Part shown: one piece after another, positions 1 through 43,027 of the stretch
How positions within the stretch are numbered: position 1 is the first letter of the stretch
Layout of the letters: each line of letters opens with the position of its first letter
NCBI GenBank assembly: GCA_043814255.1
Contig: JBDRKD010000060.1
Coordinates: 1-43,027 of the forward strand
Direction: 5' to 3'
Length of the DNA stretch: 43,027 bases
DNA from: Candidatus Micrarchaeota archaeon
GTDB taxonomy: Archaea; Micrarchaeota; Micrarchaeia; Burarchaeales; JAKAKT01
Translations under genes and position numbers: made by a program
Notes under the pieces: generated by a model
Told to the model about the DNA's origin: nothing
Database searches by the model: none
What the model saw: only the letters and a program-made list of their open reading frames with translations

Positions 1-474
1 GTCTATCCAATGACGCTCATCCTGGACTCCCAGATATACGCATCAGTCTACAAGATACCCAAGACGGAATACCATAGCAACAAGCTGCCGCTTGATGATT
101 TTGATATGGGCATATGGATGGACCTGTTCATGGGCCCGAACTTCGGCAAATGGTGCAAGCACTGGTACGATTGGCTATGGTTCTGCTGGCTGTTTGCAAT
201 AATCGAATGGATAATCAATTTCATAATAGCTATTTTCAAGGCATTCGCGTTTATGCTTGTAGTCATATCTGCGGTGCTGAGGGTAGGCGTAGCGGAAGTC
301 ACGGCAGAGGGATTCGATTATTACGCGCACCTGATACCATGGGCGATGCAACCCATCACAGCGGCGTTCATGTTCCCGGTGCTTAACCTGATAATAGTGG
401 TGACTGCAATAAGGAGCCTTTCAGAGGCAATGGGGGGAGAGTCAAGGATAACTGGCCTTGCACAGTTCATATGA
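1..474 (+). CDS. Polytopic membrane protein, paralog 0 of the tandem family (5' end outside window)
   Basis: The frame is open from nt 1. The C-terminal region aligns with the downstream paralogs: last TM helix PVLNLIIVVTAIRSLSEAM, then tail GGESRITGLAQFI-stop. Confidence 0.6.
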   Translation, partial: VYPMTLILDSQIYASVYKIPKTEYHSNKLPLDDFDMGIWMDLFMGPNFGKWCKHWYDWLWFCWLFAIIEWIINFIIAIFKAFAFMLVVISAVLRVGVAEVTAEGFDYYAHLIPWAMQPITAAFMFPVLNLIIVVTAIRSLSEAMGGESRITGLAQFI

Positions 475-487
475 GGGTGTGTAGATT

Positions 488-1378
488 ATGGCGATGTATG
501 GATGCAGCATGAATTCGGAATTCTTCGATTGGCTGCCAATAATGTCATTCATGATACTCATAGCGTTGCTCGTCATCTCCCTTGTGTACATGCTTTCCCA
601 GGTATTCAGAAGGCCAGAGTGGTCACTCTGGGCCAAGAGCGAGCTGTGGCACACACTCGCATCCATACTCCTTGTTGGAATCATACTTTCATTCATGGGT
701 GTGGCTTGCCTGGTAGCAGAGAACCTTGCCGGCGGGGACCCATTTTATATAGCTGACAGGTACCTGCACCAGATGATATGGGGAAAGATGGTGCCTGCTG
801 TGGACAACCTTTTCGAGCTCTCATTCAGGGCACAGAAATGGTCTGTCTTTACAATAGGAATCCTTAGCTGCAGTTATGGGGTGTGCTTCCAACCATTCGC
901 CGGTTTCGGAACGCTGAGCTATAATTTCGAGACAATGGCCGCACTAGTCACCCCCTTCGCGGCCAGTCTGCTGTTCCAGAAACTGCTCCTGCAGTTCGTA
1001 AAGGAAATAGCATTCACAATAATCTTCCCAATAGGTTTCATCCTTCGCGTGTTCCCACTCACAAGGGATGCGGGGGCATTCCTGATAGCAGCCGCAATAG
1101 CGTTCTACATAGTGTTCCCATTGACATACGTTTTCAACAATCTTCTCATGCTGGAGGTCCTCCAAGACACGATGCTTGTGGACTGGTGCGATACAGGCAT
1201 GGTTGGCTTTGGAGGCGGGATTTCCGGGCTCGGGTATGCCACATGCCAGGCGCTGAACACGATCGGGCAGATCCTGCCGCAGGCAGTGTTCCTCCCAGCT
1301 CTTAACCTGGTGATAACAATATCGTTTATGCAGACAATCGCGAAGGTGCTTTCGCGGGATTATGAGGAAGACCTATGA
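488..1378 (+). CDS. Polytopic membrane protein, paralog 1
   Basis: ATG at 488 with a GAGGGTG SD-like site upstream. Multiple hydrophobic segments. Family motifs: TM1 ...SLVYML, AKSELW, RVFPLTRDAGAFLIAAAIAFYIVFP, LPALNLVITISF. The long C-terminal tail seen in the other paralogs is absent (ends LSRDYEEDL). Confidence 0.75.
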   Translation: MAMYGCSMNSEFFDWLPIMSFMILIALLVISLVYMLSQVFRRPEWSLWAKSELWHTLASILLVGIILSFMGVACLVAENLAGGDPFYIADRYLHQMIWGKMVPAVDNLFELSFRAQKWSVFTIGILSCSYGVCFQPFAGFGTLSYNFETMAALVTPFAASLLFQKLLLQFVKEIAFTIIFPIGFILRVFPLTRDAGAFLIAAAIAFYIVFPLTYVFNNLLMLEVLQDTMLVDWCDTGMVGFGGGISGLGYATCQALNTIGQILPQAVFLPALNLVITISFMQTIAKVLSRDYEEDL

Positions 1379-2682
1379 GACTGAAATTGCTTGCACTGGC
1401 AGTCCTTCTCCTGCTTTTCGCAGGATGCACAATGAGAAGGCCGGCAGCCGGCACATGTCCAGTTGGCACAGCATGGAATGCAGGTTTCAATTGCTGCGTT
1501 GATGGGGCACTCGTGTGCATGCAGAACAGCACTGCGACAACCCTCATGCTTTGGGAAGATTGGCAACAAATGGCATTCCTGGTCGTGTTGATGGGGTTCC
1601 TCCTAATGGGCCTCATGTACATGGTTGCGTATGCATTCGATTTCAAGGAAGTAATGATATTCGTTAAGAACGAGATGATACAGCTCGCCGTCTCAGCATT
1701 CATTCTCGGAAACGTGTTGTTCTTCGTGTTCCTGCTTGATTCGTTAGCTGAAGAGAACAGCGTATACATTCTGGGAATGCATTCCAATGTGACAGACATC
1801 ACTTCTGACTTAATCAAGAATCCGGATGGCTCATGGACCGTCCAGAACACGCAGAACGCAATAAATGTCTCGGAATACAGGCCGGCCGATGGCAGATGGA
1901 ACATAGTGCAAAAGAATCCAGGGGATACCATCGACTGCCCGTCCCCATGCCACATCTATCTCGCTAGAGGATACCTTGGCATGACGTACGAGAGGATAGC
2001 GGTTATGGCGAGGTCAGTCATAAAATCCTATTCGAGTCTGGTATGGATTGACCGCACCCGGGTTGGGGTGTTCATAAACATCATGGGCGTGGTTGCCCAA
2101 ATTGCAGTTACACTGATGCCGTTCACAGGTTTGTCCATAATATACCATTCGCTCGGAACATGTTTTGATTTCATGGCAAAGGCGATGATTGCCCTCAAGT
2201 TCCAGGAATCGATGCTCATGTATATAGAGAGCGGAATATTCCCGCTGTTCTTAATCGTGGGTATAATTCTCCGGTCCGTGTGGTTCCTGCGGAAGCTGGG
2301 AGGGCTCATGATAGCAATCGCAATAGGGCTTTACACAGTGTTGCCTCTTCTCTATGTGCTCTGCTGGTATACTGTGGACAGCAGCACAGTCACACTCCAA
2401 ATAGATTCTGACATGATCCAGAACGGGGATTTCAGCGTCCCGCTCCTCCCATGGCAATCATCAAACCTGGATGCAGGCGCACTCGAGGACTTCCTTTTCA
2501 CGAAGTATAACGCGGACAATACGGTGGATACGATGGGGTTGCTTGACATCACTTCCAGTTTGATGCTGCCCGCTTTCGCAATCCCGCTGTTAAACATATT
2601 CATAACCATAGCGTTCATAAAAACACTGTCTGCTTCAATAGGTGGAGATATGGAGCTTGCAGGATTGACTAGAATCATATGA
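1375..2682 (+). CDS. Polytopic membrane protein, paralog 2, with lipobox signal and an N-terminal Cys motif
   Basis: ATGA overlap with the upstream stop. N-terminus MRLKLLALAVLLLLFAGC (lipobox-like). CPVGTAWNAGFNCCVDGALVC motif. Family motifs GLMYMV, VKNEMI, LRKLGGLMIAIAIGLYTVLP, IPLLNIFITIAF, tail GGDMELAGLTRII-stop. Confidence 0.8.
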   Translation: MRLKLLALAVLLLLFAGCTMRRPAAGTCPVGTAWNAGFNCCVDGALVCMQNSTATTLMLWEDWQQMAFLVVLMGFLLMGLMYMVAYAFDFKEVMIFVKNEMIQLAVSAFILGNVLFFVFLLDSLAEENSVYILGMHSNVTDITSDLIKNPDGSWTVQNTQNAINVSEYRPADGRWNIVQKNPGDTIDCPSPCHIYLARGYLGMTYERIAVMARSVIKSYSSLVWIDRTRVGVFINIMGVVAQIAVTLMPFTGLSIIYHSLGTCFDFMAKAMIALKFQESMLMYIESGIFPLFLIVGIILRSVWFLRKLGGLMIAIAIGLYTVLPLLYVLCWYTVDSSTVTLQIDSDMIQNGDFSVPLLPWQSSNLDAGALEDFLFTKYNADNTVDTMGLLDITSSLMLPAFAIPLLNIFITIAFIKTLSASIGGDMELAGLTRII

Positions 2683-2693
2683 GGTAAAAGCAT

Positions 2694-3809
2694 ATGGCCA
2701 TAGAAACAGCCCTTATGAGAACGGCTCTCGCAATTATGCTTATGCTCAGCACTGCCTCAGCGGCATGCGAAGGGATGACTTATGGCCCACAGGCTTGGGC
2801 GAATAGCTGGCAGCAGGTTGCGTTCATTGCACTATTGATAGGCTTTTTCATCGTGGGAATGATATATGCGATTGGGATGGGCTTCAGCATGCCCAAACTA
2901 GTCGCTTCTGCAAAAAAGGACCTGATGTATCTTTTATTCATAGCAGTGCTTGCCGGTTCACTAGCAGTCATAGATGACATAATGAACAATACATTCCTCC
3001 CTGCATTCGCAACACAGTCACTCATAGATGCGACTGCGACTAGGCAGAGTGTCACATTCTGCAGCTATGGGGGGATGGCAACATGGGGAGACCTCCAGCA
3101 GCACTCAATAGATTATGTCGAATGCCTGAGGGAGAAGAGCACAACATATTTCGAAGCGCTCATGAACATCAACTTCATACTTGGCTTCGTGTCCTCAATC
3201 ACACTGGTCATAACCCCCCTCGAGCTCATAGGGCTCAGCTTCACCCCTGGTGCCGCCCTGAAGCCGATGATAGATACCCTTGGCTACGGGCTTTATATGC
3301 TCGCCATAAACATAGCGCAACTCAAGACGCAGGAGGTCTTCCTTTGCTTCTCCAGATACTATATGTTCAGAATGGTGCTTCCTGTTGGGATAGCGCTAAG
3401 CGCCCTCCCGATTACGCGTTCAGCAGGAGGGACCCTCATAGCCATAGCAATAGGCTTCTACTTCGTCCTCCCGGTAACATACCTCCTTTCCGAGGAGATA
3501 GTCTACGATTACTGCCTTGCCCATGGGGGCTGCAGTTTCAGCTCATCCTCCCTCGCAATAGCAGCGCAGTTCATGGGCAGTGGACGCGATTTGGTGGAAG
3601 ACATGTTCGAGAGTGGCGGAGCCAGCTCTTCAAGGCTTGTGGATACGTTCTCGCTGGACGGGCCGATGGGGCCAATGATATACGTCATAGGGATAGCGTC
3701 AATGCTGCTTCCCATGGTGTCAATGTTGGTGACACTGATGTTCGTTAAAGCATTCTCAAGAATATTCGGGGCAGAGGCTGATTTCTCTGCAATGATAAAA
3801 ATACTGTGA
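2694..3809 (+). CDS. Polytopic membrane protein, paralog 3
   Basis: ATG at 2694, 8 nt after a GAGGT site at 2681-2685. Motifs GMIYAI, AKKDLM, ALPITRSAGGTLIAIAIGFYFVLP, tail GAEADFSAMIKIL-stop. Confidence 0.8.
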   Translation: MAIETALMRTALAIMLMLSTASAACEGMTYGPQAWANSWQQVAFIALLIGFFIVGMIYAIGMGFSMPKLVASAKKDLMYLLFIAVLAGSLAVIDDIMNNTFLPAFATQSLIDATATRQSVTFCSYGGMATWGDLQQHSIDYVECLREKSTTYFEALMNINFILGFVSSITLVITPLELIGLSFTPGAALKPMIDTLGYGLYMLAINIAQLKTQEVFLCFSRYYMFRMVLPVGIALSALPITRSAGGTLIAIAIGFYFVLPVTYLLSEEIVYDYCLAHGGCSFSSSSLAIAAQFMGSGRDLVEDMFESGGASSSRLVDTFSLDGPMGPMIYVIGIASMLLPMVSMLVTLMFVKAFSRIFGAEADFSAMIKIL

Positions 3810-4804
3810 TGAATATGGGAGACATAATAAATGCATGCGCATCGCCTGAAGACTGGCTTGCCAGCTGGCAGCTTCTCAGCGCAATAGGGCTGATAATGTC
3901 CTGGTTCGTTGTATCCCTGATATATATGATAGGGTCGCTCCTAGATAACATTGGCTTGATGGCAAGGGCAAAGGCAGAGGTCTGGGAAATAATCACAACC
4001 ACAATCATACTTGGGTTAGTCATAGCGCTGGTAACCTCAGCATGCACATTCGAGATCGGTTCCATGGGCGCAGCAGCCACATCCGGCAACATGTTCGATG
4101 TTGCAGAGAACTACCTCCTCTGGCTTAGGAACTATACAATCTCCGTGTTCAAGGACCTGATGACAATGAACAGCCTCATATCCGTACTGCTTTCAGTTAT
4201 GGGTGGGTTCCAGATATATGGCATTGGCATCGTGGGCCAGCCGTTTGCAGGGCTGCAACCCATCATGAACCTGATGAACCTGTTCATGAACGGCATCATG
4301 ATATGCCTCATCATTTCAATTGCCCAGATAACTGTCCTGAAGTTCATACAGGCAGGTGCATTCAACATCCTCCTTCCAATTGGGATAGTCTGCCGTTCCT
4401 TCCCATTCACAAGAAGGTTTGGGGGGTCCATGATAGCTCTCGCCATCGGCCTCTTCATAATATACCCGTTCCTACTTGTCATAAATGATGCAATAATGGG
4501 AACGCCAAGCAACAATCCAACTAACGTACCCACAATAAACTATAGCATAATGGATGCCATCACAGGCAACCTCATGAGCCTTGGCTTCGGGCTTATAACC
4601 GGAGGGGTAGGTTTCCTCTATGCAATAGCGGATATACTTACAACATACTTCGTTCAGAAGCCCGTCACCGCCATAGGGCAGGTTGCACTTGCAGCGTTCA
4701 TACTGCCCGCTCTGAACAGCGTCGTGTTCGTTATGGCGGTGCGTGACCTCTCGAGAATACTCGGACAGGAGGTTGACGTGACAAGCATGAGCAGAATGGT
4801 TTAA
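3809..4804 (+). CDS. Polytopic membrane protein, paralog 4
   Basis: The ORF-track start at 3806 is GTG. The first ATG is at 3809 and shares 1 nt with the upstream TGA (TGATG). Motifs SLIYMI, AKAEVW, SFPFTRRFGGSMIALAIGLFIIYP, LPALNSVVFVMAV, tail GQEVDVTSMSRMV-stop. Confidence 0.8.
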   Translation: MNMGDIINACASPEDWLASWQLLSAIGLIMSWFVVSLIYMIGSLLDNIGLMARAKAEVWEIITTTIILGLVIALVTSACTFEIGSMGAAATSGNMFDVAENYLLWLRNYTISVFKDLMTMNSLISVLLSVMGGFQIYGIGIVGQPFAGLQPIMNLMNLFMNGIMICLIISIAQITVLKFIQAGAFNILLPIGIVCRSFPFTRRFGGSMIALAIGLFIIYPFLLVINDAIMGTPSNNPTNVPTINYSIMDAITGNLMSLGFGLITGGVGFLYAIADILTTYFVQKPVTAIGQVALAAFILPALNSVVFVMAVRDLSRILGQEVDVTSMSRMV

Positions 4805-4820
4805 TGAGCAGAATGGTTTA
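4787..4820. repeat. Exact 17-bp tandem duplication (atgagcagaatggttta x2) across the stop codon of paralog 4
   Basis: Read directly: 4787-4803 is identical to 4804-4820. Copy 1 encodes the last residues MSRMV plus the stop. Copy 2 lies in the spacer and runs into the SD of the next gene. Confidence 0.9.
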
Positions 4821-4829
4821 GGTGAACAC

Positions 4830-5864
4830 ATGGTATGGAACACCACTGCAGCGGACATGGCGCAGAGCCTTGGGAACCCGTCATTCAGCTGGGCGGCATT
4901 CGCCCTAATGGCAGTTCTCATGCACTTCCTGATTCTCTCAATCCTCTACATGATATCCAAGGCATTCAGCATACATGACCTGTATAAGTGGACCAGGAGC
5001 GAGCTTGCCCAGGCAGTGGCGTCAGCAGTATTGATTGGCCTGTTGTTCAGTGTCGTTGCCGGAGAATCATTCGGGATCGCATTCCTCCAGAACCAGACTG
5101 AACTCATGGCGGGCAGCATTCTCATGCCCGGGGCAGCAGGAGCAACATCAATAGAGGTGCGCGCAGACCCATTCATAGCGTCATACGCGTTCCTCAGGAA
5201 CATGCTCGAATGCGTTAAGACCAAATACATGGACGAATTCAGGCACAACAGGCTTAGGGAGATGGCGCTCTCGATAATCATAACAATACAGATATTCGGG
5301 ATTAAGATCCCAATAGAGCTCAGCATGATTCTCATACCCATATACCAGAAGATGGTACTGTCGCATTATATGGCAAACAACTACACTTGGCTCGCGATCG
5401 CACTGTACTTCCAGATTCATTTCCTGAAGTGGGTGGAGACAGCGATGTTCACAGTCTATCTCCCGTTGGGCATAATCCTCCGCATATTCCCATGGACAAG
5501 GGGCGCAGGCGGTCTGCTCATAGCATTGGCAATAGGGCTTTACCTTGTCTACCCCCTGATGTTCATTATAATCATTGCCAGTTCCGGCTCTGCTCCGGAA
5601 GGGTGCCAAGCAGTGCCAATAACAGTGCAGAGGAACCTGTGTACGACGGATCCGTCATCGTTTGTGGACCTGATAGAAGCAGCAAAGGCAGAGTCATCGC
5701 TGCGCACAGGAAGCCTCGGAGGACCTGCATCTTCGATGATAATATTCGGGTTCTTCTATCCGTTCACCATACTGGTGGTGGTCTTTGCGTTCGTTCGTTC
5801 TCTTGCCCCATTCCTCGGTGCGGACATAGCTGAGATGGGCAGAGGTCTATTCAGGATGATTTGA
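4830..5864 (+). CDS. Polytopic membrane protein, paralog 5
   Basis: ATG at 4830 with AGGTGA at 4819-4824. Motifs SILYMI, TRSELA, IFPWTRGAGGLLIALAIGLYLVYP, tail GADIAEMGRGLFRMI-stop. Confidence 0.8.
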   Translation: MVWNTTAADMAQSLGNPSFSWAAFALMAVLMHFLILSILYMISKAFSIHDLYKWTRSELAQAVASAVLIGLLFSVVAGESFGIAFLQNQTELMAGSILMPGAAGATSIEVRADPFIASYAFLRNMLECVKTKYMDEFRHNRLREMALSIIITIQIFGIKIPIELSMILIPIYQKMVLSHYMANNYTWLAIALYFQIHFLKWVETAMFTVYLPLGIILRIFPWTRGAGGLLIALAIGLYLVYPLMFIIIIASSGSAPEGCQAVPITVQRNLCTTDPSSFVDLIEAAKAESSLRTGSLGGPASSMIIFGFFYPFTILVVVFAFVRSLAPFLGADIAEMGRGLFRMI

Positions 5865-6619
5865 TGGACGAGAACAATCTCATTGTGAGGAACAAGCGCG
5901 TGGTTGTGCAGATGGTCCTAGCGGCCATAATGATTCTCACTGGAGTTATATTACTTCAGATGAGCCAAAGAGCGCCAGAGTTTACTGGGCAGGATTTTAC
6001 TACAATTGGGAACACTTCGGAGAACACAAGCGTTTTCAGGCAACCCGAGTTTACAGAGGTAGGGAACTGCACGCCGCTTTTCAATTCATCACGGAGGATG
6101 TCATATGCATATGATATCTCCTCACCATCCCCGGAAGGCACGATAAGCATGCGGATATCATATGATTTCATAGGCCAGGAATCAGTTGATGGGCGTCTTA
6201 TTGACATTATAGAGATAACAGCCAACGGTTCGCATAAGGGCCTCACAATGGACCCCGTGTGGAGGATGTGGCTCGATTCCGAAACAGGCCAATGCATCGA
6301 AGCAGTCCTTAATATGGGGGGGGGTTCCATCTCACCATCCGACGTTCCTGGGGGAAGCAAGTACATGCTCCCGATGGACTGCAAGGAGGCGCAGTTTGGC
6401 ATGCCAGTTGTCGTGTGCGAGGAACAGATGGAGGGCCTCTCACCAGTCGCAACCGAAACAGTTAAAGTACCTGCCGGTGAATTCCAAACAGAGAGGTATG
6501 AAACACCGAATGATGAAACGATGTGGATTGCATACGGGATGCCAATCCCAGTCAAGTTCATGTTCAAATCAATGGGAGATTATGCGGTTTCCGAATTGAT
6601 ATATTACGAGGAGAAATGA
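5864..6619 (+). CDS. N-terminally TM-anchored protein with a ~210-aa extracytoplasmic domain, unknown function
   Basis: The track start at 5861 is TTG. ATG at 5864 overlaps the upstream TGA (TGATG). Single hydrophobic helix VVVQMVLAAIMILTGVILLQM, then a soluble domain with sequons (NTS, NCT, NSS, NGS). Contains a G9 homopolymer at 6316-6324. Confidence 0.75.
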   Translation: MDENNLIVRNKRVVVQMVLAAIMILTGVILLQMSQRAPEFTGQDFTTIGNTSENTSVFRQPEFTEVGNCTPLFNSSRRMSYAYDISSPSPEGTISMRISYDFIGQESVDGRLIDIIEITANGSHKGLTMDPVWRMWLDSETGQCIEAVLNMGGGSISPSDVPGGSKYMLPMDCKEAQFGMPVVVCEEQMEGLSPVATETVKVPAGEFQTERYETPNDETMWIAYGMPIPVKFMFKSMGDYAVSELIYYEEK

Positions 6620-9600
6620 TGAAAAACACCATACCATTGTTGTTCGCGTTCCTGCTCCTGGCAGGCTGCTTCAACATGACTCCGCGCACAGACACCCCTG
6701 ATGAGGTTATCGTCACCATCACATCCACAAAGAACTGCACTGATGCGAATTGCACTTGCCTGGTGGAAGAGAGGAGGGGGAGGTACCAATGGTGGACATG
6801 CGAGGTAGGCTATGGTGTCGGCGGGGCATTCGCAGAGGCCGGAATATACAACAGCACGCAGGGAGACTACTGCGAGGACATCAGGGTTGGCGGTCTTCCA
6901 TCACGGGTATGCCTTTCATACGTGACAGTTGACCCCTGGTACTGGGTGAAGGCGGATTGCACCTGGACGTGCGGGGACAAGTGGTTTGCATCATGCGCCC
7001 CACCATTTGGGGGATGGCATTCTGGGCAATGTGAGCTTAAATGCATTCAATATTGCGGGTGGCCAACTCCATTCGGCTGCGCTGGCAGATGCCATTGCCA
7101 CGGAATTAAAGAGAGTAGGGCGCAGCCATGCCCTCTAATTACAACAGACTTTGACTGCACATGTCTCCGTTACACCGGTAGCGTAGGGGAAGTCCCATGC
7201 ATGGGGACAGGTCCTGCCGGAGTTGGCTGTGAAGTCATAGGCCCGGCGCTCTATATCGATATATTTGGCACTACCGTTCCATTCTGTTGCCGTCTTAACT
7301 GCACAGACATCGTTCCGGCCAGCTACATGTGCCACAACCAGACCAGCGGCTCAGACATGTTCTTCCAGAAATGCAGCATCCATTATGAGGGTTCATTGCA
7401 GGGGGGCAGGTTCCATGTAGTCAACCCATGCAATGCAACTGCGATGCAGAACATCGTGCAGGACCCGTTGAGGGAGATACCCTTCTTCATGATTGGGCAG
7501 GGAGCTACGCTTGATGCATTCCTGAGGGCAAAAGAATACTGCTCGCCACTCCACAAGTATGAATACACCATCGAGCTCGGGGACACTGTTTTCCACCCAC
7601 CTGGGCTGAACATAACCAACACATCAAGAATCTGCTTTGAGAGCGACAATGTCGCCCATGACCTTTTGCTTGATGGCGGGGCTAATGGGTCATTCAACCT
7701 GACCAAGCATATATGCATAGACGACCTCGTAATCAACACGCCTGCCACAGAACGCCACGTGATGTCCCACAGGTTCACCGGAGAGACATGCGATATCGAC
7801 GTAAGCGCAGACGGCCACCTATATGTGGATGAAGGGAATTTCACCCCGCAGTACCTCATCTATCCTGAGGGCACGTCATTGGAGATACATAATACAGGTT
7901 CAACAAACCGCCAGCTCAACATGTGGGACAATCAATGGGGAGTCGGTGCGGCAGTAACAACGAACATCGCAAGCTATAGTTCTGCGTTCCCAATAGTCAC
8001 TGCAATCGGCCCGAACCTCTTCCAGGATGCTGACAGCAACCACAGTGCGATGGTATTCATCCTGAGTAATGAAAAGAACGTGACTGTCAATGGAGGGGGG
8101 ATGAGCCCAGCAGAGATTGCGATAAGGCAGGGGGAACGAGTCTGCTTCACATGCGCAACAGCAGTTGGGCATATACTTTCTATTTATGAGATGGCAAGCC
8201 CATCAGACCTAATATTCTATGAGAACAAGACGCTTGGCGCCAGCGACATCTGCTGCTGGAGGCCGCCGCCAGGCACATACTTCATCAACGACACTACAAT
8301 AAATGCGAACATAATGCTTTACGTAACTGATAAGAAAACAACGTATGCAGTGCAACTCCAAGATTACCACTTCAACCCGCCCGTGCTAGCACTGCCTAAT
8401 GGAACCGCAGTGTGCTTTGAGAACCCATCCGATTTCGCGCGGGATGTAGAAGTCAGGGAATTAGGCCATACAATCCACATCGCCGCTAAAAACGAGAATT
8501 GCACATACATACCTGCACTTGACCTGCAGCATATAGACGACCCATACACAACATCCAACATGTCCATAGTCATTTACAGCAACCTGTCGACATTCGTGAA
8601 CATCTCAGGCATTGGCGCCCAACCCCAATTCATACAAACAAGCCCAGGCGGAAAACTGTGCTTTGCGAACCTGGACAACATACCTCATGATGTGACAAGC
8701 CTCGGCGCAGTGGATGCGTGTCTCCCATGGGGCGGCAACCCACCTGCTCCAGGAACACTGACAATACTGCCAAATGAGATGGACTGTTTCGATATAGTCG
8801 ACCCGGGAGTGTTCTATTTCTACGAATACTCTGAGCGCATGGACCCGCAAACAGGCAACTTCACAATAACCAACACAACAGTCACGGTCACCGCATCCCA
8901 CCCAGGGAACTACACGTTCTTCATACAGAAGGAACCGCCAGTAAACGGTTCTATTCAACCCCCATCCCATTACCTATTGTCCAATGACACGCTGACTTGG
9001 GCCAATTGTAACTCCACACACCCATGGACAATTGTTGCAAACAAGAACCTGTCAGAGGTTCCGATTCCAATGAATGTTCCGGCTTCCAGCATGACTGATT
9101 GGACAGACTTGATTGTCGGTTCATCAGAACTGACCCTTGTCCACGCTGGAGAGATGAATCTCACTGCAAGGATTTTCGTATCCGACAAGGAGTCTTTCTC
9201 TGAAAAGCTGGACTACCTTTACACAGGGCCCGCGACAAAGAATAACGCAAGCATCCACCTGGCAATTCAGTGGCTGGCCGGGGATATTGGCGATTACACA
9301 CTATGGCTGACGAGATTTATACTCGGGGAAAGGGCAATCACTTCATTCCCAACAGGGCTTAGGAACAGGATTCTTGTCACCCTGTATCCTGAGGACACAT
9401 TTGTCGAAACAATACGCATCCCATCAGGGAGCAACATGACATGGATAAACGTGGATGATGAGGCCCATTGGGTCACCACTTTATGGAATGGCATTTCCAG
9501 TTGGATTCAGCCTTATGGAATGATTGGCGACAGGATAGCTGAATTCGATATGCTCGCAGGCATGTACATACTATCAGAACCATCCTCGGGCATCACATAC

Positions 9601-12600
9601 CCTGTGGAAGCCTATGACCTGAATTGGCAGATAAACGTGAGCATGAGTGCATTTGATCCATCCCCGCTGAACACAAACGTAAGCAAGATGGTGTGCTTCA
9701 ATAACCACGGGGCAGTTCCCAAGATACTGCGCATAACGCCTCCGATTGTAGCGACTTATACTATCGCCGAGGGGGTTCCCTGGAACCCGCCAGATGGCCA
9801 TCACAACGTCTGGGTCCGTGACTCAGGCACCGGCGTGCTGACATGCCCCCACACGTTGTATGTCCCCCCAAATCCCTCCGAATACACCGAAGGCAATATC
9901 ATTGGTTTTGGCTGCGATACAGGGGCATATGAGCTGGTTGAGACCTTGGGCGATACCTGGCGCGGGTCAATACCAGGCGCGGAAGTATCATACCTTGACG
10001 CAATTGGAGTTGGCTGTAATGTCCCGCATACAATCATGACTAATGCAGTTCCTACGGTATTAGCGCCACCTGCTCCAGTCTCCGCACCTGCCCCGGTCAT
10101 CGCAGGAGCAAACTATATCCAACTCTACACCGATAACGGCGGTGTCTCGAGGCAACTGAGACACGCATATTTCGGCAACGCTGTGCAGTTCGGCCTTGTG
10201 CCCCCACCAGTAACGCAGACATTCACGGAAACCAATGTAATTCCAGTGAACACCAGTTCGCCCTTCACATTCACAGATGACCTTCCAACCAATGTCGTTT
10301 CCGCTGTGATGGACATCACATACAACGATTGCGGCGAACTTTACATAAACGGTGCATTTGTGCACGGGAGCTCTGCAGCAGCCCCAACAGCCCCATTCTT
10401 CTGCAACCTAACAGGACCAGCAACGTTCAACGGAATCAACATAATGCCGTTCCTAAACCCAGCGGGGGTAAACACATTTGATTTAATAATGAACAATACG
10501 GTAGGGGGGGACAACGGCTACCAAATCGATATAGCACTGACGTTCTCATCACAACCGATTACAGATGTAGTCCTCCATCCAGGGGACCCAATCTCCTGGG
10601 TGAATCTCGCGGCATGCGGCGGGGACGTCATAGATGTGGAAACATATCTGGAGCCAGTTGAATTGAACATCAGTGCGAAGACAATAGAGTGCTACAATGT
10701 TACAGTCCCTGGGACATATACTGTACAGGACATATCCACCCCGTCAATAGGCTCAATGCAGATAATAGCCGCCGTTGGAGCGGCATTGGGCACGGATTAC
10801 GTCCACCTGATGAGGCTCTCTTCGGATGCGACAGACATCCTGACCACACCCCACAGCACAGTCCGCTGGCACAGTGCAGATGGAGCGGCATACTACCTGC
10901 AGACAATGACCGGGAATGTCACAATTCCAGGGGACTACATCTGGAGCCCGGTAGCATACGGAACGAGCATAATAAACGAGACGCAGACAGGTGCATCCTG
11001 GAGGGTGACTGCCGCGGCAGGGAACTACAGCCAGAGTGTTTTCTACCCAACAAACGTATTCAACCCACCAACAGCTCTCATAAGGCCGGCAACATCAGTA
11101 TGCTTCAGGAACAACGACACAATGGCCCGAACAATCTCGCTGTGCAGATACTTGCCCAACTACACAATCACAGCCCCGCCATGCGATGAATTCTGCAATG
11201 TTTCTTTCCCAACTTATATTAATAATTGGGTGGATCACCCCGCATCCCCTGGCGCAGGATCTACTGATACCTATATTATCAATAACTGGATATACCTAGA
11301 TCCCCAAGATCCTCCGCCTTCCAGCGCAACACTAACTATACTATATGACGATTGCGGAAGCATGCGCATAAACAATGTTCCGGTACCTGCAATGACTGAT
11401 ACTACCTGCCCAACGAATCCACCTGGATGCCCTCCCGCAGGTCCTGTTCCGTGTGGTGATTGGACAGTTGGAGATGTTGCTGCTTACTTGCATGTTGGCT
11501 GGAACAGCATAAGAATAGATGTACTTGATTCATATGGTGCGGACATTGGTTACATAATGGACATCAATGCTCCGCGCAACTACCCGACATGGTCCAGGGC
11601 ATTCGCTACTGGGGAGACCTGGTGCATGGACCCGTCCACATTGCCTGATTACGATCATTCAGTCTGCCCGGACTACAACGGTCCGCCCGCACCGCCTGTG
11701 GCCATATTCAACTTCTCGGACAACGAGACTGCTGACAAGCTGTTGGTCAATCTCACAAACATCTGCGATGGCTCAGAGGTCAAGAGGATATCCGAGAAGC
11801 TCAACAGGTTCGATGATGATATATTCCAGATGCCTGAATTCAACATCTACCCATCATACAACGAGCACGGTCCCTGCTGGCCATCCATAGTGACTTCAGA
11901 AGTGGACCAGACAAATCCGGCATGCATCTGCGCCCAGCTTGAGACAATAACAAGGGAATGCGAGAACTGCACAACTGCACTTGCAGTTGTTTACCCTGAC
12001 CAGAGGGAGCCGTATGTAAACAGCGTCTTCGGCATGTGCGCAGACGATGCAGACATCGCCGCACTGTTCATCGATGCAAACCACCTAATCACAACCCAGC
12101 TCCCGGGTATATGTGATATAAACTGCAACTGCAACTTCACAATGTTCTGGGACAACATAGCTGATTTCAGCAGCTACATACTATACAACTATGGCAAGCC
12201 ATCCACAATCCTTGCTTTCAAGATGGAGGAAAATCCTGCCGCCTGCTGGGACAATGAGACAATAGGGCGGTTGTTCGAGGAGTTCTATCAAGTTCCAGTC
12301 ACGCAACTGGCAGGAAAGGGGCTATTCGGTCTCTCATATGCGTGCTTTGATGATAGGACACTTGCAGGCGATTGTTTCATCCACCTCCCGCCAAACCCAT
12401 CCCCCGCTGGAAAGGCGCTCACAACCGGCGCAAGCAGGGTGCAGCCAGAATTCGATGCATGGTATGGGAAATGTGGGGCGTATTACTATAACTCAGAAGG
12501 GCTTACGATGACGACATTCTCCGGGAACGATACAAACACCACAGTATGCGACAGCTCTCGCATCATGGACCTGTATCAGGAGTATAAGTGCTATGCGGAT

Positions 12601-12603
12601 TAG
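6616..12603 (+). CDS. Giant (~1995 aa) secreted or lipid-anchored Cys-rich, sequon-rich surface protein
   Basis: Start moved from the track's 6523 to ATG 6616 (ATGA overlap with the upstream stop, GAGGAG at 6608-6613). This gives MMKNTIPLLFAFLLLAGC, a lipobox-type signal. It has a Cys-dense N-terminal region, dozens of N-x-S/T sequons, a degenerate repeated strand motif and two YDDCG-type modules. The uninterrupted ~6-kb frame is itself strong coding evidence. Confidence 0.9.
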   Translation: MMKNTIPLLFAFLLLAGCFNMTPRTDTPDEVIVTITSTKNCTDANCTCLVEERRGRYQWWTCEVGYGVGGAFAEAGIYNSTQGDYCEDIRVGGLPSRVCLSYVTVDPWYWVKADCTWTCGDKWFASCAPPFGGWHSGQCELKCIQYCGWPTPFGCAGRCHCHGIKESRAQPCPLITTDFDCTCLRYTGSVGEVPCMGTGPAGVGCEVIGPALYIDIFGTTVPFCCRLNCTDIVPASYMCHNQTSGSDMFFQKCSIHYEGSLQGGRFHVVNPCNATAMQNIVQDPLREIPFFMIGQGATLDAFLRAKEYCSPLHKYEYTIELGDTVFHPPGLNITNTSRICFESDNVAHDLLLDGGANGSFNLTKHICIDDLVINTPATERHVMSHRFTGETCDIDVSADGHLYVDEGNFTPQYLIYPEGTSLEIHNTGSTNRQLNMWDNQWGVGAAVTTNIASYSSAFPIVTAIGPNLFQDADSNHSAMVFILSNEKNVTVNGGGMSPAEIAIRQGERVCFTCATAVGHILSIYEMASPSDLIFYENKTLGASDICCWRPPPGTYFINDTTINANIMLYVTDKKTTYAVQLQDYHFNPPVLALPNGTAVCFENPSDFARDVEVRELGHTIHIAAKNENCTYIPALDLQHIDDPYTTSNMSIVIYSNLSTFVNISGIGAQPQFIQTSPGGKLCFANLDNIPHDVTSLGAVDACLPWGGNPPAPGTLTILPNEMDCFDIVDPGVFYFYEYSERMDPQTGNFTITNTTVTVTASHPGNYTFFIQKEPPVNGSIQPPSHYLLSNDTLTWANCNSTHPWTIVANKNLSEVPIPMNVPASSMTDWTDLIVGSSELTLVHAGEMNLTARIFVSDKESFSEKLDYLYTGPATKNNASIHLAIQWLAGDIGDYTLWLTRFILGERAITSFPTGLRNRILVTLYPEDTFVETIRIPSGSNMTWINVDDEAHWVTTLWNGISSWIQPYGMIGDRIAEFDMLAGMYILSEPSSGITYPVEAYDLNWQINVSMSAFDPSPLNTNVSKMVCFNNHGAVPKILRITPPIVATYTIAEGVPWNPPDGHHNVWVRDSGTGVLTCPHTLYVPPNPSEYTEGNIIGFGCDTGAYELVETLGDTWRGSIPGAEVSYLDAIGVGCNVPHTIMTNAVPTVLAPPAPVSAPAPVIAGANYIQLYTDNGGVSRQLRHAYFGNAVQFGLVPPPVTQTFTETNVIPVNTSSPFTFTDDLPTNVVSAVMDITYNDCGELYINGAFVHGSSAAAPTAPFFCNLTGPATFNGINIMPFLNPAGVNTFDLIMNNTVGGDNGYQIDIALTFSSQPITDVVLHPGDPISWVNLAACGGDVIDVETYLEPVELNISAKTIECYNVTVPGTYTVQDISTPSIGSMQIIAAVGAALGTDYVHLMRLSSDATDILTTPHSTVRWHSADGAAYYLQTMTGNVTIPGDYIWSPVAYGTSIINETQTGASWRVTAAAGNYSQSVFYPTNVFNPPTALIRPATSVCFRNNDTMARTISLCRYLPNYTITAPPCDEFCNVSFPTYINNWVDHPASPGAGSTDTYIINNWIYLDPQDPPPSSATLTILYDDCGSMRINNVPVPAMTDTTCPTNPPGCPPAGPVPCGDWTVGDVAAYLHVGWNSIRIDVLDSYGADIGYIMDINAPRNYPTWSRAFATGETWCMDPSTLPDYDHSVCPDYNGPPAPPVAIFNFSDNETADKLLVNLTNICDGSEVKRISEKLNRFDDDIFQMPEFNIYPSYNEHGPCWPSIVTSEVDQTNPACICAQLETITRECENCTTALAVVYPDQREPYVNSVFGMCADDADIAALFIDANHLITTQLPGICDINCNCNFTMFWDNIADFSSYILYNYGKPSTILAFKMEENPAACWDNETIGRLFEEFYQVPVTQLAGKGLFGLSYACFDDRTLAGDCFIHLPPNPSPAGKALTTGASRVQPEFDAWYGKCGAYYYNSEGLTMTTFSGNDTNTTVCDSSRIMDLYQEYKCYAD

Positions 12604-12623
12604 TAGGGGTAGTAGGTGATTTG

Positions 12624-14984
12624 ATGGCAATGCTCAGTGGCGATGATTGGAAGAGCAATCTTGCTCTTATTGTAGGCGGGGCCATATTGCTTTCGCTCCT
12701 GGCGTACGTATGCACCCACAGCTGCCCTGCTGGTTCAACATGGGACTTCAATAAATCATGCTGCGTTGATGCGTTCGGCAACTGCATAACGAAATGTTTC
12801 CCAGATGTTCTTGATGCGGCTTGTGACGCAAAGTGCCCATGCCACCCTGTTGGAAACCCATGTTCATGCGGATGCGGAAACCTGGTCTGCGAGCCGGGCA
12901 TTGGGGAGGATTGCAACACGTGCCCAGGGGATTGCGGCGTATGCCCCCCTCCGGTTGTTATAACTCCATGTACCCACAACGGCATGCCCTGCGTTGCAAG
13001 TGGAGAATGTTGTTCAAGTAACTGCAACCCACCTGGTTCCGTATGCTGCCCAGGAGGAACACAATGGAGCGGTGCCCTCTCATGCTGTGCAGATCTCATC
13101 AGCGGGATATGCAACTGCTATGGGAATGGCGTTATCTGCGGTGCACCGGCAGAATGCTGCACAGGCAACTGCGACAACAGCCACTGCTGCCCTGTCGGAA
13201 CGATCTGGAATGCAACTGAGAACTGCTGCCAGAACCCTGCAGGCGTATGCGTCTGCTACGGAAAGGGCTCCAGTTGTGCAGGGGATCCTGATTGCTGCGG
13301 TGCACTCTATTGCAGTAACCTGCACTGCTGCCAAGGTTCTGACTATTGGAATGCCGGCCTCTCATGCTGTGCGGATTTGACAACAAACCTATGCTCATGT
13401 TTGGGAAGGTCCCAGCTATGCACAATGCCCGACGAATGCTGCTCAGGAAACTGCGATTCCGGACACTGCTGCCCAACAGGCACAGTATGGGATTCTGTTG
13501 ATAGCTGCTGCAAGAACGCTGCCGGTTCGTGCGTAGGTATGGGGGACTGGGACTGGTATTGCCTAGGAGGCGACGTTAACCTGAGTGCCCTCCCGCCGCC
13601 AACATGCGGAAGCGGTGCGTGCGACCCTGGCGAGACGTGTGCGAGCTGCCCAGGAGACTGCGGTATCTGTCCTACATGCAACGGAAACGGGGTATGCGAT
13701 GTTGGCGAGAACTGCCTCAACTGCCCAGGGGATTGCAGTGTAACTGTCCCTCCAGCTCCTGATTTCTCCCAAACGGTTTCCGAGCAATACGCAACCTCAG
13801 CAGGCAACAACTCAGCCTATTCATTCATAATAACCGTCCCAGTAGGCACAATCAACACAGCAACAATGGACATACGATATGATGACTGCGGGTCAACATC
13901 AATAAACGGAGTGCCTGCTCACGGGGCATATCCATGCGGCACAAATGCAGTGTGGGTGTATGGGATAGACATAACTCCCAACGTACACACTGGCGTCAAC
14001 GTATTCAACCTCATGGTTCATGATACTATAGGGGGCTTTATAGGGTATGATGCGATAATCACAGTCACATACTCTCCAAACACCGAGTGTTGCGGCGATG
14101 GTGCGTGCACAGGCACCGAGACCTGCGTTACATGTACGGGGGACTGCGGGTCTTGTTGCAACGGGGACGGGTTGTGCACAGGGGGCGAGACATGCCTGAC
14201 ATGCCCTGCAGACTGTGCAAACACATACACCCCCTCTCCAGTCACAAAGAGCCTTGTCGTTGTCTCTGCCCCATCAACCCAATGGGATACCGGAACATTC
14301 CTTGAGAACGTCACAATCCCGCCATACCCAATGAGCACGGCCCAATTCACATCAATCTGGTATGATGATTGCGGTACAGTGGAGATAAACGACTTGCTTG
14401 CACACCAGGAGCCGGACTGCAGTGGTTCAGCAACCCCGACATACACAAACATAGATGTCAGGCCATACACATTCCCCGCGTGGAACATCCTGCGCTTCGA
14501 TGTTCAGGACACCCGCACAGGAGGCGCCATAGGCTATAATGTTGATTTCGAAGCGACATTCGCCCCTGTCAGCACTTGCTGCGGAGATGGGATTTGCGAG
14601 GGGCCGGAGACGTGCACCAACTGCCCTGCAGACTGCACAGCACCACCAATAGACATCTCCCAGACATTGGCGTTCTCTGAGGCCAGTGCTATGGGGACCA
14701 TAAGAACATACACAGAAGTACTTACACTATCAAACAACCGCATAAGCACCGCCACAATGGATGTCTGGTATGATGACTGCGGCCAGACGAAATTGAATGG
14801 TTTCATCGTCCACGACAACTTCCCGTGCTCGACACTGGCAACGCCGAAGCAATTCGGCATAGATATGGTTCCATTCCTAGTCCCGGGAAACAATGTTTTC
14901 GAGTTCTGGACAAACGATTCACACGGAGGGGGGAACATCGGCTATGATGTAGATGTAGTAGTAAACTACGCTCCGTGCACATAA
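12624..14984 (+). CDS. Modular Cys-rich surface protein (786 aa): TM/signal anchor, CGxGxC motifs, 4 knottin-like repeats, 3 YDDCG modules
   Basis: ATG at 12624 preceded by AGGTGA at 12614-12619 (the track start 12588 overlaps the upstream gene). Hydrophobic anchor LALIVGGAILLSLLAYV. Internal repeats are described under findings. Confidence 0.88.
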   Translation: MAMLSGDDWKSNLALIVGGAILLSLLAYVCTHSCPAGSTWDFNKSCCVDAFGNCITKCFPDVLDAACDAKCPCHPVGNPCSCGCGNLVCEPGIGEDCNTCPGDCGVCPPPVVITPCTHNGMPCVASGECCSSNCNPPGSVCCPGGTQWSGALSCCADLISGICNCYGNGVICGAPAECCTGNCDNSHCCPVGTIWNATENCCQNPAGVCVCYGKGSSCAGDPDCCGALYCSNLHCCQGSDYWNAGLSCCADLTTNLCSCLGRSQLCTMPDECCSGNCDSGHCCPTGTVWDSVDSCCKNAAGSCVGMGDWDWYCLGGDVNLSALPPPTCGSGACDPGETCASCPGDCGICPTCNGNGVCDVGENCLNCPGDCSVTVPPAPDFSQTVSEQYATSAGNNSAYSFIITVPVGTINTATMDIRYDDCGSTSINGVPAHGAYPCGTNAVWVYGIDITPNVHTGVNVFNLMVHDTIGGFIGYDAIITVTYSPNTECCGDGACTGTETCVTCTGDCGSCCNGDGLCTGGETCLTCPADCANTYTPSPVTKSLVVVSAPSTQWDTGTFLENVTIPPYPMSTAQFTSIWYDDCGTVEINDLLAHQEPDCSGSATPTYTNIDVRPYTFPAWNILRFDVQDTRTGGAIGYNVDFEATFAPVSTCCGDGICEGPETCTNCPADCTAPPIDISQTLAFSEASAMGTIRTYTEVLTLSNNRISTATMDVWYDDCGQTKLNGFIVHDNFPCSTLATPKQFGIDMVPFLVPGNNVFEFWTNDSHGGGNIGYDVDVVVNYAPCT

Positions 14985-15001
14985 TCATAAAAGTGCATTC
15001 A

Positions 15002-17770
15002 TCAAGCGCTCCAGTATCTTTTTGTTTTTATGAAGTTCTTCTGAGCTTCCAGCAGATCTATTAAAAGCAAATCCTCACCCCTATGGATTCTCGCGAGCAC
15101 CCTTGCCGCAGTATCTGCCCCAACCCCGTAAACAGAGAGCGCAATAGCGCCTCTCCTCCCATATGCGTCAAGCAGGCTCGCAGTTCTCATGAGCTCCGCA
15201 ACGGTTTTCCTTTCCTCCTTGTTCCTCTTCTCCTTTTTCTTCCTAAACGCTTTCTCATCCTTTTCACCCGCAAGCCCCATCAGCGAGCTCCCGCAATGCT
15301 CACATTTTATGCTCTTTCCCATGTTCTCAAGTTTCCTGTAAGCGATTCTTCCGCAATAGGTACACAGCATCCTAACTCTTTTCTGAAGAAGTCCTTTCTT
15401 GAACGCTTTGAGCACCTCTGAAGCAGGCTCAAGCGGGGAGATGAGTTCCGAAGCGCTTATCCTGACAACCGCAGCCCTCCCAAGCGGGGAAAGTTGCGGG
15501 ACATTGTTTGAGATAACCCTTATCTTCCCCTCTCCAATCCTCTTCAACAGCCAGTCGCAGGCCCCGACATCAAGGTAGTTGCAGAACATCTCCCTCATAG
15601 TCTCCTCATAAACAGGCGTATCCCTTAGGTATTCGATGACCCTCTGGCTAACCCTCGCGTCCTCTGAAAACACCCCAAACGCCCTCCCAACATGTATGAA
15701 TTTGCGCCTGAACAGCGATGAGCGTGAAATGCTTTTCTCAAGAATTCCCCGAACCCCTCCAAGGCCCCTAAGCATAGTTGCAACCCTAGTTGCTTTCACA
15801 GGATGCGGCAGGAGCAGTGCAATCCTATAGGCATCAATCTCTGCCCTCACACTAGACCCTAGGCTGGACGTGAGCAATTCCGAGAGGGCCCTCCCAAGTG
15901 CCTCGTTTCCCTTTGAGCCAAGGCAAGAGTGTATGACAACAACATCCTCGCACCCCTCAATAAACACGGTCCTGTCATCCGGCATGAATTCCTGCTTCGA
16001 GAGCACACGCTTCACTTTCCCAAGGCATTCCGGGCAGATGTCGATTGAATCAACATGTCTCCTCAGCGTAGCCACTCTCTGGGAGATTTTGAAAGGGACA
16101 GGTATCTCCTCCCCTATCCAGTCAGGTATCGCAGACTCAAAGCTCTCGGAAGGCTCGACAACAATCTCCTCATCATTCACATCCAAAACCTTCCAGGGGA
16201 TCCCTTTGGTGATGAACGTGCTTCCTCTCTCAAGCGAACTGGCGAACGCGTCATCCAGGCTTGAGATGAACCTGTTCGTAGCGGCGTTCTTTACTGGTAT
16301 CTTCTTCTGTTTCGGAATCATGCTGAGGTTTCCGAAGTAGTATTCAAATGTCTTGCTCCCCTTTCCAAGAACGTTATCTCTGCCAACCCACAAGCACCTC
16401 TGCCTTTTCAACTGTTGCGCTACGGAAGCCAACACCTCAAGAGACGTTCTTTCGTACAGCCCAGCCCCTTTCACAACAGCAAGCGCATCCTCCAAGCCAA
16501 TAGAACCCCAATCCATAACAAGGCCGACAAGCTGGTGCGCAAGCACATCGAGCGCCCCAGTCTGCATGTTCTCGCTTTCCACAGCTCCCTCCATGGCGCT
16601 GTTTATCACAGCAACAGATTCCAGCACATCATCCGAATCACTCGCTATGATGATTCCCTTGGGCGTTTTCCCGATTGCATGCCCGCTCCTCCCGACCCTC
16701 TGCACAAGCCTGCCTGCCTGCCTGGGGGACATGTACTGCACGACGAGGTCGACATTACCTATATCCACCCCAAGCTCCATGGAAGATGTTGCAATCAGTC
16801 CCTTTAGTTTCCCCTGTTTGAACTCCTTCTCCATGATGATTCTCTCATCCTTGGCAAGTGAGCCGTGATGCACAGAAACCTTACCAACCTTTTCCCCAAG
16901 TTCCTTCTCAAGGACCCTCATTCTGGAGGCGAGTATCTCCCCTATCTTCCTTGTGTTCACGAAAAGCAGTGTCGCCTTATGCCCAACACATAGTTCATGC
17001 AGGCGCACAAGCCTTGCAGTGGAGCCGGTATCCAATGAGAGTCTCTCAGACAATTCATCATGTTTCCGAAGGGGTTTCGGGCACTCCAGCGAAATATCCA
17101 TCTTCCGCGTTGTTCCCGCGCTCGCTATAACATACTTCCTTCTCCCGAAAAGGAACCGAGAAACGGTTTCAGGTTCCGCCACAGTTGCGCTCAAGCCAAT
17201 CCTCTGGAATTCACGGCCTTTCTTTTTCACAAGCCGCTCAAGCCCAAGCGCGAGTTGCGCACCCCTCTTATTTGAGAAGAGTTCATGCACTTCGTCTATA
17301 ATCACATGCTCAACCCCCTCAAGCGCTTTCCCAATTCTCTTGGCAGGAAGCAGCGCCTGCAATGTTTCTGGGGTAGTAATCATCACCTGCGGCGGGTTCT
17401 TCGATTGCCTGGTGCGCTCACTAGGGCTCGTGTCACCATGCCGTACAGAAACAGATATGCCTAGTTTGGAGCACCACCACTCAACGCGTTCCACAATGTC
17501 CCTATTCAGCGCCCTCAATGGGGTTATGTACAGGACACGTATCCCCTTATCTCCCCCCTCCAATTTGCTCAGTATCGGAAGTATCGTTGCCTCCGTCTTC
17601 CCCCACCCCGTAGGGGCGATGATGAGAACGTTCTTCCCCTCAGCCACAAGTGGCATGGAGCTTTTCTGTATCCCAGTCAAACTAGAGAACCCCTTTTTCT
17701 TCATCAGAGCGAGTAATCTCCCGGAGAGTATTTCCCCCATAAAAGGAACAACCCCAAAACAGTTATTCAT
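15002..17770 (-). CDS. lhr: Lhr-type superfamily-2 DEAD/DEAH-box helicase
   Basis: Helicase motifs APTGWGKTE (I), DEVHE (II), LSATV (III), QRVGRSGH (VI). ~920 aa with a long C-terminal extension that includes a CxxC...CxxC ribbon (CTYCGR...CEHCGS), as in archaeal Lhr proteins. Confidence 0.85.
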   Translation of the reverse strand: MNNCFGVVPFMGEILSGRLLALMKKKGFSSLTGIQKSSMPLVAEGKNVLIIAPTGWGKTEATILPILSKLEGGDKGIRVLYITPLRALNRDIVERVEWWCSKLGISVSVRHGDTSPSERTRQSKNPPQVMITTPETLQALLPAKRIGKALEGVEHVIIDEVHELFSNKRGAQLALGLERLVKKKGREFQRIGLSATVAEPETVSRFLFGRRKYVIASAGTTRKMDISLECPKPLRKHDELSERLSLDTGSTARLVRLHELCVGHKATLLFVNTRKIGEILASRMRVLEKELGEKVGKVSVHHGSLAKDERIIMEKEFKQGKLKGLIATSSMELGVDIGNVDLVVQYMSPRQAGRLVQRVGRSGHAIGKTPKGIIIASDSDDVLESVAVINSAMEGAVESENMQTGALDVLAHQLVGLVMDWGSIGLEDALAVVKGAGLYERTSLEVLASVAQQLKRQRCLWVGRDNVLGKGSKTFEYYFGNLSMIPKQKKIPVKNAATNRFISSLDDAFASSLERGSTFITKGIPWKVLDVNDEEIVVEPSESFESAIPDWIGEEIPVPFKISQRVATLRRHVDSIDICPECLGKVKRVLSKQEFMPDDRTVFIEGCEDVVVIHSCLGSKGNEALGRALSELLTSSLGSSVRAEIDAYRIALLLPHPVKATRVATMLRGLGGVRGILEKSISRSSLFRRKFIHVGRAFGVFSEDARVSQRVIEYLRDTPVYEETMREMFCNYLDVGACDWLLKRIGEGKIRVISNNVPQLSPLGRAAVVRISASELISPLEPASEVLKAFKKGLLQKRVRMLCTYCGRIAYRKLENMGKSIKCEHCGSSLMGLAGEKDEKAFRKKKEKRNKEERKTVAELMRTASLLDAYGRRGAIALSVYGVGADTAARVLARIHRGEDLLLIDLLEAQKNFIKTKRYWSA

Positions 17771-18224
17771 ACATCCTTTTCAGGACATCAAGGGATTCGC
17801 GTATCCTGGCAAACGCTTCCTCGTTTTTCCCCCTGTAGATGTATTCAAAACTGGTTGCGACCTCGTTATTCGGGGCAGAGGGAGGCACAGAGAATCTGTA
17901 TTTTCCCCTATCCCTATCAACAAGCCCCTTGTTCTTGAGCACAAGGAGATGGTATCTGAGTGCCTTCTCATTTGTTTTGTGCTTTCCCCTGTTGATGTAT
18001 TCAATGAGTTCATGCACATCCGCCCCATCACCGCTGAACGAGAAATGGAGCAGGGCATCAAGCAGGGACAGCATCGTTCTCCTGCTTTCCTTTGGGGATA
18101 TCAGCCCAGTCGCAAGGGCGAGCCATCTCACCAAGGAGTTTTTCGTCATCTTGACATCCTCGGTGAGCTGCATATCCCGTATAACTATCTCGGAGCGTAT
18201 GAGCTTCGCTTCAGGCATCTCCAT
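17763..18224 (-). CDS. Winged-helix (ArsR/MarR-like) DNA-binding protein
   Basis: The track start at 18272 is TTG; the first ATG is at 18224 (MEMPEAK...). The C-terminal half KALRYHLLVLKNKGLVDRDRGKYRFS looks like a wHTH recognition helix plus wing. Its stop overlaps the lhr start by 8 nt. Confidence 0.6.
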   Translation of the reverse strand: MEMPEAKLIRSEIVIRDMQLTEDVKMTKNSLVRWLALATGLISPKESRRTMLSLLDALLHFSFSGDGADVHELIEYINRGKHKTNEKALRYHLLVLKNKGLVDRDRGKYRFSVPPSAPNNEVATSFEYIYRGKNEEAFARIRESLDVLKRMYE

Positions 18225-18245
18225 AATCCCACCAAAAATGTTTTG

Positions 18246-18259
18246 GCATTTTAACTTAA
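18246..18259 (-). promoter_or_regulatory. TATA-like box for the wHTH-lhr unit
   Basis: The minus strand reads tatttaagttaaaa, centred ~28 nt upstream of ATG 18224. This fits an archaeal leaderless transcript. Confidence 0.4.
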
Positions 18260-18831
18260 ATACCTTTTCCAATTGTCAGTTTTACACTAAAAGTTCCGTC
18301 TGTACCTAAGGTAACGGGATTGAACCTAACGTCAACTGCATCAGGGGGAGAGGCGGCGTGCGTTCGCATCCCACCACGCGGCGCTGCTGAATGTCGTGCG
18401 GATTCCCCTAATGGAAGCGCTCCCGTTTCCAACATCCAGAACGTATTCATCCTCATTCCCGTTATGCCTTAGGAACAAGCGGTATGTACCCGGTTCGAGT
18501 ACAACTGGCTTGATATGTTCCGGGAGCTGATGCATGTTCGGGATCCATGATGCACGCATATAAGCCGGCGCGCATATGGAATTATTGAGTCCTTTTACAT
18601 CCAGGGTAATCTCGTTACCTTCGCGGGAAGGAAGGACGATGATTTCGATAAGCTCGCAGGCGTATGTCTTTTCAGTGTTTAGGTGAAGCATCGCGCCCTC
18701 ACCAATGGGCTCCATAAGTTGCTCGTTGGACGAATCAAGTTTGAGAACCCTAATGGCTCGTAAGCAGGCGGATATCCAAAACAGCCAGACAGCGCGAGAA
18801 ACACGAGCAGCATGAGAATGCGATGATGCAT
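18256..18831 (-). pseudogene. Lipoprotein gene split over three reading frames (two apparent frameshifts)
   Basis: Frame A (18831-18679) encodes MHHRILMLLVFLALSGCFG..., a lipobox signal, and stops after 50 codons. Frame B (18715-18341) carries a 124-aa body. Frame C (to 18256) carries a protein-like tail PPDAVDVRFNPVTLGTDGTFSVKLTIGKGI. The B/C junction is a G5 run at 18344-18348, and removing one G joins B to C in frame. Confidence 0.5.
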
Positions 18832-18992
18832 ATTCCCCTTGTTATCTTCGATTTTTTATAACTACTGTTCCCGCCACCGGTCATAAAATCCATCTCCCTG
18901 AACATAATCCCCATCTTGAACCTAAGACTGCCATTTTCGAGTGGTTTGGGTGCAAAGCCCCAACCGCCCACCCTTTATATCTTAAAACACAA

Positions 18993-19379
18993 ATGAAAAA
19001 CATGGCAGCATCCCCTGCACCAAAAAAATACGAAACTGTTTCCGGGGGCGACAGGAGAAGAGAGTTAATCATGCTCAGCGAGAGAAAAAGGAAACTAACT
19101 CTAATCAAAAGAGAGAACAAAGTAATACAATTAGCGGGCAGGATAGCTGGAGCGATTACCCGGAAATCAAAGCAGAGGGACCTATCTGAAGAAGAGCAAC
19201 TGATGCTCAGAACAGCATATGGAATCCCTTCGAAAATCAGGGTGCGGGGCAAGATAATGGCAACTGCCTTGGATGAAGTGGAAAGACATTTGGGCAATAT
19301 GGAGGCTCGCTTGACAATCATAGATGTAAACTACTTCAAAAAGCCAGAAAGGGCATTCCTAGACGCCCACGGGAAATGA
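18993..19379 (+). CDS. Basic hypothetical protein
   Basis: 128-aa ORF rich in K/R. A TATA-like site tttatatcttaaaa lies at 18974-18987, so the second ATG (19002) may be the leaderless start. Confidence 0.55.
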   Translation: MKNMAASPAPKKYETVSGGDRRRELIMLSERKRKLTLIKRENKVIQLAGRIAGAITRKSKQRDLSEEEQLMLRTAYGIPSKIRVRGKIMATALDEVERHLGNMEARLTIIDVNYFKKPERAFLDAHGK

Positions 19380-19624
19380 CTGTTGTCTTACTGAGATTGG
19401 ACATACTGGAGATTAGCCGCAACCTCTCACCCAATGAGAAAAGAGGTCAAATCCTTGCCCGCAATCGGGAGCAGAACATCAGATGGATGGGCAGATTAAA
19501 CGAGAGAAGGATGACAGACCTTCTCAACGTGTTGAATGATTATAAGAGAGACAATCTCCAACACTTTACGAGAAAAGGATTCCTTGCAAGTGCCATGCAT
19601 GGGATTTCACTCGGTGGCCAGTGA
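19376..19624 (+). CDS. Hypothetical protein
   Basis: ATGA overlap with the upstream stop suggests translational coupling. 82 aa with no recognisable motif. Confidence 0.5.
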   Translation: MTVVLLRLDILEISRNLSPNEKRGQILARNREQNIRWMGRLNERRMTDLLNVLNDYKRDNLQHFTRKGFLASAMHGISLGGQ

Positions 19625-19646
19625 AGAAAGGAATTTAAAACAATAG

Positions 19647-20036
19647 ATGCAACCATTCATCGGTGGTTTTCTGGGTTTCAGGGTCTCTCCCCGTTTCTAT
19701 CCAATAAGGCTTGGGGCATACATGCAAAACAATACCGAGTTGTCAATAGAGATAGAGAATACGGGGGAGCAGCCATGCTGGACCGAGTGCGATGTCATAG
19801 TTCCAGAAGCCCTCTCGCTCGCGCCAGACAGAGAGCTTTCAAAGGGCAGGGTAAGGATCGGCATAATCAACGCTTCCGAGACACTGGGCGGGAAATGCAA
19901 AATCTATGCAGGCCCAAAGTCATACCCAGACATCTATGAGATCAGGCTTGTCCTATACGGGTTCGGGAAGGATGGCGTGATACTCCAGAGAGAAGAGAAG
20001 AAGACAGAGATCCGTTGCGAGCACCTTGGGAAATAA
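19647..20036 (+). CDS. Hypothetical protein (start may be ATG 19722)
   Basis: 129-aa ORF. The part from MQNNTELSIEIENTGE onward looks like a small beta-rich domain. No family recognised. Confidence 0.5.
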   Translation: MQPFIGGFLGFRVSPRFYPIRLGAYMQNNTELSIEIENTGEQPCWTECDVIVPEALSLAPDRELSKGRVRIGIINASETLGGKCKIYAGPKSYPDIYEIRLVLYGFGKDGVILQREEKKTEIRCEHLGK

Positions 20037-20810
20037 TCAGGTTCTTTCCCCCTTCCTATACGCATCCTTTATCTTCCACCTTCTAACACCAATCCAAACC
20101 AGGGCGAGTATCGTGAATGCCATGCAGAGGCTCAGCTGTGGCATAGACAGTTTCCAAGCGAAGTATGCTCCACTTACCACACTTCCAAGTACTACGAGTT
20201 CTGAGAATCCAGCAGGCGTATAGTTGAGCATGAACCAGAATCCGAGGACAGAGCCAACAATCCCTATAAGCATGAACACTTCCCCAAACGCTCTGACATA
20301 GGCGGCTATCTCATGCCCCCTCTCAAGCACGCCCCATTCCGAGAACATTATGTGCCAGTCATGGTTCGTGGGTCCCATGTCATTTGCGTTTCCTGTTATT
20401 CCCCCAAAATATGATGTGCCATACGGGGCGTTAGAGTTTTCCATGTATGATGCGGTGTACGGCATCACTGAACCCATACAAGCGAAGAATATCATGGCAA
20501 GCGCCGCCCCGCGTTTATCCCTTGCAAAGAATACTACTGCAACAACCGGGTTCAGGTATTCAAACAGTGTCCCGCCAGCAGTGGTAATAATCCTATCCCC
20601 ACCACCCAATACCCCAAATAAGAGGTGCCCAACTTCATGGATGGCTACAGATACCCCAAGATAGAGGTTTATCGGAAATCCAAACTGCCCAAAGCCGATA
20701 GGCACGAGGAATATGAGAAAGAATAGCCCTGTTGTCGCGATGGCCATCTCGTTTTTAGAGCGTTCCAGCGCTTTTTTCTCCTCTTCTCTTTCAAGTTCCA
20801 GTTCTTCCAT
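20037..20810 (-). CDS. Membrane-embedded putative zincin peptidase (HExxH)
   Basis: ATG start. Several TM segments with HEVGHLLFG at the edge of a helix. This resembles the DUF3267 or M50-like membrane metalloprotease layout; the family assignment is tentative. Confidence 0.55.
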   Translation of the reverse strand: MEELELEREEEKKALERSKNEMAIATTGLFFLIFLVPIGFGQFGFPINLYLGVSVAIHEVGHLLFGVLGGGDRIITTAGGTLFEYLNPVVAVVFFARDKRGAALAMIFFACMGSVMPYTASYMENSNAPYGTSYFGGITGNANDMGPTNHDWHIMFSEWGVLERGHEIAAYVRAFGEVFMLIGIVGSVLGFWFMLNYTPAGFSELVVLGSVVSGAYFAWKLSMPQLSLCMAFTILALVWIGVRRWKIKDAYRKGERT

Positions 20811-20816
20811 GACTAT

Positions 20817-20830
20817 CTTTTAAAATAACT
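20817..20830. promoter_or_regulatory. TATA-like box in a 37-bp divergent intergenic region
   Basis: ctttTAAAATAAct is centred ~25 nt upstream of ATG 20848. It also lies just upstream of the divergent gene that starts at 20810. Confidence 0.4.
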
Positions 20831-20847
20831 CTCATTAAAACCTAACT

Positions 20848-21462
20848 ATGCGCCTTTTCATCATACGCCATGGGGAAACTGTGTTCAACAGGAAGTCCAT
20901 TATCCAGGGAAACATCGATTCGGAGTTGACATCGCTTGGGGAATCCCAGGCATCCCTAACTTCCTCCGAGCTAAAAAACGTCCCAATAGACAACATATTC
21001 TCAAGCCCAACGTCAAGAACATACATCACAGCACTATCCATAGCAAAGCCGCACAGGCTCCCTGTTGTGAAGGTTCCGGCTCTCGTGGAAAGGAATTATG
21101 GAATTTACGAGGGAAAACTGATGAGGGAAACAAAGATGGCTCACCCAGAGTATTTTTCTGATTACTCCAAACTCGATTTCGATGTAAAACCAAAACAAGG
21201 GGAGAGCATAAACGATGTTTCAAAGAGGGTGTCCAGATTCATGGAACGACTCCAAAAGAATTTCCCCAAAAAGGTAATAGTGCTTGTCGCCCACGGGATA
21301 GTGAACAAGGTTATTATTACTAATCTACTCAATAATTCGCTCTCGAAAATAGGCACCTACAGGCAGGGCAATACATGCATCAATGAGCTGTTAATAGAAA
21401 ACGGAAAAGCGGAGGCAGTGAGATTAAACTACCGTGAGCATCTGAAAAATACTCCAGAATAA
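20848..21462 (+). CDS. Histidine phosphatase (phosphoglycerate mutase-like) family protein
   Basis: N-terminal LFIIRHGETVFN (RHG catalytic motif) and a downstream VLVAHG motif. ~200 aa, typical for the family. Confidence 0.8.
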   Translation: MRLFIIRHGETVFNRKSIIQGNIDSELTSLGESQASLTSSELKNVPIDNIFSSPTSRTYITALSIAKPHRLPVVKVPALVERNYGIYEGKLMRETKMAHPEYFSDYSKLDFDVKPKQGESINDVSKRVSRFMERLQKNFPKKVIVLVAHGIVNKVIITNLLNNSLSKIGTYRQGNTCINELLIENGKAEAVRLNYREHLKNTPE

Positions 21463-21502
21463 ACCGTTGTCGATACCAACCATATCGTCCATCAACTTTA
21501 TT

Positions 21503-21742
21503 TTAATCCCTACATAACCACCATTTCCTGTTTGATTTCGCCCCTCTGAACTGGTATAGGACACACCTATCCAGCGTTCCCCCGCATTTCATTTTCAGTT
21601 TTTCATACAACTTCTTCGGGTCGGAGCGTTTCATATGTTCCGGTGTTTTAATGCCAATGGAGTAGAGTTTTTCCGCAGTGACCCTACCCACATTCTTCAG
21701 AGTCTGAAGGCGTTCTATTGCTTCTGATTTTCGTTTGTTCAT
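21503..21742 (-). CDS. Small helix-hairpin-helix protein (Cdd1/TfoX-C-like)
   Basis: 79 aa. LKNVGRVTAEKLYSIGIKTPEHM is an HhH-type motif. Confidence 0.5.
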   Translation of the reverse strand: MNKRKSEAIERLQTLKNVGRVTAEKLYSIGIKTPEHMKRSDPKKLYEKLKMKCGGTLDRCVLYQFRGAKSNRKWWLCRD

Positions 21743-21834
21743 GCTATCTTTTTTAGTAATGGGGCGAAAGGATTAAAACAATGGATTCTCCTTATGATTC
21801 CTGTTTCTTTCAAGCAGGCGACTGAGGCAGCGAG

Positions 21835-22848
21835 ATGAGAATAAGAAAAAAACTTGATTTCAGTGAGCTGGAGAACAGCATTTTCAATATAAAGAACGAG
21901 CCAATGCCCTCCGGCGCTTGGTGGTGGTGGTTCTGGCTCTTCTTCTTCGAAAACCCGAAGGACCCCGAGAGACCGAGACAGCTCATGATACTCTGGTCCA
22001 CAAAGAACGTGAAGGAGATACAATGCAATGACCTGAAAATAGACATAACACATCCATTGGACAGGAGCAACCTCGACGGGGCAGTTGCCGCATGGTACTT
22101 CGACGGGGAGAAGATGCGCCACAATTTCCTTCTGGAACAGTGCAAGATAGCGGTACACGAAAACGGCATCTCAACTGATTCCAAAACACCAACATCATTC
22201 TCCATAAACAAGACGACAAGCACCGTAAGGATAGGCGATGATATCGAATTCATCGCAGATGTGGAGGAAAGAAACGAATTCACACTACCAACGTACAACT
22301 CAAACACCTATCTCAAGGACATAGGCTACATAATCATACGCCTAAACAAGCTGGCGCTGCGGGGGAAGGTTAGTGGCGAGCAGATAAGCGGTACTGCCTA
22401 TTTCCAACGGGTATTCGTTAACTCCCCCGCACCTTCATGGTATTGGGGCATATTCCATTTCGAGAAGGGCGCCATCCTTTCATACTTCAATCCTAATGTT
22501 TTCGGAATCACCGTTAAGAAGGACATATCCTTTTTCGACGGGGAAAAGACGCACGAGTTTTTTGACATATATGTAGAGCGCTCTGGGGGGGAAGTGCCTA
22601 CATTCACCATATCCGGAGAGGACAGGCACAAGAAAATAAGATTTGTTGTGAAGTCATATTCCCATTCCTCCTGGACATTCAGGAAAAAAACCCTTGGGCT
22701 CATCCCGAACAAGCTAGTTTACAATGAATACCCTGCAGTCATCACTGAGTTCAAGTTCACTGACAAGCAGACTGGCAAGAGCATAACACGGGATGATATC
22801 GGGAAAGCGATTGGTAACGCCGAACACACAACAGGACTGCTTCTCTAG
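21835..22848 (+). CDS. Hypothetical protein
   Basis: 337-aa ORF with ATG start and a Trp/Phe-rich segment (GAWWWWFWLFFFENPKDPERP). No family recognised. Confidence 0.6.
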   Translation: MRIRKKLDFSELENSIFNIKNEPMPSGAWWWWFWLFFFENPKDPERPRQLMILWSTKNVKEIQCNDLKIDITHPLDRSNLDGAVAAWYFDGEKMRHNFLLEQCKIAVHENGISTDSKTPTSFSINKTTSTVRIGDDIEFIADVEERNEFTLPTYNSNTYLKDIGYIIIRLNKLALRGKVSGEQISGTAYFQRVFVNSPAPSWYWGIFHFEKGAILSYFNPNVFGITVKKDISFFDGEKTHEFFDIYVERSGGEVPTFTISGEDRHKKIRFVVKSYSHSSWTFRKKTLGLIPNKLVYNEYPAVITEFKFTDKQTGKSITRDDIGKAIGNAEHTTGLLL

Positions 22849-22876
22849 CTTCCATTTGAAAACTTAAAAACCCAAT

Positions 22877-23620
22877 ATGGTAATGAATAGAACAGGTGAC
22901 CCCGTGGAAGAATCCAAATGGAAGATAGATTTCGTCAAATTCCACGCAACAATTTCTATTTTCTTCTTACTTTTGGGACTGTCCCCGCTTACAAGGGTAT
23001 TCTCACTCTTCGCCTTCTTCGACCCAGAAGCCTACTTCATCCCGCAATACGTTCCATATACCCTATCCGTCATGGGCGGGGTATCCGCATTGATGTACCT
23101 GAGGGGAAACAAATCCAAGATATATGTCGCTTTCATGACAATGATTCTCCGCGCATGCATTGCAATAAGCCTTTTCATGATTGGTTACTTCTTCTTGACT
23201 AATGTATTAATGTATATGGGGAACTCCGCCTTACCAGAATACTGCACGTTCTCTAAAGGGATCCTGTGCCAAAGTTCTGTGCTCATGAGCCACAGCGATA
23301 AGCTGAGCCTTTCACTTATAAACGGGTTCAATAAGCCAATAGTCATAATGCACATAAGCTGTTCCAAAAACAGGGACCAATACGAACCATGCAGCTCAAA
23401 AAGATGCCAGAGTTACGATTCGAGCAAAATAGGCGTGGAACTGGAGCCAGGGGCTTCTACTGGTTTCAGTCTCAGGTGCAACGATGACGAGGGAAAACCC
23501 CTGCGCTTCCGCAAAGGCGACCACTATACTGGAAAGATAATCATAAAGTTCCACTATTCGGATGAATCAAGCAATAACCCGAGAAAGACCGTTGGGAGCA
23601 TTTGGGTAAAGGCAGCCTGA
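22877..23620 (+). CDS. Membrane protein with a C-terminal soluble domain
   Basis: About four N-terminal hydrophobic segments followed by a ~100-aa Cys-containing domain. No family recognised. Confidence 0.6.
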   Translation: MVMNRTGDPVEESKWKIDFVKFHATISIFFLLLGLSPLTRVFSLFAFFDPEAYFIPQYVPYTLSVMGGVSALMYLRGNKSKIYVAFMTMILRACIAISLFMIGYFFLTNVLMYMGNSALPEYCTFSKGILCQSSVLMSHSDKLSLSLINGFNKPIVIMHISCSKNRDQYEPCSSKRCQSYDSSKIGVELEPGASTGFSLRCNDDEGKPLRFRKGDHYTGKIIIKFHYSDESSNNPRKTVGSIWVKAA

Positions 23621-23640
23621 GCGTTGAGCCGTCTGTAAAC

Positions 23641-23653
23641 TATATTAAAAATA
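23641..23653 (+). promoter_or_regulatory. TATA-like box of hypF
   Basis: tatattaaaaata is centred ~25 nt upstream of ATG 23671, and there is no SD between them. This suggests a leaderless transcript. Confidence 0.45.
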
Positions 23654-23670
23654 CACCATAATCTCTCTAC

Positions 23671-25839
23671 ATGTACAGGTTCTTCGTCCAGGGCGTTGTT
23701 CAGGGGGTGGGGTTCAGGCCATACATCTACAGGAAGGCCAAGGAATACTCTCTAGTTGGAACAGTGAAGAATATAGGCAGCGGCGTGGAGATTATAATCA
23801 ACGATAAGGACTTCATGAAGAAACTGACTGACCTGCCACCGCTTGCGAAGATAACCGACCACACGGATGAGGAGATTGAAACCAAGGAATACACCGATTT
23901 CTCAATTCTCAAGAGCACGGAGTCTGAAGGCGAAACAATATTGCCACAAGACATCTTCACGTGCAAGGACTGCCTCAGGGAACTTAAGGATAGGGACAAC
24001 AGGAGAAGCAACTACTATTTCATCACATGCACGAACTGCGGCCCGAGGTTCTCCATGATAATAGATTACCCTTATGACAGGCCCCTAACTTCAATGCGGC
24101 ATTTCGAGATGTGCGATGAATGCAGGAAAGAATATGCAAATCCGTTGGATAGGAGGTACCACGCTCAGACAATAGCATGCAAGGACTGCGGCCCGAAACT
24201 GCTGCTGAAACAAGGAAGCAAAGCAATACACCTGAATTCAGACTTAGAGACGATAAAAAGGGCAGCAGAGCTCATAAAATCAGGGGAGATTCTCTCCATA
24301 AAAGGAGTTGGCGGGTTTCACCTATGTTCCCTAACAGATGATTCGGCTGTTGAAAAAGTAAGGAAACTGTTAAACAGGAGCCACAAGCCCTTCGCAGTGA
24401 TGGTGAAAGACTTAGGAAAGGCAAAAGAAATCGCCAGCATTTCAGAGAAAGAAGCAGGGTTATTGCAATCCCCCGAGCGGCCGATAATGGTATTGAGGAA
24501 GAAGGACAGGGAACAGTTTTCTGGCATCTCTGAGTTGGATTCAATAGGCATAATGCTACCATACACGGCGCTCCATTACCTCATGTTCGATTTTATCGAA
24601 GCCCCTCTGCTCATGACATCATGCAACATACCTGGAGAACCAGTCGCAGTAAAAGAGAAGATTGGAAAATACTTCCTCACCCACGAACGGGAGATAATCA
24701 ACAGGTGCGATGACTCAGTTCTGAAGATAATTGCAGGCAGGGCATTCTTCCTAAGAAGATCAAGGGGATACACGCCACTCCCAGTAAAACTTCCAATAAG
24801 CGTCAGCGAGACGATTGCGCTTGGGGCAGAGCTCAACAATGTCATAGCTGTCTCAAAGAGGAATAACTGCTTCCTCTCACAATACCTGGGCAACACCTCA
24901 AAACTCGCGACAGCAGAATTTCTCAAGGAAACAGCCGATACCTTCATCCGTTTAACAAGGCTCAAACCAAGAATCATCGCATGCGACATGCACCCATCCT
25001 ATTTCTCAACATCTCTTGCAAGGGAACTGGCAGATAAGCACAACGCATCCCTAATTCAGGTACAGCACCACAAAGCCCATATCGCAAGCGTTGCTGCTGA
25101 GCACGAACTCTCAGATTATGTTGGGATCGCAATGGATGGGTTAGGGTTTGGGGAGGATGGGAACATATGGGGAGGGGAAGTCTTCGATGTTCGCAATGGT
25201 ACAGACTTCAGAAGGATTGGGCACCTTGAGGAACAACCCCAGCTTGGCGGAGATTCCGCCACAATCTACCCAAAGAAGATGCTGTTCGGGTTATTGGCAA
25301 GATTTCTCGATGAAACTGAACTGCTAAAACTTGCTTTTTACGATGAGAAGGAGACCAAACTCTATCTAAACCTCTTGGATGCCGGGTTCAATGTCCCGCA
25401 GACAACAAGCGCTGGAAGGATTCTCGATGCCGCATCATCACTATTGGGTTTGTGTGATAAGAGGACATATGATGGCAGGCCAGCCATGCTTCTCGAGAGC
25501 ATGGCAACAGAGCCGTTGGAATTCGAGCCGGTCTATGGTGAAGAAGACGGGAGAAGGATACTCATGACAACCCCACTTTTCAAACACCTCTTAGAAAATC
25601 TGGAAGAGGGAAAGGGAAGGTTGGCGGCAACAGTGCAAACATATCTTGCCAAAGGGCTATTCGATATTGCGAGAAGGGAGAAGAAACAGGTTGTCCTCTC
25701 TGGCGGGGTTGCATACAACAGGATGATTTCGGATATTATGCTGAAGAATGGGGTGCTGATGAACAGGGACATCCCATCCGGCGATGGCGGGATATGCTTT
25801 GGCCAGTCCTATCTAGCAAACCTAATTACAGAGAGCTAA
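23671..25839 (+). CDS. hypF: [NiFe]-hydrogenase maturation carbamoyltransferase HypF
   Basis: Acylphosphatase-like N-terminus (FVQGVVQGVGFRPYIYRKA). Two CxxC-x18-CxxC zinc fingers (CKDC...CTNC and CDEC...CKDC). YrdC-like and Kae1-like C-terminal regions. 722 aa. Confidence 0.92.
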   Translation: MYRFFVQGVVQGVGFRPYIYRKAKEYSLVGTVKNIGSGVEIIINDKDFMKKLTDLPPLAKITDHTDEEIETKEYTDFSILKSTESEGETILPQDIFTCKDCLRELKDRDNRRSNYYFITCTNCGPRFSMIIDYPYDRPLTSMRHFEMCDECRKEYANPLDRRYHAQTIACKDCGPKLLLKQGSKAIHLNSDLETIKRAAELIKSGEILSIKGVGGFHLCSLTDDSAVEKVRKLLNRSHKPFAVMVKDLGKAKEIASISEKEAGLLQSPERPIMVLRKKDREQFSGISELDSIGIMLPYTALHYLMFDFIEAPLLMTSCNIPGEPVAVKEKIGKYFLTHEREIINRCDDSVLKIIAGRAFFLRRSRGYTPLPVKLPISVSETIALGAELNNVIAVSKRNNCFLSQYLGNTSKLATAEFLKETADTFIRLTRLKPRIIACDMHPSYFSTSLARELADKHNASLIQVQHHKAHIASVAAEHELSDYVGIAMDGLGFGEDGNIWGGEVFDVRNGTDFRRIGHLEEQPQLGGDSATIYPKKMLFGLLARFLDETELLKLAFYDEKETKLYLNLLDAGFNVPQTTSAGRILDAASSLLGLCDKRTYDGRPAMLLESMATEPLEFEPVYGEEDGRRILMTTPLFKHLLENLEEGKGRLAATVQTYLAKGLFDIARREKKQVVLSGGVAYNRMISDIMLKNGVLMNRDIPSGDGGICFGQSYLANLITES

Positions 25840-26537
25840 TGGTCATGTCCCTTCCCAAGCAGATGGTCCCTCTCGTGCACAATGAACTTCGCTGCACGTT
25901 CAAACGATCCAGGTTCTTTGGAGGATGTTTTCACTATCACTGCCTTCGAGTTGATGTTCCCAATATCCTCAAAATATATCTTCTCATCGAACCCAACAGC
26001 TTCAGCCAAATCGTATTTCGAGATAATGACAAGTTCCGCATTCATGAATATGATTGGGTATTTCTTCGGCTTGTCAGAGCCCTCTGTTGTTGAGCTGACC
26101 ACAATGTCAATATGCTGCCCTATCTTCACGCCTGCAGGACATACTAAATTTCCAACATTCTCTATAACCAGATATCCCTTCCCCTCCAGATTCATGTTAC
26201 CCAACGCATCATTTACCATCGCGGCATTCAAATGACAGCCGCTGTGGGTGTTTATCTGGTAACTGTCGACTCCGCGTTTTTCAAGCCGCTCCTTGTCGAT
26301 ATCTGACTCAAGATCCCCTTCGATGACCGCAATCTCGGAGGGGGCGATGTATTTCACAATACTCTCTATGAACGTTGTTTTCCCGCTCCCTGGAGCACCA
26401 AGCACGTTGATGCACAGCATCCCCTTCTCCTTTAGCAAGTGCCAGGTCTTATGCGCAATGGCATCGTTCTCTTCAGTTACTGATCTATTTACTTCAATCC
26501 TGCTCGCAGGTTCATTACATCCACATTCATCACACAT
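25836..26537 (-). CDS. hypB: Hydrogenase nickel-incorporation GTPase HypB
   Basis: The first ATG gives MCDECGC (N-terminal CxxCGC Ni site). P-loop GAPGSGKTT. The track start at 26546 is GTG. Its stop overlaps the hypF stop by 4 nt (convergent genes). Confidence 0.9.
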   Translation of the reverse strand: MCDECGCNEPASRIEVNRSVTEENDAIAHKTWHLLKEKGMLCINVLGAPGSGKTTFIESIVKYIAPSEIAVIEGDLESDIDKERLEKRGVDSYQINTHSGCHLNAAMVNDALGNMNLEGKGYLVIENVGNLVCPAGVKIGQHIDIVVSSTTEGSDKPKKYPIIFMNAELVIISKYDLAEAVGFDEKIYFEDIGNINSKAVIVKTSSKEPGSFERAAKFIVHERDHLLGKGHDH

Positions 26538-26538
26538 T

Positions 26539-26889
26539 CTAATCACCAGTCTCTATCGAGGCGATAATGAAATCCTTCCCCTGAATTATCTCCACGTCAG
26601 TTGATTCGCATTCTGGGCACATCATAAGATATGCCTCGTTTACCCCGCTTTCTTTTTTACACTTATTGCACCGTATCTTACCTGGCATTTCATTCACTTC
26701 AAGCACAGTTTCTGAGAGCATTCTCTCCTCCGTTTTCAACATATCGAAGTAAAACAGAACCGGCTCCTTTTTATATGCTGTAAGATTCCCCAACTCAATT
26801 ATAACTTTCTTTGGTGTTTTGACGTTTCTTCTCCTGCACTCTGACACCACCACTCTTATGATGCTCTTCGTTACAGCGAGTTCATGCAT
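26539..26889 (-). CDS. hypA: Hydrogenase nickel-insertion protein HypA
   Basis: Canonical MHELAV start at 26889. C-terminal CxxC...CxxC zinc site (CNKC...CPEC). ~116 aa. Confidence 0.88.
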   Translation of the reverse strand: MHELAVTKSIIRVVVSECRRRNVKTPKKVIIELGNLTAYKKEPVLFYFDMLKTEERMLSETVLEVNEMPGKIRCNKCKKESGVNEAYLMMCPECESTDVEIIQGKDFIIASIETGD

Positions 26890-26894
26890 ACTCA

Positions 26895-27875
26895 TCAACA
26901 AATCCTCGGGACAATCCTGCCAGTAGGTGCAGGCAGGATCCTCCTCCCTAACATCGTCTGAATAACAACGTTGTTACCAGCAGTTATCTCCCCGATGACG
27001 CTCGCATCACCGTTGAATTTCCGCAAGCGCTTCTCCACTTCCCCCGCGTTCTCTTTTGATGCCACGCACACAAACCTCCCCTCACATGCAAGTTCATAAA
27101 GGTTTATGCCGAGTATCTCAGTGACTCTCCTCACCTCCTGCTTGGCAGGAACAGACCCCTCATCCAGAAGCATACCCACTCCATGTTTCCCACACAATTC
27201 ATTCAGGATTGCAGCCACCCCCCCTCTTGTGGGGTCCTTTGCAATCTTTATTATGTCTCTTACTGCGTCCATCTCCTCAATCAGTGGCTTCGAATCAGTA
27301 ACAACATCGGTTTCATAATCAAATCTCCTTGATAGGAGTGCGACCGCATGTTCCCCCAGCCCCCCAGAGAGTATCACTTTGTCTCCGGGCCCTATCGCTT
27401 TAGTTAGCAGCTCCTCCTCCCTTAACAACCCGACACCAGAAGTATTTATCACCAGCTTATCGATTTTACCCCTCTCCATCACCTTAGTATCGCCAGTAAC
27501 AACCGGGACACGTGCTTTTTTTGAGACTCTACCCACGGACCCAATTATCCTATCCAACTCTTCCGCTGAAAACCCCTCCTCTATAATCAAGCTCAAAGAC
27601 AAACCAATAGGCTTTGCGCCCATCACCACCAAGTCGTTGATTGTCCCACACACAGCCAGATGGCCGATATCCCCGCCTGGAAAGAATAGTGGGTCAACAG
27701 TAAACGAATCCGTTGTCAATACAAGCTGTTTTTTCCCACCCAAACCCAAGGTTGCAGAATCATTGTCAAAATTCTCCCACCCGCCCCTAAAGAACGAGAA
27801 TCCCTTTATGAGCTCACTCATCTCCTTCCCACCAGAGCCCTGGGATAATGTGATGAACTTCTTTTTCACAATCAT
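26895..27875 (-). CDS. hypE: Hydrogenase maturation protein HypE
   Basis: Ends with the diagnostic PRIC. AIR-synthase-like body. ATG 27875 forms an ATGA overlap with the hypD stop; the longer track start is unlikely. Confidence 0.9.
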   Translation of the reverse strand: MIVKKKFITLSQGSGGKEMSELIKGFSFFRGGWENFDNDSATLGLGGKKQLVLTTDSFTVDPLFFPGGDIGHLAVCGTINDLVVMGAKPIGLSLSLIIEEGFSAEELDRIIGSVGRVSKKARVPVVTGDTKVMERGKIDKLVINTSGVGLLREEELLTKAIGPGDKVILSGGLGEHAVALLSRRFDYETDVVTDSKPLIEEMDAVRDIIKIAKDPTRGGVAAILNELCGKHGVGMLLDEGSVPAKQEVRRVTEILGINLYELACEGRFVCVASKENAGEVEKRLRKFNGDASVIGEITAGNNVVIQTMLGRRILPAPTGRIVPRIC

Positions 27876-28912
27876 GCACCTTTCCCATACCTGTATGCTA
27901 TTGCGCATGTTCCCTCTGATGACACCATGCACGGCCCCTGCGGGTTCTCAGGGGTACACGCCTTTCCATACAACGGACAGGCAGATGAATCTATCAGCCC
28001 CTTAAGTATCTCGCCGCACCTGCAGCCTGTTTTTTTTGGCGCAGGCACTTTAGCCAGCAAATCAGTATACTTCATTTTGGCATTCAACTCCCCCTCCCTC
28101 ACTTCCAAACCAGATAATGGGAGGGTTCCCAATCCCCTCCACTCACTATCTGCAACATAGAAGTGTTCCCTGAGCAGTTTCTGGGCAACCCTATTCCCCT
28201 CCTTCTTTACCGCTTCGGGATAACCATTAACAACAATTGACCTCTTGTCCCGTATAAGCTCCACAAGTATGCTCAATGCCCTGAGAACCCTCTCAGGAGT
28301 AAAGCCAGATATCACTTGGGGAATCTCTATCCCCCCGTATGCATCGGCACCTATTATCGTGGAAACATGGCCTGGATCGATGAAACCATCTATTCTCACC
28401 TCTCCATCAATCAGGACTTTTAGGGCCGGTGGGACAAGCTTGTGCACAGAGTAGACGCACACGCCATTCTTTAGTAGATATGTGGTCATTGGTGCTGTTG
28501 TCTCAAATCCAACTCCAAAGAACACCACATCTGAATGTTTTTTCCTTATTTCCATTACTTCAGCAGCAGAATAAACTTCAAATATCCTGCCCCCCATCGC
28601 CCGTGCATCATCTAGGCTGTGACGACTTCCAGGCACTTTCAACATATCCCCATACGTCGCAACAGGGATGCCCTCATCAGCCAATGCAATCATCGAGTCG
28701 ATATCCCGCTGCGAGCTGACGCATACGGGGCATCCCGGACCTGAGATGAGCCTTAAATTCGCAGGTAATAGCTCCTGTATGCCATATTGCATAATCACGT
28801 TCGTGTGCCCGCCACATATCTCCATAATTGTGACATCCCTACCTATCTCTTTTGCAACCTCCTTAATCCTCTGGACATGTCTCTTCATCAGTTTCCTATC
28901 CCCATAATCCAT
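27872..28912 (-). CDS. hypD: Hydrogenase maturation protein HypD
   Basis: GPGCPVCV motif. The track start at 28939 is ATT; the first ATG is at 28912 (MDYGDRKL...), 4 nt after the hypC stop. Confidence 0.9.
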   Translation of the reverse strand: MDYGDRKLMKRHVQRIKEVAKEIGRDVTIMEICGGHTNVIMQYGIQELLPANLRLISGPGCPVCVSSQRDIDSMIALADEGIPVATYGDMLKVPGSRHSLDDARAMGGRIFEVYSAAEVMEIRKKHSDVVFFGVGFETTAPMTTYLLKNGVCVYSVHKLVPPALKVLIDGEVRIDGFIDPGHVSTIIGADAYGGIEIPQVISGFTPERVLRALSILVELIRDKRSIVVNGYPEAVKKEGNRVAQKLLREHFYVADSEWRGLGTLPLSGLEVREGELNAKMKYTDLLAKVPAPKKTGCRCGEILKGLIDSSACPLYGKACTPENPQGPCMVSSEGTCAIAYRYGKGA

Positions 28913-28916
28913 AAAC

Positions 28917-29144
28917 TCATCCTTTCTCTGTTTCAGCAATGTACTCCCTGATAAGCTGCAATGACTCCTCAGCAGACTTCTTCTCCAGTTTCTCTATTGC
29001 AAAACCAGCATGAATCAGTATATAATCCCCCACAGCTACTTCATCCATGAGCGAGATGTTGGCTTTCTTCCTGACTCCGCCATAATCTACAGTAGCGTTA
29101 TCCCCTTCTACCTTGAGTATCCTTGCAGGAATTGCATAACACAT
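28917..29144 (-). CDS. hypC: Hydrogenase maturation chaperone HypC
   Basis: 75 aa. N-terminal MCYAIPA with the essential Cys2. Confidence 0.88.
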   Translation of the reverse strand: MCYAIPARILKVEGDNATVDYGGVRKKANISLMDEVAVGDYILIHAGFAIEKLEKKSAEESLQLIREYIAETEKG

Positions 29145-29238
29145 ATTACCGACCTATCCTTAGCTTGCTCACTACCGAATACATTAATATTCAACCGATA
29201 AATAAATAACCGCTGATGTTCCAAGGAATAGTGATAAT

Positions 29239-29709
29239 ATGCTATATGAAGGCCGACCCCACAGGCTATATATGCGAAAACTAAGGTTAGTGTATTGGGG
29301 ATTTCTGACGATATCCCTGTTCTTGTTCATGGCCCTCGTAAGCAGTGCTCTTGAGGTCATTTCACCATTAAACCCAGAGGTATTCGTTCTGGTGTTGATG
29401 CTCAGCATCCTATCAGGTGAAATCTATGCACGGCTGCTGATTAAGAGCTACAGGTATGGGATTGATGATGATTCCGTGAATTTCGAGGGTGGAGTGCTCA
29501 TAAAAACGAGGAGAAAGATATCGTTTCACAAGGTAACTGATGTCACAACAACGCAGGACACATTCGACCAGGCCCTCGGCCTCTCCACCCTGCATGTGAA
29601 GACAGGTGGTTCAGACCCTCTTGAAATAACGTTCTACGGACTTAAGGACCCATCCGAGCCGGAGAACATAATCAAGGGGAAATTAACAGGTGCCAAGCCA
29701 CAAGAATGA
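29239..29709 (+). CDS. Membrane protein with a bacterial PH (bPH2/YdbS-like) domain
   Basis: Two N-terminal TM helices, then FEGGVLIKTRRKISFHKVTDVTTTQDTFDQALGLSTLHVKTGG, the typical bPH2 signature. Confidence 0.65.
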   Translation: MLYEGRPHRLYMRKLRLVYWGFLTISLFLFMALVSSALEVISPLNPEVFVLVLMLSILSGEIYARLLIKSYRYGIDDDSVNFEGGVLIKTRRKISFHKVTDVTTTQDTFDQALGLSTLHVKTGGSDPLEITFYGLKDPSEPENIIKGKLTGAKPQE

Positions 29710-29806
29710 CTATAAATCCAATAACAAAAATTGAAACCCACGTATTCGACAGAATGTAAACCGTTATAAATAATAATCATAGTAATATAATGGGGGGGGT
29801 AGCACA

Positions 29807-32662
29807 ATGAAAACAACATTTGTGACTATTGTTGCACTGCTCATCGCCTGCAGTGCATATGGATTTGATGCCAAAACAGGATTTGAGCCAAGCGAGATTC
29901 CTCAAATCGAGGAGAAGGACATACTGCCAACCCAAAAAGTCATTCAAGTTCCTGATGGCTCTGAGATGGTCATCGATTATGAGAAAGGCGTTGTAATCTA
30001 CGAAGGGATTGTTACTCCCATTATTGTAGATGAGCTTGTCGGCCCGGATTCAGAGCCCGTTAAAGCTCAAACATCACCCCCAGAAGGATTCGTTAATTTG
30101 ACATATTATGACGACCAAGGCAATGTTTCATTCGATGTCTATATCGAAGATACCTTCTATGCAGGCAACCAGGCAGCTCTTGTTGACTTCTGGGATAAAT
30201 TTGCCCCGCGGTATGAGATACTGAAGAACATGACCGGCTGGAGTGCAAAGCGCTGGTATAATAACTATCTCCGAATATATGTGTACGGTCATCCAACAGC
30301 ATGCTACGGTGGGAATGCATCAGCAGTAGTGTCAAATGTGATTTTCTCAGACCCAATGTACAAGACTGGGTGCGATAAACCATACTATGAGAACGGCACA
30401 CCATATTATGGCAACCCAAACGAACTGGGGGACTGGTGGCCGTACATGGCTACTGCTCTTCATGAAGCAACGCATTCAATAACCCCACATCCCATCTATA
30501 TGCGTGCCTGGTTGACTGAAGGGTTCTCAGAATACTATATGTATAATGTTATTGCCGAATCTGGAGACATCAACCAGGAGACTGCAGATACCTACTTGCA
30601 CAACGGTATTGAAGGCTATAAATGGGATGAGTACGTTGAAAACGATTACCGTGACACCAGTGTGGATAACAAGACATTGCAGCTAAGCAAGGGTTATGAT
30701 ATCACCGGTTGGCTCTGGTCAAAGCTTAGGGATGAGCATGGTTTGGATTGGGAAACGTTCTATTTCCTGATAAACAACAACAAGGAAACATTGGACAGGA
30801 CTCTCGGCCTTGGCCCGCCGTACATATACTTTACAGACACATTTATATTGGATGTTTTTGGGAAAGCCATGGGCTTTACGGACTTTGAAACGCAAACCAG
30901 ACCATTGTTCAGGTATGATGGGCCTGCAGGACCAGGCTATGGCGCAAGGGACATCAAGACTTGTGATTGGTACGGGGATCTGATTCCAACAACGCTGGTC
31001 TTTTCAAACGAGGAACCAGAGGAATGGGAAAACTTCAATATAACTGCAACCGTGAATAACACCGGAGATGTGAATATGAGAGGCATCTCTGCAAGGTTTT
31101 ATGACAACGGTGTTCTCATCTCCGAACAGTACTTTGACATCCTGAGATTCAGTAGTGTGGATATAAGTGTAGAGCACAGTTGCGGCGTGGGAGGTCACCA
31201 CATCGAAGTAAAAATCGATGAAGATCAGATAAAAATTGAACTGGACGATACCAACAATAACATCGCAGAGATAATGGGTGCTGGCTTTGCATTGAACCTG
31301 GAAGAATTCCCGATGTACGAAGCCCAGTCGCCTTACAATGAGAGAACAGGTGCGGCTGTCGCACAGATGACTCTGGATTACATGTATTGGAACAGCTCCC
31401 AAACTTCAACACCGCAGTCCATCTACGCACAGAGCTGGCTGCATGATTACGGAATCAATCTCAGCGGAAATCCAACATACATCGATACCACCGGGATGCT
31501 AAGCACGATTCAGGCCCTAAGACCGCTGCCATACTCCACATACCACTACAACTTCGGGGTCAGGAGCAGCACCAACTCCACATACGTCATCAATAACATC
31601 TGCAGATGGGTAGGCTACACAATAAACGCACCAGAGGGACACCCCACACACGTGCCAAGCATTGTCCCAACGTATGGTGGTTATACCAACTGGATGGCGA
31701 TTAGGGGCATCAACACGGATGTCGATCCCTATCCATCGCCAGAGAACCTGACCGTCTATGGATTCTGGGTCAATGACCCGTACCCATCATCCCTTGGGGG
31801 AATAGGTGAGAACAGCTATAAGACAATCTCAGAATGGCTGTCCACATACTTTGCTCCACTCACCACGGGGGATGCCTACGATGGCAACTATGTATCCATA
31901 AACGAGCCACCGATTGCAAACGACCAAATATCACTGACTCTTGCAACATCAGAAGCCAGATTCGATGTTGAAACGCAGGCAGCTGTAAGCAATGCCCAGG
32001 TAATGGCGATGGACACAGCAACCCCCTCATCAGTTATTGAAGAGGAAATAATTGAAGACGTAAATGACCTAATCATTCAGGCCGCAATCGATGCTGTTAA
32101 TGAGGAGCTAATCCCATTCGATGCAAGCTTTGCAGAGGCATTCGAAGGCACTGTTCCTGGCGAGCCTTTGCTTGTTCATAACTACGATGGCGCTGATTAT
32201 TACCTTGTGCCGTTCGATTATGTTAGCGACACCCCAGTTGCACTTCCAGAGGAACTATTTAGTGAGGCATCACTATCTATTCCTGAGGAGGAAGCTCCAA
32301 TCGAAGAGCGTTCAGGAACTTCAGTCGTTGTGATAATCGACGCAGAGGACGGGCATTTCAAGGAAGCCTCATGGACAACTGAACCATTCGAGTATCTTCC
32401 AATTTCAAAACAAGAGGCACTCAGCATTGTTCCAAGATACGTTCCAAGAGTCTCTGTGAAAGATTTGGGTGAGCCAATTGAGATTACTGAGTTAGAGAGG
32501 CCAACCATTGAGCTGGTAAGGAGATCTTCAACACCCTATTACCCGGAATGGAAGCTCCAGATTGCAGGAAAGACTTACTACGTAAAGCAGGATGGTTCCT
32601 ATTCCCCCAAACCGAAGTACCTGCCAGTGCAAGAGGAGATTGAGGAGCCAGAGGAAATCTAG
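29807..32662 (+). CDS. Secreted or lipid-anchored gluzincin-type metallopeptidase with a CARDB-like module and long C-terminal region
   Basis: Signal MKTTFVTIVALLIACSAYG. LHEATHS...(x)...WLTEGFSEYY matches the HExxH plus downstream Glu pattern of MA(E) peptidases. NITATVNNTGDV...HHIEVKIDEDQIKIELDDTNNN resembles a CARDB domain. Acidic C-terminus. Confidence 0.7.
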   Translation: MKTTFVTIVALLIACSAYGFDAKTGFEPSEIPQIEEKDILPTQKVIQVPDGSEMVIDYEKGVVIYEGIVTPIIVDELVGPDSEPVKAQTSPPEGFVNLTYYDDQGNVSFDVYIEDTFYAGNQAALVDFWDKFAPRYEILKNMTGWSAKRWYNNYLRIYVYGHPTACYGGNASAVVSNVIFSDPMYKTGCDKPYYENGTPYYGNPNELGDWWPYMATALHEATHSITPHPIYMRAWLTEGFSEYYMYNVIAESGDINQETADTYLHNGIEGYKWDEYVENDYRDTSVDNKTLQLSKGYDITGWLWSKLRDEHGLDWETFYFLINNNKETLDRTLGLGPPYIYFTDTFILDVFGKAMGFTDFETQTRPLFRYDGPAGPGYGARDIKTCDWYGDLIPTTLVFSNEEPEEWENFNITATVNNTGDVNMRGISARFYDNGVLISEQYFDILRFSSVDISVEHSCGVGGHHIEVKIDEDQIKIELDDTNNNIAEIMGAGFALNLEEFPMYEAQSPYNERTGAAVAQMTLDYMYWNSSQTSTPQSIYAQSWLHDYGINLSGNPTYIDTTGMLSTIQALRPLPYSTYHYNFGVRSSTNSTYVINNICRWVGYTINAPEGHPTHVPSIVPTYGGYTNWMAIRGINTDVDPYPSPENLTVYGFWVNDPYPSSLGGIGENSYKTISEWLSTYFAPLTTGDAYDGNYVSINEPPIANDQISLTLATSEARFDVETQAAVSNAQVMAMDTATPSSVIEEEIIEDVNDLIIQAAIDAVNEELIPFDASFAEAFEGTVPGEPLLVHNYDGADYYLVPFDYVSDTPVALPEELFSEASLSIPEEEAPIEERSGTSVVVIIDAEDGHFKEASWTTEPFEYLPISKQEALSIVPRYVPRVSVKDLGEPIEITELERPTIELVRRSSTPYYPEWKLQIAGKTYYVKQDGSYSPKPKYLPVQEEIEEPEEI

Positions 32663-32760
32663 TCCTCGTATGCCACCGCTTAAGAGGTTCGAGATGCAAG
32701 CACTGATTCTTAGCGTGGGAAGTCGAGTGGGTTATTGATAACGTGGGGAATCTGATATTC

Positions 32761-32806
32761 AAACCCAAGTAGGAAGCAATAAATACAGTGGAAATTATAG
32801 TTGAAA
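32761..32806 (+). promoter_or_regulatory. Copy 1 of a duplicated 46-bp promoter/leader element
   Basis: 42 of 46 nt match 37491-37536, including a 29-nt perfect core caataaatacagtggaaattatagttgaa. It contains aataaata (TATA-like) ~25 nt before ATG 32809 and ends 2 nt before that ATG. Confidence 0.6.
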
Positions 32807-32808
32807 TC

Positions 32809-33444
32809 ATGAAACTCACACATCTGCTCATTGTTTTGGTGTTCGGGCTGGGGTTATTGGGTTGCACGGGAAACGAGCCGAGGGCTTGCACGATGGAAGC
32901 CAAGGTCTGTCCTGACGGCTCAGCAGTCGGCAGAAATGTCTCGAACAACTGCGAGTTCGACCCCTGCCCGAGCTTCCGATATTGCGATGCAGCGACCCAG
33001 TGCGCAAGAGGAACTTGCTACAAGTTCCAGGATTTGGACAGGTCGATTTGCTGGCAAGGAGCAGATCCATGCGAAAGGTGCGAGTCTAAGAAATGCTCAA
33101 TACTAGAGTCATACCCTGCCCAAATAATGTGCGGGGAGACCCCCCCTGCCGAAACCTCTCCGAATACAACATCCCCTTCAACAACGCCGCCAGAACCAAC
33201 GCCCCCCATAGACACAGAGGATAATTTAACCGATTGCAGTAACGAAACACTGCCTGATGACTGTTACTACAAGATTGCAACTGCAAGAAAAGACGGTTCG
33301 TTTTGCGATAATATTGCTGCACCCAACAAGAGGGATGCTTGTTATTACGTGGTTGCCCTCCAGAATAAAGACGAAAGCAACTGTGAAAAAATAAGCGATG
33401 AGCTTCTTAAAGGCCAGTGCGAACACCTGTTTACACGGCCCTAA
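32809..33444 (+). CDS. Cys-rich secreted lipoprotein
   Basis: The track start at 32788 is a GTG inside the repeat. ATG 32809 gives MKLTHLLIVLVFGLGLLGC (lipobox). CTMEAKVCPDGSAVGRNVSNNCEFDPC motif, a Pro/Thr linker, and C-Y-x3-A...C-x2-I type Cys repeats. Confidence 0.75.
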   Translation: MKLTHLLIVLVFGLGLLGCTGNEPRACTMEAKVCPDGSAVGRNVSNNCEFDPCPSFRYCDAATQCARGTCYKFQDLDRSICWQGADPCERCESKKCSILESYPAQIMCGETPPAETSPNTTSPSTTPPEPTPPIDTEDNLTDCSNETLPDDCYYKIATARKDGSFCDNIAAPNKRDACYYVVALQNKDESNCEKISDELLKGQCEHLFTRP

Positions 33445-33488
33445 AATCTATTTACAAACGGATTTACAGCCTGTTGACAAATCTTACT

Positions 33489-33537
33489 AAGCTAGGGGAG
33501 GGCACGCCGAATAGATTAAAGCGACACGGTTATTTAA
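33489..33537. repeat. Bipartite repeat, copy A (AAGCTAGGGGAGGGCACG-n10-TAAAGCGACACGG)
   Basis: 18-nt and 13-nt blocks are identical to 42109-42126 and 42138-42150. It lies at the transition into the AT-richer segment, ~70 nt upstream of the ParD-like gene. Confidence 0.8.
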
Positions 33538-33607
33538 TCGTTATCGTGCCTACTCAATGCATAATGTTTATATACCTGAATGCTCATCTATTAAACATGG
33601 TGATGTT

Positions 33608-33844
33608 ATGAACGTCAACCTTGGAACCCCCTACGAGAGCATAATGAACAAGATAATCGAAAAGGAGTATGCTGGAAATCAAACAGAAGTAATCAGACAG
33701 GCTTTGCTCGCTTACTACAGCATGCTTGAGGAAGAGGAGGTCCGTCTTGTGAACAAGGGCATTGAGTTCGAAATGCAGGAAATTCAAAAAGGAAAAGTGA
33801 AAACAAAGAGCGTTGAGACACTTAAAAAGAAATATCGGCTGTGA
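33608..33844 (+). CDS. ParD/CopG-like ribbon-helix-helix antitoxin
   Basis: ATG 33608 with GGTGA 5 nt upstream and tttatata at 33567-33574. MNVNLGTPYESIMNKIIEKEYAGNQTEVIRQALLAYY resembles ParD-type antitoxins. Its stop overlaps the toxin start. Confidence 0.6.
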   Translation: MNVNLGTPYESIMNKIIEKEYAGNQTEVIRQALLAYYSMLEEEEVRLVNKGIEFEMQEIQKGKVKTKSVETLKKKYRL

Positions 33845-34110
33845 TGCCCATGAAAATACATATCTCAGAAAAATCTGAGAGAGAGCTAGACAAAATGGAA
33901 CCCGAACTCAGAAAGCTGTTTTTCAAGCACATGGAAAAGATAAATGAAATGCCCCCAAGAAGGCATCTTAAGTTCGGGATGCCATTCAATGTGGAGGATG
34001 TGACGCGCCAGGCAAGAATGCTCTATCACATCCAAGGAGATATCCTCTACGTAGTCAAGTGCTTCCAAAACCATAAGGAATACGAGCGCTGGTACAAGTC
34101 ATTCAAATAA
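33844..34110 (+). CDS. RelE/ParE-superfamily toxin
   Basis: 88 aa with a TGATG overlap with the antitoxin. Size and basic/aromatic C-terminus (...ILYVVKCFQNHKEYERWYKSFK) fit RelE/ParE toxins. The assignment rests mainly on context. Confidence 0.5.
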   Translation: MPMKIHISEKSERELDKMEPELRKLFFKHMEKINEMPPRRHLKFGMPFNVEDVTRQARMLYHIQGDILYVVKCFQNHKEYERWYKSFK

Positions 34111-34139
34111 GATCCGAGGTCAATTATCCAAAATCTTAA

Positions 34140-34283
34140 GTTATCACCGATTCAACAAGCCCAAGTGATTCGGTTATAACTCTCCCTAAGCAGCTCGTGA
34201 AGTCTAAGAATTGGGATAAGGGCACTGAGCTGATGGCAATGTTTAACGAGCGGGGAAATGTTGAGTTTTATAAAATAGCCTGA
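34140..34283 (+). pseudogene. Start-less 47-codon frame encoding an AbrB/SpoVT-like fragment
   Basis: Translation gives VITDSTSPSDSVITLPKQLVKSKNWDKGTELMAMFNERGNVEFYKIA-stop. ITLPKQLVK...G.EL is the swapped-hairpin antitoxin signature. There is a stop at 34137-34139 and no ATG/GTG/TTG until 34197. Confidence 0.35.
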
Positions 34284-34296
34284 TCAATCTTTTTAC

Positions 34297-35052
34297 ATGG
34301 ACATAAACGATGCCTGGAAGAACACCTGCCGTGTTATTTTTGGTGAGGAAATAGGGGATTTGGATGAGTTCTCAGATTATCTAACTAAATATGTTGAACC
34401 TATTTATGAAAAGAAATCTTGCATTTCAGGAAAACCCACAGTTATCTCATCTCCCTTTCCAGAAAGAGCCAGATTCATCAGCAATGATGAGACAGACGAA
34501 TACAATAGGATGATGGAAAACTTAAAACTGGATATAAACGAGATAAAAGACATCGATTCTATTCTTGGAGCTTTGAAGGATAAACTCTATTACAGCGGGA
34601 ATATAGTTGTGGGAAACAGCCGAAACGTTCAAAATTCCGACAGCTGTGGAAACGTTTCTTTCGTATACAAATCAATAGAAATTTATGATAGCAAGTATGT
34701 GGCATACTCCAGTTTTCGTAGGTTCGATGAGTTCGTGTTTGGTTCTACTTTAGGAGGAGAATCAAAATTCGTCATAAAGGGTTTTGGGAATTACAGGAAC
34801 AGGAGATGCATGGGCACTCTACGCACCTTCACCTCATCAGACTGCTATTACACAGCAAACCTTGAGGACTGCACAAACTGCATGTTCTCATTCAACCAAA
34901 AGAGCAAGCACAACCTGATAGGGAACCTACAACTTCCCCCTGATGAATACTCTGAATTAAAAAACAAGCTGATACGGGAGATGAGAGATACTCTGAAAGA
35001 GAAGAAGGAGATTCCAACCATAGTGGAAGTTCTTGGTGGTGGAGATGAATAA
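34297..35052 (+). CDS. Cys-repeat protein, paralog A (uncharacterised family)
   Basis: ttttataaaata at 34266-34277 is centred ~26 nt upstream of the ATG. No signal peptide. The C-terminal half has ~15-residue repeats ending ...SSDCYYTANLEDCTNCMFSFNQKSKHNLIGN. It aligns with the next gene over its full length. Confidence 0.7.
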   Translation: MDINDAWKNTCRVIFGEEIGDLDEFSDYLTKYVEPIYEKKSCISGKPTVISSPFPERARFISNDETDEYNRMMENLKLDINEIKDIDSILGALKDKLYYSGNIVVGNSRNVQNSDSCGNVSFVYKSIEIYDSKYVAYSSFRRFDEFVFGSTLGGESKFVIKGFGNYRNRRCMGTLRTFTSSDCYYTANLEDCTNCMFSFNQKSKHNLIGNLQLPPDEYSELKNKLIREMRDTLKEKKEIPTIVEVLGGGDE

Positions 35053-35806
35053 GGAGATTGAAAGGGCCTTCAACAGAACTACAAAAATAGTTATTGGAAA
35101 AGAACTCCTGCATCTATCCGATTATGGGAGATGGCTTACAAGCAATGTAAAACCACCCATAAAACAACCCTCTGCTTTGAGCAAACGCTTAATCTTTATT
35201 CAACCATTCTCTTTCTTCAATTCAGTTAGAAAAAGGGCAGTGAAACTTGATGAAGCTCCTGAATTCGGGAAGAAATCCCTCTCAAAGGAAGAGGTTAAGG
35301 AACTCACTTTGGAAAATGCTACAGAAAAACTAAAAGACATAGGATATTTTACAACGGAAGTTATAAGGGGCAACAACCTCTCAGTGGAGGAATCAGGGAC
35401 ATACGCAGATTCCAGCTACTGCTTTAACGGAACTCTTTTTGTCAACAGCAAATATTGCGCCTATTGCCTCTGGCCACGAGAATCAGAATATTCATTCGGC
35501 TCGTCATTCATCTTCTCCTCAAAGTTCTGCCTAAAATGCCATCATTCCATTAATCTCACGAGATGCTTTGAAGTGAGCCATTCTGCTAACTGCAGTGACT
35601 GCTACTTCTGCCACAACTGCGATAACCTTCAAGATTGCATGTTCTGTTTCAACACAAAGAACAAACGATATTCTATAGCTAACGTTGAACTTGAGAGAAA
35701 AGAATATCTACGAATAAAAAAGATACTCCTCGACTTCATAAACAAGGAGCTTGACAAAAAGAAATCTCTTGAGTTGAGCATATTCAACATTGGGGTCACG
35801 GGGTAG
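35045..35806 (+). CDS. Cys-repeat protein, paralog B
   Basis: The track start at 35033 is TTG. ATG 35045 has GGTGGTGGAG upstream and overlaps gene A by 8 nt. Repeats: SKYCAYC, SKFCLKC, CSDCYFCHNCDNLQDCMFCFNTKNKRYSIAN. Confidence 0.7.
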   Translation: MNKEIERAFNRTTKIVIGKELLHLSDYGRWLTSNVKPPIKQPSALSKRLIFIQPFSFFNSVRKRAVKLDEAPEFGKKSLSKEEVKELTLENATEKLKDIGYFTTEVIRGNNLSVEESGTYADSSYCFNGTLFVNSKYCAYCLWPRESEYSFGSSFIFSSKFCLKCHHSINLTRCFEVSHSANCSDCYFCHNCDNLQDCMFCFNTKNKRYSIANVELERKEYLRIKKILLDFINKELDKKKSLELSIFNIGVTG

Positions 35807-35854
35807 AACGGAAGCGGAACCGGGCTAGCGGGCTGCTTTATCTGAAACCGAAAA

Positions 35855-37417
35855 TCACTTCTTAGTGGCAGTAAATGAAACTCTGAACATACTCCCAGAG
35901 AACTTGTAATCAACAGGAGTGCAGAACAAAGCCCATCCCAACTCCTTTTTATCAAAGCCCATACTCTCCAATTCCGAAATCTCTCGAGAAAAAGATACTC
36001 TGAATCCCGCCTGACTGCTTTCAGGGACCATCATCAAATCAATTACAATATCACTACGTGCCTTCTGTTTTATTCTTGCATAGGTTCCTTTTTCAATCAT
36101 TGGTTTCGCAAGTGATCTGACCAAAGCTTTCATGACAAAATTTTCCTGTCCAACTTCACTCCTCGAGATATGGATCCTTTTTGGGAAGATCATCTTTCCT
36201 TTAATCACGTTTTCAAGAACCATCTGAAGAGCTTCCTTGGTCTCTCCCAATTTCCTAATGATGTCTGATATCTTAATCAAAGTTTGAGTTCTGAGTAAAG
36301 GATGTGCCCCCATAAGCTTCATAACTCCATTTGGAACACCTACAGCGTTGTTTGTGTCTGGTCCTCCTCCACAATAAGCAAATCCTTGAGTATAATGAGA
36401 GGGAAAGACCTGCGCTTCTTCGGCAATTCTTGATGCCCATACTAATTGAGGTTCGATTTTTGTCTTAAGCCCGATTCTCCTTGCAAATTTTCTCAAGAAA
36501 GGAAAGTTCACAGGAGTCGTAATTTGTGTGTCGCAGGCAATTCCCAGATTCATATGTTGAGTATCTTCAGACTCATGCAAGGCTCTTGTAAATGAATATC
36601 CTTGTGAGAATATCTCTCCTTTGCCTTCGGCTGTCTCTGAACGGGCAACGAAGTGCTTGATTACCTCTGAGTTCAGGTAGCCATAGTCTGTCACCCTAAG
36701 CACCGCATCGCTTTTCAAAAGTGCATTGGTAGAATAAAGTGCTTTGATTCCATCAACAGGAAAAGTAACTCTCATCTTTTCAGGTTGACCATCCATGAAT
36801 CCTTTTATATCTGCGTAATACTCTACATCTGGAGGCAAATCAAAAAATTCTGCTCGATAAGCCTCTGCGTCAGGAACCCCAGGAATCTCTATCGGAATAA
36901 ACCATATCTCCCCAAGTTTATCCTCTCTTCTCGCAACAACTCTTGTCGCCAAATCATCAAACAGCTCGTGACAATAAACGTAGTCCGAGCTTCCTGCGGC
37001 AAAATCAGTCTTAAGAGCTAAAACATCGGCAACTCCAACTCGGACATTTGAATGAGAAGACAATGTTGCTCTTCCCTTCTCTAACAAAGCAGGAGATTTA
37101 TCCCAAGAATGATACGTAAGTCGTTCGTTCACATCAGGGGCAGTTTCTCTTACATTGTCCATGAAGTGTTTTGCAAACGTTCCATCAGCTGCTCCGAATT
37201 CATCTACTCTCAACGGACCTTCTCTTTTACGAGCAAAACTAACAAACTCATGAGCACTTGTCTGGCAAAAGCGTTTATCTTGAGAAGGAGTGGCAAATCC
37301 AAGTCTTCCCTCGGGCAGTCCATTTTTGGGATTCAAGCCAGCATAATACCTGCCGTTCATTCTATTTTGCAGTACATGGAGTGGAACAGCCTTGTGTCTA
37401 AGATTACTTTGGTTCAA
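35855..37417 (-). CDS. Large cytoplasmic protein, possibly a MidA/NDUFAF7-like (DUF185) SAM-dependent methyltransferase
   Basis: TTG start with GGTGGG SD (alternative ATG at 37360). GRYYAGL...GFATPSQ...VDEFGAADGTFAKHF...CHELFDDLA...LRVTDYGY parallels the MidA motifs GYY / GDF-T-P / ELGxGxGTL / NEL-DALP / iDYGY. A ~200-aa C-terminal extension is unassigned. Confidence 0.4.
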   Translation of the reverse strand: MNQSNLRHKAVPLHVLQNRMNGRYYAGLNPKNGLPEGRLGFATPSQDKRFCQTSAHEFVSFARKREGPLRVDEFGAADGTFAKHFMDNVRETAPDVNERLTYHSWDKSPALLEKGRATLSSHSNVRVGVADVLALKTDFAAGSSDYVYCHELFDDLATRVVARREDKLGEIWFIPIEIPGVPDAEAYRAEFFDLPPDVEYYADIKGFMDGQPEKMRVTFPVDGIKALYSTNALLKSDAVLRVTDYGYLNSEVIKHFVARSETAEGKGEIFSQGYSFTRALHESEDTQHMNLGIACDTQITTPVNFPFLRKFARRIGLKTKIEPQLVWASRIAEEAQVFPSHYTQGFAYCGGGPDTNNAVGVPNGVMKLMGAHPLLRTQTLIKISDIIRKLGETKEALQMVLENVIKGKMIFPKRIHISRSEVGQENFVMKALVRSLAKPMIEKGTYARIKQKARSDIVIDLMMVPESSQAGFRVSFSREISELESMGFDKKELGWALFCTPVDYKFSGSMFRVSFTATKK

Positions 37418-37490
37418 TAACCCACCAACAGAATAAGCATATTATTAGAGTGTTTTCTCCTTATAAAGTTTCGCATTATGTGGTATACCT

Positions 37491-37536
37491 AAACCTAAGT
37501 AGAAACCAATAAATACAGTGGAAATTATAGTTGAAG
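37491..37536 (+). promoter_or_regulatory. Copy 2 of the duplicated 46-bp promoter/leader element
   Basis: See 32761-32806. It ends 2 nt before ATG 37539. Confidence 0.6.
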
Positions 37537-37538
37537 GT

Positions 37539-37841
37539 ATGGCAAAAAAGACTAAAGAACCTTCGAAAGGTTTGAGAATTGAAAGAGTTGATGTATTAAG
37601 TGTAGCAAAGGTTTCTGGGGTTATTGGTTTAGGTATAGGGGTGATTATGGGAATGATTTGGGGGCTGCTTGCGGCAGTTTCTGGAAGTTGGGTTATAGCA
37701 GTGATAGCCTTTATTGGAGCACCACTTTTCTATGGTGTGATTATGTTTATCGGTGGAGCTTTCTATACTTGGATATATAATGTTACTGCAAAAAGAATAG
37801 GTGGGGTCAAAATGGATTGCACCGAGGTTAAAAGTGACTAA
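37539..37841 (+). CDS. Small membrane protein (2-3 TM)
   Basis: ATG 37539 (the track GTG 37518 lies inside the repeat). Basic N-terminus MAKKTKEPSKG followed by Gly-rich hydrophobic helices. Confidence 0.65.
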   Translation: MAKKTKEPSKGLRIERVDVLSVAKVSGVIGLGIGVIMGMIWGLLAAVSGSWVIAVIAFIGAPLFYGVIMFIGGAFYTWIYNVTAKRIGGVKMDCTEVKSD

Positions 37842-37858
37842 AAGAAATAGGTGTTGCT

Positions 37859-39070
37859 ATGAACACTCGCATAATCATCGCGGTTGTTCTGGTGCTTGGC
37901 TTTGGGCAGTTTGGGTGTACTCAGCCCGAAGTTACTTGCGGGAAACACAAACTAGGGGATAAGTGGCTTGCCGAGGATGGTTGTAATACATGCATTTGCG
38001 GAGAGAATGGAGAGGTAGCGTGTACTCTGATGGATTGTCTGGGCGACATTCAAAGATGTGAACAGCTAGCTACACAGTTGGAAAGGGATTCCTGCTATAC
38101 CGAACTTGCAATTTCAAAAAAGAACTCCTCCCTGTGTGGAAAGATTGAGGGAACTTCCGATATAACTAAAAGATACTATTGTTATGCAAATTCCGCCACT
38201 GAGGTTAGTGTTTGTGACTCTATAAATAATGATGATTACAGGCACTGGTGTTATGCAACAGCACAACAGTATTCTGGAGAGTGCATAAGAATACATGATG
38301 GGGGGATAAGGAATAAATGTTATGAGAGCTTTGGACAAATTGACAACTGCACCGAAGAAGGAGAAATCTATGCTGTTGTTCCAGATGCACTCCCATGCTG
38401 CGAAGGGTTAACACCAATAGATGCCTGCGGTCCTGATTCCGAAGGAAACTGCGGTGAGGCCTGTGCTGGTGCCGTCGTTTGCACAAAATGCGGTGATGGT
38501 ATCTGTAAGAAAGGTGAAAATAAATGTAACTGTCCTGAAGACTGTTTAAACGATACTGGTACAAACAGAGAAAGAATGAAAGAAAAATTAATGGAAAGAC
38601 AAGAGGAGATTTGGGATGGAGAATTTCCAAACGAGGAGTTTGAACTGGGAGAATGCAAAGGAAAAAATATCTTTCTAGGTGAAGGAGTAATCAATATTGT
38701 TGGATGGAACCAAGAAGTTGATTACTACAATTTTCTTGAGTGTCCTCAGGGAATTTCTTTGGAAGAATTAGCCGAATTAAGAAAAGAAGAAAGCGAAGAA
38801 TTAGGTGGAGTGATTCTAGACAAAAACGTTTCAATAGAAAAAGAAATTTTTGAGGAAAAAGAGATTTTAGTGAAAAGAATTGAAGTGGAAATAGTGGGGA
38901 TAGAACCTCATGAGAGAATGCACTACACCGACAGATATGAATACAGGTTCTACAACTGTGAGGGAATTGTATTGGAAGGAATTTCAAGAATCTTTGGAAA
39001 CGACGACTGGGAGCCAAGAAAACGATATTTTGTTGAAGTCTTTAATGAGATGATAAGCGTTTGCAAATAA
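37859..39070 (+). CDS. Cys-rich secreted lipoprotein with an acidic C-terminal domain
   Basis: AGGTG SD. MNTRIIIAVVLVLGFGQFGC signal. The same C-Y-x3-A...C-x2-I repeats as 32809..33444, plus CGDGICKKGENKCNCPEDC, the motif found in the 786-aa protein at 12624..14984. Confidence 0.75.
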   Translation: MNTRIIIAVVLVLGFGQFGCTQPEVTCGKHKLGDKWLAEDGCNTCICGENGEVACTLMDCLGDIQRCEQLATQLERDSCYTELAISKKNSSLCGKIEGTSDITKRYYCYANSATEVSVCDSINNDDYRHWCYATAQQYSGECIRIHDGGIRNKCYESFGQIDNCTEEGEIYAVVPDALPCCEGLTPIDACGPDSEGNCGEACAGAVVCTKCGDGICKKGENKCNCPEDCLNDTGTNRERMKEKLMERQEEIWDGEFPNEEFELGECKGKNIFLGEGVINIVGWNQEVDYYNFLECPQGISLEELAELRKEESEELGGVILDKNVSIEKEIFEEKEILVKRIEVEIVGIEPHERMHYTDRYEYRFYNCEGIVLEGISRIFGNDDWEPRKRYFVEVFNEMISVCK

Positions 39071-39099
39071 TCACTTTGAAAGACATAATTAGGTAGTTT

Positions 39100-39393
39100 T
39101 CAAAAAACATCCATGAAAGCCCTGCAAAAATGATTTTTGGCCCTCTCAAGACCGTTCCTCCCATCTCGCGTGAGCTCGTAAACAATCGTTTTTCCAGACG
39201 TCTTTTCCTTAATTAAGCCTGCCTTCTTTAGGGATTTTAATGCAGGATATATTGTTCCGGGACTGGGCTTATCTCCCTTTCTTTTACCTATCTCCTCAGC
39301 TATTTCCTGTCCGTGCATCGGTTTTTTGGATAATATGAATAGTATGAGGAACGAAAGCATGCCTCGCATATCACAACAATAATTCTCTCCCAT
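39100..39393 (-). CDS. PadR-family transcriptional regulator
   Basis: MRGMLSFLILFILSKKPMHGQEIAEEI...PSPGTIYPALKSLKKAGLI is the canonical PadR wHTH signature. Confidence 0.85.
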   Translation of the reverse strand: MGENYCCDMRGMLSFLILFILSKKPMHGQEIAEEIGKRKGDKPSPGTIYPALKSLKKAGLIKEKTSGKTIVYELTRDGRNGLERAKNHFCRAFMDVF

Positions 39394-39480
39394 AACATAT
39401 ATTGGGTGTCCGATATATTTATATCGTTTTTCATTCTAATGTATCGTATGCCCGATAGTAAGGGACGGAGGTGTGTCTGT

Positions 39481-39633
39481 ATGCATGGATGTTGTGGATC
39501 CGGATGTGGAACCGGACGAAGCTTCCTCACAAAGGAGGAAAAGATAGGGATGCTCAAGGAATATCAGGAATCGCTTGAAAATGAAGCAAAGGGAGTCGCA
39601 GAACGCATAAAGGAGCTTAAGAAGCAGAATTAG
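39481..39633 (+). CDS. DUF5320-like small Cys/Gly-rich coiled-coil protein
   Basis: GGAGGTG at 39467-39473, 7 nt before ATG 39481. MHGCCGSGCGTGRSF, then the coiled coil EEKIGMLKEYQESLENEAKGVAERIKELKK. Divergent from padR. The track's GTG 39406 start is unlikely. Confidence 0.55.
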   Translation: MHGCCGSGCGTGRSFLTKEEKIGMLKEYQESLENEAKGVAERIKELKKQN

Positions 39634-39659
39634 CTCCCCTTCTTTTTTATTTTTGTTTT
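39612..39659 (+). terminator. Hairpin plus T-tracts after the DUF5320-like gene
   Basis: ggagct (39612-39617) pairs with agctcc (39632-39637) and is followed by ttcttttttatttttgtttta. Confidence 0.45.
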
Positions 39660-40014
39660 ATACATCTATTTCTTCATCCAGTTCTTTCATGCTCTTATAC
39701 ACTTACCCACCCAATAATGAAGGGGGGAATGTTGGGTTTTATGGAGTAAATAATAATTAAACCGAAGTGTTGCCAGGACACATTTTCATCCCGAATTTTC
39801 GACGTATTTTTGCCCCCCAGATAACCTTATAAACTGATGTCCACATTATTATTCCAGAGGATATGACTGCCTCATAATGCGGGGTGGAGGAAGATACCTG
39901 CGGCCTATGGTTGTTGAAATTGCATTGCTTGTTTTCTGAATGTATTGCTGTAGGGAGCCGCCCCTAAAAACCATTTTGTGTATACCAAATGTCTAATTCG
40001 GGGAGGTAGCCATA

Positions 40015-40086
40015 ATGCCGTCTAAACCGAAGGAGGTGCCGAATATGGGAAAGAAGAAGAAACCGAAGGATGCACCAAAAGAGTAA
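40015..40086 (+). CDS. Micro-ORF 1: 23-aa highly basic peptide (MPSKPKEVPNMGKKKKPKDAPKE)
   Basis: GGGAGGT at 40001-40007, 7 nt before the ATG. An internal AAGGAGGTG lies 7 nt before a second in-frame ATG at 40045. A perfect 8-bp hairpin follows 12 nt after the stop. Confidence 0.4.
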   Translation: MPSKPKEVPNMGKKKKPKDAPKE

Positions 40087-40098
40087 GATAATCTTTTT

Positions 40099-40122
40099 AA
40101 GGGGGCTGTTTTTTGCCCCCTT
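40099..40122 (+). terminator. Perfect 8-bp G/C-rich hairpin (aagggggc-tgtttttt-gccccctt)
   Basis: Read directly. It lies between the two micro-ORFs. Confidence 0.5.
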
Positions 40123-40147
40123 TACGATATCAAAAGGAGGTGTTCAT

Positions 40148-40243
40148 ATGGGATTCATGGACGAGGATGGAGGGGAGGATTACAAATACCAGGGTGATTT
40201 TGAGGAAGAGGAGGAAACGAAGGAAGAAGAAGACGAAGAGTAA
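40148..40243 (+). CDS. Micro-ORF 2: 31-aa highly acidic peptide (MGFMDEDGGEDYKYQGDFEEEEETKEEEDEE)
   Basis: AAGGAGGTG at 40134-40142, 5 nt before the ATG. Followed by the hairpin ggggaa (40245-40250)/ttcccc (40263-40268) and a T-tract. Confidence 0.4.
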   Translation: MGFMDEDGGEDYKYQGDFEEEEETKEEEDEE

Positions 40244-40390
40244 TGGGGAATTCTTTAAGGTTTTCCCCCTCCCTTCTTTTTTGTAAAAATAGGTTCAAAG
40301 CTATGCTCCGTCGAAAAGCAGGAAAGGGAGGGGGGTTCAGGAGGAACCTCAAACTGAGGGGGGAACCGTAGGTGCCCCCTGCGGTTCGGC

Positions 40391-40403
40391 AAGCTAGGGG
40401 AGG
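40391..40403. repeat. Repeat block 1, copy C (AAGCTAGGGGAGG)
   Basis: Same 13 nt as the start of copies A and B. Block 2 is not adjacent here; it occurs inverted at 40505-40522. Confidence 0.7.
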
Positions 40404-40504
40404 AAGCTGAACAAGATGTTCAACTCCCTACATGGGATTAAATACCCTTCCTTCGAAATAAGAGCATGAAGGACAAGTTCTATTGGCGGGATTGGGACCA
40501 TCTG

Positions 40505-40522
40505 CCGTGTCGCTTTAACAAA
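40505..40522. repeat. Left 18-bp inverted repeat (ccgtgtcgctttaacaaa)
   Basis: Exact reverse complement of tttgttaaagcgacacgg at 42133-42150. Confidence 0.85.
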
Positions 40523-40557
40523 GTGGTCTAGGCTAGGGTAGGTCGGGCGAAAAGTGA

Positions 40558-41034
40558 TTATTTTTTTCTCAAACCGAGCAAGTGTTGGTATTGCCATTCT
40601 CGTTCTTTGGCTACGGCAGCATCGGCATCAGGGGTGATGGTGGCCCTATGGATTGCCTGTAAGGCATAATTTGCAGCGCCAATGGAATGAGTGGGGACAT
40701 GTGCAGTTGCCACTGCTTGACCGGCGGCACGGGCAGCAGAGCGAGCAGCATTATCCTCTCCCACTTCTCTGGCAGCGGCATGAGAATCAAGCGCAGCCTT
40801 GCGTATGTCGGCCATCCTAAATACACCCGTTCTTATCCAAGTATGTAAGGTCGTAATAGCATTTCGAGGGCGATGGTCTTTCGGATACTTTTCTTCAAAG
40901 TACGGCAGGACACGCTCGACACAATCAATTGCCCAGATGGCTAATGTTTTTTTGTCTGTTTTGTTCACGAGCTCTAGAATTGGCTCGACTTCGTATGCAA
41001 GTGAAAATTTGGATTTTTTCATTTTATTCGACAT
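40558..41034 (-). CDS. Helical protein resembling Imm-5-type putative immunity proteins
   Basis: The track start at 41145 is GTG; the first ATG is at 41034 with GAGGA upstream. AIWAIDCVERVLPYFEEKYPKDHRPRNAI...AAREVGEDNAARSAARAAGQAVATAHVPTHSIGAANYALQAI matches my recollection of the Imm-5-like family. Unverified. Confidence 0.45.
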   Translation of the reverse strand: MSNKMKKSKFSLAYEVEPILELVNKTDKKTLAIWAIDCVERVLPYFEEKYPKDHRPRNAITTLHTWIRTGVFRMADIRKAALDSHAAAREVGEDNAARSAARAAGQAVATAHVPTHSIGAANYALQAIHRATITPDADAAVAKEREWQYQHLLGLRKK

Positions 41035-41119
41035 TGCATCCTCAACAGTAAAGTTAACGAAGTTAGGGGTCTTAAGCCTTCCGTCGTGCAGAAAGAAAGA
41101 GTATAACGTTTTGGTTAAG

Positions 41120-41133
41120 GAGCTAGGGGAGGG
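41120..41133. repeat. Repeat block 1, copy D (GAGCTAGGGGAGGG)
   Basis: Lies in the 124-nt spacer between the Fic gene and the Imm-like gene. Confidence 0.6.
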
Positions 41134-41158
41134 AATGGTCACCACAGGTATCAGGTAC

Positions 41159-42040
41159 TCACTTGAACTCTTTTTCGATGAACCTTATGTAATTTTTTGT
41201 AAACCATCCCAAGAAAATGAATTGGTTTTTCTTTACCTGTGCTCGTTCTAATGAAGTGTAGTACCTGACTCTATTTCGGTATTCAATTATGAACATTGGG
41301 TAATCCTTTCTCCACAGTATCCAATTCATTATCAATCTCGATATCCGCCCATTGCCGTCCCCGAAAGGATGAATGGTAACAAACTTGAGATGTGCCAACC
41401 CTGCCAAATCCACGGCATCGTATCTGTCCCAGTTCTTATCCAACCACCTAAAAAACTCTTTCAGCATAGGATTTATCTCTACGGGGGATGGGGGCATAAA
41501 CTTCGAGCCAGATATCTTTACCTGGTAATCCCTAACCTTGCCTGCCACGTCTTTCTTAGTATCTTTGAAAATTCCATAATGCCACTTCAAGACTAAAGAA
41601 AGATTGAGATTCTTTAGCTCCAGCATTTCGTTAAAGACTTTGAAATGGTTCTCGGCTTCTTTAATGTCTTCTATTGGCTTATTATCCGGAGTCATTCCCC
41701 TCTCAATCACGGAGAATGTATCCTTTATAGATAGAGTACTGCCCTCTATCCTGTTCGTGTTGTATGTGAAACGGATACCGAACTCTTTCAGATTCTTTTT
41801 AATTACTGATTCGGGAATTCTTCTTTCGGCAGTTGTCCACTTCTTCTTTGTCTTCTCGACATGCTCATATCCTTTCCTATGTATCCTCCTAAAAAAATCG
41901 AGCATAACATATTCCAAATCTTTAGGCAGTCTATCCCCAAGATATCTCTCCACAGTCTTATGCTTTCCTTTAACTCTAATGTTATGTCTGAGGTAGTACA
42001 CAACTTTCCTGTTTATTGTTTTCTTTACCAGAGTGACCAT
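41159..42040 (-). CDS. Fic-domain protein (class II, with N-terminal inhibitory motif)
   Basis: Active-site motif HPFGDGNGRISR (HxFx[DE]GNGRxxR). Upstream TNRIEG matches the [ST]xxxE[GN] autoinhibitory helix. First ATG is at 42040 (the track's 42058 is GTG). An atatataaatctatatattt TATA-like region lies at 42061-42082. Confidence 0.88.
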   Translation of the reverse strand: MVTLVKKTINRKVVYYLRHNIRVKGKHKTVERYLGDRLPKDLEYVMLDFFRRIHRKGYEHVEKTKKKWTTAERRIPESVIKKNLKEFGIRFTYNTNRIEGSTLSIKDTFSVIERGMTPDNKPIEDIKEAENHFKVFNEMLELKNLNLSLVLKWHYGIFKDTKKDVAGKVRDYQVKISGSKFMPPSPVEINPMLKEFFRWLDKNWDRYDAVDLAGLAHLKFVTIHPFGDGNGRISRLIMNWILWRKDYPMFIIEYRNRVRYYTSLERAQVKKNQFIFLGWFTKNYIRFIEKEFK

Positions 42041-42108
42041 GCTAATCTTTACCCCCACAACATATATAAATCTATATATTTAGTCAATTGTAGGGGTATA
42101 ACATGAAG

Positions 42109-42158
42109 AAGCTAGGGGAGGGCACGTTATGTTTTGTTAAAGCGACACGGCTATTTAA
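42109..42158. repeat. Bipartite repeat, copy B (AAGCTAGGGGAGGGCACG-n11-TAAAGCGACACGG), including the right 18-bp inverted repeat
   Basis: See copy A. 42133-42150 is the inverted partner of 40505-40522. Confidence 0.8.
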
Positions 42159-42253
42159 CGATTGTGTTTAACGAGAAGGGGACGCTATTAGGGAGGATTT
42201 TACCCGATGCCAAAGGATTAAAAGTATCCGCCCTTAATGTTAGTCGGTGGGTT

Positions 42254-43027
42254 ATGGCTAATAAAAGACGTAGACTGTCTAAGAAGGCAGCTTTGCCTCC
42301 AGGCACCCTAATTCACATAGGAGAACAAAAGACTGAGAAAGTCAGAATTAGGCTTATCGATTATACAGAGGATCAGCTGGAGGAGAAGGAAGTAAAACAA
42401 ATAGAAGAGTGCTTCGCCTTTAAAGAAAAACCCACTACAACGTGGATAAACATAGATGGACTTCATCGGGTAGAGATTATAGAGAAGATTGGAAAGCAGT
42501 TTGGGATTCACTCCCTTGTTTTAGAGGATATCCTCAACACAGAGCAGAGGCCAAAAATCGAGGACTTTGAAGGCCACCTATTCGTAGTTCTAAAGATGCT
42601 CTCTTACGATGAAAACGAGCTAAAAACAGAGCAATTCAGTCTTATACTCGGCTCTAATTTCCTAATAACATTCCAGGAGAAAGAAGGAGACGTTTTCGAC
42701 CCAGTCAGGGAGAGGATAAGGAAAGGTAAGATAAGGGTCCGAAAGCATGGTGTCGATTACCTCGCCTATGCGCTCATGGATGCAGTAGTCGACAACTACT
42801 TTGTGATTCTTGAGAAGATAGGGGAGAAAATAGAGGATCTCCAGCAGGAGGTCGTCTCAGACCCGAAACCAGAGACACTTCAGGCAATATACAAACTGAA
42901 GCAAACCATGATATCTATACGGAAATCTGTCTGGCCTCTGAGAGAAGTCATAGGGGCTTTACAGAGATCCGATTCTGACTTGATTAAAGAGTCGACAACA
43001 ATCTACCTCAGGGATGTTTACGACCAC
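42254..43027 (+). CDS. corA: Magnesium/cobalt transporter CorA (N-terminal 258 codons; 3' end outside window)
   Basis: Not in the ORF track because no stop is reached. My own translation from ATG 42254 gives MANKRRRLSKKAALPPGTLIHIGEQ...WINIDGLH...LVLEDILNTEQRPKIEDFEGHLFVVLKML...DYLAYALMDAVVDNYF...IYLRDVYDH, the typical CorA cytoplasmic domain. The GMN motif would lie beyond the window. Confidence 0.85.
   Translation, partial: MANKRRRLSKKAALPPGTLIHIGEQKTEKVRIRLIDYTEDQLEEKEVKQIEECFAFKEKPTTTWINIDGLHRVEIIEKIGKQFGIHSLVLEDILNTEQRPKIEDFEGHLFVVLKMLSYDENELKTEQFSLILGSNFLITFQEKEGDVFDPVRERIRKGKIRVRKHGVDYLAYALMDAVVDNYFVILEKIGEKIEDLQQEVVSDPKPETLQAIYKLKQTMISIRKSVWPLREVIGALQRSDSDLIKESTTIYLRDVYDH

Follow-up and report, generated by a model that had tools for sequence, protein, structure and literature searches.

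The window (the whole 43,027-nt stretch of DNA analyzed here, from a tiny, host-dependent archaeon of the Micrarchaeota) opens with one unbroken run of same-strand genes, which extends from position 1 to 14984. The earlier note on this DNA recognized the run but counted ten genes, among them seven paralogous membrane proteins; nine ORFs were counted here, and six of them (g1–g6) are membrane paralogs. The genes are as follows.

g1, 1..474, + strand: position-1 membrane paralog, C-terminal 157 aa only, 5′ end lost at the window edge (family HMM, 2.5e-11)
g2, 488..1378, + strand: position-2 paralog, 5-TM membrane protein of 296 aa (family HMM, 7.4e-77)
g3, 1375..2682, + strand: position-3 paralog, 435 aa (family HMM, 9.8e-67; ATGA overlap with g2)
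g4, 2694..3809, + strand: position-4 paralog, 371 aa (family HMM, 1.1e-74)
g5, 3806..4804, + strand: position-5 paralog, 332 aa (family HMM, 9e-99)
g6, 4830..5864, + strand: position-6 paralog, 344 aa (family HMM, 1e-69)
g7, 5861..6619, + strand: bitopic anchored protein with one TM, 252 aa (ortholog alignment)
g8, 6616..12603, + strand: giant surface protein, 1995 aa (Cupredoxin_1 match, repeat detection, sequon and Cys counts)
g9, 12588..14984, + strand: TM-anchored Cys-rich protein, 798 aa from GTG 12588 (Cys counts, motifs)

The gaps between successive genes are 13, −4, 11, −4, 25, −4, −4, and −16 nt; with ATG 12624, the more likely start of g9, the final gap would be +20 nt. The stop/start overlaps matched exactly those described previously, at 1375 (ATGA), 3806–3809 (GTGATG), 5861–5864 (TTGATG), and 6616–6619 (ATGATG). 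Domain searches of the block agreed with the earlier statement that it contains no ATPase, pilin, sortase, S-layer, or ABC domain, and its proteins had no match above threshold in Pfam, NCBIfam, PHROGs, or PDB sequences, with the exception of one cupredoxin-like repeat of g8. The GC content of the first 19 kb of the window is higher than that of the later part, and the Lhr gene that adjoins the block has the same elevated GC.

The paralogy of g1–g6 was found both by BLASTP (pairwise values of 1e-10 to 1e-29) and with the family HMM, which gave 1e-67 to 1e-99 for all but the truncated g1. Frame 1 of g1 is open from base 1 on, and its product is 69% identical to residues 499–655 of the L001 ortholog (4587–6554); full-length position-1 orthologs have 584–1310 aa, carry a signal peptide, and are Cys-rich in their N-terminal ectodomain. 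The identities to L001 orthologs were 68% for g2 (50% to L004), 56% for g4, and 73% for g6. In regard to g3, a lipobox-like signal (LLFAGC) is kept in orthologs, and the first ecto-loop is enlarged and contains Cys and sequons.

The g7 protein carries an N-terminal tail with a conserved RN and an ectodomain in which four Cys are invariant and sequons are conserved. The ectodomain is all-beta in a low-confidence AF2 model (pLDDT 54.8), and no significant match to g7 was obtained by fold or by sequence. The signal of g8 is lipobox-like (LLLAGC), and the N-terminal 300 aa and the C-terminus are Cys-rich. Iterative repeat detection gave approximately 10 tandem cupredoxin-like beta-sandwich repeats of ~100 aa at residues 299–1564, and the Cupredoxin_1 match (2.7e-7, 31 bits) exceeds the gathering threshold. 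Identity to the L001 protein is 41% over the N-terminal 1200 aa, and the rest is not conserved. The description of g8 and g9 as Cys-dense and sequon-rich is correct in part: g8 has 3.8% Cys and 52 N-X-S/T sequons (vs 18.9 expected), and g9 has 11.9% Cys but 6 sequons (vs 7.8 expected). Two YDDCG modules resembling CBMs occur in g8 and three in g9, which also contains CCxxG/CGDGxC knots and gave weak PDB profile matches to CBM67/CBM35 (E ~0.05). From matches of this strength, the two proteins are at most weakly assigned as candidate adhesins with CBMs. A Cys motif is common to g9 and the position-1 ectodomain: residues 340–383 of g9 are 56% identical to residues 87–128 of L001 g1 (E 3e-8).

Six-gene arrays of a Micrarchaeota membrane family

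The family of g1–g6 contains ~3,100 clusters at 50% identity (E ≤ 1e-3) and is almost exclusive to Micrarchaeota. It lacks a Pfam or NCBIfam model, and 0 Pfam matches were obtained in 105 diverse members. At least 18 independent loci have exactly six members in tandem, and the best match of the paralog at each position was the paralog at the same position in 76–85% of comparisons (210 per position). These results suggest one Micrarchaeota-wide membrane complex in which each of the six paralogs is a distinct subunit. The topology is N-out, 5 TM, and C-in in the AF2 model of g5 (pLDDT 90.6, pTM 0.85), and the positive-inside, Cys, and sequon distribution in the 105 homologs agrees with it. In the model, long helices reach beyond the membrane and the first ecto-loop forms a beta-hairpin. 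The most conserved parts of the family are the cytoplasmic loop and tail, represented in g5 by the motif R-x-F-P-x-T-R-x-x-G-G and the C-terminal tail, which suggests a cytoplasmic partner.

The same nine-gene order was found in the independent Micrarchaeota genomes L001, L004, L009, and L031, and in part in L012 and L041. The block behaves as one conserved unit across related genomes, as had been proposed, but the conserved core is the six-paralog array rather than all nine genes; g7 and the giant proteins accompany the array in a single clade, as accessories. In the array phylogeny, this clade (type A, which includes the window's array) is monophyletic and nested among other arrays. It is a derived clade, in which the anchored protein and the giant proteins replace nearby pilin and ATPase genes. 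The type-A accessories (a small anchored protein, a sequon-rich repeat protein of ~2,000 aa, and a 12% Cys protein of ~800 aa) are co-conserved; g7–g9 occur together in L001, L004, L009, and L031, with g9 orthologs identified in L001, L004, and L009, and g7 homologs are found at type-A loci only, always directly 3′ of the array. Between the window and L001, the membrane subunits are 56–73% identical and g7–g9 are 38–43% identical, the latter diverging fast.

The accessories that follow the array vary by clade: giant proteins, 2-TM proteins with an ATPase, a FlaI-like ATPase with FtsZ, or nothing. In L025, L060, and L061 the array is followed by a single large Cys-rich lipoprotein, and no giant protein accompanies the arrays of L005, L016, L018, L021, L036, L046, and L063. 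As for the ATPase that was to be sought upstream, orthologous loci show none there (UbiA in L001, a divergent 1454-aa gene in L004). The Lhr helicase flanks the array in conserved synteny in the window and L001, and a flanking gene of ~910–930 aa in L014, L016, L017, and L020 is, by eye, an aminoacyl-tRNA synthetase.

Association of the family with type IV secretion-like genes

The block had been put forward as a candidate undescribed envelope system. It does have a connection to known machinery: in relatives, the family stands between VirB2-like pilins and a VirB4/CedB-like ATPase. The comparison with VirB6/TrbL/CedA that had been suggested proved a productive lead. The recurrent module consists of a small protein with a signal peptide and 2 TM, one or six family members, one or two 2-TM proteins, and an ATPase. 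It was found in L005 (without an adjacent ATPase), L021, L023, L026–L030, L032–L034, L036, L044, L046, L048–L050, L052–L055, L057, L059, and L063. Both single-copy loci and one class of six-gene arrays show the family in this setting. Of 16 small proteins, 12 matched PF18895 T4SS_pilin (best 9.8e-7) and 8 matched TrbC/VirB2; the top PDB match was the TrwL pilin (E 0.0023). The ATPase matched DUF87/AAA_10/TraG P-loop domains, and the best NCBIfam matches were CedB (7.8e-22), CedD (5.7e-18), and VirB4-like conjugal ATPases, all far under the CedB/CedD cut-offs; PDB matches were HerA (2e-20) and VirB4 (4e-14). In this arrangement the family has the place of VirB6/CedA/TedA in a type IV secretion-like set. 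Neither the 43-kb window nor the surroundings of the other type-A arrays, out to 10 kb, contained a pilin-like, 2-TM-like, or VirB4-like gene, so that secretion by the window's array has no demonstrated energy source.

We infer homology to VirB6, although direct homology had no support from profile or fold searches. PF04610 (VirB6/TrbL) gave 0 matches in 105 family members, hhalign against two VirB6 alignments gave a probability of 0.2–0.8% with a short motif alone aligned, and Foldseek of the g5 model against TrwI/VirB6 (7o3v) gave a TM of 0.20–0.24 (E 0.66). The likenesses are the same slot in the gene set, a short motif that follows the third TM (P...F..TR) and aligns without a register shift in 4/4 hhalign runs, and the overall plan of N-out, five TM, an extracytoplasmic loop, and C-in. 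In topology studies of A. tumefaciens, VirB6 reportedly has its N-terminus outside, five TM, a large extracytoplasmic loop at the center, and its C-terminus in the cytoplasm. The differences, besides the lack of a significant sequence, profile, or fold match, are that the invariant Trp of VirB6 is not kept in the family and that TrwI is a homo-pentamer with VirB5, whereas no VirB5-like gene was seen among the family loci.

In archaeal Ced/Ted DNA import, CedA/TedA is VirB6-like, CedA1/TedC is a VirB2-like pilin, and CedB/TedB is a VirB4-like ATPase (PMC9905601). The present system is likewise archaeal and chromosomal, and the minimal set of the relatives is a VirB2-like pilin, a polytopic protein, small 2-TM protein(s), and a VirB4/HerA-class ATPase, a likeness at the level of the gene set. 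In contrast, the polytopic component is six ordered paralogs and not one gene, the window's clade has giant surface proteins in place of an adjacent pilin and ATPase, and the host is DPANN and not Thermoproteota. The rvh T4SS of Rickettsia/Rickettsiales has four to five VirB6 paralogs (PMC2653234). There, too, the VirB6-position component is multiplied into ordered divergent paralogs, some with large extra domains, in a genome-reduced, host-dependent organism with secretion genes dispersed on the chromosome; however, rvh is bacterial and diderm, has five copies against six, retains a recognizable TrbL/VirB6 domain, and has no coupled giant Cys-rich adhesins.

Epibiotic Patescibacteria have an essential chromosomal T4SS (PMC12102498). 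This is also a vertically inherited T4SS-like system of ultrasmall episymbionts (PMC12102498), with tandem divergent VirB2-like pilins (compare L036, L048, and L063) and a proposed role in host interaction and not plasmid transfer, but it is bacterial and has a single recognizable VirB6/PrgH and no six-paralog array. Nanohaloarchaeota, another DPANN lineage, have giant surface proteins termed SPEARE that include a VirB4/TraG-like ATPase domain (PMC10266531); these, too, are huge membrane-anchored adhesin-like beta-sandwich-repeat proteins genomically tied to T4SS-type components. In SPEARE, giant protein and ATPase form one fusion, with no description of a paralog array, whereas the giant proteins of the window are tied to a polytopic membrane component with no adjacent ATPase. 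Finally, the predicted arCOG01314 archaeal secretion/membrane-remodelling complex combines a MoxR ATPase, vWA, Ig-like S-layer-like, and 5-TM proteins (PMC5898192). It is similarly a computational envelope prediction with 5-TM and large Ig-like surface proteins, and a MoxR ATPase lies upstream in one related locus (L005); DUF4350/arCOG01314, vWA, and MoxR were absent from the window and most related loci in searches that did not include arCOG profiles.

Possible functions of the block

The proposal that the block forms a platform with a displayed adhesin remains reasonable as a candidate role. We give about even weight to a hetero-oligomeric membrane platform, T4SS/Ced-like in origin, with coupled adhesin-like surface proteins that serve in contact with the host. 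The uptake of hydrophobic molecules or glycans from the host, with the array as a permease, g7 as a LolA-type open beta-barrel ligand binder, and g8/g9 capturing or tethering the source, is improbable by comparison. Micrarchaeota do rely on hosts for lipids and sugars (PMC8975820; bioRxiv 10.1101/2021.04.28.441871), the model of the g7 ectodomain is all-beta, and its top Foldseek neighbors, none significant, are LolA-like, EPDR1, YmcC, and lipocalin folds. At the pLDDT of the g7 model and with E>0.06 for all matches, however, the LolA-like resemblance is not evidence; moreover, the g5 model resembles no PDB transporter fold, and the neighbors of the family in relatives are pilins and a VirB4-like ATPase, not transport genes. 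It is very improbable, in our view, that the block belongs to an integrated conjugative or mobile element, whether as cargo or as machinery, rather than to a cellular organelle. Single-copy relatives with VirB4-like ATPases do lie near toxin–antitoxin genes (e.g., PIN and RHH in L023 and L034), the Mia14 genome paper calls island membrane proteins "likely conjugative elements" (PMC5498576), and GC is elevated in the first 19 kb. Against this, Lhr beside the block is equally high in GC, the flanks are housekeeping genes in conserved synteny (Lhr, the putative aminoacyl-tRNA synthetase), six-fold positional orthology is phylum-wide, the array phylogeny sorts by locus type with no recent transfer seen, and relaxase, integrase, and PHROG matches are absent.

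An anchoring or biogenesis platform for surface proteins with no role in translocation is a somewhat unlikely reading, in which the array is a membrane socket for holding, folding, or positioning the disulfide-rich giant glycoproteins in the manner of an S-layer stalk or anchor, and T4SS ancestry is irrelevant to present function. The type-A loci with no ATPase or pilin nearby, the arrays that precede one large Cys-rich lipoprotein, and the motif common to the subunit 1 ectodomain and g9 are consistent with it, and the S-layer protein of Micrarchaeota has no known mode of anchoring (PMC8975820). But g8 and g9 have anchors of their own (lipobox-like signal and TM, respectively) and do not match PF05123 or other S-layer domains, a giant protein is absent from many arrays, and the conservation peak points to a cytoplasmic partner. 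It is also possible, with low probability, that the array and g7–g9 are mere neighbors with independent functions. Small genomes are tightly packed, and short spacers and 4-nt overlaps are therefore no proof of shared function; the post-array genes also differ by clade. On the other side stand the overlaps at g6/g7 and g7/g8, the restriction of g7 homologs to the position directly after type-A arrays, the gene order that survives at 25–45% protein identity (L004, L031), and the domain common to g9 and subunit 1.

In the platform that we favor, we infer hetero-oligomer formation, physical coupling to g7–g9, and a host-contact function. The six paralogs would form one complex of N-out, C-in, 5-TM subunits, with long helices and two ecto-loops pointing outward and the RxFPxTRxxGG loop and C-terminal tail inward. 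The family would supply the polytopic component of a type IV secretion-like or Ced/Ted-like apparatus encoded on the chromosome, which in relatives also includes VirB2-like pilins, a VirB4/CedB-like ATPase, and one or two 2-TM proteins. In the window's clade, where these partners are not encoded alongside, the array is probably translationally coupled to the bitopic adaptor g7 and to the fast-evolving g8 and g9, which are predicted to be membrane-tethered, disulfide-rich surface proteins, both with CBM-like modules and g8 heavily N-glycosylatable. The ring or platform would anchor and arrange adhesin-like stalks at the site of contact with the host cell, and it may double as a membrane conduit there, energized in trans, if at all. 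A literature search found no published description of this system. As the relatives of the membrane proteins lie inside conjugation-like gene sets, the system in the window may be an unnamed cell-contact machine.

Nine-gene block and its membrane family

The first 15 kb of the window contain nine successive plus-strand ORFs, designated g1–g9.

1–474, plus strand: g1, ORF encoding a membrane paralog, runs off the 5′ edge
488–1378, plus strand: g2, ORF encoding a membrane paralog
1375–2682, plus strand: g3, ORF encoding a membrane paralog
2694–3809, plus strand: g4, ORF encoding a membrane paralog
3806–4804, plus strand: g5, ORF encoding a membrane paralog
4830–5864, plus strand: g6, ORF encoding a membrane paralog
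5861–6619, plus strand: g7, ORF encoding an anchored protein
6616–12603, plus strand: g8, ORF encoding a large Cys-rich surface protein
12588–14984, plus strand: g9, ORF encoding a large Cys-rich surface protein

The gaps at the successive junctions from g1 to g9 were 13, −4, 11, −4, 25, −4, −4, and −16 nt. The ATGA/TGATG stop-start overlaps described in the earlier note were found at 1375, 3806–3809, 5861–5864, and 6616–6619; where it listed ten genes and seven paralogs, we counted nine and six. g1 is 5′-incomplete; its reading frame (frame 1) is already open at the first base, and the orthologs are 584–1310 aa long. The N-termini of the orthologs favour ATG 12624 over GTG 12588 as the start of g9, which would leave a 20-nt spacer after g8.

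An Lhr-type helicase gene is convergent to g9, and the remainder of the window looks like ordinary chromosome. The nearest relatives of every window protein came from Candidatus Micrarchaeota MAGs. The GC content is approximately 0.50–0.53 in the first 19 kb, which comprise the block and the helicase gene, and falls to 0.40–0.46 past 33 kb; because the adjoining helicase gene shares the higher GC, this drop is not due to the block being an island. A hydrogenase-maturation gene set occupies 23671–28939, which is noteworthy in a genome-reduced, Micrarchaeota-like organism: HypF is encoded at 23671–25839 (match to PDB 4g9i, 5.5e-166), and the minus-strand ORFs at 25836–26546, 26895–27932, and 27872–28939 were read by eye as putative HypB, HypE, and HypD. 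Three more candidate secreted or surface proteins are encoded outside the block (29807–32662, 32788–33444, and 37859–39070); a CARDB adhesion domain (1.8e-8) was detected in one of them, which is 951 aa long, and the remaining two are Cys-rich and carry signal peptides, one having a borderline Pacifastin_I match. The translation of the minus-strand ORF at 41159–42058 contains the Fic motif HPFGDGNGR, and a Fic gene also adjoins the array of L005 (L001–L063 denote loci of related genomes and metagenomes that carry members of the membrane family).

The products of g1–g6 are mutually homologous (BLASTP, 1e-10 to 1e-29), and two family alignments, A1 and A2, agree. They share a conserved stretch, LP-x-G-x3-R-x-F-P-x-T-R-x-x-G-G-x-L-I-A-x-A-I-G, and a conserved C-terminal tail, L-G-x-E-x-D-x3-L-x-R-x-I. 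The six proteins gave no match in Pfam, NCBIfam, and PHROGs. Extended to all nine products, the claim that none belongs to a recognised family held in these three databases apart from a cupredoxin-like match in g8. No consistent Pfam match was obtained with 105 diverse homologs of the family. Searched with the family profile, 1.84 billion representatives yielded approximately 3,100 clusters at E≤1e-3 (2,615 at E≤1e-10), and the family, which has no Pfam model, is therefore large and unnamed. Its named members are from Micrarchaeota, together with one Aenigmarchaeota sequence.

The AlphaFold2 model of g5, calculated from the 105-sequence alignment (pLDDT 90.6, pTM 0.85), is all-helical, with very long helices at residues 49–81, 96–129, 148–198, 203–230, and 267–318 and one β-hairpin at 133–144. 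We used these helix boundaries to determine the topology. In the family alignment, the K+R fraction is 0.20 and 0.26 in the short loops 46–58 and 197–204 (g5 numbering), respectively; the N-terminal region and both long loops, to which Cys residues and sequons are restricted, reach 0.035–0.04. This distribution gives an N-out topology with five TM segments, ecto-regions of approximately 105 and 60 residues, and the C-terminus inside, and places the conserved loop and the C-terminal tail on the cytoplasmic side. No structure in PDB (best E 0.26) or BFVD matched the g5 model at E<0.1 in Foldseek, the family profile retrieved only rhodopsin noise (E ~0.005) from PDB sequences, and the T2SSF domain of the FlaJ/TadC/PilC platform was absent from the window proteins and the 105 family members.

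The family HMM was run against the ORFs from 29 GTDB-representative loci, from 22 metagenome loci, and from several contigs. Exactly six tandem members were found in the window and in L001, L004, L005, L009, L013, L014, L016, L017, L018, L020, L021, L025, L031, L036, L046, L058, L060, and L063; the array of L024 has seven. Two MAGs contain two arrays each (L008 and L014; L020 and L031). Among 15 arrays, a member at a given position best matched the member at the same position in 159–179 of 210 comparisons per position. These results indicate that the six genes represent six ancient orthogroups in a fixed order. An obligate complex built from six different subunits would be expected to leave such a pattern, and we infer its assembly on this basis.

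T4SS-like partners in related loci

Clustering of all neighbour genes of the family loci revealed a recurrent module. Nine GTDB and six metagenome loci have a single copy of the family gene, which lies inside this module: the gene upstream encodes a protein of 105–135 aa that has two hydrophobic helices in addition to a signal peptide, and downstream are genes for a protein of approximately 250 aa with two N-terminal TM segments and then for a 380–510-aa ATPase. The same partners surround six-gene arrays that we term type B (L005, L021, L036, L044, L046, L048, and L049/L050), with no adjacent ATPase in L005. The complete genome of Ca. Fermentimicrarchaeum limneticum Sv326 (CP058998.1) has this arrangement as well: at 28–49 kb, two genes for small proteins precede the six family genes, which are followed by two 2-TM protein genes and the ATPase gene.

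Among the small upstream proteins, 12 of 16 matched PF18895 (T4SS_pilin, best 9.8e-7) and 8 of 16 matched TrbC/VirB2, and the top PDB match of their profile was the R388 pilin TrwL (E 0.0023). By these sequence criteria they are VirB2-like pilins. The ATPase carries DUF87/AAA_10/TraG P-loop signatures, and its best NCBIfam matches were CedB (7.8e-22), CedD (5.7e-18), and VirB4-like conjugal ATPases, all of them scoring far under the curated cut-offs (CedB/CedD, 58–78 bits against 600–700); in PDB, it matched HerA (2e-20) and VirB4 (4e-14). Relatives of the window's paralogs are co-encoded with VirB2-like pilins and VirB4-like ATPases in more than 20 loci, including CP058998.1.

Several loci carry additional genes. 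Arrays of VirB2-like pilin genes precede the type-B arrays in L036 (881–8973), L048 (6601–7391), and L063 (5546–6296), resembling the VirB2 paralog arrays of Patescibacteria, and L036 1599–3497 encodes a 632-aa protein of several pilin units (pilin HMM, 1.3e-60). The single-copy loci L023 (12891–16976), L028, L029, L030, and L052 share extra conserved genes for a protein of approximately 215 aa, a 3-TM protein of approximately 100 aa, and a 720–760-aa cytoplasmic protein that has weak Zot/AAA matches and may be a coupling-type NTPase. Downstream of the VirB4-like ATPase gene in type-B and some single-copy loci (L046 10716–14809, L050 6969–8422, L055 13053–16465, and L063 17398–21194), recurrent genes encode proteins of approximately 99 and 260 aa and an N-terminally anchored protein of approximately 730–780 aa, which may be further parts of the apparatus. 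In one clade, comprising L017 (12379–16347) and L020 (12374–16314), the array is followed by a FlaI/VirB11-class ATPase gene (T2SSE 7e-36; FlaI 1.6e-64) and two FtsZ genes; this FlaI-like ATPase gene adjoins the array in these two loci only. Upstream of the same two arrays is a divergent gene of approximately 928 aa, read by eye as a putative aminoacyl-tRNA synthetase.

A minimal set of VirB2, a polytopic membrane protein, and VirB4 defines the Ced/Ted systems, which are domesticated archaeal T4SSs (PMC9905601). By gene position, the family is the equivalent of the VirB6/CedA/TedA component. PF04610 (TrbL/VirB6) was detected neither in the window proteins (E≤1) nor in the 105 family members (E≤0.01), and the NCBIfam scan of the window paralogs and 12 single-copy members gave nothing relevant for CedA/TedA. 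We built VirB6 alignments (A5 and A13) from annotated plasmids, covering A. tumefaciens, Sinorhizobium, R388 TrwI, IncN TraD, Pseudomonas, and Xanthomonas. Four hhalign runs of the family alignments A3 and A12 against them returned probabilities of 0.2–0.8%. The Foldseek comparison with VirB6 suggested in the earlier note gave no support either, TrwI (7o3v_J) ranking fifth with E 0.66, TM 0.20/0.24, and rmsd 13.7.

A very distant relationship to VirB6 would fit two weaker observations. The four hhalign runs aligned one segment only, in a constant register: the LP..G...R.F..TR motif in loop 3 of the family (g5 residues 189–218) with the invariant GP...F..TR of VirB6 (residues ~177–208), an alignment that was consistent though non-significant (P 0.07–0.27). 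The other observation is topology. VirB6 of A. tumefaciens is N-out, with five TM segments, a large central loop, and the C-terminus inside, and the family shares this plan of an N-out terminus, approximately five TM segments, a large central extracytoplasmic loop, and a cytoplasmic C-terminus. We therefore claim the position and not VirB6 membership; the family sits in the position of VirB6 and probably works like it.

g7–g9 in the window's clade

Neighbour-joining trees were built for positions 5 and 2; in them, the window's array grouped with those of L001, L009, L004, L013, and L031 in one nested clade, termed type A, and type-B arrays and single-copy genes branched outside it. Downstream of type-A arrays are the genes g7, g8, and g9, whose homologs were detected in this setting only (L001, L004, L009, and L031; partial copies, L012 and L041). 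Conservation of the neighbourhood held in part: the array recurs across loci, whereas g7–g9 accompany it in type A and not in the other array classes. In L025, L060, and L061, the array is followed by a gene for a single large Cys-rich lipoprotein, and some further arrays have nothing notable downstream. No pilin-like, 2-TM-like, or VirB4-like gene was present for type A in the 43-kb window or the available flanks. An ATPase upstream of the array, raised in the earlier note, was looked for via the full-length g1 orthologs, and UbiA (L001) and a divergent large gene (L004) were found there instead.

The g7 protein is bitopic, with one TM segment, a conserved RN tail, four invariant Cys residues, and conserved sequons. 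Its AlphaFold2 model is poor (pLDDT 54.8) and all-beta, its LolA-like Foldseek neighbours were non-significant, and a metagenome scan with the g7 alignment gave no match. A VirB8-like (NTF2-fold) identity of g7 was rejected, the model being all-beta, though poor, and a VirB8 match being absent.

The g8 protein has a lipobox-like signal kept in its orthologs, 52 sequons against 18.9 expected, approximately ten tandem repeats of ~100 aa seeded on the cupredoxin-like match, and two copies of a ~100-aa 'YDDCG...NG...GY' module. Three copies of this module occur in g9, which has a TM anchor and contains 11.9% Cys in CGDGxC-type knots; a Cys motif is common to g9 and the ectodomain of the position-1 subunit. 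The best PDB profile matches of the module were CBM67 and CBM35 (E ~0.05), which is only a hint that it may bind carbohydrate. Compared with their L001 counterparts, the window's membrane subunits show 56–73% identity and g7–g9 only 38–43%; the distal 800 aa of g8 could not be aligned. An S-layer protein of Micrarchaeota has been described in Ca. Micrarchaeum harzensis (bioRxiv 10.1101/2021.04.28.441871). Such a role was rejected for g8 and g9, in which Pfam searches of whole proteins and 300-aa slices detected no S-layer domain (e.g. PF05123, as in the M. harzensis protein).

Interpretation and biological meaning

Among the readings considered, a T4SS/Ced-like derivative is the best supported. 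The six paralogs would form one hetero-oligomeric membrane platform, descended from a T4SS/Ced-like polytopic component. In the window's clade, this platform would be coupled to an adaptor (g7) and to two disulfide-stabilised surface proteins that diversify rapidly, g8 being heavily glycosylatable; host-recognition adhesins of an episymbiont would be expected to have such a profile. Conservation within the family is highest in the cytoplasmic loop and tail, which would be candidate docking sites for an ATPase acting in trans.

On the evidence weighed against each of them, we consider the rival explanations less likely than a T4SS/Ced-like derivative. The array could be a pure anchoring or biogenesis socket for the surface proteins, or an uptake permease with g7 as its binding protein; the pilin and ATPase partners of the family in related loci speak against the permease. 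That the array and g7–g9 are merely adjacent is likewise less probable, the g7–g9 homologs being confined to type-A arrays among the loci compared. The same grade applies to the block as a mobile element; a mobile-element or viral origin was unsupported by PHROGs, BFVD, and the neighbourhood comparison. The data did not connect the system with the MoxR/vWA predicted secretion complex past one locus, MoxR occurring in L005 only, and DUF4350/GldG-like anchored, vWA, and MoxR domains were found neither in the window block nor in the L001 and L004 neighbourhoods.

We rate the system as one of a known kind, a T4SS/Ced-like derivative, in an undescribed variant. Full-text literature searches turned up no account of the family, the six-gene array, or a T4SS-like system of Micrarchaeota; the nearest statements are generic ones, on 'membrane proteins ... 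likely conjugative elements' in Mia14 (PMC5498576) and on a predicted archaeal secretion complex associated with arCOG01314, which is different (PMC5898192). Parallels exist elsewhere. The rvh T4SS of Rickettsia has five VirB6 paralogs, comparable to the six-paralog array (PMC2653234), CPR epibionts possess an essential chromosomal T4SS with pilin paralog arrays (PMC12102498), and giant surface proteins of Nanohaloarchaea are fused to VirB4/TraG ATPases (PMC10266531).

Contact sites and filaments of Micrarchaeota have been imaged with no machinery assigned to them (PMC8975820), and there is a real chance that the array is a host-contact apparatus of this phylum. A more specific proposal, to which we assign a low probability, is that the paralogs, six in fixed order, assemble into a hetero-hexameric channel of pseudo-symmetric build, derived from a VirB6-like T4SS component, that, with g7 and giant glycosylated, disulfide-rich stalks, constitutes a Micrarchaeota contact organelle attaching to Thermoplasmatales-type hosts and taking up lipids, DNA, or metabolites. 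If this were true, DPANN archaea and CPR bacteria would each have turned conjugation machinery to episymbiosis.

The array is a phylum-wide candidate, consisting of a large unannotated membrane family with a fixed six-subunit architecture, and provides a concrete candidate for host attachment and exchange of material in DPANN archaea. It is tied to VirB2-like pilins and VirB4/CedB-like ATPases, and one clade adds fast-evolving giant adhesin-like proteins, the kind of component expected to set host specificity. This candidate, which is open to testing in the cultivated Ca. Micrarchaeum harzensis, Mia14, and ARM-1, would carry archaeal T4SS-derived systems past Ced/Ted and would be an archaeal counterpart to the VirB6 proliferation of Rickettsiales and the essential T4SS of CPR epibionts.

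Follow-up and report, generated by a model that had tools for sequence, protein, structure and literature searches.

The described systems closest to the gene array analysed here are the VirB6/TrbL proteins of type IV secretion, the CedA and TedA proteins of archaea, and the VirB6-type genes of rvh systems. According to the published topology (PMC6120205), VirB6 begins outside the cell and ends inside it, crossing the membrane with five helices, the second of which is followed by a large outside loop; VirB6 of R388 has been described as seven long helices (PMC9259494). CedA and TedA are encoded by single genes, have about seven predicted membrane helices, and occur with a VirB2-like pilin and a VirB4-like ATPase in a domesticated, type IV secretion-like setting on archaeal chromosomes (PMC9905601). 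A precedent for multiple copies is Rickettsia, which possesses five paralogs of VirB6 that vary in their extensions and has its type IV secretion genes dispersed over the genome (PMC2653234).

The array is a lineage-wide set of six related membrane-protein genes in the Micrarchaeota, and neither the family nor the array has a prior description in the literature searched. Its products resemble VirB6/TrbL proteins (TrwI of R388; PDB 7o3v and 8rtd) in being polytopic, about 300-350 aa long and N-out/C-in with about five membrane helices, in having a large outside region after helix 2, and in the seven long helices of the model; in sister loci only, VirB2-type pilin genes and a VirB4-family ATPase flank the array as well. 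In contrast, R388 VirB6 is a homo-pentamer whereas the array encodes six different subunits, and in the window (the whole stretch of 43,027 nucleotides that was analysed) the array is followed by giant surface proteins and has no pilin or ATPase. Nor could VirB5, VirB8-11 or a coupling protein be recognised. The likeness to CedA and TedA lies in the archaeal, chromosomal setting and in the association, in sister loci, of a polytopic membrane protein with a pilin and an ATPase, but the array comprises six genes for proteins of five predicted helices, and no paralog matches the Ced proteins in NCBIfam or Pfam. The rvh genes (PMC2653234, PMC7648143) likewise belong to a reduced-genome obligate symbiont with four to five diverged VirB6-type genes, which carry variable, sometimes giant extensions while other secretion genes are scattered on the chromosome. 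The array shows the same pattern of several diverged tandem copies with variable extensions, symbiont-wide, a resemblance of pattern only that is independent of homology. It differs in that rvh is bacterial and diderm, its copies are recognisable TrbL/VirB6 domains and number five rather than six, and the large surface proteins of the array are separate genes, except at loci with paralogs reaching 700-1700 aa.

Six paralogs in a fixed order

The window is positions 1-43,027 of contig JBDRKD010000060.1 (forward strand) from Candidatus Micrarchaeota archaeon, assembly GCA_043814255.1. The initial annotation had placed seven full-length paralogs, elsewhere counted as six complete copies, at positions 1-5864. 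The tandem, same-strand, tightly packed arrangement of diverged paralogs is real, but the count is not: there are five complete copies (296, 435, 371, 332 and 344 aa, so that the annotated span of 296-435 aa is correct) and one fragment at the window edge. All are on the forward strand. The fragment, p1 (1..474; 157 aa; family HMM E = 6e-11), is the C-terminal part of a gene cut by the left edge and contains the last outside loop, the last membrane helix and the conserved C-terminal tail; its full-length orthologs have 584-1310 aa and a large N-terminal outside domain (for example 655 aa at 3568-5535 of locus L001 and 584 aa at 3801-5555 of L004). The shortest copy, p2 (488..1378; 296 aa), is without the usual C-terminal tail motif, and its orthologs in loci of the window's type (type A) have 293-302 aa. 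The start of p3 (1375..2682; 435 aa) overlaps the p2 stop (ATGA), and its product carries the lipoprotein-like signal LLLFAGC as well as an N-terminal outside segment rich in Cys. Next come p4 (2694..3809; 371 aa) and p5 (3806..4804; 332 aa), whose start overlaps the p4 stop. The best-conserved copy is p6 (4830..5864; 344 aa), with 71-73% identity to its closest orthologs. A 252-aa open reading frame at 5861-6619 was considered as a seventh paralog and rejected (no family HMM match at E<=10; BLASTP E = 0.085).

Similarity among the copies is not a matter of hydrophobic composition, as the five complete copies match each other by BLASTP at E = 1e-11 to 4e-24, with 21-33% pairwise identity over most of their length, which establishes homology. 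Three signature blocks had been proposed for all complete copies. Block (b), the Arg/Gly block, is present exactly as quoted in all five, and across 149 homologs its R and the following G are invariant or nearly so. The end of the first membrane helix (block (a)) fits in four copies, the last having S-I-L-Y-M-I outside the proposed residue classes, and the [AVT]-[KR]-x-[ED]-[LMV] motif that follows is found in all five. Block (c), [IL]-P-x-L-N, occurs in three of the five, copy 4 having LPMVS and copy 6 YPFTI; only the proline is conserved.

At E<=1e-3, the family matches 3261 representative clusters. All 57 genome loci (one genome per species scanned) belong to Micrarchaeota/Micrarchaeia or to unnamed DPANN-type MAGs. 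Six tandem copies, no more and no fewer, were counted in each of about 35 uncut loci from different Micrarchaeota and in nearly every uncut locus overall; in 58-93% of comparisons, the best match of copy i is copy i of the other loci. The duplications are therefore ancient, and all six copies have been retained in fixed order. Over all loci the copies are between 281 and 1761 aa long, and size and decorations are characteristic of each orthogroup. That six ancient orthogroups keep a fixed order argues for a hetero-oligomer, in agreement with the earlier suggestion of hetero-oligomeric assembly rather than redundancy; the conservation of the copies and the packing of their genes suggest that the products co-assemble. 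Some genomes possess two whole arrays (L025 with L031; L027 with L037).

Predicted topology and fold

Positive-inside charge and Cys and sequon counts over 149 homologs, together with the helix layout of the AlphaFold model, predict that the chain starts outside and ends inside, crossing the membrane five times, and that a large outer loop follows helix 2. Each subunit is predicted to have two large variable outside regions, partly of very long helices, and a conserved cytoplasmic C-terminal helix after the last membrane helix. Because a first model from 18 sequences was mediocre (pLDDT 71), modelling was repeated with 149 sequences, and p5 gave a high-confidence model of seven long helices (pLDDT 89.7, pTM 0.84). 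Within orthogroups, conservation is lowest in the outside loops (0.27-0.36 identity), as anticipated in the initial annotation, which had proposed diversification of exposed loops; the cytoplasmic Arg/Gly loop, with the strongly conserved sequence LRxFPxTRGAGG, and the C-terminal tail are the most conserved (0.77 and 0.67, respectively). Conserved charged residues (E58, R197 and R203) are located near membrane helices.

For both paralog models, the top match among 350,542 PDB chains searched with Foldseek is R388 TrwI/VirB6 (7o3v_F, 8rtd_L), but this match is not significant (E = 0.15 and 0.24, TM-score 0.23-0.30, rmsd ~13 A), and even the improved model with pLDDT 89.7 has no significant Foldseek match. 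Sequence comparison by hhalign with an alignment of ten proteobacterial (MPF_T plasmid) VirB6 proteins gave no signal (E = 0.16-0.21), and Pfam and NCBIfam models revealed no sequence or profile similarity to VirB6/TrbL (PF04610), CedA or any curated family; curated transporter and permease models in the same collections gave nothing above noise. Scans of all copies against Pfam, NCBIfam and PHROG matched no curated family, a profile search of PDB sequences with the family had no match at E<=10, and a word-based homolog search with the deep profile gained no annotated or bridging relatives. Retrieval of a known transporter or secretion family by an HMM would have refuted the initial annotation; at the sequence level, no known family is retrieved.

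Gene contexts of the array

In the window, start and stop codons overlap between array genes, and the co-oriented block continues beyond p6 into the largest surface proteins of the genome. The start of an accessory, non-paralogous gene (5861..6619, forward strand; 252 aa) overlaps the p6 stop. Its product spans the membrane once, with a helix at the N-terminus, and exposes a domain of about 215 aa to the outside; it matches no family in Pfam, NCBIfam or PHROG, and is conserved only in type A loci. The next gene (6616..12603, forward strand), with a likely start at ATG 6616 overlapping the preceding stop, encodes a giant surface protein of about 1995 aa with a lipobox signal (LLLAGC), 77 Cys, 51 N-x-S/T sites, repeated cupredoxin-like modules and two DDCG modules; its orthologs, of 1888-2345 aa, occupy the same position in L001, L004, L010 and L014. 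The block is closed by a gene (12624..14984, forward strand) for a Cys-rich membrane-anchored surface protein (786 aa from ATG 12624; 95 Cys; three DDCG modules), which has orthologs of 794-970 aa in L001, L004 and L010. A small Cys-rich outside module, N-terminal in p3, is common to p1, p3 and the 798-aa protein.

In the majority of loci, those of types A and B, giant secreted or lipobox proteins accompany the array, together with a divergent bitopic protein of 1000-1500 aa encoded upstream (30 loci). The bitopic protein was considered as a hidden ATPase and rejected: it has no Walker A motif and no Pfam or PDB match, and only its N-terminal ~230 aa are conserved. Over the 10-43 kb covered, pilin and VirB4-like genes are absent from the window, its closest (type A) relatives and type B loci, and pilin and ATPase HMMs at relaxed thresholds found only noise in the window. 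An apparent VirB4-like ATPase in type B loci was a clustering artefact due to an intein in one ATPase; the proteins are CDC48-like AAA ATPases.

The sister locus type, which is the closest to the window's own, has the array between VirB2/TrbC-like pilin genes and a CedB/VirB4-like ATPase. A type IV secretion or Ced-like context is visible only in these loci, beyond the window available for the initial annotation. Directly upstream of the array are two or three small genes. Of 19 such genes, 17 match PF18895 T4SS_pilin (best 1.3e-5) and 5 match TrbC/VirB2 (best 1.7e-6), all under the curated Pfam cut-offs. Two genes downstream is the ATPase, which scores best against the CedD (1e-19) and CedB (1e-18) models, followed by VirB4-like (3e-15), and has DUF87/AAA_10/TraG P-loop matches in Pfam. 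This combined context was observed in 7-8 genome loci and 11 metagenome loci. Among metagenome loci sought through the ATPase, all those whose ATPase reaches 72% identity and whose upstream flank is long enough have the array upstream; ATPases of 59-65% identity lie in a gene module of their own, with neither array nor pilin in the vicinity. Since the ATPase module exists without the array, its position beside the array in the sister clade may partly be coincidence.

As reported for CedA1/CedA and VirB2/VirB6 (PMC9905601), the N-terminal hairpin of the paralogs appears to resemble the cognate pilin (hhalign E = 2.8e-4 to 6.6e-4, score 24-28, probability 27-41%, 64-69 columns). The real score of 23.8 compares with 10.8 +/- 1.7 (maximum 15.7) for column-shuffled controls and 10-15 for other membrane-helix regions.

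Proposed roles of the array

The reading favoured here, with a probability of about 0.5, is that the six paralogs form a hetero-hexameric membrane platform like VirB6/CedA, homology to VirB6 being unproven. The six genes (five complete here) would encode six distinct subunits of one Micrarchaeota-specific membrane complex with the role that VirB6, CedA and TedA have in type IV secretion and the archaeal Ced/Ted systems. Extracellular components would be mounted on this membrane base, and components or substrates would pass through it. In the sister lineage the mounted components may be VirB2-like pilins, with the CedB/VirB4-like ATPase nearby; in the window's lineage they may be the 252-aa bitopic protein and the two giant Cys-rich surface proteins, and an energising ATPase, if any, would be encoded outside the 43 kb of the window. 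The analysis shows that the family is real and taxonomically restricted, with six fixed orthogroups, and it supplies the predicted fold and topology and the gene contexts; co-assembly, a six-fold stoichiometry, equivalence to VirB6 and any transport activity are inferred. Against such a platform are the lack of sequence or profile similarity, the non-significant structural matches, the absence of partner genes from the window, the ATPase module without an array, the sub-cut-off pilin matches and the homo-pentameric state of R388 VirB6.

On the VirB6-like reading, the array is a candidate part of the cell-contact apparatus. Micrarchaeota and other DPANN archaea are attached to host cells and depend on them, and to our knowledge no proteins are known for this contact or for the transfer of material across it. 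A lineage-wide, undescribed six-copy locus beside giant surface proteins or, in one clade, pilins and an ATPase thus offers concrete candidate genes for contact or transfer, with an unusual architecture of six fixed, different copies of one membrane protein. A true VirB6 link would extend type IV secretion-derived machines to DPANN archaea, give the still unexplained multiplication of VirB6 in Rickettsiales a counterpart in archaea, and be a natural example of a secretion base that changed from homo-oligomer to hetero-oligomer.

It is possible, though only tentatively proposed, that the paralogs are a Micrarchaeota invention with no relation to type IV secretion, a hetero-oligomeric platform in the envelope that would anchor, export or organise the adjacent giant Cys-rich surface proteins (adhesins or host-contact parts), the pilins and ATPase of one clade being a secondary neighbourhood. 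Most loci, having giant secreted or lipobox proteins and the bitopic protein without pilin or ATPase, are consistent with this, as are the Cys-rich module that p1 and p3 share with the 798-aa protein, the undetectable sequence relation to VirB6 and the ATPase module that stands alone elsewhere. However, the VirB6-type predicted topology, the non-significant structural match that twice ranked TrwI first, the similarity of pilin to N-terminal hairpin above controls, and the pilin genes that abut the array in the sister locus type, the nearest to the window's own, point to a VirB6-like platform.

A more specific proposal, which seems unlikely, is that the paralogs form a pseudo-six-fold ring or lock-washer that constitutes, with the giant Cys-rich lipoproteins and the large bitopic protein, a Micrarchaeota host-contact organelle, a DPANN-specific cell-to-cell transfer machine grown from a conjugation-type system in which each position became a different gene. 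A Micrarchaeota-related symbiont has an unassigned 21-nm barrel-like docking platform under the S-layer, the entry point of host nanotubes (PMC11329633), which would be one example of what such an organelle could be.

It is improbable that the copies are interchangeable versions of one protein, each homo-oligomeric and retained to vary the surface or to serve different hosts or substrates. Conservation is indeed lowest in the outside loops, which vary strongly from copy to copy, and the genomes with two whole arrays fit this explanation, but gain and loss of copies would be expected, whereas essentially every uncut locus has six, orthologous by position across deep divergence, in one block of translationally coupled genes with orthogroup-specific sizes and decorations. 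Subunits of a small-molecule or ion transporter are very improbable: the proteins are polytopic with conserved charged residues near membrane helices, but they match no transporter family and have no internal repeat, half of each lies outside the membrane with very long helices in the model, and the neighbouring genes encode giant surface proteins or pilins rather than solute-binding or metabolic proteins.

Six paralogous membrane proteins in fixed order

Positions 1-5864 of the window carry, on the + strand, a close-packed series of related ORFs, numbered here p1 to p6 by array position. The first, p1 (1-474), is open at the left edge and retains only its C-terminal 157 aa, which match the family HMM at 6e-11; the complete copies are p2 (488-1378, 296 aa), p3 (1375-2682, 435 aa), p4 (2694-3809, 371 aa), p5 (3806-4804, 332 aa) and p6 (4830-5864, 344 aa). 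Compared with each other by BLASTP, these five give E = 1e-11 to 4e-24 and 21-33% identity over most of their length. The next ORF (5861-6619, + strand, 252 aa) matches neither the family HMM nor, by BLASTP, any of the copies, and is ruled out as a seventh paralog. With the fragment at 1-474 a family member and the 252-aa ORF not, the array consists of six copies, five of them complete, and not of the seven full-length paralogs of the initial annotation. Of the three sequence blocks described there, the Arg/Gly block reads as quoted, the block at the end of the first membrane segment holds generally with one exception (p6), and the IPxLN-like block of the last segment is present in three of the five complete copies, its proline alone being general. 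Because the genes are separated by 11-25 nt or share 4-nt start/stop overlaps, the six-gene block is probably co-transcribed and in part translationally coupled.

The family is large, yet it has no name. None of the copies has a match in Pfam, NCBIfam, PHROGs or PDB sequences, and literature searches on secretion, VirB4 or VirB6 in DPANN/Micrarchaeota, on Ced/Ted, and on Micrarchaeota cultivation and cryo-ET turned up no account of array or family. An 18-member profile searched against 1.84 billion proteins retrieved 3261 representative clusters at E<=1e-3, of which 976 reach E<=1e-30. A one-genome-per-species scan found 57 loci, mostly in Candidatus Micrarchaeota, Micrarchaeia or Micrarchaeales, the remainder in a few other archaeal MAGs and one genome labelled 'Candidatus ainarchaeum'. 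The window's nearest relatives are Micrarchaeota MAGs (71-73% identity in p6), which assigns the window itself to a Micrarchaeota genome. Some Micrarchaeota genomes possess two separate six-copy arrays of differing locus type (L025 and L031 on one 920-kb contig, LFW-35; L027 and L037 in one MAG), and in one of these genomes several paralogs reach 900-1100 aa.

When ORFs were called in all fetched loci and searched with the family HMM, essentially every locus uncut by a contig or flank end contained six tandem members, no more and no fewer; where seven matches occur, in a few loci, ORFs are split or overlap. When 35 non-redundant six-copy loci and the window were compared, the best match of a copy was the copy at the same position elsewhere in 58-93% of comparisons. 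The position-to-position matches and the constant number therefore place the duplications before the spread of the lineage, and all six orthogroups are retained in fixed order. Each has decorations of its own: p1 has a large N-terminal outside domain, and p3 has a lipobox signal in the window's locus type, while in another type one of its outside loops is extended by an insertion of about 370 aa. A fixed set of six with such decorations is what marks a complex whose six positions are not equivalent, in which the proteins would assemble together; the earlier preference for a hetero-oligomer over redundancy thus gains support from number, order and decorations, co-assembly itself being presumed.

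Predicted architecture and comparison with VirB6

The AlphaFold2 model of p5 (149-sequence alignment; pLDDT 89.7, pTM 0.84) has seven long helices, two of them of about 51 residues, plus a small beta-hairpin and a short C-terminal helix. Counts of charge, cysteine and N-glycosylation sequons over 149 homologs predict a layout that begins outside with a variable N-terminus (0-117 aa, with cysteines and sometimes a signal peptide), crosses the membrane by helix 1 to a basic inside loop of fixed length (22 aa), and returns by helix 2 to a large, acidic outside loop (78-154 aa, with Cys and sequons). A long helix, its N-terminal part outside, then runs inward through the membrane to the Arg/Gly loop LRxFPxTRGAGG (fixed 13 aa, Lys+Arg 0.19 per residue, acidic residues almost absent); the following membrane helix leads to a second outside loop (44-130 aa), and the last to an inside C-terminal tail (12-22 aa). 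R203 and P221 (p5 numbering) are invariant in the 149 homologs, and W21, E58, L190, G193, R197 and G206 are at least 90% conserved. Mean pairwise identity within orthogroups is 0.77 in the Arg/Gly loop and 0.67 in the C-terminal tail, against 0.31 in the N-terminus and 0.36 and 0.27 in the two outside loops; in the predicted topology, the conserved face therefore looks cytoplasmic and the variable face external.

The published topology of VirB6, a membrane-base protein of type IV secretion systems, is the same as this layout: periplasmic N-terminus, large periplasmic loop and cytoplasmic C-terminus, with five membrane segments in A. tumefaciens (PMC6120205). VirB6 of R388 is described as having seven long helices (PMC9259494). 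In Foldseek searches of 350,542 PDB chains, TrwI/VirB6 ranks first for the models of both p6 (7o3v_F, E = 0.15) and p5 (8rtd_L, E = 0.24), at TM-scores of only 0.23-0.30 that make the match a lead rather than proof. Profile comparison of the family with ten proteobacterial VirB6 proteins gave no signal. Rickettsia, another obligate symbiont, offers a precedent for such an arrangement, with five diverged VirB6 genes bearing large extensions and the remaining secretion genes scattered (PMC2653234), so that the lack of a nearby ATPase is not decisive.

Three kinds of gene neighbourhood

The loci fall into three types by the neighbours of the array. In type A (the window and comparison loci L001, L004, L010 and L014), these are a bitopic protein of about 240 aa, a lipobox protein of 1900-2345 aa with many Cys and sequons, and an anchored Cys-rich protein of about 800 aa. 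In type B, which has many loci, the array is followed by one or two secreted proteins of 1270-1760 aa. Upstream in types A and B lies a divergent gene, found in 30 loci (for example L001 1-1698, L004 1-3680 and L005 1888-5676 on the minus strand). Its product, 1000-1500 aa long, has a signal peptide, then about 150 aa of Cys-rich ectodomain and a single membrane helix, beyond which about 1000 residues are poorly conserved; no Walker motif is present, and neither Pfam nor PDB gave a match. In the window the expected place of this gene is just left of position 1.

Modules are shared among the window's 252-aa protein and its two giant Cys-rich proteins, and also with the outside parts of p1 and p3. 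In the lipobox protein (6616-12603) there are 77 Cys and 51 N-x-S/T sites, and residues 603-666 give a cupredoxin-like match; the 786-aa protein (12624-14984) has 95 Cys (12%). A module of about 110 aa, 'DDCG...NG...GY', occurs twice in the former and three times in the latter; it resembles a beta-sandwich module for adhesion or carbohydrate binding, but no Pfam model matches it. Another outside module, 'CPxGxxW...CC', small and rich in Cys, recurs in the N-terminal parts of p1 and p3, in the protein at 12624-14984 (798 aa in this comparison) and, in pilin/ATPase-type loci, in a protein of about 900 aa (jackhmmer E = 1e-9 to 1e-20; window 1375-1560 in the p3 N-terminus and 12624-12800, L001 3559-5535, L020 18803-20239).

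Type C comprises Ca. Fermentimicrarchaeum limneticum and relatives, whose arrays are, by summed p2-p6 similarity, the closest to the window's type after type A itself. Directly upstream on the same strand are two or three pilin-like genes of 115-122 aa, and directly downstream are two membrane proteins of about 274 aa, followed by a P-loop ATPase of about 510 aa. The small proteins have a signal peptide and two hydrophobic helices with a basic turn between them, and match the Pfam models T4SS_pilin (17 of 19, best 1.3e-5) and TrbC/VirB2 (5 of 19, best 1.7e-6), all below the curated cut-offs. The ATPase matches the NCBIfam models CedD (1.4e-19), CedB (1.1e-18), VirB4-like CD1110 (3e-15) and TraC/VirB4, as well as Pfam DUF87, AAA_10, the TraG P-loop and a VirB4-like PDB chain. 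In L033 (12597-15740), the CedB/VirB4-like ATPase has 1047 aa owing to an intein-like insert directly after the Walker A lysine; in clustering, this insert creates a false link to intein-bearing CDC48-like AAA ATPases.

In the reverse direction, a metagenome scan with the type C ATPase as query yielded 23 loci. Wherever the ATPase was at least 72% identical and enough upstream DNA was present, a six-copy array lay about 1.6 kb upstream, and several loci with longer flanks also bear pilins (L079, L081, L082). Five loci whose ATPases are 59-65% identical (L090-L094) have no array or pilin in the 3-10 kb of upstream DNA available; the link is therefore real in one clade but not universal. The ATPase of these five belongs to a conserved, uncharacterised module of its own, with a two-helix protein of about 270 aa before it and a zinc-ribbon membrane protein, a protein of about 250 aa and a two-helix protein of about 850 aa after it.

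The pilin profile aligns with the helix 1-loop-helix 2 region of the array family (hhalign E = 2.8e-4 to 6.6e-4 over 64-69 columns), with a score of 23.8 against 10.8 +/- 1.7 (maximum 15.7) for column-shuffled pilin profiles, 10.3 for a reversed profile, and 10-15 for the family's other helix pairs and unrelated two-helix proteins. The same kind of relation has been reported for CedA1 with CedA and for VirB2 with VirB6 (Beltran et al., PMC9905601).

A putative envelope platform and the remainder of the window

The six proteins may assemble in the cytoplasmic membrane into a single platform, hetero-hexameric or of some other fixed stoichiometry, with the role of the VirB6/CedA/TedA base in conjugation-type machines, a reading to which we assign a probability of about 0.5. 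The analysis establishes the family, its six orthogroups, the predicted topology and fold, and the gene contexts, while assembly, stoichiometry, equivalence to VirB6 and any transport are inferred. The long helices and outside loops would create an asymmetric extracellular socket; on the cytoplasmic side, the conserved Arg/Gly loops would combine with the C-terminal helices into a surface for docking or gating. In type C, the socket might serve VirB2-like pilins with a CedB-like ATPase inside; in the window's type, it might serve the 252-aa protein and both giant Cys-rich proteins, either holding or exporting them. A platform that anchors or exports giant surface proteins and is unrelated to type IV secretion is somewhat unlikely, although the majority gene context and the absence of sequence similarity favour it. 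Interchangeable copies serving surface variation are improbable, being contradicted by the fixed number and order, and a solute transporter, for which membrane location alone speaks, is very improbable.

If the VirB6-like reading is true, the array is an archaeal, heteromeric, six-paralog version of a known base; if it is wrong, the complex is even more distant from anything known. Either way, the locus supplies candidate genes for the machinery that host-dependent archaea have in their envelope. In a related symbiont, cryo-tomography has revealed thin filaments on the cells and an unassigned 21-nm barrel-like docking platform (PMC11329633); a link between the array and these structures is speculative and improbable.

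Elsewhere in the window, positions 23671-28939 contain a [NiFe]-hydrogenase maturation set in a small symbiont genome: hypF (+), a cobW/hypB-like GTPase gene (-), an AIR-synthase-type hypE-like gene (-) and hypD (-). Together with an Lhr helicase gene, these fit an archaeal chromosome. Another large secreted-type protein (29807-32662, 951 aa), with a CARDB domain, is encoded apart from the array. From about 34000 to 43027, G+C content falls from about 0.50 to 0.40-0.44; this region, possibly an acquired island, includes a Fic/DOC gene on the minus strand (41159-42058) as well as several ORFs without a family match.

Follow-up and report, generated by a model that had tools for sequence, protein, structure and literature searches.

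The largest gene in the window, a 43,027-nt contig from a Candidatus Micrarchaeota archaeon, encodes a predicted giant lipoprotein and belongs to a conserved, previously undescribed operon, where it comes after the genes for six polytopic membrane proteins that are paralogues of one another (the hexad). We propose, with confidence and doubt evenly balanced, that the giant protein may serve an envelope complex built on the hexad, as its extracellular arm for recognition or adhesion. The first-pass annotation had treated the gene as standing alone and its product as a giant of unknown function; it thereby missed (i) the distal position of the gene in a deeply conserved nine-gene operon with six membrane paralogues and (ii) the cupredoxin-like repeats, jelly-roll modules and conserved C-terminal domain within the protein. 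The mediation of cell-cell or cell-host contact that it suggested would fit the data and remains hypothetical.

The gene is real. An uninterrupted open reading frame spans 6523..12603 on the + strand; the start is the ATG at 6616, which overlaps the stop codon of the upstream gene (ATGA), and the gene (6616..12603) encodes 1995 aa plus stop. The product opens with MMKNTIPLLFAFLLLAGC, and its n-region, h-region and lipobox are kept across all homologues. Its rank as the largest product, noted previously, holds against 951 and 922 aa for the next two. Homologues in other Micrarchaeota contigs are intact at 1888–2973 aa, and in independent assemblies the frame is unbroken at similar length (1888–1997 aa), so the gene is no assembly artefact. 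As observations that would speak against it, the first-pass annotation had named an interrupted frame and clear similarity, over most of the length, to an S-layer protein or enzyme that has been characterised; the frame is unbroken, and profile, Pfam and PDB searches matched no such protein. Homologous loci come from metagenome-assembled genomes of Candidatus Micrarchaeota / Micrarchaeia (DPANN archaea), in agreement with the small-archaeon setting assumed at the outset.

The giant gene is gene 8 of nine closely packed genes on the + strand, with gaps of −4 to +25 nt and junctions of −4, 11, −4, 25, −4 and −4 nt. Hexad paralogue 1 is cut by the window start, and its C-terminal end (10..474) shares 69% identity with that of the L001 protein, which at its full length of 655 aa carries a Cys-rich ectodomain. 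Paralogues 2 (488..1378, 296 aa), 3 (1375..2682, 435 aa, with a Cys-rich stretch at the N-terminus and a lipobox, LFAGC, of its own), 4 (2694..3809, 371 aa), 5 (3806..4804, 332 aa) and 6 (4830..5864, 344 aa) follow, the last being the best conserved (AF2 pLDDT 75). Next comes S (5861..6619, 252 aa), a single-pass, N-anchored acidic glycoprotein that is conserved in the type-A loci described below. The giant gene is succeeded by that of an N-anchored Cys-rich protein (12624..14984; 12% Cys) in which Cys-knot repeats occur alongside three 'YDDCG' modules.

The hexad cassette is widespread across the Micrarchaeota phylum, and the protein family has 3193 representatives at 50% identity. Exactly six paralogues are found in 19 of 20 fully covered cassettes and their order is kept, 107 of 120 positional best matches lying on the diagonal. 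The family has no Pfam, NCBIfam or PDB match. Hydropathy gives five transmembrane segments per protein, the AF2 model consists of long helices, and two elements are conserved in the alignment, the positively charged loop RIFPxTRGAGG and an amphipathic helix at the C-terminus. We infer that loop and helix are cytoplasmic and the ectodomains outside, in which case a cytoplasmic partner might dock at either element.

The partner encoded downstream of the hexad differs between lineages. Downstream sequence of at least 4 kb was available for 31 loci, of which 11 are type A (giant), 8 type B (a lipoprotein of ~1300 aa) and 8 type C (an ATPase), and 4 have none. Every type-A partner and nearly every type-B partner has the lipobox, and the type-B lipoprotein carries the alpha/beta core of the giant's C-terminal domain (hhalign 97.4%, E 1.1e-11). 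In type-C cassettes, two small membrane proteins come after the hexad, together with an ATPase of the CedB/VirB4/HerA superfamily that has the Walker A motif GITGAGKS; its best NCBIfam matches are CedB (6e-19), CedD and VirB4-like families, all scoring far under the respective cutoffs, and its PDB matches are HerA and VirB4. No ATPase was found in the window or in the sequence covered at any type-A or type-B locus. The suggested link of hexad and giant to translocation therefore rests on the orthology of the cassettes, not on the window locus.

These data bear on whether the giant could be an adhesin that works alone, coupled to the hexad neither physically nor functionally and placed beside it only through conservation of gene order. 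DPANN genomes commonly encode giant adhesin-like proteins (Golyshina et al. 2017, PMC5498576), and 4 of 31 cassettes, which have no flagged large partner directly behind the hexad, would fit this explanation. However, the start of the gene overlaps the upstream stop codon, the gene order is unchanged in contigs whose hexad proteins are just 32–36% identical to those of the window, every giant homologue found adjoins a hexad, and type-B partners retain a homologous domain while the rest of the protein differs. We consider the absence of coupling improbable; adjacency, which is no proof in itself, suggests that giant and hexad associate physically.

The lipobox-type signal (LLLAGC) proposed in the first-pass annotation is present: the signal peptide (6616..6669) ends in L-A-G-C with Cys18, after which comes a conserved (F/L)NMTPR motif. 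Hydropathy detects this N-terminal segment alone, consistent with the earlier statement that a C-terminal anchor is missing. The Cys-dense N-terminus was likewise recovered with all motifs listed for it (CTDANCTC, CTWTCGDKWFASC, CELKCIQYCGW, CAGRCHCHG). The protein contains 75 Cys (3.8%), 27 of them within the first 273 residues, and 56 of the 75 are conserved in three homologues of 41–49% identity. The C-terminal ~500 aa are also Cys-rich, a feature absent from the first-pass annotation. N-x(not P)-S/T sequons number 52, compared to 19.0±4.0 (maximum 32) when the giant's own sequence was shuffled 1000 times, and their density of 2.6 per 100 aa compares to 0–0.8 in the clearly cytoplasmic proteins of the window; 33 of the 52 are common to at least two of three homologues. 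The claimed enrichment thus stands, whereas the claim that sequons occur throughout is approximate, given three sequon-free stretches of 150–190 aa (residues 80–227, 1022–1211 and 1529–1698). The protein is acidic (D+E 10.2%, K+R 4.4%). Together, these features predict lipidation, glycosylation and disulfide formation.

Downstream of the lipobox, the Cys-rich N-terminal domain (6670..7515, residues 19–~300) contains 26 Cys beyond the lipobox Cys, nearly all invariant in five homologues, and has no Pfam or PDB match. It is followed by a stalk (7516..9915, residues ~301–1100) of degenerate cupredoxin-like beta-sandwich repeats, for which an iterated repeat HMM places starts near residues 306, 464, 551, 635, 931 and 980; repeat 7 lies further downstream (10954..11220, residues ~1447–1535), so that at least seven such beta-sandwiches are present. 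The repeats share with cupredoxins (plastocyanin/azurin) the N-terminal strand pattern F-x-P-x(5-7)-G-x-x-V-x-F-x-N-x-D-x-x-x-H, and one of the repeats scores above the gathering threshold of PF13473 Cupredoxin_1 (34.3 over 27 bits). An extracellular multi-copper or blue-copper redox protein, exchanging electrons with, for example, a host or minerals, might be read from this score, from the weak PDB matches of the repeat profile, which are almost only plastocyanins and name no other family, and from the first ligand position, where about half of the repeats keep a His. Nevertheless, the C-terminal Cys-x-His-x-Met copper loop is missing in every repeat, and the second conserved Cys stands before, not after, the G-x-Y strand, where the invariant 'VCF' Cys is its more likely partner. 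We regard a redox function as highly improbable; unlike cupredoxins, the repeats appear to be tandem structural modules with a probable disulfide each.

Comparison of homologues, as suggested by the first-pass annotation, revealed two hypervariable segments that hold lectin-like modules. Segment 1 (9913..10515, residues ~1100–1300) retains 9–17% identity with many gaps among close homologues. Copy 1 of a 'YDDCG...ING...IGY' jelly-roll-like module was located at 10210..10548 (residues 1199–1311), and copy 2 at 11221..11577 (residues 1536–1654), within variable segment 2. The module, also common to the downstream Cys-rich protein, differs in number and position among orthologues. Its weak full-length match in the PDB (E 0.03, 'Lectin'; 6t0q/6t1d/6kbj) is to the PA14-like, tandem jelly-roll lectin of Pleurotus ostreatus; the module aligns with both jelly-roll domains via ...DD......NG...N-x-F...G but has extra conserved Cys. 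The lectin-like assignment is statistically weak, and sugar or calcium binding is putative.

The conserved C-terminal domain (11683..12600, residues 1690–1995) was delimited from an alignment of six type-A sequences and has its alpha/beta core at nt ~11926–12345 (residues ~1771–1910). In the AF2 model, which is poor as a whole (mean pLDDT 48), this core reaches pLDDT 68–86 with beta-alpha alternation. A surface-tethered enzyme with a glycoside-hydrolase-like (beta/alpha)-barrel, using the jelly-rolls as carbohydrate-binding modules and scavenging or remodelling host or environmental glycans, would account for the alternation, for the lectin resemblance of the modules and for near-threshold Foldseek matches that are mostly GH2, GH26+CBM35, GH128, GH5, GH18, GH30 and other TIM barrels. 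However, no Foldseek match reaches E ≤ 1e-3, profile searches against PDB and Pfam found nothing, the invariant columns contain neither a Glu nor an acidic pair, and the strand-end motif is Y-x-K-P rather than of the N-E-P type. An enzymatic role therefore seems rather improbable.

It is unlikely that the giant has a purely structural function in the envelope, as part of the S-layer or as a canopy or spacer of the pseudo-periplasm, with the hexad as mere anchor or assembly platform and no role in host contact or transfer. Several features would suit such a function: the giant is large, acidic, probably glycosylated and built of beta-sandwiches, and the cassette is phylum-wide, as expected of a housekeeping structure in the envelope. 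SLP_Mh (Micr_00292; PF05123 family), the S-layer protein known from Micrarchaeota, comes from the same phylum and is also a large, secreted, acidic and glycosylated surface protein, and its HHpred similarities to 'copper-binding' and 'glycoside hydrolase' proteins are likewise weak (bioRxiv 10.1101/2021.04.28.441871). Yet SLP_Mh is a 101-kDa protein that nearly lacks Cys and Met and has an S_layer_N domain at its N-terminus (bioRxiv 10.1101/2021.04.28.441871), whereas the giant has about twice its length, a lipobox, 3.8% Cys and a hexad operon. The giant lacks PF05123 or any TIGR S-layer domain, and identity with SLP_Mh was ruled out. A purely structural role is also at odds with the hypervariable segments and their shuffled lectin-like modules, and with the swapping of the hexad's partner between lineages, even for an ATPase set.

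For the proposed recognition or adhesion arm, we envisage that the giant is exported by Sec, lipid-anchored at Cys18, and heavily N-glycosylated and disulfide-rich on the outside of the Micrarchaeota cell. Co-translated with the hexad, it would most likely dock on a membrane base of six different but related five-helix proteins with helical and Cys-rich ectodomains. From the membrane outward, the Cys-rich N-domain would be followed by a stalk, shielded by glycans and made of at least seven cupredoxin-like beta-sandwiches that hold no copper; two exchangeable lectin-like jelly-roll modules in the only hypervariable segments would come next, and the conserved alpha/beta C-terminal domain would form the outermost part. 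Its task at the surface would be recognition or adhesion, with host glycans as one conceivable target, in the service of an envelope apparatus that may be a type-IV-secretion-like or Ced-like transfer machine, as orthologous cassettes adjoin a CedB/VirB4/HerA-type ATPase.

This ATPase is a feature that such hexad cassettes share with bacterial type IV secretion systems and the archaeal DNA-transfer systems Ced and Ted. In the R388 architecture, VirB5 sits on VirB6, and Ced and VirB are homologous; a giant on a hexad platform would parallel the VirB5 tip adhesin on VirB6. Hexad proteins resemble VirB6/TrwI as long-helix polytopic proteins, and VirB6/TrwI is their rank 2 fold match in the PDB, where nothing is significant (E 0.08, TM 0.20–0.24). 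Hexad sequences and folds show no significant similarity to VirB6/TrbL, with no TrbL/VirB6 Pfam signal in any of 32 members, and the hexad comprises six fixed paralogues versus one homo-oligomeric VirB6/CedA. Further differences are the window without ATPase, the lack of an identified pilin and the giant's lack of VirB5 similarity. Giant repeat adhesins with distal lectin modules include the bacterial RTX/Bap-type proteins with PA14 domains and the SPEARE proteins of Nanohaloarchaeum antarcticus. The giant has no sequence relationship to them, lacks RTX, serine-protease and nuclease domains, and differs in its N-terminal lipobox anchor and its operon with six membrane paralogues. What it shares with them is the setting in an episymbiotic small-genome organism and the logic of a membrane-proximal anchor, a beta-sandwich repeat stalk and distal, variable, sugar-binding-like modules.

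The giant protein lies in an uninterrupted frame, 6523..12603 (+), whose biological start we place at ATG 6616 because this codon shares an ATGA with the stop of the gene before it, opens a classical signal (MMKNTIPLLFAFLLLAGC) and agrees with the N-termini of all homologues. We defined a lipobox signal as a positively charged n-region and a hydrophobic h-region, with [LVI][ASTVI][GAS]C falling inside the first ~15-35 residues. The giant carries such a signal and lipobox in residues 1-18, followed by a conserved (F/L)NMTPR, and an equivalent lipobox is present in all type-A partners (giants encoded downstream of the six-paralogue cassette) and in nearly all type-B partners (~1300-aa lipoproteins in the same place). 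Cys18 would be lipidated after cleavage at the lipobox; hydropathy analysis of the giant detects the N-terminal segment alone. The protein contains 75 Cys (3.8%), of which 27 fall in residues 1-273; the last ~500 residues are also Cys-rich, and 56 of the 75 positions are conserved in all four close homologues. Cys-count parity, used as a check on disulfide formation, gave a mixed outcome (8 even vs 9 odd), part of which is affected by lipobox mis-calls.

The number of N-x-S/T sequons was compared with two backgrounds. The giant has 52 sequons, compared with 19.0±4.0 (maximum 32) in 1000 same-residue shuffles, and its density of 2.6 per 100 aa compares with 0-0.8 in the clearly cytoplasmic proteins of the window (Lhr, HypD/E/F, Fic). 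In at least two of three homologues 33 of the 52 sequons recur, and stretches of 150-190 aa at residues 80-227, 1022-1211 and 1529-1698 are sequon-free. From this sequence pattern, N-glycosylation of the giant appears likely; no gene for the oligosaccharyltransferase AglB is found within the window. Frame, Cys count, shuffles and hydropathy thus bear out the initial description of a lipobox-led, Cys-dense gene with an excess of sequons. The four Cys-rich strings quoted in that description are all present in the protein, which at 1995 aa is, as claimed, the longest product in the window.

A word-indexed search of 5.8 billion proteins returned only three full-length homologues, all intact, of 1921-1997 aa and 41-49% identity; giants of more distant Micrarchaeia measure 1888, 2791 or 2973 aa. 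When the best-conserved neighbouring gene was used as seed, scans led to contigs of Candidatus Micrarchaeota / Micrarchaeia, in agreement with the assignment to a small-genome archaeon, and the named members of that neighbouring-gene family belong to Micrarchaeota or Anstonellales, apart from one contig of 2 kb assigned to an Aenigmarchaeota bin. Two assemblies of one species carry giant genes with 100% DNA identity, so the variability of the giant, which the first-pass annotation had proposed to look for across strains, lies between species rather than between strains. Only the Cys-rich protein encoded downstream of the giant differs between these two assemblies (homologous loci L001:15778-18162 and L003:8207-10672), by exactly one 27-aa repeat (PYCGDGSCDSTESCSSCSADCGACPAG); this difference is either copy-number variation or assembly collapse.

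Between close homologues, residues ~1100-1300 form the only truly hypervariable stretch of the giant (9-17% identity, many gaps), and residues ~1550-1650 are less extreme (27-30% identity, about 20% gaps). Each of these poorly conserved segments contains one copy of a ~110-residue module with the pattern 'YDDCG...ING...IGY'. Three further copies occur in the downstream Cys-rich protein, and orthologous giants contain 2, 1, 1, 0 and 0 copies, at positions that also vary. The module is invariant at D45 (the second Asp of the motif), C46, G47, N93, G108 and Y109. Searched against PDB, its profile aligns end-to-end with both jelly-roll domains of entries named 'Lectin' (6t0q/6t1d/6kbj) at an E-value of only 0.03, the alignment running through a DD...NG...N-x-F...G pattern. 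PA14 and jelly-roll lectin domains are beta-sandwiches in which a DD...N motif binds calcium or sugar; Pfam gives no PA14 hit in the giant.

When the whole protein and its segments were searched against Pfam, NCBIfam and PDB sequences, Cupredoxin_1 alone was found. The Cys-rich N-domain (residues 19-~300), whose Cys are almost all invariant, has no match anywhere, and its profile gave no usable hits against PDB. The Cupredoxin_1 match (residues ~572-635) scores 34.3 bits vs the 27-bit Pfam cutoff and falls on one of a series of stalk repeats of ~60 residues, located by iterated HMM at residues ~306, 464, 551, 635, 931, 980 and 1447; one repeat is above threshold, and equivalent positions were found by the same procedure in all giant homologues. 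This profile match above a curated threshold assigns a cupredoxin fold (Pfam PF13473/PF00127), and a profile of 13 repeats gave weak PDB matches, nearly all plastocyanins, that span the strands up to the first copper-ligand His. Both observations would suit a giant acting as a copper redox protein. The Cys-His-Met loop that follows the G-x-Y strand and completes the type-1 copper ligand set is, however, absent from the alignment of giant repeats, and a blue-copper function was rejected; since the copper sites are absent, a redox role is unlikely and the copper-protein reading scarcely tenable. What every repeat has instead is a 'VCF' Cys that is invariant, with another Cys ~30-40 residues further on; the two probably form a disulfide.

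The C-terminal domain (1690-1995) is kept even in the 2791-aa homologue. An AF2 model of residues 1530-1995, built from five sequences, has a mean pLDDT of 48 and shows an alternating beta-alpha core at 1759-1899 (pLDDT 68-86). Glycosidases that combine a CBM with a TIM barrel abound in the near-threshold Foldseek list for this model, as would be expected if the giant were a tethered glycosidase. The search with this low-confidence model (pLDDT 48) returned nothing at E <= 1e-3, all fold hits lying at or above 2e-3; the domain profile gave no usable hits against PDB, and a word-index homology search with the domain alignment retrieved a single partial protein. As the alignment contains no invariant Glu and no acidic pair, we do not call the domain an enzyme, nor do we take the glycosidases in the Foldseek list as a sign of enzymatic function. 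Assignment to the GH-A-type (beta/alpha)8 hydrolases, whose two catalytic carboxylates are conserved at strand ends, found no support, with no invariant Glu and fold hits only at >=2e-3, and we regard a tethered glycosidase as distinctly unlikely.

The giant is encoded in a run of nine genes on one strand, separated by 13, −4, 11, −4, 25, −4, −4 and ~20 nt. Upstream are five complete genes of the hexad, a set of six paralogous polytopic membrane proteins, and the 3' end of a sixth that is cut by the window start; the hexad is followed by S, a 252-aa single-pass acidic glycoprotein, then the giant, then the downstream protein of 786 aa with 12% Cys. Gene order is identical in every locus encoding a giant homologue and is kept in distant Micrarchaeia, where the sixth hexad paralogue, used as query, is only 32-36% identical to that of the window. 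The Lhr-type helicase at 15002-17770 (−) is convergent to the operon and is the same neighbour in the close loci L001-L006.

The hexad paralogues are 20-30% identical to one another and share the motif LPxGIxLRxFPxTRGAGGxLIAxAIGxYxVxP and a C-terminal ...LGADxxExGRxLxRxI. We surveyed the hexad in 71 loci. Of the 20 cassettes flanked on either side by at least 1 kb, 19 contain exactly six paralogues, and 107 of 120 genes in 20 complete cassettes of all types find their best match at the corresponding position of a reference cassette (~20 expected by chance). These two counts imply that the six paralogues are ancient, non-redundant and fixed in order, as is characteristic, at the level of sequence, of a 1:1:1:1:1:1 hetero-oligomer. 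With the hexad profile, exhaustive HMMER searching recovered 3193 representatives at 50% clustering, of which 2757 reach E <= 1e-10 and 872 reach E <= 1e-30; the 29 matches of a word-index search with the hexad alignment are a gross underestimate by comparison. The family has no match in Pfam, NCBIfam or PDB, by sequence or by profile, and the TrbL/VirB6 family (PF04610) was found in none of 32 hexad members at E <= 10.

AF2 models the sixth paralogue (mean pLDDT 75, pTM 0.70) as a bundle of very long helices, and hydropathy gives five TM segments. In our reading of the model the N-terminus would be outside and the C-terminus inside, consistent with the signal- or lipobox-led, Cys-rich N-terminal extensions of some hexad paralogues. 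A ~110-residue helical domain with sequons and a loop with a conserved Cys pair (C259, C271) are predicted outside; we place the RIFPWTRGAGG loop, which is positively charged, and the amphipathic helix at the C-terminus inside. A Foldseek search of PDB with the model gave no hit at E <= 1e-3; TrwI/VirB6, from the stalk of the R388 type IV secretion system, comes second (E 0.08, TM 0.20-0.24) and is taken as a lead only. Some hexad paralogues have very large ectodomain expansions, 786-1504 aa vs ~330-450, as in the third gene of locus L017 (1504 aa) and in L073:1-7279. Many distant loci have, just upstream of the hexad, a divergently oriented gene for a large protein of 1038-1454 aa with no family hit (L009:578-3694, L011:1-3680, L012:1888-5676, L013:1471-5733, L044:1-3716 and L071:5127-8300, all −); the window is cut before the corresponding position.

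Downstream partners were counted in the 31 loci with at least 4 kb of sequence after the cassette. Three arrangements were found: (i) type A (11 loci), S followed by a giant that carries both the cupredoxin-like repeats and the C-terminal domain; (ii) type B (8 loci), a lipobox-led protein of 1250-1490 aa with 3-4.5% Cys that typically starts ...GCIxPVxKLGCCLKE; and (iii) type C (8 loci), two ~270-aa membrane proteins with no family hit, a P-loop ATPase of 512-518 aa and then more surface proteins. The remaining 4 loci have no flagged partner, although one of them does encode a type-B-like protein that escaped flagging. The type-A genomes include GCA_027364455.1, GCA_021813385.1, GCA_041305385.1, GCA_964632135.1 and the JAVZPM/JAVZRC bins. 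The giant's alpha/beta core (~1771-1910) matches residues ~925-1069 in the alignment of type-B proteins (97.4% probability, E 1.1e-11), and hmmsearch gave weaker matches at consistent positions; as judged from these alignments, type-A and type-B partners are related through this core. The type-B cassette of locus L058 lies on the 1,366,857-bp metagenome contig Ga0209514_10000001, which may be a near-complete genome.

The type-C ATPase has the Walker A motif GITGAGKS and matches DUF87/HerA (3.9e-14), AAA_10 and P-loop_TraG in Pfam; CedB (6e-19), CedD, several VirB4-like conjugation ATPases and HerA in NCBIfam, all far below cutoffs; and HerA and VirB4 in PDB. It was found in ten loci, all of type C, and in none of the type-A or type-B loci as far as they are sequenced, nor in the window. 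At L029:2995-6153 the ATPase is split by an intein carrying a LAGLIDADG endonuclease.

We give an even chance to the reading that the giant is the extracellular recognition or adhesion arm of an envelope complex built on the hexad. The protein would be exported by Sec, lipidated at Cys18 and retained at the outer face of the membrane, with its Cys-rich N-domain beside the hexad ectodomains, two of which are also Cys-rich, and with S and the downstream Cys-rich protein anchored N-terminally next to it. The glycan-shielded beta-sandwich stalk would span the pseudo-periplasm, and the shuffled lectin-like modules would confer variable binding specificity. The alpha/beta domain may serve a function common to type-A and type-B partners, which could be binding of the hexad or of a conserved ligand. 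A hexameric ATPase, as in type C, would most obviously dock at the conserved cytoplasmic loop and C-terminal helix of the six paralogues. Alternatively, the giant could be a stand-alone adhesin unrelated to the hexad; with the gene order preserved in every giant-encoding locus, we assign this alternative a low probability.

Returning to the hexad-based complex, a more far-reaching and only tentatively held possibility is a new DPANN machine for cell-to-cell transfer or 'host-tapping', with a logic akin to type IV secretion or Ced. Such an undescribed envelope machine would be widespread in Micrarchaeota, with the giant as its extracellular arm. Six ancient paralogues sharing their own fold would form its base as an obligate hetero-hexamer, conserved cytoplasmic motifs might couple this base to a CedB/VirB4-like ATPase hexamer whose gene lies in cis or in trans, and the giant lipoprotein with its shuffled lectin-like modules would set host specificity.

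Beyond the operon, the window encodes hypF (+), hypB-like (−), hypE (−) and hypD (−) genes at 23671-28939, with the hydrogenase structural genes absent from the window; hydrogenase maturation genes are unexpected in a reduced DPANN genome. Three secreted surface proteins follow: an acidic CARDB-domain protein of 951 aa (29807-32662), a 218-aa protein with 8.7% Cys (32788-33444) and, at 403 aa, one with 7.7% Cys that gives a Pacifastin_I-like hit (37859-39070). At 40558-42058 (−) a Fic-domain gene adjoins an Imm5-like immunity gene. Over the last 10 kb of the window, from ~33 kb, G+C declines from ~0.50 to ~0.41, which suggests a genomic island.

How DPANN archaea recognize hosts, attach to them and take up resources is the wider question, for which the locus offers a concrete and testable candidate gene set. 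Cryo-ET of a cultured Micrarchaeon relative showed large envelope complexes at the contact site (PMC11329633), to which no genes have been assigned. The candidate set comprises ~3200 sequence clusters without a Pfam, NCBIfam or PDB model, arranged in an invariant six-gene cassette, which is coupled to giant glycosylated lipoproteins in some loci and to a secretion-type ATPase in others. If this association is true, the giant would give access to the outer portion of a machine specific to the phylum, with possible uses in antibody work, glycoproteomics and comparison of host ranges via the variable lectin-like modules; if it is false, the giant still defines a new and clearly bounded family of surface proteins whose domain structure has been mapped.

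SLP_Mh, the characterised S-layer protein of Micrarchaeota, has a mass of 101 kDa, a PF05123 domain and hardly any sulfur amino acids, and S-layer proteins of this kind have few sulfur residues, measure 40-200 kDa and are the most abundant envelope protein (bioRxiv 10.1101/2021.04.28.441871). The giant, in contrast, has 3.8% Cys, is 1995 aa long and lacks PF05123, and thus shares neither the sulfur poverty, the size nor the domain of SLP_Mh; neither S_layer_N (PF05123) nor TIGR01564/01567 was found in the whole protein or its segments with Pfam and NCBIfam. On these grounds, identity with an S-layer protein of this type was rejected. A broader structural or S-layer-like role, to which a glycosylated protein on the cell surface might lend itself, we consider unlikely. 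SPEARE giants of Nanohaloarchaeota combine serine protease, adhesion and restriction-endonuclease domains, none of which Pfam shows in the giant. Ced/Ted systems are homologous to conjugation systems; the window contains no VirB4/CedB ATPase, which is found only in the orthologous type-C cassettes, and no candidate for a VirB2/CedA1-type pilin. Literature searches that covered gene clusters and surface proteins of DPANN archaea and Micrarchaeota found no description of the cassette, and Sakai et al. 2022 do not use the term conserved DPANN gene cluster. Giant glycosylated surface proteins are a kind already known from DPANN archaea; the family of this giant, with fewer than ten known members, and its set of modules are new, and the chief novelty is that the giant is coupled in a fixed way to a large membrane family of six paralogues, unannotated as yet, which in other loci has a VirB4/CedB-like ATPase as its partner.
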